Shown: positions 1 to 64,000 of the stretch, in pieces | Numbering within the stretch: the stretch's first letter is position 1 | How the letters are laid out: each line of letters starts with the position of its first letter | Origin: an uncultured bacterium | Lineage (GTDB): Bacteria; Babelota; Babeliae; Babelales; Babelaceae | Assembly: GCA_963717435.1 (NCBI GenBank) | Contig: OY970332.1 | Span: forward strand, 864,001-928,000 | Direction: 5' to 3' | Length of the DNA: 64,000 nucleotides | Notes under the pieces: generated by a model | What the model saw: the letters and a program-made list of their open reading frames with translations, nothing else | The model's database searches: none | What the model was told of the DNA's origin: nothing | Translations under genes and position numbers: made by a program

Positions 1-984
1 ATTTGGCGGCTGAAAAAGTGGGATAACTGTTTTATAATCTTGAGATTTTCTGAAATCTATTACCCAAATTAAGCCCAATATGAATACTAAAAACAAGCCC
101 AGCAGCGCAATAATAATATTTAAGTTATCTACCAATAACCATATAATTTTCTGAATAAAACTTGGTTGTGTAACGTATCCCTTGGGCCATGTTGCAACTA
201 TAGTTAGTCCCTCACCTGGATCAAGTCTTTTTGTTGTTTTAAATATTATTTTGTTGCTTAATATGTTGCTTGATTTTGTTTCCCCGCTCGTCCCGAGTGA
301 AATTCCGGAGGAATTTAGTATCAGCTCGCCCGGCGAAGCTTTAAGCGAAGCCTGGGAGGGATCGGCGATTTTGGCCCCGTAATCTTGCCCTTTTTCTCCA
401 AAATAGCCAGTATAAGCTTCAAATTTTATTTTTTCACTTGGGATATTATTGTCCGGCAAAATAACAGTGGCTTCTGCTTTTTCTATAGGTAATCGCCAAC
501 CATTCCCAGTTACGTTCCAGTAAAGTTCATCAAATTTCTCAAAGTAACCAAGTTGCCTGTTAGTTCTATAATTAATTTCGTAACTATAAATACCGGGGGT
601 TAAATATATATCTGGGTTGCCAATATAAATATATACCCCATTATTTCTTCTTTCTATCTTATATTGCTCTTTATTACCGTTTTTAAGTACAGATTTAAGT
701 TCAAATTTTACATTATAATTATTATTAAACTTGTCTTTATATTTTGTTGGGAATTCGCGTACAATTCCACGTTTTATCTGCGCCCCCATGGCATTAACAG
801 TGATCTTTTCCGTTACATTAAGAGAGCCATCTTTTTCTATTTTTATAAAACTCTCAAATTTAACTATTTTTTCGTTACTGTAATTTTCCCAGTAACAAAA
901 TATATTACTTATTAAAAAAATGGGCCCTAACGTTACTAGGGCCCTTAATATCAGACTTTTTTTCTTACACGCATTTATTTTCAT
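1..984 (-). CDS. DUF2207 family membrane protein (LemA partner), runs off the window edge; contains an in-frame repeat insertion
   Basis: Absent from the ORF track; hand translation from ATG 984 is open to position 1: MKINAC...GSLNVTEKITV...IKRGIVREFP...FDELYWNVTGNGWRLPIEKA...LDPGEGLTIVATWPKGYV, then a TM helix and VIPLFQPP. Lies downstream of lemA. Confidence 0.85.
   Translation of the reverse strand, partial: MKINACKKKSLILRALVTLGPIFLISNIFCYWENYSNEKIVKFESFIKIEKDGSLNVTEKITVNAMGAQIKRGIVREFPTKYKDKFNNNYNVKFELKSVLKNGNKEQYKIERRNNGVYIYIGNPDIYLTPGIYSYEINYRTNRQLGYFEKFDELYWNVTGNGWRLPIEKAEATVILPDNNIPSEKIKFEAYTGYFGEKGQDYGAKIADPSQASLKASPGELILNSSGISLGTSGETKSSNILSNKIIFKTTKRLDPGEGLTIVATWPKGYVTQPSFIQKIIWLLVDNLNIIIALLGLFLVFILGLIWVIDFRKSQDYKTVIPLFQPPN
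282..365 (+). repeat. Outer hairpin element with a nested 33-bp inner element (323-355), in frame in the DUF2207 gene
   Basis: CCCCGCTCGTCCCGAGTG-AAATTCCGGAGGAATTT-AGTATC[AGCTCGCCCGGCGAAGCTTTAAGCGAAGCCTGG]GAGGGATCGG; with the insert removed it closely matches the reverse complement of 26311-26360. Confidence 0.9.
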
Positions 985-1013
985 ATATGCCTCACTGTCG
1001 ATCTGTGTTCTAT

Positions 1014-1076
1014 CCCCGCCGTCTTTAATATCGCCTGCGCGCCGAAGCTTTAGCGTAGGCGTGAGGGATTGGCGGG
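1014..1076 (+). repeat. Intergenic hairpin carrying a 30-bp inner element (1033-1062)
   Basis: CCCGCC...AATATC[GCCTGCGCGCCGAAGCTTTAGCGTAGGCGT]GAGGGATTGGCGGG. Confidence 0.75.
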
Positions 1077-1081
1077 CTGTC

Positions 1082-1645
1082 TTAAAACTTAACCTGTGGA
1101 TTTTCTCTTTCAATCCCATTAGAAAGTTCAAAATATTCAGCTTTTTTAAAGCCCAATCCTGAAGCTATTAAGTTCTTTGGAAATACTGTAATTCCAATAT
1201 TATAGTTTCTTGCAGCGCCATTATAATATCTTCTTGATAGCTGAATATCGTTTTCTATATTATTCAAATCTTCTTGAAGTTTCATAAAGTTTTGATTTGC
1301 TTTTAGTTCAGGGTAGTTTTCAGCGACGGCAAAAAGTGTTTTTAAAGCCGAAGTTAAACCTGTTTCAGCTATAGATTTTTGGTCTATAGTACTGGCACCC
1401 ATGGATGCGGCACGCAATTTGGCTATATTTTCAAAAATATCTTTCTCGTGGATACTATACTGTTTTACAGTTGCTACCAGGTTTGGAATCAGGTCATAAC
1501 GTCTTTTTAATTGAACATCGATACCCGACCAACCCTCATCAACCATGGCTTTTAGGTGAACCAAGCCGTTATAAGCTGAAATTGCATAAAGGGCCAAAAC
1601 GCCCAAAACTGCCAAAATCACTATCAAAGTTGTGTTTATTTCCAT
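1082..1645 (-). CDS. lemA: LemA family protein
   Basis: N-terminal TM; GWSGIDVQLKRRYDLIPNLV, VAENYPELKANQNF, SRRYYNG motifs. Confidence 0.95.
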   Translation of the reverse strand: MEINTTLIVILAVLGVLALYAISAYNGLVHLKAMVDEGWSGIDVQLKRRYDLIPNLVATVKQYSIHEKDIFENIAKLRAASMGASTIDQKSIAETGLTSALKTLFAVAENYPELKANQNFMKLQEDLNNIENDIQLSRRYYNGAARNYNIGITVFPKNLIASGLGFKKAEYFELSNGIERENPQVKF

Positions 1646-1993
1646 TTTTACTCCTAAAAGTTATTGTTTTAAACACTTTTCTTCTATAACTATTATAACA
1701 CAGATTTATATTTCCCATAACTTGCAGTTTTTTTAGTAAAAACCCAACACTGTTTTTCAGGGTTATTACAGGAGTGTTTTTAGCTGTCGCCAAAACTTGC
1801 TGTAAAAACTCTTGAATTTAGTTGTTAATTTCAGATATGATTAAATTGTAGTAAAAATATTTGTGAATTAAAAAGCAACGGCGGCGGATTTGATTTACAG
1901 TGATTGTGGATAAATTTAATTGAAATAAAAAGTGAGTTTGAATCAAGTAAAGAATGTTTAATAATTATTAAAAAACCAATTTAAGGAGGTTTT

Positions 1994-2335
1994 ATGAAGA
2001 AGAGTTTATTATTTGCAAGTTTGGTCGCTTTGGCAGGTAGCTTAAGCGCCTACGATCTTATAATTGAAAATAAGTTACCGGCTGTTGCCTACTATTTAAT
2101 TGAATACGGTTCTGGTTCGCCAGACAAGGGATACCTTGCACCAGTTGGGCAAGAAGGCTCGAGCGACACTGTTCTTACGCATGGAAGTTGCGTAAATAAA
2201 GTCGCTGCAAAAAATAATGACACAGGTGCCTGGGCCGATGATTGGAAAGGTTTCGATCTTTGCAAGTCTACAAAGTTTTCCATTCAAAGGGCGGCTAACG
2301 GTGGAGTAGAAATTAAACGAATTTATGATTTCTAG
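1994..2335 (+). CDS. Small secreted hypothetical protein
   Basis: AGGAGG RBS; signal peptide MKKSLLFASLVALAGSLSA; followed by a terminator. Confidence 0.8.
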   Translation: MKKSLLFASLVALAGSLSAYDLIIENKLPAVAYYLIEYGSGSPDKGYLAPVGQEGSSDTVLTHGSCVNKVAAKNNDTGAWADDWKGFDLCKSTKFSIQRAANGGVEIKRIYDF

Positions 2336-2376
2336 AAATCGGCTCCATAAGTGTTAGAGCTTAGGATTAAGAATTG

Positions 2377-2406
2377 AAAAGGGCCGTTTAATTACGGCCC
2401 TTTTTT
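2377..2406 (+). terminator. Intrinsic terminator, probably bidirectional
   Basis: AAAAGGGCCGT-loop-ACGGCCCTTTTTT. Confidence 0.8.
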
Positions 2407-2422
2407 GTAATAAACCAATTAA

Positions 2423-2806
2423 ATGGTCAGAACTATGAATAAAAAAATATTATTTTTTGCTATTTGTTTAAGTCTTGCAAGAAATACTTATGGATATACG
2501 GTTACTATTGAAAATCAGTTTGATGTTACAGTAAGAGTAACAACTGAATATCAGAACCCGGAATTATGTCCGTTATTTAGTTTTGATGTCCCATCTGGTC
2601 AGATTCGTGAACAAAAATATACAGACGACTGTTGTTTGACAAAGCTTACTGTCGAGGCCAAAGACAGGACATATTATCAGTTTGGAACAGGAGCCTGCAC
2701 GAACTTTTATTATATTATTAGGCCCAAAGCTGATACTAGAGATTTCTTTATAGATCAAAATAACGGTTCTACTATCGATATGCAGGGTAGCAAATTTAGG
2801 GGTTAG
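2423..2806 (+). CDS. Small secreted Cys-containing hypothetical protein, possible paralog of 1994..2335
   Basis: Signal peptide; mature N-terminus YTVTIENQ resembles YDLIIENK. Confidence 0.7.
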   Translation: MVRTMNKKILFFAICLSLARNTYGYTVTIENQFDVTVRVTTEYQNPELCPLFSFDVPSGQIREQKYTDDCCLTKLTVEAKDRTYYQFGTGACTNFYYIIRPKADTRDFFIDQNNGSTIDMQGSKFRG

Positions 2807-2811
2807 AGTTT

Positions 2812-5800
2812 TTATTCAAAAATATCGCCCGATATTTTTATATCAAAATATTTTGGCAGTACTATTTTTTCTATAAGCTTAGAAGAAGCTAGCATATCTT
2901 CTTTGTTTTCTGATCTTACAATAACATGGGAATTTATGTCTTTTAACGTCGACTCTAATTCGACGATTAATTTGATAAAAAGTTTTATTCCAGCAATTCT
3001 GTCGCTATCTGTTGATATAGTTTCTTTTGCTCCAGAATTATCTGTACTATTTTCAGAATCTGCGTTGTCATCTAAGATTTCTTTCACGCTGTGTTTTTGT
3101 GACAATAAATTTTTGTTCGAAGAAGCAGAAGAGTCCAGTTCTTTTTCCAGCTTTTGCCATAAGTTTTTTTCTTCAATCTTCTTCAATAATTCTGAAGTTG
3201 ACATGGCAATGTTGCCCTTGTTGGCAAGAAAAGCTTCCATTTGATGATCCGTTACTAAATCTGTAATTATATTCTGATCATCTTCAACAGGCGTGTAGGT
3301 ATACGCATAAAGCATGAAAAATGTTCCAGGGTTGGACCAATCCATACAGTGTGCGATATCTTTGTGAATCCCCCATTTTCTTTGCTTCTTTTTAGATTCA
3401 ATAATATGAAACTTCTCGATAGGCTTATATTTATCTTTGTTTTCACTTAAATCTACTATTGGCAGTCGCTTTTCAAGAGCATAAAGATAACCAGATTTGT
3501 CGCGTTTAATTATTAATGGAGGCACGCCGTACGGTATTTTTTCAGGAACCAAAAACTGCCCGTTTTCAGATTTACAATAAACAAGTTGTGAAATGATCCC
3601 GTACCATTGCGCACGAATTGGTGTAACAAAATTTTGAAACTGTTCAAAGTCTTGACAGCTTTCATGCATCACGCCAACTACTGTTGTTTTTACGCCATTA
3701 GTTAAAATAAGTTCTGAGCCACGTTTGATCTGATTTTTGTAACTTGTATCTGGAATCTCTCCGTCCATGCCGGACCATATGCTCGAATAATACTCGTGAT
3801 TAATATAATTTTGAAATAAATTTACAATTTTATTATTAAGATCTAATAATTTTTTCGAATCAAATTTTAAAAGAATATTATAAACTTTATCAAGCGCATA
3901 TTGAGAATCTCTCAACTCATGTTCTTTTGACAGCTTTTCTTGTACATGTTTTAAAATATCTTCGCCTTGCGCAGCTATAACTCTTTGCACTTCTGACTTT
4001 AAATCTTTTTCAAGCGTTTTTCCTGAAATTAAATTTAAGCTTTCGCCTGCGTGTTTTTCCAATATATTATACATAGATAATCTTAAAGCGGTTTCTATAA
4101 CAAGATTTTCAGCAAGCTTGGCTCTGCAGTCGTTTAATAGTTTATAATTTTCTGCTTCTCTGTGTACCATTATTTTGTAGAAGCTATTTTCGATATCAAA
4201 TCTGTCTTTAAACAATTTTTTCGCGTACTGCAAAATAAAGTTAACACGAATATTTTCTCTTGATGTTCTTGGGTACATACTCAAGAAGTTAACAAATACC
4301 ACTCGTTCGATACCTTGGGCCTTCATCTTGTCTATCAAAATTTGCATGAAATCTTTATAACTTAATGGAAGCGACAGGCCCTTTACGAATAACATCTGTT
4401 CAGGCACAGCGTTTTTAAGACCAGTTGAATGGGTGGTTGCTAACGGTACAAGAATTTTTAAAGTTTTATTCTCTTTTTTATTAAATATATAATGGCTATT
4501 TTCAAACTCGAATGGGACCCAGTCCTGATCAAGCTTGTTTAAATTTACTACCTGTTGCGCGAAGTGATATTCGATATTACTGTCACTATTATTAGTATTA
4601 TTACTGTTATTAGAGTAAAGCTCAAGATTTTCGCGTATAACTTGATTTTTTAGATGCTCAAAATTTTCTATAAGCTTTTCACGATTTTCAGAAACAAATT
4701 TTAAAATTTTATTAATATCATGTTCTTGAAGATCTTTTTTGGTTGATACGTCAGAGTAAACAAACCCCTCAGGTTTTATCGTAAAATGACTTATTTGGGC
4801 AGGAAGATCCACCAAAAACAATTTGTCTTTTAACTTATATACTGTCGCTTCTTGACTTGACGAGTTATCGCAACGTTCATATTTTTCAAATTGATCAGAA
4901 TATTTTTGCCAATTTTGTATATTATTTAATAAAGTACTTTTTCCGACGCCATCAACAAAACTGCCGAATATATAAGCAGTGTTTTTATCTTCTATTGGCT
5001 TTATATATTTTTCAAATTCTGTAATAAATTTTTGAGCGTTAGCAGTCGCGCCAGCCTTTTGTATAGATAGCGTCTCTATAGGGTAAGTTATATCTGGTCC
5101 GACAAATATCTTTTTGATATTACATTTGCCCTTAACCAACATGCTGGCATATTCTGTAGAGAATAAAATATCTTGTGTTGCAATATTATTCCCAAATCCA
5201 CTTTTGCATGATTTTTCAAACAAGAATTTCCAGAAATCCACTATGCTGCTCAAGCAAGCAACAGGGTCCTTGGAATATATTTTTCGTTCTATTTCGTTTC
5301 TGATTTGAATTATATAATCAAAATCTTTATCTAATGCATGCTTTTGGAAAACTACGTTGTTGTCATCAAAAAAATTAATATTTTTTGCATGGACATGTTC
5401 AAATATCGCGGGGCTGTCTGGGTGCCACTTTTTTTCTAACCAGTTTGCATCTTTTAAAACAAATCCTGTTAAGAAGCCAAACATGTTTCTTGCTGATTTT
5501 TCTGAACCAGAATTATTTTTTAGTATCGCTTCATCATGAATATCTTCACGATCCCAGCTTGAAGTATACGGCGGCATTCCGTCTTCCTGGTACCCAATAA
5601 TTAATATATCATGATCAACTTTAATCTGATTTTGTTTTATAAACTCTCTAAGTTGCAAAAAACTATTAGCCGTTTTTTTTAGAGTATATGGGTGATATTC
5701 TCGAGTGTATTTACTCTCAAGATCATACTTGTCTATAAAACTATCTATAAAATTATCAGGGTTTGCTTCTGAAAATAAAAAATTTACACAGAACAAGCTT

Positions 5801-5832
5801 AGCATTAACATGCTAGATTTTTTATTAATCAT
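2812..5832 (-). CDS. Large hypothetical protein with an atypical P-loop (GTPase-like); alternative start at 6069
   Basis: Signal peptide from MINKKSS (ATG 5832); FVDGVGKSTLLN Walker A-like motif and LFLVDLPA G3-like motif. Confidence 0.7.
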   Translation of the reverse strand: MINKKSSMLMLSLFCVNFLFSEANPDNFIDSFIDKYDLESKYTREYHPYTLKKTANSFLQLREFIKQNQIKVDHDILIIGYQEDGMPPYTSSWDREDIHDEAILKNNSGSEKSARNMFGFLTGFVLKDANWLEKKWHPDSPAIFEHVHAKNINFFDDNNVVFQKHALDKDFDYIIQIRNEIERKIYSKDPVACLSSIVDFWKFLFEKSCKSGFGNNIATQDILFSTEYASMLVKGKCNIKKIFVGPDITYPIETLSIQKAGATANAQKFITEFEKYIKPIEDKNTAYIFGSFVDGVGKSTLLNNIQNWQKYSDQFEKYERCDNSSSQEATVYKLKDKLFLVDLPAQISHFTIKPEGFVYSDVSTKKDLQEHDINKILKFVSENREKLIENFEHLKNQVIRENLELYSNNSNNTNNSDSNIEYHFAQQVVNLNKLDQDWVPFEFENSHYIFNKKENKTLKILVPLATTHSTGLKNAVPEQMLFVKGLSLPLSYKDFMQILIDKMKAQGIERVVFVNFLSMYPRTSRENIRVNFILQYAKKLFKDRFDIENSFYKIMVHREAENYKLLNDCRAKLAENLVIETALRLSMYNILEKHAGESLNLISGKTLEKDLKSEVQRVIAAQGEDILKHVQEKLSKEHELRDSQYALDKVYNILLKFDSKKLLDLNNKIVNLFQNYINHEYYSSIWSGMDGEIPDTSYKNQIKRGSELILTNGVKTTVVGVMHESCQDFEQFQNFVTPIRAQWYGIISQLVYCKSENGQFLVPEKIPYGVPPLIIKRDKSGYLYALEKRLPIVDLSENKDKYKPIEKFHIIESKKKQRKWGIHKDIAHCMDWSNPGTFFMLYAYTYTPVEDDQNIITDLVTDHQMEAFLANKGNIAMSTSELLKKIEEKNLWQKLEKELDSSASSNKNLLSQKHSVKEILDDNADSENSTDNSGAKETISTDSDRIAGIKLFIKLIVELESTLKDINSHVIVRSENKEDMLASSKLIEKIVLPKYFDIKISGDIFE

Positions 5833-5870
5833 CCATATATTTTCCGGTACTTTGGGCAGATTTTCATGAT

Positions 5871-6002
5871 CCGCTCGTCCTGAGTGTTTTTTGAGCGTAT
5901 TGCGCGAAAAAAACGTATCGAAGGATCGGATCACGGGTTCGCTGTATCCTTCGATACATTCTACTTCGCTCTCCGAGCTTCGTAGAACACTCAGGACGAG
6001 CG
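5871..6002. repeat. Inverted pair of outer hairpin elements (5871-5927 and 5946-6002)
   Basis: CCGCTCGTCCTGAGTG...GTATCGAAGGATC and ATCCTTCGATAC...CACTCAGGACGAGCG. Confidence 0.9.
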
Positions 6003-6058
6003 AGTGTAGATCAAGCTTTGCTTTGAATTTTGAAAATATTTTTAAAATAACTGAGTTT

Positions 6059-6934
6059 CTAATCACCATAATCTGCCTGCTTATTTTGTTTTTTTAGCAA
6101 ACTTACTATTTGTTGGTTTTTCTCGTATAACTCAGCATATATTGCTTCAAATTTCGTTTTGTCATAAGTCGCATTTGACCAGGTTTTTAATTTAGCAACC
6201 TGTTTTTTAAGCTCTTTATTAAACTTCACAGCCAGCTGACAATATTTCTTATAAAGCTCTGAATTATTAATATGGGCGTAAGAGTATTTGATTGCTTCTG
6301 AAAATTGGTTCACCAAGCAGTCGCAATAAAATGCATAAAAAACAAACATTGGATGATGCTCCCCTTGGGGCACATCAAGTTGTTGTGCAATATCCAAAAT
6401 GGGTATTAACCCATTCTCTGAAGCAATTTTTTTTGTAACTTGAATAAGATCTATGTCTTTATTATAAGATTTTAGATAAATATTTTTTAAAAATATTTCA
6501 TAAACTGTGCATTGCCAAAGTGACTTTGAATAAAGCTGTGTGATATCATCACAGTCTTTTTCATTAAAGTAATCAGCTCTTGTTTGCGATTGCGCAAGCA
6601 TTAAAATTGCAAGTTCTAACCCTTTAAAAAAATCTTTTAGCTGGAGATTTAAAAGCTCCTGCATAACCCACGGTGCATTGGGTTTAAACTCATCTAACTG
6701 TTTCTTGAAGCTTTCCAGCCCCAATATCTCAGTAGTATTTGTTTCAGATATTTTTTTGCTAATTAGATTTTGTATAGATTCTGTTTCTTGTTCCCGCTCG
6801 TCCCGAGTGTTCTTCGAAGCCTTGGCGAAGAAGAATGTATCGAGGGATTGCGATGTGCTCTTAGCGAGATTAGGGCTAAGTAATATAGCAACTAAAGCAA
6901 GAACCAGTAGTTCAGATTTAAGTTTTATTGCCAT
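6059..6934 (-). CDS. Secreted hypothetical protein with an in-frame repeat after the signal peptide
   Basis: ATG 6934 with G-rich RBS; signal peptide MAIKLKSELLVLALVAILLSPNLA. Confidence 0.75.
   Translation of the reverse strand: MAIKLKSELLVLALVAILLSPNLAKSTSQSLDTFFFAKASKNTRDEREQETESIQNLISKKISETNTTEILGLESFKKQLDEFKPNAPWVMQELLNLQLKDFFKGLELAILMLAQSQTRADYFNEKDCDDITQLYSKSLWQCTVYEIFLKNIYLKSYNKDIDLIQVTKKIASENGLIPILDIAQQLDVPQGEHHPMFVFYAFYCDCLVNQFSEAIKYSYAHINNSELYKKYCQLAVKFNKELKKQVAKLKTWSNATYDKTKFEAIYAELYEKNQQIVSLLKKQNKQADYGD
6793..6848 (+). repeat. Outer hairpin element, in frame in CDS 6059..6934
   Basis: CCCGCTCGTCCCGAGTG-TTCTTCGAAGCCTTGGCGAAGAAGAA-TGTATCGAGGGAT; encodes SLDTFFFAKASKNTRDER. Confidence 0.9.
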
Positions 6935-6956
6935 TTTAACCGCCCCCTTTTTTATT

Positions 6957-8081
6957 TTAGAACCAACTGTTATTTTCAGCCAAATTAGCCTCAAAATCCA
7001 CAAACATCTTGCTTACGTTATTCATAGCGGCAAGTCTGTTTTTTATCGCAGCAAGATTGTGCGATGCAATAAGATCTGAAATATCTGCAAGATTGTTTTT
7101 AAAGTTCTCGGCCAAACTGTCCAAGCCAGATCTTGCTGCAGCAGGCATGTCTTTGTTCTTCACTTTGGTAGCATAAAGCATGTATGCGATAACTCTATGA
7201 CCCTCTTTTAATAATTGGGCATAAGCCATATTCAAATTCTCTCTGCTTAGCTGTGCATATAGTTCGTCACCAGATTTTTCAGTGCCAACTATCGTGCATG
7301 CATTAACCATCTCTAGCGCAGATTCAAAGTTAGTATGATGGGTAATAAAATATTCGTAACTAAGAGGCATAAAATGCTTGTAAAAGCTTCTGCTTGTCCA
7401 TGCTATTGCCGCACCTAGCGCCAACTGGAACCCTATTCCTGTTCCAATTCCCCAAATTCCATGGAAAAAGCTGCTAATATACCCGCGTTCTGGTTCTATA
7501 TGAGTCTTGTTTTGCCAGTTTATCAATAACGCATTCAATTCAGATGGCGAAAGTTGTTTTAGAAAACAGATTAGAGTTCTGAGTAAATTTATATTTTTGC
7601 TTTGTTTTGGCTTTTCACGACCAATTTCATCTAGAGAATCCAAAAGTTCGCGAATTTCACTTTTTTTCTGCTCGGCATCTACATGAACTTTTCTATCAGC
7701 TTCTATCAAATTAACTAGATCTATTAATTCGTCTTTTGCAGCTTTCCGCGGCTTGCCTATCTTCGAATATAAATCTTTGCAGGTTGAGACTACATCTTTT
7801 TGGTACAAATAATATCCAGCACCTAAAGCCACTGTCGCATACCCAAGTGTTCTAAATTTACTGTTTTTTTCTTCAAGACTAATTATTGTTTTGATCTCAT
7901 GCAAAATTTGATCGCGATTAATAATCAGAGCAGATTTTTTTTCTTGCAAAGTTTGTTCTGCTATTTTTGGTTCAGCAACTTGCGTTTGAGCAATTAAGCT
8001 GTTAGCACAAAACAGAGCCAATAATATTTTGCAACTTAAGTTTTTATTTATAAGTTTTAAGCTTGTCATCTCAGACTCCAA
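6957..8081 (-). CDS. Hypothetical secreted/membrane protein
   Basis: 374-aa ORF; signal peptide; glycine-rich hydrophobic segment GIWGIGTGIGFQLALGAAIAW. Confidence 0.75.
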   Translation of the reverse strand: MESEMTSLKLINKNLSCKILLALFCANSLIAQTQVAEPKIAEQTLQEKKSALIINRDQILHEIKTIISLEEKNSKFRTLGYATVALGAGYYLYQKDVVSTCKDLYSKIGKPRKAAKDELIDLVNLIEADRKVHVDAEQKKSEIRELLDSLDEIGREKPKQSKNINLLRTLICFLKQLSPSELNALLINWQNKTHIEPERGYISSFFHGIWGIGTGIGFQLALGAAIAWTSRSFYKHFMPLSYEYFITHHTNFESALEMVNACTIVGTEKSGDELYAQLSRENLNMAYAQLLKEGHRVIAYMLYATKVKNKDMPAAARSGLDSLAENFKNNLADISDLIASHNLAAIKNRLAAMNNVSKMFVDFEANLAENNSWF

Positions 8082-8085
8082 ATTT

Positions 8086-9060
8086 TTAATTTAACCCAGC
8101 TAAGCTAGAAAGATCCATGTCACCTAATGACATTCCTGATGACTTTGAAGATCCTGATGAGCTACTTGCAGAAGGTTCCATAAATTTATTTTCTTGCTTA
8201 GATCCAAGATCAGAACCATAATTTATCAACTGCGCTATATACTTTAAATCTTGGCACACAATTGACAACCATGTTTTAAGTTCGCCATGCTTTTCTTGCA
8301 TCTCTTTTAGAGATTTTGTATCGGCTATTATTTCTCTCATGTGAACTAAATCTGATATTGTGTAGCCAATTTGTATAGCTATTGATTCTTGATCACATCC
8401 ACTAAAAGAATTACTAAACTTTAGGGCCATTCTTCTTATGATTCCTGACTTATCAGCTCTTGCTGCTTCTGGGCTATACCAGATTAAAGATCTCTTGAAA
8501 AATCTGATTGTATAATCGATTTCAGCCAATATTCTTAATTTAACAGGGATCCAAGAATTGCTTGAACCAGTATTGGTATCAATCTCTGCACGCTTTTCTT
8601 TTGAAAAATTACCCAAGGAAACTTGAGTATAGGGCGTAATTTGCTTTGTTAATCTGTTATTAATAATAATTAGTATATCCCAATCAAGCGGCTTCATTTG
8701 GGTCAAGAATCTGTGATACAAATGTATGAATGAGGATGTTAGGGCATCCCAACCTATAGGAAAAACGCGGAACATTTTTTCAGCCGTAGCCCTTATCGCC
8801 CCAGAAAGGGCATCATGTACGCCTTTATCAAAAGCTAGAGAGATTTTTGCGCGCCAATTTTTTAGCTTTTGCAGCGCTTCTAGGTCACTTCCACCACCAA
8901 TTAGCATTCTTCGAAGCATAAGCTCCTCGTCGACTTTTGATGTTCTTGCGTCATCGTTCTCTGTAGCCGCATCCTTCTTCATTCCCCAAATTGTTGCAAA
9001 AGAAGCTTGAATCAACAGAACCATAACTAGTTTTGTTGCAAATTTGTTTGTTTTTTCCAT
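8086..9060 (-). CDS. Hypothetical secreted protein with Ser-rich C-terminus
   Basis: Long ORF (track start 9075); signal-like N-terminus from MEKTNK. Confidence 0.75.
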   Translation of the reverse strand: MEKTNKFATKLVMVLLIQASFATIWGMKKDAATENDDARTSKVDEELMLRRMLIGGGSDLEALQKLKNWRAKISLAFDKGVHDALSGAIRATAEKMFRVFPIGWDALTSSFIHLYHRFLTQMKPLDWDILIIINNRLTKQITPYTQVSLGNFSKEKRAEIDTNTGSSNSWIPVKLRILAEIDYTIRFFKRSLIWYSPEAARADKSGIIRRMALKFSNSFSGCDQESIAIQIGYTISDLVHMREIIADTKSLKEMQEKHGELKTWLSIVCQDLKYIAQLINYGSDLGSKQENKFMEPSASSSSGSSKSSGMSLGDMDLSSLAGLN

Positions 9061-9239
9061 TTTTAACCGTCCCATATTTTATATAGTTTTTATTTCAAAA
9101 CTGCTTTTATGCCGAAAAAATAACTTATATATAATTTTAATTAAAATAACGAGATATTACAAATGGTGGAGGTTATAGGGAGCTTATTTACAGGTTTAAC
9201 CTGTATTTTGGTTTTTTATGGGGGGGGTGGCGATAATAA

Positions 9240-9263
9240 TCGGGCCCCGTGATTGGGGCCCGA
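9240..9263 (-). terminator. Hairpin/terminator downstream of uvrA
   Basis: TCGGGCCCC-GTGATT-GGGGCCCGA. Confidence 0.6.
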
Positions 9264-9281
9264 ATTGGTATTTTTTGCTAT

Positions 9282-29638: not shown

Positions 29639-32629
29639 TTACGGATTGTAAAAAGTCAAAACTGTGAAAAATAGCCATACTACCCCCAAAGCTGGCCAAT
29701 ACAGGTAAGTTGTTATCTGGTTAAAATATCTTTCCTTTGGATGGGTAAATAATGGCGTAAGCGCCATAAGCTGGAAGACAAAAATCGCGGCATAGGCGCA
29801 GAAGAAGAAATATTCTATGTATATTATATTGCTCGATTGTACTATGCCACGCAGTCTTGGGTGCATTAAGATTACAGAGAAAAATAGTGCTGTATAAGCC
29901 GCCGCTATATTAAATTTTAAATCTAATGAGTCGTATGCGGCCATTTCGTTGGAGTTTTTAAGATATAAGTCGCTTAGTAATTTAATTAAGAACACTGTTA
30001 AGAAAATAATAATTAGCGGGATCATGTCGGTCATCAGAGGGTTGGTTGTGTTCCGTTGAAGCTGTATTTCTAAAGTTAACCCATAAGAATTATTATTTTC
30101 TTCGACGCTGTTAAGACTATATTCCATGTTGTCATATGTGTAATACGAGTGCTTGATTGTAAAATCAGCAACTTGATATTCTTGTTCAATAAACTGCTTG
30201 GCCTTCATATTTGGAATAAATATGAACGACTCTTGGGCCGCATCAGGTTCTAGCGCTATTTCCAATTTTGGTCTATCAAATGGATACTTTGAGATATCAA
30301 GATCTTGTGTAATTTCTGCATAAATATCCCAACCAACTGTAACTTGATTGCCCGACTCTTGTTCATACATTTTTCTTAGCTCAAGTTTTTTAGCCTGAGG
30401 TATTCTTATGCCGGGAGTTTTGCCCTTTTGATATTGCTCTTGTAGATGGCCCGCGATTATAATAGATTCTTTGTCTGCGCTGATATCTATCGAATAAATA
30501 TCGATACCAATAGAAACTGGTACAGGCTTTGGAAGTTGTTTTTGTACGGCACGTTGTTCGATCATATCCAAATATTTTGTAAGCTTGGCAGCGGAAGTTA
30601 TTTTTTTTGCATCTAGCCGTTCGTTATATTTATTCTGGCGAGAATTGTATAATATTGTCATTATCGCTATCAATGGCACAATGCTTGCTAAAACCAGCAA
30701 AATATTTTTTGTTCTATCGCTAATCGGATAAGTATAAAATAGGCCAACAAAGCATGAGATTAAGAATATTGTGATAAGACATATAAATATAATATTTAAG
30801 TGTCTTAATGGAATCGGCGGGGCTTTTATCTCATCTTTTAGAGCCAAATGCACAGCGGTCCACTCGGCAATCGGTATTGGTTCATACCAGACGTAAAACT
30901 CTTTTCCAGACTCAGGTTCTCTTATTAATTCCCGTCCGAACTCTTTTTTTATCGCATCAGCTATTATTTTGTTTTGTTCTGCTGAGCTAAGTGAGCCGGA
31001 CGTTTCTTGATCTTTAAGTTGATAAATAATATTAGCATTATGATTAACTATAAGATTTGTTCCCACAGATTCGCCCAAGAACGCATTAAGTTTTTTGCCT
31101 AATTCATCTGCTTTATAGTTATAGGCCAAAACGCCATCATTAAACGGTATGGCAAAAGTGACAACCTTGGTTTTGGATATCGGGTGAGTGTATGGCAGTG
31201 ACCAATATTTACCATTTGCCAATGCATACATGTACCAGTTTGCTTCTGGCATATCATACGCTTTGACTTGCGTGTAATCATAAAGATCGGCTAAATTATA
31301 TTTAACGACTCCTGAAGATGTCATGATCCAAGTTGGTGCGCCAATTTTTTTGTCGTTCTTGTAGGCTACGGTTATGCTGTCCGCATATTTACTTCTTTTT
31401 TCCAGAATTCCCCTGACACGTTCGTCTATCTGCTTTTCGTTTAGATCATAATTTTTTATTTCTTCAGCCAAGAACGTTGCCGTAAATTCTGTATTGAACA
31501 AATTTCTTTCTATCTGTTTTGTAGCGCTTTGAAGTTGTATATATGTATAGTTTTCTGTTTTTTCGTAGCTTTCTTTATATAAATTATAAATTTTATAATT
31601 TGTAAAAAATATGCCAATTACTGATCCAAAAATAACTGTCAGCAATACAAATAATACAGAATATCTAATAATATCTTTTGAATTATAATTTCTATAAAGA
31701 AAATTTATGAACCAAATTGACCAATAAACTATTACTCCAATACTAAGAATAGTTAAAATTAATAACAGATAAAAAATAGAAGACAATTTTTGTAGAGCTT
31801 CATCAATTTCAATAAATGCAACGATGTTCCAGGTGCTGTATGGCTCATAGTCCCAACTTTCTATTATAGATGCCGTACCCTTTGATTTTATTATATTTCC
31901 TATTGTTTCCTCTGATGTGATTTTGCTCAAAAGCTCTGGATGTTTTTCTTCGATATCTTTGGCACGCTTTTTGCCGCCAAAAAAACTAAATATAATTTTG
32001 GAGTTTTCATTTTCTAATTTTGTTATAATTAATCTGATATTTTTATTAATAGTTTGCTTTTTTAATGAATCCAATAAATCACTTATATTTACTTCGTTAA
32101 CAAGAACTCCACGCAGGATATTCTTAGAGTCTGTTACTGGTGTTGCAGCAAACATGTTGGGTTCAGATAAGGTAGGGTAATATTCATAAGTTGATATATC
32201 AGGAGTTAATATTGTAATAACTCTGTCAAGAACCTGGCCCAGATTTGTTATCTTGTATGGGCCTGTCGAAAAATCCATATTGTTTGGCACGGATTTATTG
32301 TTTGATATTAAAGCTTTTCTTGTATTTGAGAAAAAAATATAATTTTCCGGAATTTTAGGAATTTTATCAGTTTTGGTTGCATCTTTTCCTGTTGTGTTAA
32401 GATTTTGTTCGGCAATTTTATTTGCTGTCGTTGTTAGCTCATCAAGATGCTTTTGAAAAAATTTGTAGATGATTTCTCTTTTTTGCTCAACAATTTGCTT
32501 TAGTGTTATCTCTGTTTCTTGAATGATATTTTTTTTCTTGCTGAAATAATAAGTTATGGTCAATATGTTAATCAGCAATATTATAATCGATAAAGATATT
32601 ATCGATCTTTTTTGGTTAACTTTAAGCAT
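29639..32629 (-). CDS. Multi-TM protein with Cache-like sensor domains and a C-terminal pentameric ligand-gated ion channel-like module
   Basis: dCache-like NWYMYALANGKYWSLPY..VVTFAIPF; DISKYPFD Pro-loop, pre-M1 LQLQR-like EIQLQRN, M1 MIPLIII, four C-terminal hydrophobic helices. Confidence 0.75.
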   Translation of the reverse strand: MLKVNQKRSIISLSIIILLINILTITYYFSKKKNIIQETEITLKQIVEQKREIIYKFFQKHLDELTTTANKIAEQNLNTTGKDATKTDKIPKIPENYIFFSNTRKALISNNKSVPNNMDFSTGPYKITNLGQVLDRVITILTPDISTYEYYPTLSEPNMFAATPVTDSKNILRGVLVNEVNISDLLDSLKKQTINKNIRLIITKLENENSKIIFSFFGGKKRAKDIEEKHPELLSKITSEETIGNIIKSKGTASIIESWDYEPYSTWNIVAFIEIDEALQKLSSIFYLLLILTILSIGVIVYWSIWFINFLYRNYNSKDIIRYSVLFVLLTVIFGSVIGIFFTNYKIYNLYKESYEKTENYTYIQLQSATKQIERNLFNTEFTATFLAEEIKNYDLNEKQIDERVRGILEKRSKYADSITVAYKNDKKIGAPTWIMTSSGVVKYNLADLYDYTQVKAYDMPEANWYMYALANGKYWSLPYTHPISKTKVVTFAIPFNDGVLAYNYKADELGKKLNAFLGESVGTNLIVNHNANIIYQLKDQETSGSLSSAEQNKIIADAIKKEFGRELIREPESGKEFYVWYEPIPIAEWTAVHLALKDEIKAPPIPLRHLNIIFICLITIFLISCFVGLFYTYPISDRTKNILLVLASIVPLIAIMTILYNSRQNKYNERLDAKKITSAAKLTKYLDMIEQRAVQKQLPKPVPVSIGIDIYSIDISADKESIIIAGHLQEQYQKGKTPGIRIPQAKKLELRKMYEQESGNQVTVGWDIYAEITQDLDISKYPFDRPKLEIALEPDAAQESFIFIPNMKAKQFIEQEYQVADFTIKHSYYTYDNMEYSLNSVEENNNSYGLTLEIQLQRNTTNPLMTDMIPLIIIFLTVFLIKLLSDLYLKNSNEMAAYDSLDLKFNIAAAYTALFFSVILMHPRLRGIVQSSNIIYIEYFFFCAYAAIFVFQLMALTPLFTHPKERYFNQITTYLYWPALGVVWLFFTVLTFYNP

Positions 32630-32631
32630 TG

Positions 32632-33903
32632 CTATTTTCTCCCACTTTCCCATTTATTATTCCAATTTTTGTAAAGTTTTTCTGTAAACTCTTGCCATTC
32701 TTTTTGGCTACGTGTCCTTGGAAATGGTTCAGGTCTTACAGGTTTTCTTGATTGCCAAACAATATCAAATTTACCTGCTTTATTTATTTTCCCGATTCTG
32801 GAAATTTTCCAAGCGTGTTGATTTTCGGGATCGATAAATACAGCACCTTCAGGCGCATAAATTCCCTCGTTTTTAATTGCCTGAATAACTAAGCTCGGTT
32901 TAATGTCTTGGCAGCTATTAACAGCTTTTGCCCATAAATAGACATTAAAATAAGCCGTTTCTATTGGATCGTTAATAACTCTTGATGACCCGAATCTGGC
33001 TTTAAATTTGGCAACAAAATCTTTGTTAACTTTTGTTGCTATAGATTCAAAATAGTTGGTACATGCATAATGCCCCACCATATCATTAAGATTTAATGTG
33101 CTAATAAGATCAGCTTCATTAATAGAATAAGACATAACCGGTATATCTTTAGATTTTATTCCTGCGTTATTTAGTGTGCTAAAAAAAGCACTGTTACTTT
33201 GTCCGCTTATAGTGTTAATTATGAAATCAGGTTTTGTTTTTTTGATATTTTCTACTATGTCCTTAAAATTGGAGCTGTCCAAAACTTGATAAGATTCGCC
33301 CACAACTTCCCCGCCAACCATTTTTAGATAATCTTTTGCTGTCTCGTTGGCGCTTCTTGGGTATATGAAATCTGAGCCCACTAAGTAACATTTTTTTCCT
33401 AAATGTCTTAAGCACCAGGTTATGCTTGGTATGATTTGTTGGTTGGGAGCCGCCCCTGAATATATTATATTTGGAGAGTTTTCAAGTCCCTCATACTGAG
33501 CAGGGTACATTAGTAAATTATTATATTTTTCCACAACTTCTTTGACAGCTTTTCTGCTTGATGATGTCCAGCATCCAAATATTACAGAAACTTTATGCTT
33601 GTTAATAAGCTGCTCGGCAGCTTTGGCAAAAACTTTTTCATCAGATTTTCCATCAACAATTGTTGGTTCAAGTAATTTTCCAAGAAGCCCGCCAGATTCA
33701 TTAATTTCTTGAATCGCAAGTAAAATGCCGTTAACTATCGGCGACTCTGAGATAGCCATATTACCAGTTTGTGAGTGCAATATCCCAATATGTATCACTT
33801 CTTTGTTTACTTCTTTTTTTCTAACAATAAATAAAGTTGCGATAACAATTAAAACTAAACAACTTAAGGCTATAAAAATTTTAGTATTTATTTTTTTTTT
33901 CAT
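32632..33903 (-). CDS. UrtA/AmiC-type urea or short-amide substrate-binding protein
   Basis: IGILHSQTGNMAISE, IFGCWTSSSRKAVK, YPAQYEGLE, GAAPNQQIIP, LVGSDFIYPR, ENQHAWK, PVRPEPFP. Confidence 0.9.
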   Translation of the reverse strand: MKKKINTKIFIALSCLVLIVIATLFIVRKKEVNKEVIHIGILHSQTGNMAISESPIVNGILLAIQEINESGGLLGKLLEPTIVDGKSDEKVFAKAAEQLINKHKVSVIFGCWTSSSRKAVKEVVEKYNNLLMYPAQYEGLENSPNIIYSGAAPNQQIIPSITWCLRHLGKKCYLVGSDFIYPRSANETAKDYLKMVGGEVVGESYQVLDSSNFKDIVENIKKTKPDFIINTISGQSNSAFFSTLNNAGIKSKDIPVMSYSINEADLISTLNLNDMVGHYACTNYFESIATKVNKDFVAKFKARFGSSRVINDPIETAYFNVYLWAKAVNSCQDIKPSLVIQAIKNEGIYAPEGAVFIDPENQHAWKISRIGKINKAGKFDIVWQSRKPVRPEPFPRTRSQKEWQEFTEKLYKNWNNKWESGRK

Positions 33904-34062
33904 AGGGGCACCGCTTTTTGTAAAATCTAGATATAAAAAATTATATTAAGATATATTTAGATTACTGGGTGACTCCTGGTCAATAATTTTGGAAATTAAT
34001 TTTTTCTAGTCTCTGTTGAGTTTTTAAATTTTAACAAATTTCATAAGCAAAATAGTTTTATA

Positions 34063-34138
34063 CCCCGCTCGTCCCGAGTGTTTTTTCGCAGAAAAAATGT
34101 ATCGAGGGATGGTTTCGGTGATCACTCGGGACGAGCGG
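34063..34138 (+). repeat. Outer hairpin element (34063-34110) plus an inverted half copy (34123-34138)
   Basis: CCCCGCTCGTCCCGAGTG-TTTTTTCGCAGAAAAAA-TGTATCGAGGGAT...CACTCGGGACGAGCGG. Confidence 0.9.
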
Positions 34139-34156
34139 CTTTGCTTACCTAAGAAC

Positions 34157-35170
34157 CTAAATTTGATCAAGTTTTTCAAGTTTTGTGCAATCTGCGCATG
34201 AGATAAAAATATCACCCGAGCGGGCCGGTAAGAAATCAACAGTTTGAGAATATTCAGGGAACTGTTTTTTTAGATTTTCAAAAAGATTCAAGATGGTTAC
34301 ACTTTTGCCGCTGGCGACATTAAAAACTTCGCCCGATATTGAGTGGGCCCTAATGGCAGCTTTAAGATTGTATTCGACAATTTTACTAACTGGAACAAAG
34401 TCTCGTTGTTGTAGTCCGGTTCCAAATATAGTTATTTTTTGATTGTTTTTTAAGGCATTTTGGAATTTAACATAAACTGCGGCGTATGGGCCATCAACAA
34501 CTTGTCTTTCACCATACACATTAAAATATCTCAAGCAAACAGTATTAATCCCAAAACTCTTTTGGTATTGATCGCAATATAATTCACCTATCAGTTTGGT
34601 TACGCCATATATAGAAGTGGGCTCACATTTTAGGTCTTCGGTACAAACACCATCTTGATTTCCATATACGGCAGAAGAAGAAGAGAAGACAAAATTTTTA
34701 ACTTTATTAATTCTTGCCGCTTCTAAAATATTTACTGTCCCCTGAATATTTATATTGTAGCAGTTTAATGGTTCTGCTTGGGATCCTGGCACAGATGTGT
34801 ATGCTGCCAGATGAAAAATCGTATCGATATTTTCTGTTACTTTTTTGCAGGTATCAAAATCTGTTATAGTTTTATTTATAAACTCTATTTTGTTAATTAC
34901 TTGCTTTAAATTTTCTAATTTTCCAGTAGACAAATTATCTATTACTCTGACTTTTGCCCCAAGTTCCACCAATTTTTCAACTATATGTGAGCCGATAAAA
35001 CCTGCACCACCGGTTACCAAAACTTGTTTATTTTTATAAAAATTTTGCATTACTAGCTCGCTATTTTTTGTTTCTTTTATTTCATGTGTTTGGTTAATTG
35101 CAGATAAATTTACAATAAAACAGATTAAAAACGAAAATATATTTTTAAATAAAATAAAATTTTTTTTCAT
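34157..35170 (-). CDS. NAD-dependent nucleotide-sugar epimerase/dehydratase (extended SDR)
   Basis: VTGGAGFIGSH, FHLAA, SSSSAVYG, YGVTK, LRYFNVYG. Confidence 0.92.
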   Translation of the reverse strand: MKKNFILFKNIFSFLICFIVNLSAINQTHEIKETKNSELVMQNFYKNKQVLVTGGAGFIGSHIVEKLVELGAKVRVIDNLSTGKLENLKQVINKIEFINKTITDFDTCKKVTENIDTIFHLAAYTSVPGSQAEPLNCYNINIQGTVNILEAARINKVKNFVFSSSSAVYGNQDGVCTEDLKCEPTSIYGVTKLIGELYCDQYQKSFGINTVCLRYFNVYGERQVVDGPYAAVYVKFQNALKNNQKITIFGTGLQQRDFVPVSKIVEYNLKAAIRAHSISGEVFNVASGKSVTILNLFENLKKQFPEYSQTVDFLPARSGDIFISCADCTKLEKLDQI

Positions 35171-35204
35171 AAAAATCCCAACTATTTAGTAAATTTAGAA
35201 AATT

Positions 35205-36575
35205 TTATTGTGCGGTTTCGATCTGTCTTTTAGGTATATATATTTTTTCAAGTGCCATAATCTCGTCAGTTTTATTTTCATGTAAAACTAAGCTATCAAC
35301 AACATTTTTGCCATCAAGAATAGCCTCTTGCATGCTAGAATATTTCCAGGCACCGTATCTGCCAACTGAATATATATTATTCTCTTCTAGCCGCTTAAAT
35401 ATATTATTTAAATTATTATCTCGCCAGTGGTTATAAATAACATAAGCATTTTTAATATAAATAACTTTTTCTGTTGCAATTTCATCAGGGGAAATTTTAA
35501 ATAATTTTAGTGCTTCTTGTCTTGTGTGCTCAAGCATCTGGGAAACTACTTTTTTTGATTTATTTAAATGTGAAAATTCGCCATATAATGAGCTGTGCCC
35601 AGCAGGGGCCATGTTATTAGAAAAATTGTGCCAGAAGCCGATTCTATAAAACGGATATTTTGTTTCTGGGTAATATATCCAGTGCTTATCTGAAAGATTT
35701 TCTCTTTTTATGCCCAAGTTAAAATTAACAACAGAATTACAAAGTAATTTGCTTTTAATAGTTTTTAAGCTCATGTCACTGGGTTCTATAGAATTTTCGA
35801 TAAAACTATCTAATGGCATAGTGGTTATTAATTGGTCATATTTTTCATGATGCCCGTTTGAGAATATAACAATTTTTTCTTTAATATTTATAGATTTAAC
35901 TTCATAGCCACTATATACGGGGTTAATTAATTGCTCGTAGATTTTGTTGACCCAAAAATTAATCCCCCCAGATTTTGGGTAATAAAATTGTGAGTTATAG
36001 CCAATTTGATCTTCAGAATCTCTTATTGCGCCGCTTATTAAATCTTTTAGCGAAGTATTTGGAACAAATCTGCCGGTCCAACTTGCGCTTAGCTTTTTTG
36101 TGTTATAAGAAAATATTTTTTCTTGATATGGGAAAAAGAAATGTTCCCCAAAGCCCTGGCCAAAACTTTGTAGCACCCAGTCGTGAAAATTTTTCGGAGA
36201 AGTTTTTTTTACTTTTCTAGTTACATATTTTTCAATGCAATCTGCTATCACTTCTGGCGATTGGCCGTACAAATTAACTTGAAATGGATACTTGGTATAA
36301 ATATCTTTGTAATAAATATAAGATCTTCTGTGGATATTATTTAGATTTTCAAGCCCGACTGTATTTTCGATTATAGACTTAAAATAGTTATCGTTAACGT
36401 GCAATAAATGCCCGGTAAAATCGAACGTAAACCCATCTTGAATTACCGACCTACATAATCCCCCAGTAGTTTCTTCTTTTTCAAATATTTTGTAGTTAAA
36501 AAAACCCCTTTTTTCTAGGTGATACGCTGCTGAGAGTCCTGTTGGTCCTGCACCTATGATAACTATTTTTGCCAT
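35205..36575 (-). CDS. FAD-dependent oxidoreductase (protoporphyrinogen oxidase/UDP-galactopyranose mutase-like)
   Basis: IIGAGPTGL, GGLCRS..DGFTFDFTGH, YYPKSGG, GRYGAWKY. Confidence 0.8.
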   Translation of the reverse strand: MAKIVIIGAGPTGLSAAYHLEKRGFFNYKIFEKEETTGGLCRSVIQDGFTFDFTGHLLHVNDNYFKSIIENTVGLENLNNIHRRSYIYYKDIYTKYPFQVNLYGQSPEVIADCIEKYVTRKVKKTSPKNFHDWVLQSFGQGFGEHFFFPYQEKIFSYNTKKLSASWTGRFVPNTSLKDLISGAIRDSEDQIGYNSQFYYPKSGGINFWVNKIYEQLINPVYSGYEVKSINIKEKIVIFSNGHHEKYDQLITTMPLDSFIENSIEPSDMSLKTIKSKLLCNSVVNFNLGIKRENLSDKHWIYYPETKYPFYRIGFWHNFSNNMAPAGHSSLYGEFSHLNKSKKVVSQMLEHTRQEALKLFKISPDEIATEKVIYIKNAYVIYNHWRDNNLNNIFKRLEENNIYSVGRYGAWKYSSMQEAILDGKNVVDSLVLHENKTDEIMALEKIYIPKRQIETAQ

Positions 36576-36655
36576 AACTACTTCTTGTTTTATTTTTATC
36601 GAGCAAATTTATAATATTTTCTGCTGATATTTATAAATCGAAACGGTTCAAAAGT

Positions 36656-38041
36656 CTAGTTTCCGCCATAAGTAACTAGTAGTCTATTGGCTCCAGCAGG
36701 GACGATAAATCTAATAGATAGGGTAATCTTGAACGGGGTGCCCTTGTAGTGTCTCGCGTAATGGTTTATCGGGCTTGAGTTATAAACAAGTTTTACAAAA
36801 TGTTTGTCGACAGATGGGGCGCCGCAGCTTTCTTTTAGTTCAACGTTCAGAACTTTTCCATGTTCGCCAATTGTTAGTTCAAATGGGATAATTTTGTCGA
36901 TATATTTTTCTGATTGAACCATAGATTCATCAAGTCGTGATGCTAGTGCCAGCTCTTTGATTAACATCATACCGTTAACCTCGCCCCGCAATTGGCTCGA
37001 CATGGCGCGGCCAAGTTCGCCTCCAGACTGGCCATTATAATTTCCGGAATTTATGTTGTTAGAGCTATCAGTGCCGATTGAAATTGATCTGTCTTGATAA
37101 TCTTGTGAATATTTTTGTTCTTGCATATAGTTTTTGAACCCCTCAAGAAGCTCTTTGCCAAATATGCTACCAGATTTTTTTGGTAGCACACGTTTTTTGC
37201 CCAATACTTTTGGCTTTTTGGGTTGGTAATTCCCAGAATTTTCAGAACTAGTTTTTTGAGAATTAGTTTCTTGAGTTTTGGTATCTTTTTTAGGAGCAAC
37301 TTGTGATTTAGTTTTTTCTGATTTTATTTTTTGTTCTTGCAGTTTTTTCCACAAACTTATATCTACTTTATCTTGAATATTTGCACGTGCTTGCTCAAGT
37401 TCTTGTTTTTCTGCTTCTAATAAATCGCGAGTGCTTTCTGGGCCAACTTCAGTAACTTGTTCTATTACAGCATCTGCTTTGTCCTGAACTATAGTGGAAA
37501 GATTTTTTTCTTGTTCGATATTTTCTGCTGTATCTTCTTGATCAAGATATTCTTTGAGCATAGCTTTTTCTTTATCAAAATCTTTAATATCAGATTTTTC
37601 AGCTTCTATGTCATCAAAGCCAAATACTGGTTCACTGGGTTTTGCTGCCCCAGATTTATAACTCTGGGCTTGCGCGTTAGCTGTATTGCTCTGTGAATCT
37701 TGGTCCGAAAAACCAACAGATAAGTTTTGAGGGGAAGTTGTAGTTTGCCCCACTGACAGATTTTGAGGTTGTTGCACCTGCTGCGCCGTACCAGAAGGCG
37801 AACCTTGGGGGCTGCCCGGCATGTCAAAATAAACGGGTAGTGAACCTGAACCCCTGTCTTGTTGCGGCGTCGAAAAGAAATTTATTGTGTGATTGCTATC
37901 AAGAGAATAGAAAATTAATAAAAGCAAAATTATAAAATTTAATAATAGGGCAAGTAATAGCGCAAGCTTAAAATAGTTTTTGCTGCTACGATTATTATTA
38001 ATGCTAACTTGTAAACCCAGATCGGCTTCCATTACACTCAC
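36656..38041 (-). CDS. TonB/TolA-like membrane-anchored protein
   Basis: Single N-terminal TM; long low-complexity linker; C-terminal FELTIGEHGKVLNVELKESCGAPSVDK resembles a TonB C domain. Confidence 0.55.
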   Translation of the reverse strand: MSVMEADLGLQVSINNNRSSKNYFKLALLLALLLNFIILLLLIFYSLDSNHTINFFSTPQQDRGSGSLPVYFDMPGSPQGSPSGTAQQVQQPQNLSVGQTTTSPQNLSVGFSDQDSQSNTANAQAQSYKSGAAKPSEPVFGFDDIEAEKSDIKDFDKEKAMLKEYLDQEDTAENIEQEKNLSTIVQDKADAVIEQVTEVGPESTRDLLEAEKQELEQARANIQDKVDISLWKKLQEQKIKSEKTKSQVAPKKDTKTQETNSQKTSSENSGNYQPKKPKVLGKKRVLPKKSGSIFGKELLEGFKNYMQEQKYSQDYQDRSISIGTDSSNNINSGNYNGQSGGELGRAMSSQLRGEVNGMMLIKELALASRLDESMVQSEKYIDKIIPFELTIGEHGKVLNVELKESCGAPSVDKHFVKLVYNSSPINHYARHYKGTPFKITLSIRFIVPAGANRLLVTYGGN

Positions 38042-38075
38042 TTTCTTTCAAGCTAAGCTCAGTATTTTTCTGGTG

Positions 38076-41467
<3,392 letters not shown>

Positions 41468-41602
41468 ATTGTTCTCCCGGAACATCATATGGAATGATGG
41501 AAATAAAGAAATTATAATTACTTACAAGTATGACGTATTTGAAAATTTTTTCAATTTACAGTATTTTAAATCAAATTACTTTTTCAATTCAACTTTCTTA
41601 AC

Positions 41603-41654
41603 AATTTTTTAATATTTTTTAATATTTTTTAATATTTTTTAATATTTTTTTAAT
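41603..41654. repeat. 10-bp tandem repeat (AATATTTTTT) x4 plus partial units
   Basis: Perfect units at 41611, 41621, 41631 and 41641, immediately upstream of the tadA ATG. Confidence 0.85.
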
Positions 41655-41656
41655 AA

Positions 41657-42139
41657 ATGACAAAATTCTTCGACGCCGACAAACAGATTTTTTACATGAA
41701 TATGGCACTGAAGCAGGCCAAAAAAGCTTTGGCCAAAGATGAGGTACCGATAGGGGCCGTAATAGTTTCACCCGAAGGGGAAATTTTGGCTTCAGCTTAT
41801 AATCGGGTCGAAACCAAAAAGAGTCAAATTGCCCATGCCGAAATTTTGGCAATAACTAAGGCAACTAAAAAAATAGGGGATTGGCGTTTGGATGGCTGCT
41901 CAATTTATGTTACCCTAGAACCCTGCATGATGTGTCTGGGGTCTATAGCCCTGAGCAGAATCGAGAATATATATTATGGGGCCAAGTCACTTCTGTATGG
42001 GTATCATATTGACATTGGGGCTCTGCCCGATTTATATAAAAAGCAGATTAAACTAATTCAGTCAGGTATTTGCCAAGTCGAATCTGCGGAGATTCTGAAG
42101 AGTTTTTTTAATAAAAAAAGGAAAGACAAAATAAAGTAG
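41657..42139 (+). CDS. tadA: tRNA adenosine(34) deaminase
   Basis: EVPIGAV, AHAE, WRL, YVTLEPCMMC. Confidence 0.92.
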   Translation: MTKFFDADKQIFYMNMALKQAKKALAKDEVPIGAVIVSPEGEILASAYNRVETKKSQIAHAEILAITKATKKIGDWRLDGCSIYVTLEPCMMCLGSIALSRIENIYYGAKSLLYGYHIDIGALPDLYKKQIKLIQSGICQVESAEILKSFFNKKRKDKIK

Positions 42140-42182
42140 TAAAATTGAAGCCAAAAAAGGGTGAAATAAAAAGGGTGAAATA

Positions 42183-42527
42183 ATGATAGAAAATTTAGAC
42201 AAAATAAAAAAAAGCCTGCTGGAGCGTAAAAAAGAGCTTGAGGTAGAACTTGAGTCTCTATACAAAGAAAAGGTTTCAGATGATCAGGTTCAGGACACAG
42301 GGGATCAGGCCTGGTCCTCTAGCACAGAGGAGCTAAAAATATCTCTGCATAACGCTGAGCTTGAAGAATATAATAGAATCTTGCAGGCTCTTTCTATGAT
42401 AGATAACGGAATGTACGGAAAATGCTCAGAATGCGGGCAAAAAATAGCCGAAAAACGCCTGTTATTATATCCTAATGCAACTAGATGCCTGGTTTGCCAA
42501 GAGGCTTCTGAGCAGGGCAAGTTGTAA
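42183..42527 (+). CDS. DksA/TraR C4-type zinc-finger protein
   Basis: QDTGDQA coiled-coil tip; YGKCSECG..I..KRL..PNATRCLVCQ. Confidence 0.88.
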   Translation: MIENLDKIKKSLLERKKELEVELESLYKEKVSDDQVQDTGDQAWSSSTEELKISLHNAELEEYNRILQALSMIDNGMYGKCSECGQKIAEKRLLLYPNATRCLVCQEASEQGKL

Positions 42528-42701
42528 TATTCAGGTTCAGGGTATTTCCTAAAGAATTTTTCACAGGTTTAAATACAGGTTTTTTGGCCCGTATTTAAAC
42601 CTTTTTTAATAATATTATTGTGTTTATGGCTTAATTATTGCTATAATTCAAATAGAGTATAATATAAATTTTTTAAAGTTTTAAAAAACAAATGGAGCGT
42701 T

Positions 42702-43604
42702 ATGAAGAACTATTTTTTGTTTGCCATGGGTATAACTATATTTTCGTTTAACTCTACGGCACGGGCATGTGATACATGCAATTCATGTGAGACGCAAGAG
42801 CCAAGCTTTTTTGCAGAATTTTTTAAAAACCCAGTATCGGATGTTGTAAGAGAAGCCACCAGTTCAAATAATCCGTCACTTGTAAAATCTTTTTTTAATA
42901 ATCTAGCGTCTTTAGATCCAAAATTGATTCAAAAATACATAAATAGGCCCGATGCGACTGGTTCAACGCCATTATTGATAGCATTGACCCCTTCAGCCGC
43001 TGAAGTTGATGAAATTTTGGAAATTTTGAAAAATGAAGGTTCATCAAGTAAGAATGCGAAACTTGCAAAAATTGTGGGTAATATTGAGATTATAAAATTC
43101 TTGATAGACAACGGGGCAGATGTGAATCAGGCAAACAATGGCGGTTATACCCCGTTGGAAATGGCTGCTTTGGCGGGAAACCTGGAGGCTGTAAAGCTTT
43201 TAGTGGACAAAGTGTCTGATATAAATCAAGAAGATTTGGTTTTTGGATGGACACCATTGACGGCTGCAATTAATTATGGTCTTAACCTCGAACTGATAAA
43301 ATTATTGATCCAAAAAGGCGCCGACGTTAATTATGCCAATAAAAAGAGTGGAGCAACCCCATTAATTCAAGCAATATTGCAAGCTACATTAAATGGACTG
43401 GAAATAATAAAAGTAGTTCAGCTTTTAATAGAAAATGGTGCAGATCTTAATAAAGCAGATAATGAAGGACACACACCGTTTGCTATCGCCAAACTGGCAG
43501 AAGAAGCTGCTAAAGATAACCCATTTTATAAAAATCATAAGTTTTATACACAAGAAGTGATGGATGTTCTTGAAAAAGCTGCGGCAACAAAAAATAAAAA
43601 ATAA
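42702..43604 (+). CDS. Secreted ankyrin-repeat protein
   Basis: Signal peptide; GSTPL, GYTPL, GWTPL, GATPL and GHTPF repeats with GADVN. Confidence 0.92.
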   Translation: MKNYFLFAMGITIFSFNSTARACDTCNSCETQEPSFFAEFFKNPVSDVVREATSSNNPSLVKSFFNNLASLDPKLIQKYINRPDATGSTPLLIALTPSAAEVDEILEILKNEGSSSKNAKLAKIVGNIEIIKFLIDNGADVNQANNGGYTPLEMAALAGNLEAVKLLVDKVSDINQEDLVFGWTPLTAAINYGLNLELIKLLIQKGADVNYANKKSGATPLIQAILQATLNGLEIIKVVQLLIENGADLNKADNEGHTPFAIAKLAEEAAKDNPFYKNHKFYTQEVMDVLEKAAATKNKK

Positions 43605-43668
43605 GATAAGCTCAGATGGGTTTAAATTTGAGATTATCTTAAATATTATTTAATATTATAGAATAAAG

Positions 43669-43696
43669 AGGGCTCATGTTGATATGCGTGAGCCCT
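43669..43696 (+). terminator. Hairpin/terminator
   Basis: AGGGCTCA...TGAGCCCT. Confidence 0.55.
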
Positions 43697-43702
43697 AATA
43701 AT

Positions 43703-43731
43703 TTGTGCAATTTGCGTTGTAATGATATAAT
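43703..43731 (+). promoter_or_regulatory. Sigma70 promoter for tRNA-Thr/rpsI
   Basis: TTGTGC-17 bp-TATAAT with an extended -10 TG, 10 bp before the tRNA. Confidence 0.6.
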
Positions 43732-43741
43732 ATTTGCTGGC

Positions 43742-43816
<75 letters not shown>

Positions 43817-43862
43817 GGATAGATTAAAGTATGTATAGTTTTATTTAAAGGTTAAGTTCAGG

Positions 43863-44348
43863 ATGGAAAAAACAAAAACATCTAAAACAGCAACAAAAAA
43901 GGTTGTAGCCACTCCAAAAGCTACAGTATCAAAGGCTCCTAAAGTAGCTAAGGCTGCAAAAGTTGCTCCGGTTCATGGTGTTGGAAGACGTAAGTCTGCA
44001 GTTGCAAGAGTGTGGTTGCGTCCAGGTAAGGGTAAAATTACCGTTAATGGCAAAGTTTACACCGAATATTTTGATACAGAAGTTACACGTAAGTCTGCAG
44101 CATCAGTTCTTGCGGCATGTGCATCAGCTTCAAAATATGATACAGAAGCGACAATCGAAGGTGGCGGATTAGCTGGACAAGCGGACGCACTTAAGCTTGG
44201 TTTTGCACGTGCGTTGGTCTCTATAGATGAATCTTCAAGAGCGGCTTTAAAAGAAGCAGGTCTTTTGACAGTTGATTCAAGACTAAAAGAACGTAAAAAA
44301 TATGGTCGTAAGGCTGCTCGTCGTGGCTTCCAGTTTGTAAAACGTTAA
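43863..44348 (+). CDS. rpsI: 30S ribosomal protein S9 with K/A/T-rich N-terminal extension
   Basis: GVGRRKSAVARV, GGGLAGQADA, LLTVDSRLKERKKYG, FVKR. Confidence 0.97.
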   Translation: MEKTKTSKTATKKVVATPKATVSKAPKVAKAAKVAPVHGVGRRKSAVARVWLRPGKGKITVNGKVYTEYFDTEVTRKSAASVLAACASASKYDTEATIEGGGLAGQADALKLGFARALVSIDESSRAALKEAGLLTVDSRLKERKKYGRKAARRGFQFVKR

Positions 44349-44398
44349 TCTTTAAAAGCACTGCTTTTTTCTGTCTTTTTTCAAACGAGAAAATAATG

Positions 44399-44440
44399 GC
44401 ACTTGCGAAATTATTAATAAACTTCGCAAGTGCTTTTTTT
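44399..44440 (+). terminator. Intrinsic terminator after rpsI
   Basis: GCACTTGCGAA-loop-TTCGCAAGTGC-TTTTTTT. Confidence 0.8.
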
Positions 44441-44565
44441 GCGCTATTTTTATCACCGAAATAGCCACTGAAATAACTGCTAAATAATTGATAATATATA
44501 ACTTGCTGTGATATATTATATCTGTCTTAAAGTTCAAAAAGTTCCAGCTTTATGAAAGAAATCTT

Positions 44566-46449
44566 ATGTGTAGCGTAATCGGTTATATAGGTTCCAATCT
44601 TGGAAAATCTTACGTACTTGATGGTCTTGCAAGACTAGAATATAGAGGGTATGACTCAGCCGGGTTTGCTTGTATTAATATAGGTGATGCTGATAGCGAA
44701 GTTAAATATTACAAATCTGTAGGCGGATATTCTAATTTAGTTGCCGGACTTGAAGATTCCAATATAGATGGCCAATGTGCCATGGGTCAGACCCGCTGGT
44801 CGACTCACGGCGCCCCTTCTGTAGAAAACGCTCATCCACATTTTGATTGCTCCAAAACTATATCAGTGATTCATAACGGGATAATAGAGAACCATCATGA
44901 ATTGCGCACAAAATTAAAACTAGCGGGACATGTTTTTAAGTCCCAAACTGATACAGAGATAGTTGCCCATCTTTTTGAACAAGTTTTTGCTGATAACAAA
45001 TCAGATAGTAAATTAGGTATTAAATTAGATATTAAAAAAGCTGCCCAAGAAGTATTTAGCCAGCTTGATGGGGCGTATGCATTTGTCTTTCTTTTTGCGC
45101 AGTATCCAGATCTTATGGTTGTTGCAAGAAAAAGATCGCCGCTATGTATCGGGCTTTCTGATTCTGGAAACTTTGTAGCCTCAGATTTCTTGGCATTTGT
45201 TGATAAAACAAACAAAGTTGTTTTTATGCCAGATAGTAGTTTTGCAATATTAAAAAAAGACAGCGTAGAACTTTATGACTTTTCAGGCAAAACTTTACCT
45301 ATTAATATTTCGCAAGTGGATTTCAGTTGGAACCTTTCATCAAAGGGCAACTTCGAGCATTATATGCTTAAAGAGATCTACGAACAAAACAGAGTTGTTC
45401 GTGACACAGTAAATTTTTTAAAAAATAGTTATTTATCAGGCAACATCTGGGAAAATCTTGGGATCTCTAAAGAACAGGTAAAAAATCTAAAATCTATAAA
45501 TTTTGTAGCATGTGGCACGTCGTGGCACGCTGGCAAAATCTCCCAGTTTTTTTTCGAGTCTATCTCAAAAATACCAACAGAGTCGCATCTTGCATCTGAG
45601 TTAAGATATAAAACTATTTTTGACGCACAAGATGTAATATATATGGCAATTTCGCAATCTGGCGAAACAGCAGACACACTTGAGGCAATAAGACTTATAA
45701 ATTCCCGTAACATGAAAACTATAGCACTAACAAACGTAGGTTCAAGTAGTCTCGTGCGTGAAACTTCTGGCTTTTTGTTAATGCAAGCGGGGCAAGAGAT
45801 TGCGGTTGCTTCAACAAAAGCGTTCACTGCCCAAGTTGCAAATTTATACTGGCTCGCAAATCTTTTTGCGCTTGAAAAGGGGTTAATCACACAACAAGAG
45901 TTTGAACAAGTCGAGACAGATTTAATTATTGCAGCTGAAAGTTTAGAGTCTGGAATAGAAAAATATAAACTAGAGATCATTCAAGAGCTTGCGCAATATT
46001 ATTCTAAATTTAAAAATTTTATTTTCTTAGGGCGCGCAATTGGATATCCATTTGCACTTGAAGCTGCCCTAAAACTCAAAGAGATTACGTATTGCTTTGC
46101 AGAAACTTATCCAGCTGGTGAATTAAAGCATGGCGCGATTGCGCTAATAGAGCCCGGTGTTCCCGTGTTTCTGTTCTCAAGTCTCGATCCAATAATTTAT
46201 ACAAAACTTGTTGCCAACGCTCAAGAAGTAAAGGCACGCAAGGGGCACTTGGTGGTTGTCGCATTTGAGGGTCAAGATGAACTTTGTGAACTTGCTGACA
46301 AAGTTTTTATATTGCCCAAAGTTAAGTTACTCTTAGAGCCGCTTGCTATGACCGGCCTGATGCAATTTTTTGCATATCAAGTTGCCAAAGAACTCGGGCG
46401 TACTATAGACAAGCCGCGCAATCTTGCCAAATCAGTTACTGTAGAGTAG
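44566..46449 (+). CDS. glmS: Glutamine--fructose-6-phosphate aminotransferase
   Basis: N-terminal Cys; LEYRGYDSAG, TRWSTHG, HNGIIEN, ISQSGETADT, VASTKAF, ELKHG, PRNLAKSVTVE. Confidence 0.98.
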   Translation: MCSVIGYIGSNLGKSYVLDGLARLEYRGYDSAGFACINIGDADSEVKYYKSVGGYSNLVAGLEDSNIDGQCAMGQTRWSTHGAPSVENAHPHFDCSKTISVIHNGIIENHHELRTKLKLAGHVFKSQTDTEIVAHLFEQVFADNKSDSKLGIKLDIKKAAQEVFSQLDGAYAFVFLFAQYPDLMVVARKRSPLCIGLSDSGNFVASDFLAFVDKTNKVVFMPDSSFAILKKDSVELYDFSGKTLPINISQVDFSWNLSSKGNFEHYMLKEIYEQNRVVRDTVNFLKNSYLSGNIWENLGISKEQVKNLKSINFVACGTSWHAGKISQFFFESISKIPTESHLASELRYKTIFDAQDVIYMAISQSGETADTLEAIRLINSRNMKTIALTNVGSSSLVRETSGFLLMQAGQEIAVASTKAFTAQVANLYWLANLFALEKGLITQQEFEQVETDLIIAAESLESGIEKYKLEIIQELAQYYSKFKNFIFLGRAIGYPFALEAALKLKEITYCFAETYPAGELKHGAIALIEPGVPVFLFSSLDPIIYTKLVANAQEVKARKGHLVVVAFEGQDELCELADKVFILPKVKLLLEPLAMTGLMQFFAYQVAKELGRTIDKPRNLAKSVTVE

Positions 46450-46522
46450 AAAAAAATCAGTTTACAAATTACATCCCAATTTGCTATTGTGTTTTTGGTT
46501 TTTAACTTCAAGGAGTTTGGCT

Positions 46523-47476
46523 ATGTCACGCAATATCAAATTGGTTTTGTTATTAAGTTTTTTCTCCGGTTTTAATCTGTTATTTTCTGCATTTTACGAG
46601 CAATATAATCTTACTGACTATAATCAAAATATTAGCTGTGTGTTAGAACATCCAACAGCAAAACTATTAATGCGGGATAAAACTCATAAAAGTATAATAA
46701 ATCTAGAAACTGAAGATATTTTTACAACTGAATCTTTTCTTAATCTTATGGCCCAATCTTTTTCGATGAATAAATCACTATTAATTGCAAGAGTTATCAC
46801 TGAAGATTCTCAAAAAAATAATTTAGTTAAATTTTATAACGCCCATTATTTTATAAACTTTTTATTTAAAGATAAGTTCTTAGATTATCTTGCAGGGACC
46901 TATAAAATTAGCGAAGATGCTTTTCGTGACCCATCTTGGGCCAAAATAATTTATCCCGTAGAAATCTATTATATAGACAACTTTGATAGTCCAGGGTTTG
47001 AGTATCTTGGCGAAATTACACATAGTGGAAAAAAGCCAGAAGATATATCTGATTCTGATTACCAAAATTCTAAAAATGTCTTAAAAAGATTTTTCGTTGC
47101 AAACCTGCCCGATGCGCCGGAACTGAAATTTAATATACCTAGACAAACTATATTAGAAAACAAAATAATCTTGGCCGATTTGTATAACTTCGGCTTTCAA
47201 AAACCAAGGGTGTCGCCAGATCAACCAAAGGCTGTGCAGCTCATTTTAGATGTAATTGCTGAGTCTCGGCAAACTAAATTTATGATTAAATTAAGTTATC
47301 GTGCTCTTTTGTCTTTATTTAAAATTTTTATAAATACCCGTGGCGATTTAGAGAGCTATAGCAATATTTTTGAGTCTATTATCATAAATGTTGCAAATAA
47401 AAATAATCCTGAGCTTGAAGCTGCTCTTAGAGGCTATCATAGAAAGTTTCTGTGTTGTTATCACTCAAGTTTATAA
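46523..47476 (+). CDS. Secreted hypothetical protein
   Basis: AAGGAG RBS before MSRNIK; signal peptide. Confidence 0.7.
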   Translation: MSRNIKLVLLLSFFSGFNLLFSAFYEQYNLTDYNQNISCVLEHPTAKLLMRDKTHKSIINLETEDIFTTESFLNLMAQSFSMNKSLLIARVITEDSQKNNLVKFYNAHYFINFLFKDKFLDYLAGTYKISEDAFRDPSWAKIIYPVEIYYIDNFDSPGFEYLGEITHSGKKPEDISDSDYQNSKNVLKRFFVANLPDAPELKFNIPRQTILENKIILADLYNFGFQKPRVSPDQPKAVQLILDVIAESRQTKFMIKLSYRALLSLFKIFINTRGDLESYSNIFESIIINVANKNNPELEAALRGYHRKFLCCYHSSL

Positions 47477-47478
47477 AA

Positions 47479-48945
47479 TTAATTTTTTGTATTCTCTACT
47501 TCTTCGAGTTTAATTTTATCATCCAAAACTAAATATTTTTTAATAAATTTTACAGACTTTTCTTTAGATTCAAGTTTTGCCTGTTTTTCAGATTTTAAGA
47601 TATTAAAAATATTTATAATCTGTATCGCAGACTTTATTTGATAATCTTTTGCAAAGTTTTCCGCAAATTTTTCTTTAGGATTTTTTGTTGTTTCAGTCTC
47701 TTCAGGTTCTGCCATCTTAGATTTTTGCTCTTCAGATCGTTGCAATTCTTCAATAAGTTTCATCTCTTTTGTTGGTGGGATTTTTTGTTCGACAACAAAA
47801 TCTGGTGTAACCCCGATTCCCTGTATTTTTGTATTATTATCTAAAAAGTACTCAGCAATCGTACATCTTATTGCGCAATTATTGTTAAGCGGGATAACCT
47901 CTTGCACTGAGCCCTTGCCATAAGTTTGAGTGCCCAAAATAAAAATATTTTTTAAACTTTTTAATGTTCCTGATAAAATTTCAGCGGCCGATGCGGTACC
48001 GTGATTCACCAAGATTATAATTGGTATATCCTGCGGAGCTATAGGAGCCCTTTTAGTCAAATAGCTTTCAAGTATTTTGCCATCTTTGTTTTTTGTCACA
48101 ACAATAGTACTGTTTTTTGGCATAAATAAACTAGAAATATCCACAGCCGATTGCAATATTCCACCGCCATTATCTCGTAGATCTAAAATTATACCTCGTA
48201 CTTTATTGTTTATACTTTTTTTCAATACAGATTCAATAAGATGTGCAGATTGGGTGCTGAACATCGCAAGTGAAATATAATAGATTTTCAGTTCAGGTAA
48301 ATAATAAGAAGATAGATTTTCTTCTTTGACAACGTCACGTTCAACATAAATTTTCAATATATTATCTTTGTCGCTTGAGTTTCCATTTCTTATTATATCC
48401 AGCCTAACTTTTGTTTTTCTGGGCCCACGTATTTTTTCTACTATCTCTTCAAGCTTTAATTTTTTTAGCTTATTACCATCAACAGCTATAATTTTATCAA
48501 GCGGCTTAACCCCTGCTTTTTCTGCGGGTCCCTGTGCAATCACATCAACTACTGTAATAAAATCTTCCCCTGTAACTTTGGGCGCTATTTTTACTCCAAT
48601 GCCGCAAAATTCTCCCCCCATACTGTCACTTAAAGATTTATATTCTTTTTGGGAATGCAGCGCGCCATGTGCATCAAATTGCATAAAAGTGTCTAGAGAT
48701 TTGATCATTAATTCATCAAGATCGGGTGTTTTATAAGCTTTGTTTTTTGTAATTTCTAAAACCTGGGCCAGCGTGCTCAGCCATTTATAGACCTGCTCGT
48801 CATATTTATCTGTTGTAGTTGTCTTAATTGTATCTGTGCTTAAATTAGTTAAATTTTTTGTTTTTTCTTGTTCCGCGCAAATTATATTACTTGCTATAGA
48901 ACTTGATATTAATACTATAAAAAAAACAGCTTTTAAACTTTTCAC
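47479..48945 (-). CDS. Carboxy-terminal processing protease, S41A family with PDZ domain (CtpA-like)
   Basis: FCGIGV, PAEKAGV, ILDLRDNGGG, HGTASAAEI, TYGKGSVQ, GIGVTPD. Confidence 0.92.
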   Translation of the reverse strand: MKSLKAVFFIVLISSSIASNIICAEQEKTKNLTNLSTDTIKTTTTDKYDEQVYKWLSTLAQVLEITKNKAYKTPDLDELMIKSLDTFMQFDAHGALHSQKEYKSLSDSMGGEFCGIGVKIAPKVTGEDFITVVDVIAQGPAEKAGVKPLDKIIAVDGNKLKKLKLEEIVEKIRGPRKTKVRLDIIRNGNSSDKDNILKIYVERDVVKEENLSSYYLPELKIYYISLAMFSTQSAHLIESVLKKSINNKVRGIILDLRDNGGGILQSAVDISSLFMPKNSTIVVTKNKDGKILESYLTKRAPIAPQDIPIIILVNHGTASAAEILSGTLKSLKNIFILGTQTYGKGSVQEVIPLNNNCAIRCTIAEYFLDNNTKIQGIGVTPDFVVEQKIPPTKEMKLIEELQRSEEQKSKMAEPEETETTKNPKEKFAENFAKDYQIKSAIQIINIFNILKSEKQAKLESKEKSVKFIKKYLVLDDKIKLEEVENTKN

Positions 48946-49085
48946 CCGCTCCCTTTCTTTTTTTTAGTTTTACTATTAACCGCTAGTTTAAATCAAGATT
49001 TATAAAATAATTTTAATATTATTAAGTTTTGTTAATAATATGGCTTTTGTTATAATTTTTAGAGCTTAAAAAAAATATAAATATA

Positions 49086-50216
49086 TTGGAGGCGATCTTG
49101 AATAATTTTTTTAAAAATATATTTTGCCTATTATTCTCTATAACTATATTTGTTAATATTTTTCCCATGCAATATTTGCAGAACAGTTTAAGACGCAGGA
49201 ATAACTTATCTGGCACAAGTTCAAATAAGCTTGAAGCAGGCGTGTTATATGAAAGCAGTGAAAATAATAACAACTCAGATTTCCCAATTTTAACTGAAAT
49301 TATTATCGGCAACTTTGAGGACCACCAACTTGCCGCACAGGAAACTTTAAAAAATATAGTTCCGGGTAAAATATTTCCAGAAGAAATCTGGCGTGAAATA
49401 ATACAATATCTAGATTTTAATGATCCCGCGCTTATACGCTTTTTTGCCCCAATCATGGGCGTCACCAAAGAGCAGGCAGAAAAAATTGCATTTGCGATCC
49501 ACTATTCTGTTGTCAAAAATGCTTCAAACTTTGAAGATATTGATCTTAAATTAAAGTCTATTTTAAGAACCTATAATAAAAAATCCCAAGAACTTATAAA
49601 AAATTATATAACTCTGCTTGATCTAAATTTTGATCAAGAATACAAAAATTTAAAATACACCGTTGGCCTAATTCCAATAAGATGGCTATTGTCTGGTCCA
49701 AGTAAGGTCAGAGATGATATAAAAAATTTGCAGAAAGAGAATATTGCAAAAATTTTGAGATATCAAGGAGTTATAGCCGACGATGTTGGGCTCAGTGGAG
49801 AGGGCAAGCCGGGCCTAAAAGATATCGCCAATATGAAGAAGTTTTATTCTAAGCTTAAAAAGCGAGAGTTAATGTATAAATATTTTGGAAGTGAGAAATA
49901 TAATAAAATCTTGGAAAGATATAGAGAAAATTTTGTAACATATTTTTTCTGTATCTTTTTTACACATTTAACTTTTTGGGTATTATCCGTGGCGACATTT
50001 GCTGGCGGAAGCCTTGATCTCAGTCTCATTTGGATACCGGCCATTTTAATGTATTATATTGTTTGGCATGCATTTTTTGTTGTGCTTGATAAAGAATCTC
50101 TAAGCGACAATGTTAAACACTTAGAAGGGGCACCGGATTATATACAAAGCTTGATGGAATATTTAAATAAAAAACTTGCTGAAGATAGGTTATTAAATGC
50201 TGCTAAAAAAAATTAA
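49086..50216 (+). CDS. Hypothetical protein with F-box-like motif and C-terminal TM pair
   Basis: FPEEIWREIIQYLD; two hydrophobic segments near the C-terminus. Confidence 0.7.
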   Translation: MEAILNNFFKNIFCLLFSITIFVNIFPMQYLQNSLRRRNNLSGTSSNKLEAGVLYESSENNNNSDFPILTEIIIGNFEDHQLAAQETLKNIVPGKIFPEEIWREIIQYLDFNDPALIRFFAPIMGVTKEQAEKIAFAIHYSVVKNASNFEDIDLKLKSILRTYNKKSQELIKNYITLLDLNFDQEYKNLKYTVGLIPIRWLLSGPSKVRDDIKNLQKENIAKILRYQGVIADDVGLSGEGKPGLKDIANMKKFYSKLKKRELMYKYFGSEKYNKILERYRENFVTYFFCIFFTHLTFWVLSVATFAGGSLDLSLIWIPAILMYYIVWHAFFVVLDKESLSDNVKHLEGAPDYIQSLMEYLNKKLAEDRLLNAAKKN

Positions 50217-50230
50217 TTTTGAATCAAACA

Positions 50231-50252
50231 AGGGCGTGCTTTCACACGCCCT
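50231..50252. terminator. Hairpin between convergent genes
   Basis: AGGGCGTG-CTTTCA-CACGCCCT. Confidence 0.65.
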
Positions 50253-50282
50253 ATGCTAAATTTGGAACTGTATAGCGATTTA

Positions 50283-51836
50283 TTACGATTTTTTGCTTGA
50301 TAGAAATTTATGAGCGGCTTTTACAAATTCTTGGGCTAATATTTCATATTCTCCAATTAAATTATTCATAGCCTTTGCAATAGCCTTTGTTTTTTTGTCC
50401 TTATCTAAAGTATCCTTTTTTTGTTCCATAGCAGTTTTCACTTCTTTTATAGTTTTTTTATTGTTTTCTTCGGCCTGCTTTAATCCAGCTTCATTATTAT
50501 TGCTTGGCATATAGAACTTATTTATTTCACCTAATATTTGGGATAATTTACTGAAATCATCGAATAATTTTTTGTTATAATCGTTTGATGGTAAAACTTT
50601 ATAGAATTTTGATCTGATGTTTCCTAATATAACTTGTGCAATATTTTGTATTTTTAAGAATTTGGCTTCATCAAATTTTTGGTTATCTATAAAATTGATC
50701 TTTCTAATAGTTTCAAAGCCATATTTTATTCCATCATCGACATTGCGATCCAAACTTTTAACTAATAGTTCAATGAAATTTTTGAACTGCATTTCGATAT
50801 CTTCAGGAGTTTGAGAAGGACGGCTTATGTTAATAGCTTTGTTTTCTGATTCAGTTTTAGCAGCCCTCGTTTCATTTTCTTTCAATTCTTTTTCCCATTG
50901 ATCCTTAAAGTTTTTTGCCAATTCTTTGTATTTTACGGCAAGATATAACATCAATTCTTTGGATTGTTTAGGTCCAGTATTGAATACGAATATATCAGGA
51001 GCATCGGTTGCTTTCTTTAGTTCAGAGGCTATTGTGGCGTTGGTAGCTTTCAGTTCTTTGGCAAAACTTTCTAGATATGCTTTGTAGTCTGTTTTGGCTT
51101 GCTTAGAAGCCTCAAGCCATTTTGTGTTATTCTCTTCAATCAATCGAGTAATTTTGTTTAATGCATCTTTATAGGCTGGGAATTTTGTGGGTAGATCTGT
51201 GGAACCAGAATATTTTACAAATAAGTTTAGATTGTCCAATTCTAAATCAATTTTATTCTTTAATTTTTCGATGTTTCTTATATCTAATTGTCCAAATAAA
51301 CGGTCCATGTCTTGCTTAAGAACATCCATTTTGGGTATTAAATTATTTTTTACTTTTTCTACTATATCCTCAAATATCTTTACAAAAACATTAATTAATT
51401 CTTTAGTGTCTTTATCGATTTTTAACTCAGAAAAACTCTTTGATTTTATTTGATTTTTAAGAGTTTCTATTTTCTTTGAAATATCGGTTAAAAAAGCATC
51501 AATATCATTAGGGTTTGTAGGAACTGGATTTTCTAAGCCTTTTTTTAATTTATTTAAACCCTCTATAATTGAATTAGACAGTGTCTGAATATCGGTTATT
51601 GCTTGGTTCGAAACTTCTTTTGAAATTGAAGCCATGGTGCTATTCCAGCTTCTTGCTGCTTTTGAATCTTTAGAGAATTTTCTTAGATCGACGTCTGTGT
51701 TTCCAATTCCAAACAATGCCTCTGCTTTGTTTCTTAACTCTTGGCGAAACTCTTTATCTAGCTCGTAAGTAATAATGCTAGTTATGTTTAAACTTGCGAT
51801 TAAAAATAAAATATTATAGAAAAATATTTTTTTCAT
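50283..51836 (-). CDS. Secreted coiled-coil-rich hypothetical protein
   Basis: GAGG RBS; signal peptide; K/E-rich helical sequence. Confidence 0.75.
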   Translation of the reverse strand: MKKIFFYNILFLIASLNITSIITYELDKEFRQELRNKAEALFGIGNTDVDLRKFSKDSKAARSWNSTMASISKEVSNQAITDIQTLSNSIIEGLNKLKKGLENPVPTNPNDIDAFLTDISKKIETLKNQIKSKSFSELKIDKDTKELINVFVKIFEDIVEKVKNNLIPKMDVLKQDMDRLFGQLDIRNIEKLKNKIDLELDNLNLFVKYSGSTDLPTKFPAYKDALNKITRLIEENNTKWLEASKQAKTDYKAYLESFAKELKATNATIASELKKATDAPDIFVFNTGPKQSKELMLYLAVKYKELAKNFKDQWEKELKENETRAAKTESENKAINISRPSQTPEDIEMQFKNFIELLVKSLDRNVDDGIKYGFETIRKINFIDNQKFDEAKFLKIQNIAQVILGNIRSKFYKVLPSNDYNKKLFDDFSKLSQILGEINKFYMPSNNNEAGLKQAEENNKKTIKEVKTAMEQKKDTLDKDKKTKAIAKAMNNLIGEYEILAQEFVKAAHKFLSSKKS

Positions 51837-51965
51837 AAACTACCTCTTTTTTATAGGGATTTTGTTTAAATTAGATGGGATTTGTTTTTTGCATGCTACT
51901 TCTTAGCACTATAAATAGTCTTTTGGGATTATGCAATAATTTTGAAATGTAAAAACTGGTGGGGG

Positions 51966-52859
51966 TTATTTCTCTTGTTTTTCTTCTTGATAATAAATAT
52001 AAAGCCCTAAGAATACGGTTAAATTCGAGATAAATAAGCTGAGAGTTATTTGTTCGCCTAAAAATATTTTTCCGAAAATTGCTGTAAAAAGCGGGCACAT
52101 TAAACTGGAAATTGCAATAAAGGTGACTGTGTATTTTTTAAGAAGGGCGCCGTAGAAGTTGTAAAATACTATATTGCCCGCAAGAATTATTAAAAATAGA
52201 AGAAATAAAAAATTGCTTAAGTCAGTTATTGGATGCCTGGTTTCAAATAGCCAAGATGTTGGGAATGTTAAGAGCCCGCCCAAGAACATAGTAAGATAAT
52301 TAACTATTATCGGTGACTGGTTTTCGTAGTTAATCATTTTGCGCATTAATATCCAACTATATGCGTAAGTTGCAACAGAGATAATTAATAATATTTCTGG
52401 CCAGGATATAAAAAAACGATCTGATATTAACGGGTCTTGAGAGTGTTCGATCAATATTGGCAGACAGCCAATAAAGCTTATTATAAGTCCCGCCCATTTT
52501 TTTAAGTTTATTTTTTCGTGTAGCATAAAATATGAAAAAATCGCTGAAATAAATGGCGTGAGATTATACAAAAAAGATACTTTTATGCTCGATGTATATT
52601 TAAGTGCTACAAAATCGAAGACATAAGAGATAAAATTTCCAAGAATAATAATTTGCGCGATATCAATTAGATTTTGTTTTGTTAACGCAATTTTTTTAAT
52701 CTTTTCTTTTTTTACTATTAAACTATAAGCAAGCAAAGAAAGACCACCAAGCGTCATACGCAGGCCTGTAATAAAAACTGGGCCGGAATAGTTCAAAAGT
52801 AATTTGCCGATTGTAAATGTGCTTGCGTATAATATATTTAAAATTATTATAAATAACAT
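51966..52859 (-). CDS. EamA/DMT family transporter
   Basis: About ten TM helices in two EamA repeats; FITGLRM, TPFISAIFSYFMLHEK, FLGEQIT. Confidence 0.88.
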   Translation of the reverse strand: MLFIIILNILYASTFTIGKLLLNYSGPVFITGLRMTLGGLSLLAYSLIVKKEKIKKIALTKQNLIDIAQIIILGNFISYVFDFVALKYTSSIKVSFLYNLTPFISAIFSYFMLHEKINLKKWAGLIISFIGCLPILIEHSQDPLISDRFFISWPEILLIISVATYAYSWILMRKMINYENQSPIIVNYLTMFLGGLLTFPTSWLFETRHPITDLSNFLFLLFLIILAGNIVFYNFYGALLKKYTVTFIAISSLMCPLFTAIFGKIFLGEQITLSLFISNLTVFLGLYIYYQEEKQEK

Positions 52860-52956
52860 GATTGATATCTCAGATAGATTTGGGAACGCGAAGTAGAGAT
52901 CGAGCTTCAAAAACTACAGTTTAGTGTTATGTAATTATATCATAAGGGGCAATTTT

Positions 52957-53829
52957 GTGAAAGAGGCCGCACAGCTTTTAATCGTTACTGGATATTCAGG
53001 AGCTGGAAAAAGTTCTGTATTAAGAGCATTGGAAGATATAGGTTTTTTCTGTATCGATAATCTGCCAGAGGCACTTTTAGAATCTTTTTTTCAATTTGTT
53101 TCAAATTTAAATACTAACGAACAGCGTGTAGCTTTGGGCGTCGATATCCGTGGTGGCCATGACATGAATCGGCTTGTCGAATATTTAAATATACTTAAAA
53201 ATAAACAAGCATGTGTAACAAAAATAGTTTTTTTGCAATCAACTTCAAATACTATACTAAAAAGATTTCAAGAAACTCGAAGAAAGCACCCACTTGCTGA
53301 CAATTTTGATCTTATAGACGCAATAGAACAAGAAAAAGTTTTACTTAAGCCACTTTCAGAGATAGCAGACCTAACTATAGACACAGATCAGCTTAATATT
53401 CATGATCTTCGAAAACTGGTTCGAAAAGTTTTTGCCTCAGAAGAAAAAATGCCCAAAATGTTAATTACACTAACGTCTTTTGGGTTTAAATATGGCGCAC
53501 CGAGTGAAGCAAATTTTATCTTTGATGTGCGATCGTTGCCCAACCCATACTTTGTTGAAAACTTAAAAAAGCTTGATGGAACGAGCCAAGAAATTAAAGA
53601 ATATCTGTTTGAGCTTAAAGATGTCCAAGATTATTGGGCCAAGCTTAAAGATTTTTTTATTTATGCTGTTGAAAAATCTTATAAAGAGGGCAGATTCTTT
53701 ATGCATTTTTCTGTGGGCTGCACAGGCGGACGGCACAGATCGGTTGCTTTTATTGAAGAGCTTGCTAAAACCAAACTGGATTATGTAGAATTCTTTGTAA
53801 AACATAGAGATGTTTATAGGGAAGGGTAG
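52957..53829 (+). CDS. rapZ: RNase adapter RapZ/YvcJ family P-loop protein
   Basis: VTGYSGAGKS, FCIDNLP, RFQETRRKHPL, SFGFKYG, FDVRSLPNP, GCTGGRHRSV. Confidence 0.95.
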   Translation: MKEAAQLLIVTGYSGAGKSSVLRALEDIGFFCIDNLPEALLESFFQFVSNLNTNEQRVALGVDIRGGHDMNRLVEYLNILKNKQACVTKIVFLQSTSNTILKRFQETRRKHPLADNFDLIDAIEQEKVLLKPLSEIADLTIDTDQLNIHDLRKLVRKVFASEEKMPKMLITLTSFGFKYGAPSEANFIFDVRSLPNPYFVENLKKLDGTSQEIKEYLFELKDVQDYWAKLKDFFIYAVEKSYKEGRFFMHFSVGCTGGRHRSVAFIEELAKTKLDYVEFFVKHRDVYREG

Positions 53830-53835
53830 TAAAAA

Positions 53836-54111
53836 GTGAAAGATATAAAAAAACTTTCTTTGAGAGTTGCTTTTGGTTTTGAAATTCTATTTTTTTTATT
53901 TTTCTATATATTCGGTGCTCGAGGATTAAAGGCTATAAGATCGGGCAAGCAAGAAGTTTTAAATTTGCAAAATATATTAGAAACCGCGGAAAAAGAAAAG
54001 AATCTTCTTGCGGGCCAGCTTAATGATTGGGAAAGTTTGCCATTTTACAAAGAGCGTATAGCCAGAAACGAACTTCAAATGGCACACAAAAATGACGAGA
54101 TTTATATATAA
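53836..54111 (+). CDS. Septum formation initiator FtsB/DivIC family
   Basis: TM, G..G, coiled coil, ERIARNELQM..NDEIY. Confidence 0.75.
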   Translation: MKDIKKLSLRVAFGFEILFFLFFYIFGARGLKAIRSGKQEVLNLQNILETAEKEKNLLAGQLNDWESLPFYKERIARNELQMAHKNDEIYI

Positions 54112-54134
54112 ATTAATTTTAAAAAAGGGAATCT

Positions 54135-54740
54135 ATGATTTATAACTTGCCGCCACTGCCATATGCTTACGACGCACTTGAGCCATACATTGACGCGCTT
54201 ACAATGGAAATACATTATACCAAACATCATCAAGCATATGTTGATAATTTAAATGCTGCATTAAAAAAATATCCAGAGTTACATTCAAAAACTCTTGCGC
54301 AATTAATCGAAAATTTAAATTCAGTTCCTGAGCCAATTAGAGAAGCAGTAAGAAATAACGGCGGCGGGCATATGAATCACAGTATGTTTTGGACATTGCT
54401 TAAAAAAGACGGCGGCGATCCGGTTGGAAAAGTTAAAGATGAGATTAACAGTATATTTGGAAGTTATGGTGCATTTAAAGAAGAATTTACAACTGCTGCA
54501 AAATCCCGTTTTGGCAGCGGCTGGGCCTGGTTGTCTTTGGATAAAGGCGGCAAGCTTGTGATTACTTCAACTGCAAATCAGGACAACCCGATCTCTCAGG
54601 GCTTAACGCCAATACTTGGGCTTGATGTCTGGGAACATGCTTATTACTTAAAATACCAAAATAGACGCCCCGACTATATCTCAGCTTGGTGGCACGTAAT
54701 TAATTGGAAACAGGTAGAAGATAACTATAAATTGTTATAG
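54135..54740 (+). CDS. sodA: Superoxide dismutase, Mn-type signature
   Basis: [40 protein letters not shown]. Confidence 0.95.
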
Positions 54741-54843
54741 TTTGTTTTTGTATAATAAATTCAAGTGAAGTTTTTTAGATTGGCTTTTCAAATTCATGGT
54801 AAAAGCCTATCTATATTTTTTGTATTTAAAAAAATTAAAAAAC

Positions 54844-55674
54844 TTATTTATTTTGTTCTTTATCTGAACCATACCACCAATTTTTAAATCCAGTAAACCA
54901 GCCGGAACTGCCAGTGTTCTGTTGTGTTGGCTGTAAAGTTTGTTTTGTGGGTGATGTTTTAACTTGCTTAGGTTTAAATTGCAAATCTTCGGCCCTATAA
55001 TCTTTTTCAAATGATTCTATTCCCTTATTCAATTTTTCATTAAATTTCTTTTTGAATTCTGGATTTTTTTTAATTTCATTGAGCAGCCATAGATTTGCTT
55101 CTAGGGCTAAAGCTACCTCTATTTTTTTTTGTTCGATATTCATTTGAGGTATGGGCTTTTCATATTTTTCTGGCCCGGAAGCTGAGCGTATAATATCGAT
55201 TTTACCCGTATACGTCTTTGCCTTTTCATTAATGATTTTATTCATAACATCTAGTTTGAATTGCTCATAAGTGTAGTTTTTCCAATCAGGCTTATTTTGG
55301 TTACGAGCATACTCTTGAATCATTTTGCGAATCAACCTAGCTGATTCAGGTCCTTTTTTTATTAAATTATCAGTAAAATAAAAAATTGCTTTTTCGTTTT
55401 CAGCGTCAGGTCTAATTAATATTCCTAAGTTATGTAATTCTTTAGTTAAGGCGTTCAAAACCTCATCTTTAGACGAATACTTACTCATTTGCTTATATTC
55501 TTTTTCACGTGTTTCCGAACGGTTTTCTATTTTGCTCATAAGTTCTCGTTTCTCCTCGCGACTTCTGTCAGACGCGGCTATGTCTAGGTATTTATCTACT
55601 TCTTCCAATGTCATTGTTTCAATACTGCTGATAATTATTGTAGAACTGAAAATAATAAAGTGTTTTAAATTCAT
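54844..55674 (-). CDS. Secreted hypothetical protein
   Basis: GGAG RBS; signal-like N-terminus; C-terminal GWFTGFKNWW. Confidence 0.7.
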   Translation of the reverse strand: MNLKHFIIFSSTIIISSIETMTLEEVDKYLDIAASDRSREEKRELMSKIENRSETREKEYKQMSKYSSKDEVLNALTKELHNLGILIRPDAENEKAIFYFTDNLIKKGPESARLIRKMIQEYARNQNKPDWKNYTYEQFKLDVMNKIINEKAKTYTGKIDIIRSASGPEKYEKPIPQMNIEQKKIEVALALEANLWLLNEIKKNPEFKKKFNEKLNKGIESFEKDYRAEDLQFKPKQVKTSPTKQTLQPTQQNTGSSGWFTGFKNWWYGSDKEQNK

Positions 55675-55819
55675 TTTAACTCCATAAAATTATGATTATA
55701 TCCAAAAATTAAAATGTACACTTCAATTATATGAGCTTATATTCCTAGTAGTCAACATTAGGGCTATTTCGTTGGATTAATTTAGGCGCTATTGCTGGTA
55801 ATGTTACTGTTTGGAAGAC

Positions 55820-55876
55820 GGCGCAGCCTGACGAAGCCTGCCAAGCCTGTAGGCGTAGATAGGCGTAGACGGGGTC
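55820..55876 (+). repeat. Inner-type element variant upstream of lysS
   Basis: GGCGCAGCCTGACGAAGCCTGCCAAGCCTGTAGGCGT resembles the reverse complement of 12400-12436 (shared GCCTGCCAAGCCTG); AGGCGTAGA is tandemly duplicated. Confidence 0.65.
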
Positions 55877-55964
55877 TAGTTAAATTTAGATAAAAGTGGT
55901 AAATTATTTGTAACTTCAAGCCAAAATCAAGATATCAAAATGTTTTAACAAAGCGATAAGTTTT

Positions 55965-57512
55965 ATGGACTCAAATAACAAAAATAATAATTCAGGTAAC
56001 GGGATTAATAATACTCATGATGGGCAAAATAATCATGAAAATACGCATCATGCGCACAATTTAGAACATGAAGTGCGTGAGCAAAAAGTTAAAAAATTAA
56101 GGGAACTGGGGATAGACCCGTGGCCGGCGTTCAAAGAGGTTGATGGCACATGCGCCCAGGTTATTTCTGAGTTTAAAGATGGTGAAAGCAAAAAGTATAG
56201 CATCTCGGGCAGAATGATCTCCCGTAGAACTCACGGTAAAGCTGCTTTTGCAACCCTTATGGATAGAACCGGAAAGCTTCAGGTTTATATAAAAACTGAT
56301 AATGTCGGCGCTGATAAGTTTAAAATCTTTGAAGAGCTTTTTGATCTTGGCGATATTATCTGGTGTTCAGGAACTTCTTTTAGAACCAAGATGGGTGAAA
56401 TTACTTTGCTTGTCGAACAGTTTGAGTTGCTAAGTAAATGCTTATACCCGCTGCCTGAAAAGTTTCATGGGCTTGCCGATATTGAAGTAAAATACAGACA
56501 ACGATACCTTGATTTAATTACAAGTGAAGCAACACGGGATAGATTTATAAAACGTACAAAGATTTTAAGATCTATCAGAAACTTCTTTAATTCACACGAT
56601 TTTCTTGAAGTCGAAACCCCAATGTTGCACCCAATTGCCGGCGGTGCGGCTGCAAAACCGTTTAAGACCCATCACAATGCTTTGGACACTGAGTTGTATT
56701 TGAGAATTGCTCCAGAGTTATATTTAAAAAGATTGGTTGTTGGCGGCTTTGAGCGCGTTTATGAGATTAATAGAAATTTCAGAAACGAGGGGATCTCAAC
56801 AAGACATAATCCTGAATTTACTATGTTGGAATTTTATATGGCCAACGAAGATTATCACTTTATTATGAACTTTGTTGAGGAACTATTACGCAATATGGCG
56901 CGCGAGGTTTGCGGCACAGATATAGTTGATTTTGGTGATAAAAAAATAGACTTTGGGTCAAAATTCAAAAAATTGACAGTAAAGCAGTCTGTTGTAGAAA
57001 TCGGTGGCTTAACTGAAGCTGATTTGTTACCTGAAAATATAGATAATACTATCAAAAAATATAAAATCGATTTGCCGAATAAGTCTGCTTCTTTGGGCGC
57101 GAAAATATTTGCACTTTTTGAAGAGCTTGTTGAGAAAAAAATCGTTAATCCGACTTTTATTATAGATTACCCGATCGAGATTTCGCCACTTGCAAAACGG
57201 GACTCTAAGAACCCTAATGTTGCAGCAAGATTTGAGTTATTTGTTGCCGGCATGGAAATCTCTAATGGCTTTAATGAGCTTAACGACCCGTATGACCAGG
57301 CACAAAGATTTCACGAGCAAGTTGCTGCTTATGAAGCGGGAGATCAAGAAGCGCACCAGTATGACGCTGACTATGTTCATGCGCTTGAGTATGGCTTGCC
57401 ACCTACTGTTGGCGTTGGGATTGGGATCGACAGACTTGTTATGTTGATGACAAATACAACTTCAATTAAAGATGTTATCTTGTTCCCGACACTTAAACCC
57501 GCTCATAAATAA
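55965..57512 (+). CDS. lysS: Lysine--tRNA ligase (class II)
   Basis: LPEKFHGL, YRQRYLDL, EVETPML, LRIAPELYLKRL, FRNEG..RHNPEF, GIGIDRL. Confidence 0.98.
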   Translation: MDSNNKNNNSGNGINNTHDGQNNHENTHHAHNLEHEVREQKVKKLRELGIDPWPAFKEVDGTCAQVISEFKDGESKKYSISGRMISRRTHGKAAFATLMDRTGKLQVYIKTDNVGADKFKIFEELFDLGDIIWCSGTSFRTKMGEITLLVEQFELLSKCLYPLPEKFHGLADIEVKYRQRYLDLITSEATRDRFIKRTKILRSIRNFFNSHDFLEVETPMLHPIAGGAAAKPFKTHHNALDTELYLRIAPELYLKRLVVGGFERVYEINRNFRNEGISTRHNPEFTMLEFYMANEDYHFIMNFVEELLRNMAREVCGTDIVDFGDKKIDFGSKFKKLTVKQSVVEIGGLTEADLLPENIDNTIKKYKIDLPNKSASLGAKIFALFEELVEKKIVNPTFIIDYPIEISPLAKRDSKNPNVAARFELFVAGMEISNGFNELNDPYDQAQRFHEQVAAYEAGDQEAHQYDADYVHALEYGLPPTVGVGIGIDRLVMLMTNTTSIKDVILFPTLKPAHK

Positions 57513-57518
57513 CTTACG

Positions 57519-57686
57519 CCATGGTTCCCGACTTCGCCAAAGGCTTCGACGGGCAGGCGATACGCCTCACCCCTGTCGGCCATAGCCACCGGCGACGGCT
57601 GAACGAGCGTAATTTAAATTTATCGCTCGCCCTGAGTTTTTTTCGTAGCGTAGCGCAGAAAAAAGTATCGAATGGGTTTGAGCGAA
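57519..57686. repeat. Composite repeat cluster between lysS and recJ
   Basis: CCATGGTTC[31-bp inner 57528-57558]GATACGCCTCACC[second inner-like ~57572-57602, opposite strand]ACGAGCG, followed by outer element CGCTCGCCCTGAGT...AGTATCGAATGGG (57624-57676). Confidence 0.8.
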
Positions 57687-57709
57687 CAGTGAAATCTTGA
57701 AAGTTAATT

Positions 57710-59440
57710 ATGAAGATCTTGCAGGGTGCAAAATATATTTGGCAGATTCCTGATTTTGATCAAGTTCGGGTAGCAGAGTTTTCTGCTACCTATAATTTGT
57801 CATATCCAATAATTCAGACTTTATTGTCTCGTGGCCTAAAAGATAAATCTGAACTTGACCAGTTTTTAACAAGTTCTTATGAAAAAGATGTTGCAAGTTC
57901 TGAGCTGTTAAAAGATGGGCCGGAAGTTGCAAGAAGAATCATAGAAGCCATCGACAAACAAGAAAAAATATTAATCTGCGGAGATTATGACGTTGACGGC
58001 ATAACTTCGTCGGCGATGATGATGGCATGCCTGAAGCCATTAGGTGCGCAGATAAATTTCTTTTTGCCCCACAGAGTTAACGATGGCTACGGCTTATCGG
58101 TAAAAACTGTAAGGCGTGCGGCGCAAAATGGTTATAAAGTTTTAATTACTGTTGATAACGGAATTACTGCATTTGAGCCTGCGCTTGAAGCAAAAAAATT
58201 GGGGATAGATTTAATTATCACGGATCATCATAGGCCACATGATCATCTGCCCGAGGGCTTTGCTGTGGTTGACCCTCATAGGGTTGATTGTGAATACCCA
58301 TATAAAAAATTTGCGGGGGTTGGCGTAGGCTTTAAAATATTGTCTTTAGTTTATAAATATCTTGGTTTGGAACTTCCTGAAAAAGTTTATGAATTATTAT
58401 TGCTCGGCACAGTCGCTGACGTTGTGCCAATAACTGGCGAAAATAGATTTTGGGTCAGGCATTGTCTTAATCTTATAAACGACCCAGATTATAACGCAAA
58501 AAGTTTAGCTTTAAGAGTTTTGAAAGAAAATGCGCGTGTTACAAAGCCAATTTTAAGTTCAACGGATATAGGCTTTTTTTTAGCGCCACAAATTAACGCA
58601 CTTGGTCGACTTGATGATCCGCGCCAGGGCGTAGCTTTTTTAATTAGTGATAACGAAGAAGAAGTTCGACATGTTGGTAGAATATTAAAAGAGTTAAACG
58701 AATCCCGTAAGGGAATCGAAAAGGGAATATTTAATCAGGTTGAAACTTTAATAAAATCTGGCGAAATCGATATTTCGACTGATCATGTTTTGGTTGCAGC
58801 AGGTTCTTGGCCGCCAGGAGTGATAGGGCTGGTTGCATCAAGACTTGTTGGGGCTTACGCTCGTCCTGCAATAGTTTTGCATTTAACGTCTGATGGGCTT
58901 GCAAAAGGCTCATGTAGATCAGTAAAAGATTTTAATATGTTTAATGCGTTATCAAGCTGCAGTGATTTGTTGTTAAGTTTTGGTGGGCACGCAGCTGCTG
59001 CTGGGATGTCTTTAGATGCGAAAAATTTGCCCGAGCTTAAATCAAGATTAAATATTTTAATGCGCGAGCAATTACCTGATTTTGATTTTAAGCACAAATT
59101 ATCGATAGATTCGCAATTAGTTTTGCCTGAAGCAAATAAAAAACTTATGTCAGATTTGCAGTATCTTGAACCGTTTGGTTGTGAAAATCAGCAGCCGGTC
59201 TTTTATGTTAAAGATGTGTCGATTGTCGGCGATCCTGTTTTATTAAAAGAGGCGCATGTTAAATGTTCTATTTTTGCAGACGGGATAATCAAGCCTGTTA
59301 TATTTTTTAATAGACCTGAGATTTTTAAAATATTAGAACAGAATAAAGATAAGTCTTATACTATAGCTGTGCATGTTTCAGAAAATCATTGGAATGACAA
59401 AGTGTCTATAGAATTGCAAGGGGTTGATATATTATTATGA
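57710..59440 (+). CDS. recJ: Single-stranded-DNA exonuclease RecJ
   Basis: GDYDVDG, ITVDNG, ITDHH, GTVADV, INALGRL, GSCRS, FGGHAAAAG, LEPFG. Confidence 0.97.
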   Translation: MKILQGAKYIWQIPDFDQVRVAEFSATYNLSYPIIQTLLSRGLKDKSELDQFLTSSYEKDVASSELLKDGPEVARRIIEAIDKQEKILICGDYDVDGITSSAMMMACLKPLGAQINFFLPHRVNDGYGLSVKTVRRAAQNGYKVLITVDNGITAFEPALEAKKLGIDLIITDHHRPHDHLPEGFAVVDPHRVDCEYPYKKFAGVGVGFKILSLVYKYLGLELPEKVYELLLLGTVADVVPITGENRFWVRHCLNLINDPDYNAKSLALRVLKENARVTKPILSSTDIGFFLAPQINALGRLDDPRQGVAFLISDNEEEVRHVGRILKELNESRKGIEKGIFNQVETLIKSGEIDISTDHVLVAAGSWPPGVIGLVASRLVGAYARPAIVLHLTSDGLAKGSCRSVKDFNMFNALSSCSDLLLSFGGHAAAAGMSLDAKNLPELKSRLNILMREQLPDFDFKHKLSIDSQLVLPEANKKLMSDLQYLEPFGCENQQPVFYVKDVSIVGDPVLLKEAHVKCSIFADGIIKPVIFFNRPEIFKILEQNKDKSYTIAVHVSENHWNDKVSIELQGVDILL

Positions 59441-60108
59441 TTATAACTATTGATGGCCCAACGGCCAGCGGAAAATCTACGGTTGCCCAGATTGTTGCAA
59501 AAGAGCTTTCTATTTATTATTTAAATTCAGGGTATTTATACAGGGCTTTGGCTTATATATTAAAACAAGAGGGGTTTGGAGAGCAGCATGTTCCTGAAAT
59601 TCCAGAATCTGAAATCTCAAAATTTATTTTGCCAGATATTTTTGTATACAAATATAATCATGTAGAAAAAATTTCTGTGTTATACAAAAATTCAGAACTA
59701 ACACACATGCTTAAAACTCCAGAAATGGATAAAGTTAGTTCGGCGATTAGCAAATATCCAAATGTCCGATCTGCGCTCCTTAATTATCAGCGCAGTTTTT
59801 CAAAAACTAATAGTTTGGTAATTGAAGGGCGCGATACTGGAACGGTAGTTTTTCCTGAAGCGAATTTTAAATTTTTTTTGACAGCCCGTCCTGAAGTTAG
59901 AGCACAAAGATGGCAGCTTGATCAACAGAGACTGGGAAATAATCTTGTCTTACAGGACTGTATTGATTTAATTACTCAGCGTGACGAGCGGGATACTAAG
60001 CGTGCAAACTCGCCGCTTGTTTCTGCCCAAGATGCATATTTGATCGATAATTCTGAAATCGATTTAGAAACAACAGCAAAATATATTTTAAAAATATGTA
60101 GGCCGTGA
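59437..60108 (+). CDS. cmk: Cytidylate kinase
   Basis: ITIDGPTASGKST, SGYLYRA, EGRDTGTVVFP, RDERD. Confidence 0.96.
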   Translation: MIITIDGPTASGKSTVAQIVAKELSIYYLNSGYLYRALAYILKQEGFGEQHVPEIPESEISKFILPDIFVYKYNHVEKISVLYKNSELTHMLKTPEMDKVSSAISKYPNVRSALLNYQRSFSKTNSLVIEGRDTGTVVFPEANFKFFLTARPEVRAQRWQLDQQRLGNNLVLQDCIDLITQRDERDTKRANSPLVSAQDAYLIDNSEIDLETTAKYILKICRP

Positions 60109-60126
60109 ATTTAATCACAGCCTACA
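60097..60126. terminator. Hairpin between convergent genes
   Basis: TGTAGGC..GTGA-loop-TCAC..GCCTACA followed by an A tract. Confidence 0.6.
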
Positions 60127-60162
60127 AAAAATCAAGCTTGGGTTTTACGTAATTAATTTGGA

Positions 60163-60375
60163 CTAGTTGATCTTTGTGTCGTCTTCGTCGTCATTTTCTT
60201 TAACAAAGCTTTTTTTGTGGTGACGAAGTGTTTTTCTTTCTGGCCTTGCATCGACAACTGTTGAAACTTCTGAGCATTCACATTTCGGGCATCTTTGTTG
60301 GCATGCCGCAATAATTGCAAATACGCTTACGGTACAACATAACTTAACGATTTTTTTGATCAACGGAAGTGTCAT
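60163..60375 (-). CDS. Small Cys-containing lipoprotein
   Basis: GGAG RBS; lipobox-like IAAC; CPKCEC. Confidence 0.65.
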   Translation of the reverse strand: MTLPLIKKIVKLCCTVSVFAIIAACQQRCPKCECSEVSTVVDARPERKTLRHHKKSFVKENDDEDDTKIN

Positions 60376-60399
60376 CTTAATTGCTCCCAATTTTCGCGT

Positions 60400-60447
60400 T
60401 TATCTTTTTTTGCAAACGCATTTATCTTTTTTACACATTTTACACAT
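60400..60447 (-). CDS. Putative 15-aa Cys-rich micropeptide MCKMCKKDKCVCKKR
   Basis: Hand-translated; purine-rich AAGAAAGAG upstream; CxxC-x4-CxC spacing equals CRKCGEMPCAC in the adjacent gene. Confidence 0.4.
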   Translation of the reverse strand: MCKMCKKDKCVCKKR

Positions 60448-60495
60448 GATAATTCTCTTTCTTAATTAATTTCGTAATTAATTTACTTGTTGCGT

Positions 60496-60792
60496 TTATT
60501 TATTGCAGCGGCAGCTTCTCATTGGCATATGACATCGGCTACAATGTCTCTTGCATGTGCCTTCGCTACATTTGTGACATGATCTTACTTTGCAACCTTC
60601 TCCGCACATTCTGCAAGCAGGTCTTGCTTTGCAAGCGCAAGGCATTTCTCCGCATTTTCTGCAAGATTTTTCCATATGCTCATGATGATATTGGTCTGTT
60701 CCTTCAGATGCGCAAGAACCGCAACGTCCGCCACAATTTGCAGACACTACTAATAGAACTGAAGCCATTATAAGCGAAATTAGCTTTTTCAT
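60496..60792 (-). CDS. Small Cys-rich lipoprotein (17 Cys in 98 aa)
   Basis: AAGGAG RBS; signal peptide ending SANC; repeated CxxC and CxC. Confidence 0.8.
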   Translation of the reverse strand: MKKLISLIMASVLLVVSANCGGRCGSCASEGTDQYHHEHMEKSCRKCGEMPCACKARPACRMCGEGCKVRSCHKCSEGTCKRHCSRCHMPMRSCRCNK

Positions 60793-60991
60793 GGACTATC
60801 TCCTTAAATAAAGGTTAAAAAATACTTAGGGACAGTCTATAATAATTTTCTTACAAGTTTCAAGTATGCATGAAAATCGATTTAAAAATATAGAAAATAA
60901 ATTAAATTTTTTTTAAAAAAGTTTTTTAAAAAAAACAACCCGCAGTTTTTTATAACTACGGGTTGATAAATTTAAACCAACTTAAATTTAA

Positions 60992-61648
60992 TTAAGCTTG
61001 TTTTGACTTTTCGTATTTTGCAAATAGAGATCCAACTTTGAATGCAAGCAATGTTGTTATTGTTGCGTCCATAGGGAATCTAGCTCCATTAAATGTTCTT
61101 CTTAATAAATAACGATCCAGCGCCACATATGTTGCTATTGCAGCAATTTTGTTATCCCAACCAAATTTAGCACCATCAACCAAAGTTTTTCCTGGAACGC
61201 CAACAGTTTCTATAAAATTACCGAAACCTTCTATTTTGTTAGCTATTGCAGAGTTGACACTTTTGACTTTATTAGCTATTTCTTCACGGTTGTCATAAAG
61301 TTTTGTTGCGCCATTTTTCGCTGCATTATAAGCTTTTGCTACGCCATTTTTTGCCACATTATAAACTTTTTTTGTCGCGTATATAGTAGCAGCTGTTGCA
61401 CCAACGGCTGCGCCTACGATCAAAAGACCTGCGGCCGCCCTGTTCAAATTTTCTCGTGAAATTCTTCCTAGATTAATTCCACGCTTTGAGCCCTTTTCAC
61501 CAAATGGTACATTTGCTGGTGCATCGCCGCCGTTATAGTCCCGTTTAGAAAAAACATTCTCCCCCCCGTTATTTGGCTTCATACACAAAGCTGTATTTGC
61601 TGTGAATAAAACCAAGCTTAGAATTAGAAACTTTTTTGAATTGAACAT
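60992..61648 (-). CDS. Secreted/membrane hypothetical protein
   Basis: GGGGA RBS; signal peptide; Ala/Gly-rich TM; short internal repeat YN.AKNG. Confidence 0.7.
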   Translation of the reverse strand: MFNSKKFLILSLVLFTANTALCMKPNNGGENVFSKRDYNGGDAPANVPFGEKGSKRGINLGRISRENLNRAAAGLLIVGAAVGATAATIYATKKVYNVAKNGVAKAYNAAKNGATKLYDNREEIANKVKSVNSAIANKIEGFGNFIETVGVPGKTLVDGAKFGWDNKIAAIATYVALDRYLLRRTFNGARFPMDATITTLLAFKVGSLFAKYEKSKQA

Positions 61649-61846
61649 AGCTGTTCCCCATTAATTAAATATTGTTAAAACTGTTTTTTATTGTTTTTAG
61701 TATTAGAGAGACTTTTTGATCCCCATTTTTCTACTAATATTAAGTTTACCAGAGCCTAATATTATAATCAAATACTATAGGCAAAATGGCGCAAAAAGGG
61801 GGAAGAGTTTATCTTCCCCGATAATTTAGTGTTAAAAATCTATAAA

Positions 61847-62023
61847 CTATTTTTCATCTGCCCAAGCAGGATTTTGCATTGCGCCAGAAACTCTTCTTAC
61901 AGGCTCATCAACTTCAACTGCGACAGTGTATTCAGGCTCTGCTTGTTCTGTTCGTTTTCCACCACAACCTGCAAGTGTCAAAACTGCCGGAACTAGTGCT
62001 AGTGCAAATAGAAGATTTTTCAT
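61847..62023 (-). CDS. 58-aa lipoprotein, absent from the ORF track
   Basis: MKNLLFALALVPAVLTLAGCGGKRTEQAEPEY...NPAWADEK*; canonical LAGC lipobox; hairpin at 61799-61819 downstream. Confidence 0.8.
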   Translation of the reverse strand: MKNLLFALALVPAVLTLAGCGGKRTEQAEPEYTVAVEVDEPVRRVSGAMQNPAWADEK

Positions 62024-62051
62024 GTTTAACCCTATTAGTTTAATTTGATGT

Positions 62052-64000
62052 TTACTTACTGTTTTTCTTCTTGGTTGTCTTGTTTGACCGAGTTATCTTA
62101 CCAGCTTTTTTTACTTTTTGGAACGGGTTTTTTTCAAGAGCCAATTTTACAACGTCATCCATATGGTCCACAAATATCAAATCGTCTATATTTCCAAGCT
62201 CTTTTATAGCTTCGTCTATATCATCTTTATTCTCTTTAGGAAGTAATATTTGCTTCATGCCATGCTGGCGTCCCGCAAGAATCTTCTCTTTCAAGCCACC
62301 AACTCCGAGGACTCGACCACGTAGGGTAATTTCACCTGTCATTGCCATATTATTTTTGATCGCAATATTTGTCAAAGCTGAAACATGGCAAGACAATAGA
62401 AATACCAGCAGAAGGGCCGTCTTTGGGTGTTGCACCCTCAGGGAAATGCATGTGTACGTCTTTGTTTGCATAGAAGTCTGTTTTTTAATCCAAGATCAAC
62501 CGCCCTAGATCTCATATAACTTAGTGCAGCTTGTGCAGATTCTTGCATAACTTCACCAAGTTGTCCCGTCAAAGTTAAGCCGCCTTTACCAGGCAATAGC
62601 TGACTTCGATTTCTAAAACATCTCCGCCAAGTTCAGTCCAAGCAAGTCCTGTTGCAAGTCCAACAACATCTTTATTTTTCATAAGATTAGTTTTTTTGTA
62701 TTTTTGATGTCCTAGCCATCATTAATTATTTCTGCAGTAACAGTGACCGATTTTAAATTTTCATCGTGTAAAAATTCTTGGATTGATTTTCGCATAATCT
62801 TTGCAATCGCACGCTCAAGCTGCCTAACACCAGCTTCTTTGGTGTATTCATCAATAATTTGATGCAAGATTTCATCTGCTACAATTTAACTTGGCTTGTC
62901 TGTTAAACCGTATTCTTTGAGCATTTTTGGAATCAAAAAGATCTTGTTATGGCTAGCTTTTCAGCTTCGGTGTACCCAGAAAGACTGATAATTTCCATAC
63001 GATCAAATAGCGGATACGGAATCCCGTCTATCATATTAGCCGTTGCGATAAACATAACCTTTGAAAAATCATAATCAACTTCAAAAAAGTGATCCACAAA
63101 TGATTTGTTTTGTTCCGGATCTAATACTTCTAAGCAGAGCTGAAGCAGGATCGCCTGGAAATCACGCGACATTTTATCGATTTCATCGAGTAAAATTACT
63201 GGATTGAAAACTTGGCTTTGCGCATGCCTTGAATTATTTTTCCTGGCAGTGCACCAATATAAGTTCTTCTATGACCACGTATTTCAGCCTCATCTTTAAC
63301 GCCACCAAGTGAAATTCTAACAAATTCTCGACCCAAACTTTCTGCAATAGACTGAGCCAAAGATGTCTTACCAACACCTGGGGGCCCAACTAAGCAAATA
63401 ATAGGCGATCTTTCAAGATTCTTTGAGAATTTTTTGGCCGCCAAAAATTCGATAATTCTTTCTTTTACCTTTTAGTAATCCAGCATGATTTTTATTTAAT
63501 ATTTTTTCTGCGGTTTCTAAGCTGATAGTATCTTTGCTGATTTTTTTCCATGGTAGTGATATTACCCAGTCGATATAGTGCCTGCTAATAACAGCTTCTG
63601 AGGACATAGGCGGCATAAGCTCAAGTCTCTTAAGCTCTTTGTCAACTTTGTCATAGGCTTCTGCGCTTAAACCAAGAGATTTGATTTTTGCTCTAAGCTG
63701 GTTAACTTCTACTTGTTGATCTTCGCGTCCCAACTCTTTTTGGATAGCTTTAATCTGCTCAGTTAGGTAATATTCTTTTTGATTTTTTTCAACCTGATTT
63801 TGAACGCGACCCTTAATGCGTTCTTCAGTTTCTAGAATTTCTATCTCTTTTTGCAGATAAGCAGTCAGTTTAATTAGTCTCTCTTTAAGATCAACAAGCT
63901 CTAATATTTGCTGTCTCTCATCAAAAGACAGATTAATCTGGACTGAAAGAGTATCTGCCAAGTTATCCATATCTTCGACTGTTTTTGCATTTTGAAACAG
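62052..64000 (-). pseudogene. lon: Lon protease, partial, with multiple frameshifts (probably assembly errors)
   Basis: Fragments: [69 protein letters not shown]. Confidence 0.92.

Follow-up and report, generated by a model that had tools for sequence, protein, structure and literature searches.

Among published systems, the one nearest to the element described here pairs the single-stranded DNA (ssDNA) nuclease Ssn with hairpin repeats termed SRM/NTS (Chenal et al., Nat Commun 2025, PMC11893778). In that account, SsnA (94 aa) acts on ssDNA alone; it cleaves one strand at a point 3 nt upstream of the hairpin repeat, and its gene lies between two repeats (NTS-ssnA-NTS). The role reported in Neisseria is the control of transformation, not transposition. 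Rickettsia palindromic elements (RPEs; Ogata et al. 2000, 2002, as reviewed in PMC10969869) are a second precedent, in which palindromes lie in frame within unrelated housekeeping genes. Chenal et al. do not mention RPEs. In Supplementary Data 4 of their paper, R. conorii has 78 SRM hits, a 93-fold excess over shuffles. Babela massiliensis, the only Dependentiae genome found there, has 0 SRM and no homologue. The UPF0213/YazA-YhbQ proteins (PDB 1zg2 and 1ywl) are related to the nuclease examined below; the yazA gene occupies a fixed housekeeping context, trmNF-yazA-rsmI, with overlapping ORFs and without flanking repeats.

We analysed a stretch of 64,000 nt (hereafter, the window) from a small, symbiont-type genome of 1.2 Mb in a single contig, whose relatives are labelled Dependentiae or Babeliales. 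The first-pass annotation of this DNA had reported a dispersed hairpin repeat at nine sites, and all nine were confirmed by reading the sequence and by box searches against shuffles (Table 1). With up to two mismatches, the 5' box gave 9 matches in the window, compared with 0 in 100 shuffles; the 3' box, with up to one mismatch, gave 7, where shuffles averaged 0.28 and never exceeded 3. As read from the sequence, the repeat itself spans 284-365, 5871-5926, 5946-6003, 6794-6848, 18092-18180, 26314-26359, 28320-28374, 34065-34110 (its truncated inverted arm being at 34123-34138) and 57623-57675.

Table 1. Copies of the repeat, genes that hold them, and the candidate nuclease gene (window coordinates, except where a genome position is given)
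Feature	Position	Strand	Description
Copy	282..365	+	Compound; in frame within the DUF2207 gene, which is on the opposite strand; 5' box, AAATTCC..GGAATTT hairpin, 3' box split by a second hairpin AGCTCGCCCGGCGAAG..CGAAGCCTGGGAG
Copy	5869..5930	+	Left arm of convergent doublet; fold z -3.47
Copy	5944..6005	-	Right arm of convergent doublet with 5869..5930
Copy	6792..6853	+	In frame in ORF 6059-6934(-), after an N-terminal hydrophobic segment; encodes SLDTFFFAKASKNTRDER
Copy	18088..18182	-	Compound; in frame in GH3; 33-nt extra hairpin in the 5' box, between CGCTCGTCCC and GAGTG; encodes PSIHSTSPRLRRTLPGFVQDFAGRGGTSG
Copy	26311..26361	-	51 nt including outer CCCG/CGGG stem; in frame in NurA; encodes (D)PSILNSSGISLGASG
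Copy	28316..28378	-	Solo, intergenic; between 27264-28196(+) and dnaJ 28416-29546(-)
Copy	34063..34140	+	Intergenic; copy 34065-34110, then truncated inverted arm (..ggtttcggtgatCACTCGGGACGAGCGG) within 34111-34138; fold -40.3 kcal/mol, z -5.1 vs shuffles
Copy	57621..57684	+	Degenerate, intergenic; between class II aminoacyl-tRNA synthetase gene 55965-57512 and recJ 57710-59440
DUF2207 membrane protein gene	1..1131, continuing left of the window (G000:C1:863107-865131)	-	Pfam PF09972, E 3.9e-31
ORF, family not assigned	6059..6934	-	Homologues in 7/40 relatives searched
Glycoside hydrolase family 3 (GH3) gene	16957..18663	+	Pfam PF00933, E 4.7e-74
NurA-domain nuclease gene	26028..27122	+	Pfam PF09376, E 3.6e-22
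GIY-YIG gene, 94 aa, single-domain	G000:C1:1066108-1066392, 138 kb beyond the window		Pfam PF01541, E 9.9e-17

The consensus of the repeat is CCGCTCG-YCCY-GAGTG-(variable hairpin)-TGTATCGA-RGGR-T. The genome holds about 105 copies of 41–89 nt (the unit being about 50–60 nt), of which 73 are exact; none has an ORF of its own, in keeping with the earlier view of the repeat as non-autonomous. Two base pairs of the outer stem covary, each formed in 104 of 105 copies (T-A in 62 and C-G in 40 at one; C-G in 71 and T-A in 33 at the other). The inner hairpin varies in sequence with its pairing kept: 88 of 100 copies have at least five closing pairs, and 19 different stem starts occur. Conservation thus resides in the DNA boxes and the base pairing and in no single reading frame. 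Most copies lack the nuclease gene of the full unit described below and occur as solo arms, as convergent doublets whose arms are separated by a short AT-rich spacer, or as nested or compound forms; the copy at 34063 is a shrunken doublet that folds as one long hairpin. The convergent doublet in the window falls within the first 66 codons of a maximal ORF, 2812-6069(-). Reading of the translation points to an internal start at M-I-N-K-K, with a hydrophobic stretch after it, and the doublet lies upstream of this start. It is therefore probably intergenic, the likely extent of the gene being 2812..~5844(-).

The four copies that had been placed inside open genes are indeed there and encode the peptides described, PSI..TSG in three host genes and SLDT..TRDER in one. 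Genome-wide, 32 copies (about 30%) lie inside 28 long ORFs and about 70% outside long ORFs. A Pfam family could be assigned to 24 of the 28 host ORFs, which include ValRS, MurB, MurD, MurE, MnmE, MnmG, MiaA and GlmM in addition to NurA and GH3, so that here, as for RPEs, a palindrome is found in frame in unrelated protein genes. The reading frame is kept by 23 of 24 deeply intragenic copies, and most orthologues lack the segment, as the proposed insertion into intact genes implies. No insert is present in 28/29 NurA orthologues or in any of the 15 rows that span the site in GH3, where it directly follows the N-terminal domain (residues 39–369). The ~34-aa segment is likewise missing from 14/14 DUF2207 orthologues. 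Among seven relatives of ORF 6059-6934, five have no residues at the insert site and two have unrelated linkers. When NurA was modelled with AlphaFold2, the insert had a pLDDT of 52–58 and was flanked by two confident strands, which agrees with the surface loop suggested earlier.

Two features that the first-pass annotation drew from these genes hold in the window only. All four genes read the same strand of the repeat, opposite to the 5'-box-to-3'-box direction, whereas genome-wide the repeat and the gene run in the same direction in 18 of the 32 intragenic copies and in opposite directions in 14. Similarly, the two frames seen in the window give way genome-wide to all three frames in each orientation. 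Few stop codons occur in any of the six frames of the repeat (mean 4.02 open frames of 6 per copy, compared with 2.86 in shuffles and a shuffle maximum of 3.12), and it can therefore be read through as a loop of 15–30 residues.

Mobilisation in trans had been proposed for the repeat, and a candidate enzyme lies outside the window. It is a single-domain GIY-YIG gene flanked by inverted copies at 1066027(+) and 1066415(-), and its product could act on the other copies. The PF01541 domain spans residues 4–75 of the 94-aa protein, and the columns of the Y..Y-x-G..R..H..E motif are conserved in the alignment. This is the only intact nuclease gene of the family in this genome. When the best homologue locus was taken from each of 30 genomes across the phylum, '+' boxes upstream and '-' boxes downstream were present within 260 nt at 26 loci, so that a repeat-flanked GIY-YIG gene, one of the arrangements that the earlier reading had pointed to, is found at the locus itself and in relatives. 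Relatives carry several copies of the nuclease gene, pseudogenes among them; there are up to 6 matches per genome, some containing internal stops. Among genomes with at least five exact copies of the repeat, 13 of 16 have a homologue at E <1e-20; in three genomes with 5–28 copies, no homologue was found at E <1e-5. The motif CTCRYCCTGAG..TCGAAGGR, shared with the present repeat, also borders homologues of at least 50% identity in MAGs or plasmids that carry the labels Dehalococcoidia, Sphingopyxis, Sphingomonas and Methylobacterium.

On this evidence, we consider it probable (roughly 0.7) that the element belongs with the hairpin repeats that accompany small single-domain GIY-YIG nucleases, Ssn with SRM/NTS being the published example. 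The full unit would be the 94-aa gene between two inverted copies with the 5' boxes outermost, present once in this genome. By analogy with SsnA, the nuclease may recognise the folded hairpin and the conserved 5' box on one strand of ssDNA and may cut a few bases 5' of that box, which is the point where conservation of the repeat starts. Copies would then spread to new sites without target-site duplication, and those landing in genes would persist only if the frame is kept, the encoded loops presumably being merely tolerated. Direct repeats of 3–8 nt at copy boundaries, over a range of boundary offsets, were not above those in permuted flanks (9 at k=3, where permutations reached up to 9; 3 at k=4, where they averaged 2.9). 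A classical DDE-type MITE was rejected for the repeat, the combination of terminal inverted repeats with target-site duplication being absent. Relative to replication, the copies are only weakly biased in orientation (48:31, p 0.07), and a lagging-strand ssDNA mechanism thus gains no clear support.

The likeness to Ssn, as that system is described in PMC11893778, extends over several features: a 94-aa single-domain GIY-YIG protein, a gene between inverted hairpin repeats, and tens to hundreds of dispersed copies enriched in symbionts. Both repeats combine a directional 5' box with a YCCC..GGGR stem (NTS, CGTCA-TTCCC..GGGAA-T; here, CGCTCG-TCCC..GGGA-T). Unlike in NTS, the stem here is interrupted by the conserved GAGTG and TGTATCGA loops and carries a freely varying inner hairpin. 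The SRM motif HGTCWY..RNCYNB does not describe the present repeat: it has 1 hit in the genome, compared with 2, 4 and 2 in three shuffles, none on any repeat copy, and 0 around four loci of the present type, while canonical hits flank the homologue loci L220 and L222. ORF-internal copies also differ in frequency, about 30% here compared with 2% in N. meningitidis (PMC11893778). The canonical NTS/SRM-flanked homologues in the same MAGs are detectably related to the 94-aa protein (32–35% identity, E ~1e-14). The protein is nearer to UPF0213/YazA, sharing 40–45% identity (E 1e-19 to 1e-21) with B. subtilis YazA and its Listeria homologue, and its best sequence matches among solved structures are the two UPF0213 entries (E 1e-14). 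In the tree, it falls outside the NTS-flanked clade (clade support 98/95). Unlike yazA, the present gene lies between repeats, and relatives carry it in multiple copies.

The repeats may instead be recognition sites of a host-domesticated nuclease that restricts or shapes incoming or replicating ssDNA, the role suggested for NTS/SsnA in Neisseria, and not selfish mobile DNA, the coding copies being a by-product. In the account of PMC11893778, this is the only kind of role shown by experiment for the nuclease family, and the single intact nuclease gene and the conservation of the boxes across phyla are also in its favour. It accounts poorly for the presence of about 30% of copies within conserved genes in either orientation, for nested and compound forms, for multi-copy nuclease genes with pseudogenes in relatives, and for patchy, burst-like copy numbers. 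Because of the coding copies, the nested forms, the multi-copy nuclease and the bursts, selfish spread fits better, and we regard domestication as unlikely, although the two readings are not mutually exclusive.

A structured RNA, such as a ribozyme, a regulatory hairpin or a terminator, is considerably less probable. The covarying outer stem, the compensatory changes that keep the inner hairpin, and the folds that beat shuffles (z down to -5.1) are what such an RNA would show, but several single-copy folds are no better than shuffles (z -0.5 to +0.55), and copies occur in both orientations, inside genes and between them. A search of Rfam, which had been suggested as a source of a known family, returned no family at the gathering score in the window, and at E up to 1 on 5800-6900 it gave only a chance miRNA (E 0.97). 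The associated enzyme family, moreover, acts on ssDNA and not on RNA, as described in PMC11893778.

Mobilisation by an HUH Y1 tyrosine transposase, as in REP/RAYT systems, is highly improbable. Doublets of inverted hairpins resemble REPINs. In contrast to the present repeat, REPs are extragenic by definition. The hairpin repeats, the REPIN-like doublets and the missing target duplication all fit REP biology, and the likeness to REP/REPIN-RAYT and IS200/IS605 takes in ssDNA hairpin recognition (predicted here), the lack of target duplication and the inverted doublets; REP/RAYT also shares the arrangement of one enzyme gene between its own repeats. The enzyme fold is HUH in those systems, whereas the gene between the repeats here is GIY-YIG. 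The HUH/RAYT gene that the first-pass annotation had named as another candidate is missing: PF01797 had no match in the single-contig genome, with a positive control in 6/14 reference genomes. Together, these two observations already contradict a REP/RAYT origin. A similar parallel between Ssn and both REP/RAYT and IS200/IS605 is drawn in the Discussion of PMC11893778. Least probable of all is a short peptide module selected for function in many proteins; the same peptides do recur across unrelated proteins, but this explanation is already contradicted by the use of three frames in both orientations, which gives six unrelated peptide families, by the ~70% of copies outside long ORFs, and by conservation at the level of DNA boxes and pairing.

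Returning to the nuclease-associated hairpin repeat, its parallel with RPEs includes an obligate intracellular-type bacterium, added peptides compatible with function, and many intergenic copies as well (PMC10969869). The differences are the phylum, the unit length (~50–60 nt here compared with ~150 bp for RPEs) and the visible candidate enzyme, none being named for RPEs in the account of that review. A broader and tentative idea, which we hold to be possible but on balance doubtful, is that protein-coding palindromes are spread by small ssDNA nucleases of the GIY-YIG type, in this case from a UPF0213-like branch separate from the published Ssn clade, and that the Dependentiae element and RPEs are products of one process. 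If so, the two would belong to a class of hairpin insertion sequences based on GIY-YIG enzymes, through which essential proteins of intracellular bacteria acquire new loops, and the CTCRYCCTGAG..TCGAAGGR family, with or without the inner hairpin, would be a cross-phylum mobile element so far undescribed. In-frame palindromes in housekeeping genes have been recorded mainly from Rickettsia, and the present case is a rare parallel in another host-dependent phylum, with a concrete, testable candidate enzyme. Should the hairpin prove to be cut as ssDNA by this nuclease, the way in which coding palindromes arise becomes open to experiment. The Ssn/SRM pairing would also be widened by a second GIY-YIG branch, by a repeat type that the published motif misses, and by a case in which, judging from the ORFs, about 30% of the copies are translated.

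Of 261 genomes in the phylum, 47 contain exact matches to the repeat; the reversed control gave 0. Within its own family, exact matches are limited to 3 of 40 other genomes, at 1–2 copies each compared with 73 here, and copy numbers look patchy and burst-like across genomes. Three public runs hold part of the stretch as short contig pieces, none spanning an element, and neither an allele with an empty site nor a sign of recent movement was observed. The repeat is also relevant to annotation as a source of spurious ORF extensions and fused ORFs, for example, a 385-aa frame in locus L218 that fuses GIY-YIG and methyltransferase.

The element had been read in the first-pass annotation as a hairpin repeat resembling the Rickettsia palindromic elements (RPEs), inserted in frame into protein genes and mobilised in trans. 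Our analysis supports this interpretation and sharpens it: the hairpin repeat is non-autonomous and associated with a small GIY-YIG nuclease, whose gene is flanked by copies of the repeat. The element has inserted in frame into about two dozen conserved genes and offers a second clear example of the "coding palindromes" known from Rickettsia, now with a testable candidate enzyme. It would be a variant form of a kind of nuclease/repeat system, Ssn/SRM, that was described only recently.

The genome under study (G000) is a single contig of 1,198,203 bp with 34.6% G+C, of which the window covers positions 864001-928000. Within the window, CCGCTCGYCCYGAGTG, the 5' box, matched nine times when 2 mismatches were allowed, compared with 0 matches in 100 shuffles, and WGTATCGARGGRT, the 3' box, matched seven times with 1 mismatch allowed, compared with a shuffle mean of 0.28. 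Inspection of the sequence at each site located the element at all nine positions initially proposed, and the whole-genome scan that had been suggested catalogued 105 copies. Because conservation extends from the CC two bases ahead of CGCTCG to approximately 6 bases past RGG (R-T-x-GCGG), the typical unit is about 60 nt long. In the outer stem, position 7 and the base after the core are paired in 104 of the 105 copies (T-A 62, C-G 40, T-G 2), as are position 10 and its partner (C-G 71, T-A 33). The inner hairpin between GAGTG and TGTATCGA is free in sequence, with 19 different stem starts, and is closed by five or more pairs in 88 of 100 copies. Folds of single copies gave z values from +0.55 to −5.1 and were better than shuffles only in some copies; therefore, the case for structure rests on covariation and not on energy. 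The copy at window position 34065 forms one long hairpin with the truncated inverted arm that follows it (−40.3 kcal/mol, z −5.1). Rfam at the gathering score identified three tRNAs in the window and no match to the element, and at E values up to 1 the sole match in window 5800-6900 was a miRNA model (E 0.97).

Two copies in the window are compound, and the form seen at the second of them recurs at about eight further places in the genome. Their additional hairpin belongs to a module (..GCTCG-CCCGG-CGAAG-loop-CGAAG-CCTGG) that lies inside the first element, always directly 5' of a GAG; this module may constitute a distinct repeat family that prefers its own targets. In other genomes, some copies contain a nested form without the hairpin, CGCTCRYCCTGAGC-YTGT-CGAAGGR.

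Coordinates of repeat copies, doublets and GIY-YIG genes (window positions where stated; otherwise positions on the G000 contig)
Feature	Coordinates	Remark
Compound copy	window 284-365	second hairpin within 3' box
Compound copy	window 18092-18180	33-nt hairpin between CGCTCGTCCC and GAGTG
Copies of second module	window 18092-18180, 284-365; contig 395949, 404140, 469611, 477127, 509297, 1098638	
GIY-YIG ORF, single-domain, 94 aa	1066108-1066392	between inverted repeat copies
Small GIY-YIG genes, other subtype	1023036-1023275; 413544-413793; 200267-200425	last is a pseudogene
Doublets with shared spacer GAGCATTTTTTGCGATTATAAAAATATATAAATTATTATGCAATATT..ACCGCCAT	193743-193903, 238625-238779, 375698-375857, 438286-438452, 452907-453056, 830581-830747, others	outside window

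Defining an intragenic copy as one within an ORF of 200 aa or more, with a minimum of 15 codons between the copy and each end, we found 32 copies in 28 ORFs, 24 of which carry Pfam families. On the basis of these domains and their interpretation, the host genes include those for a class I tRNA synthetase (ValRS) and MurB, with two copies each; the Mur ligases MurD and MurE, GidA/MnmG, MnmE, MiaA, GlmM, PGI and transketolase; GpsA, asparagine synthase, UDP-GlcNAc 2-epimerase, a SpoU methylase, a PrmC-like methylase and SufBD; and NurA, GH3 and DUF2207. Of the 24 copies flanked on each side by 70 or more open codons, 23 were in frame, compared with one third expected without selection. The observation that genes read the same strand of the element holds in the window but not genome-wide, where 18 intragenic copies run in the direction of the gene and 14 in the opposite direction, with every frame in use, indicating that this regularity is local.

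Alignment with orthologues bore out the insertions. The segment is absent in 28 of 29 relatives of NurA (the remaining one has an unrelated 11-residue insert), in all 15 rows that span the site in GH3, and in 14 of 14 for DUF2207. For the ORF at window 6059-6934, where the insert lies in a poorly conserved N-terminal region, five of seven orthologues are empty and the other two have unrelated linkers. In the AlphaFold2 model of NurA (mean pLDDT 83.4), the insert is placed between strands 76-88 and 114-125 and is modelled with low confidence, its 10-residue blocks averaging 58 and 52.

Stop codons are scarce in the repeat. Its copies have a mean of 4.02 open frames out of six; composition-matched shuffles have 2.86, with a maximum of 3.12 among 200, and random windows of the genome have 2.48. 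Just 7 of the 105 copies have every one of the six frames open. The minus-strand maximal ORF at window 2812-6069 (1085 aa, no Pfam family) has two repeat copies in its first ~80 codons. These codons are probably not translated, because the copies are followed by an M-I-N-K-K start and a hydrophobic stretch.

Five GIY-YIG matches were found in the genome, and one of them, the 94-aa ORF, lies exactly between the inverted copies at 1066027(+) and 1066415(−). This gene provides the candidate for mobilisation in trans, for which a repeat-flanked GIY-YIG gene had been suggested as a check, although we infer the movement itself. A search of the phylum with the 94-aa protein gave matches in 150 of 261 genomes at E values up to 1e-5; homologues often number several per genome, some with internal stops. 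Among the best loci of 30 genomes, 26 have "+" boxes upstream and "−" boxes downstream within 260 nt, three have no boxes, and one is at a contig end. In four genomes (G124, G152, G151 and G230), the homologue-locus coordinates match those of an independent pattern search. Other candidate enzymes were rejected: neither an HUH/RAYT (Y1) mobiliser nor the 23S rRNA IVS protein family PF05635 was found in the genome, and the other three small GIY-YIG genes have different flanks that are not tied to the element. Each of the latter, one of which is a pseudogene adjoining a tRNA, is preceded by a different hairpin (e.g. CATTCATTTTCTGCGAAAATGAATGGC), and they may represent further nuclease/repeat pairs.

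SsnA of N. meningitidis is a 94-aa GIY-YIG protein (CDD cd10448) that binds a hairpin repeat, the NTS, and cuts ssDNA on one strand 3 nt upstream of it, with no action on dsDNA or RNA (Chenal et al., PMC11893778). Its gene is flanked by NTS repeats, 2% of which are intragenic, and symbionts are rich in related SRM repeats (PMC11893778). The authors liken the system to insertion sequences and REP/RAYT, and the role shown is in transformation; the paper makes no mention of RPEs, in-frame insertions or Dependentiae, and its Supplementary Data 4 gives 78 SRM hits for R. conorii and neither SRM nor a homologue for Babela massiliensis (PMC11893778). The present element has the same architecture, and its repeat shares the directional 5' box and the YCCC/GGGR stem plan. 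In contrast, the published SRM motif misses its copies, although in two of the same MAGs it does detect canonical NTS-type repeats on the flanks of GIY-YIG homologues that are more distant. The 94-aa protein is 32-35% identical to NTS-flanked homologues, compared with 40-45% to YazA-type UPF0213 proteins, which are also its nearest solved structures, and falls outside the well-supported NTS-flanked clade in a small tree. YazA itself lacks repeats and is a fixed housekeeping gene, whereas relatives with at least 50% identity to the 94-aa protein (Sphingomonas, Methylobacterium, Sphingopyxis and Dehalococcoidia) have CTCRYCCTGAG..TCGAAGGR repeats on their flanks. On the shared architecture and the three separating tests, we file the element as one that would work like the Ssn/SRM system, membership of cd10448 aside. 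The element was not described in the literature searched (Dependentiae palindromes, GIY-YIG with RPE, Ssn follow-ups and motif strings).

By analogy with SsnA, a cut 3 nt upstream would coincide with the start of repeat conservation, and the outer ends of a gene-bearing unit, or of a doublet of two convergent inverted copies, would be cut on opposite strands. About 13 such doublets are present in the genome, nine of which share a conserved, AT-rich spacer and have an ATCACC..GGTGAT arm. Because they have the same outer geometry as the gene-bearing unit and similar subterminal bases (..ATGRGC / CCGCCAT..), we take the doublets as putative gene-less derivatives of it. A mobile promoter in the spacer was not supported, as sigma70-like hexamers (TTGCGA-17-TATTAT) occur in three of nine doublets and only two have an ORF of 80 aa or more beginning within 400 nt downstream. 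At one orthologous intergenic site, the doublet bears hairpins in genome G252 (L261:1330-1830) and lacks them in G253 (L278:1150-1560), indicating that the inner hairpin was gained or lost in place. This site, the one locus compared among congeners (G252, G253 and others), lies in a variable intergenic region and showed no empty site. No target-site duplication was found at the G000 copies. Among public sequencing runs with matches, no RNA run was listed; three DNA runs with 5-7% of the sampled words yielded short pieces at 80% likeness, none bridging an element. The orientation of solo copies relative to replication had a weak bias that was not significant (48:31, p 0.07). Cumulative GC skew is lowest near 490 kb and highest near 1,040 kb, positions that suggest the origin and terminus, respectively; the window is on the arm where the plus strand is leading.

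Exact matches to the pattern were found in 47 of the phylum's 261 genomes (73 copies in G000), with 0 matches for the reversed control. Three of 40 other genomes of the same family match, with 1-2 copies each, and a distant genus has 0 to 59 copies per species. Only ~1 to 3 of 30 examined copies in G252 are within ORFs open on both sides; therefore, the high coding share is a feature of G000. A one-genome-per-species scan returned at least 100 stretches. Most of those listed come from MAGs labelled Dependentiae or Babeliales; others among them carry the labels Dehalococcoidia, Myxococcota or Sphingopyxis and have G+C-rich inner hairpins. In Sphingomonadales, a homologous GIY-YIG gene lies between nrdR and an RNA methyltransferase gene, both in a Sphingomonas parapaucimobilis plasmid record (L284, NZ_CP155752.1) and in a MAG labelled Sphingopyxis (L218, G263:C38). 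In the latter, the downstream repeat copies are read through to give one 385-aa GIY-YIG and methyltransferase frame.
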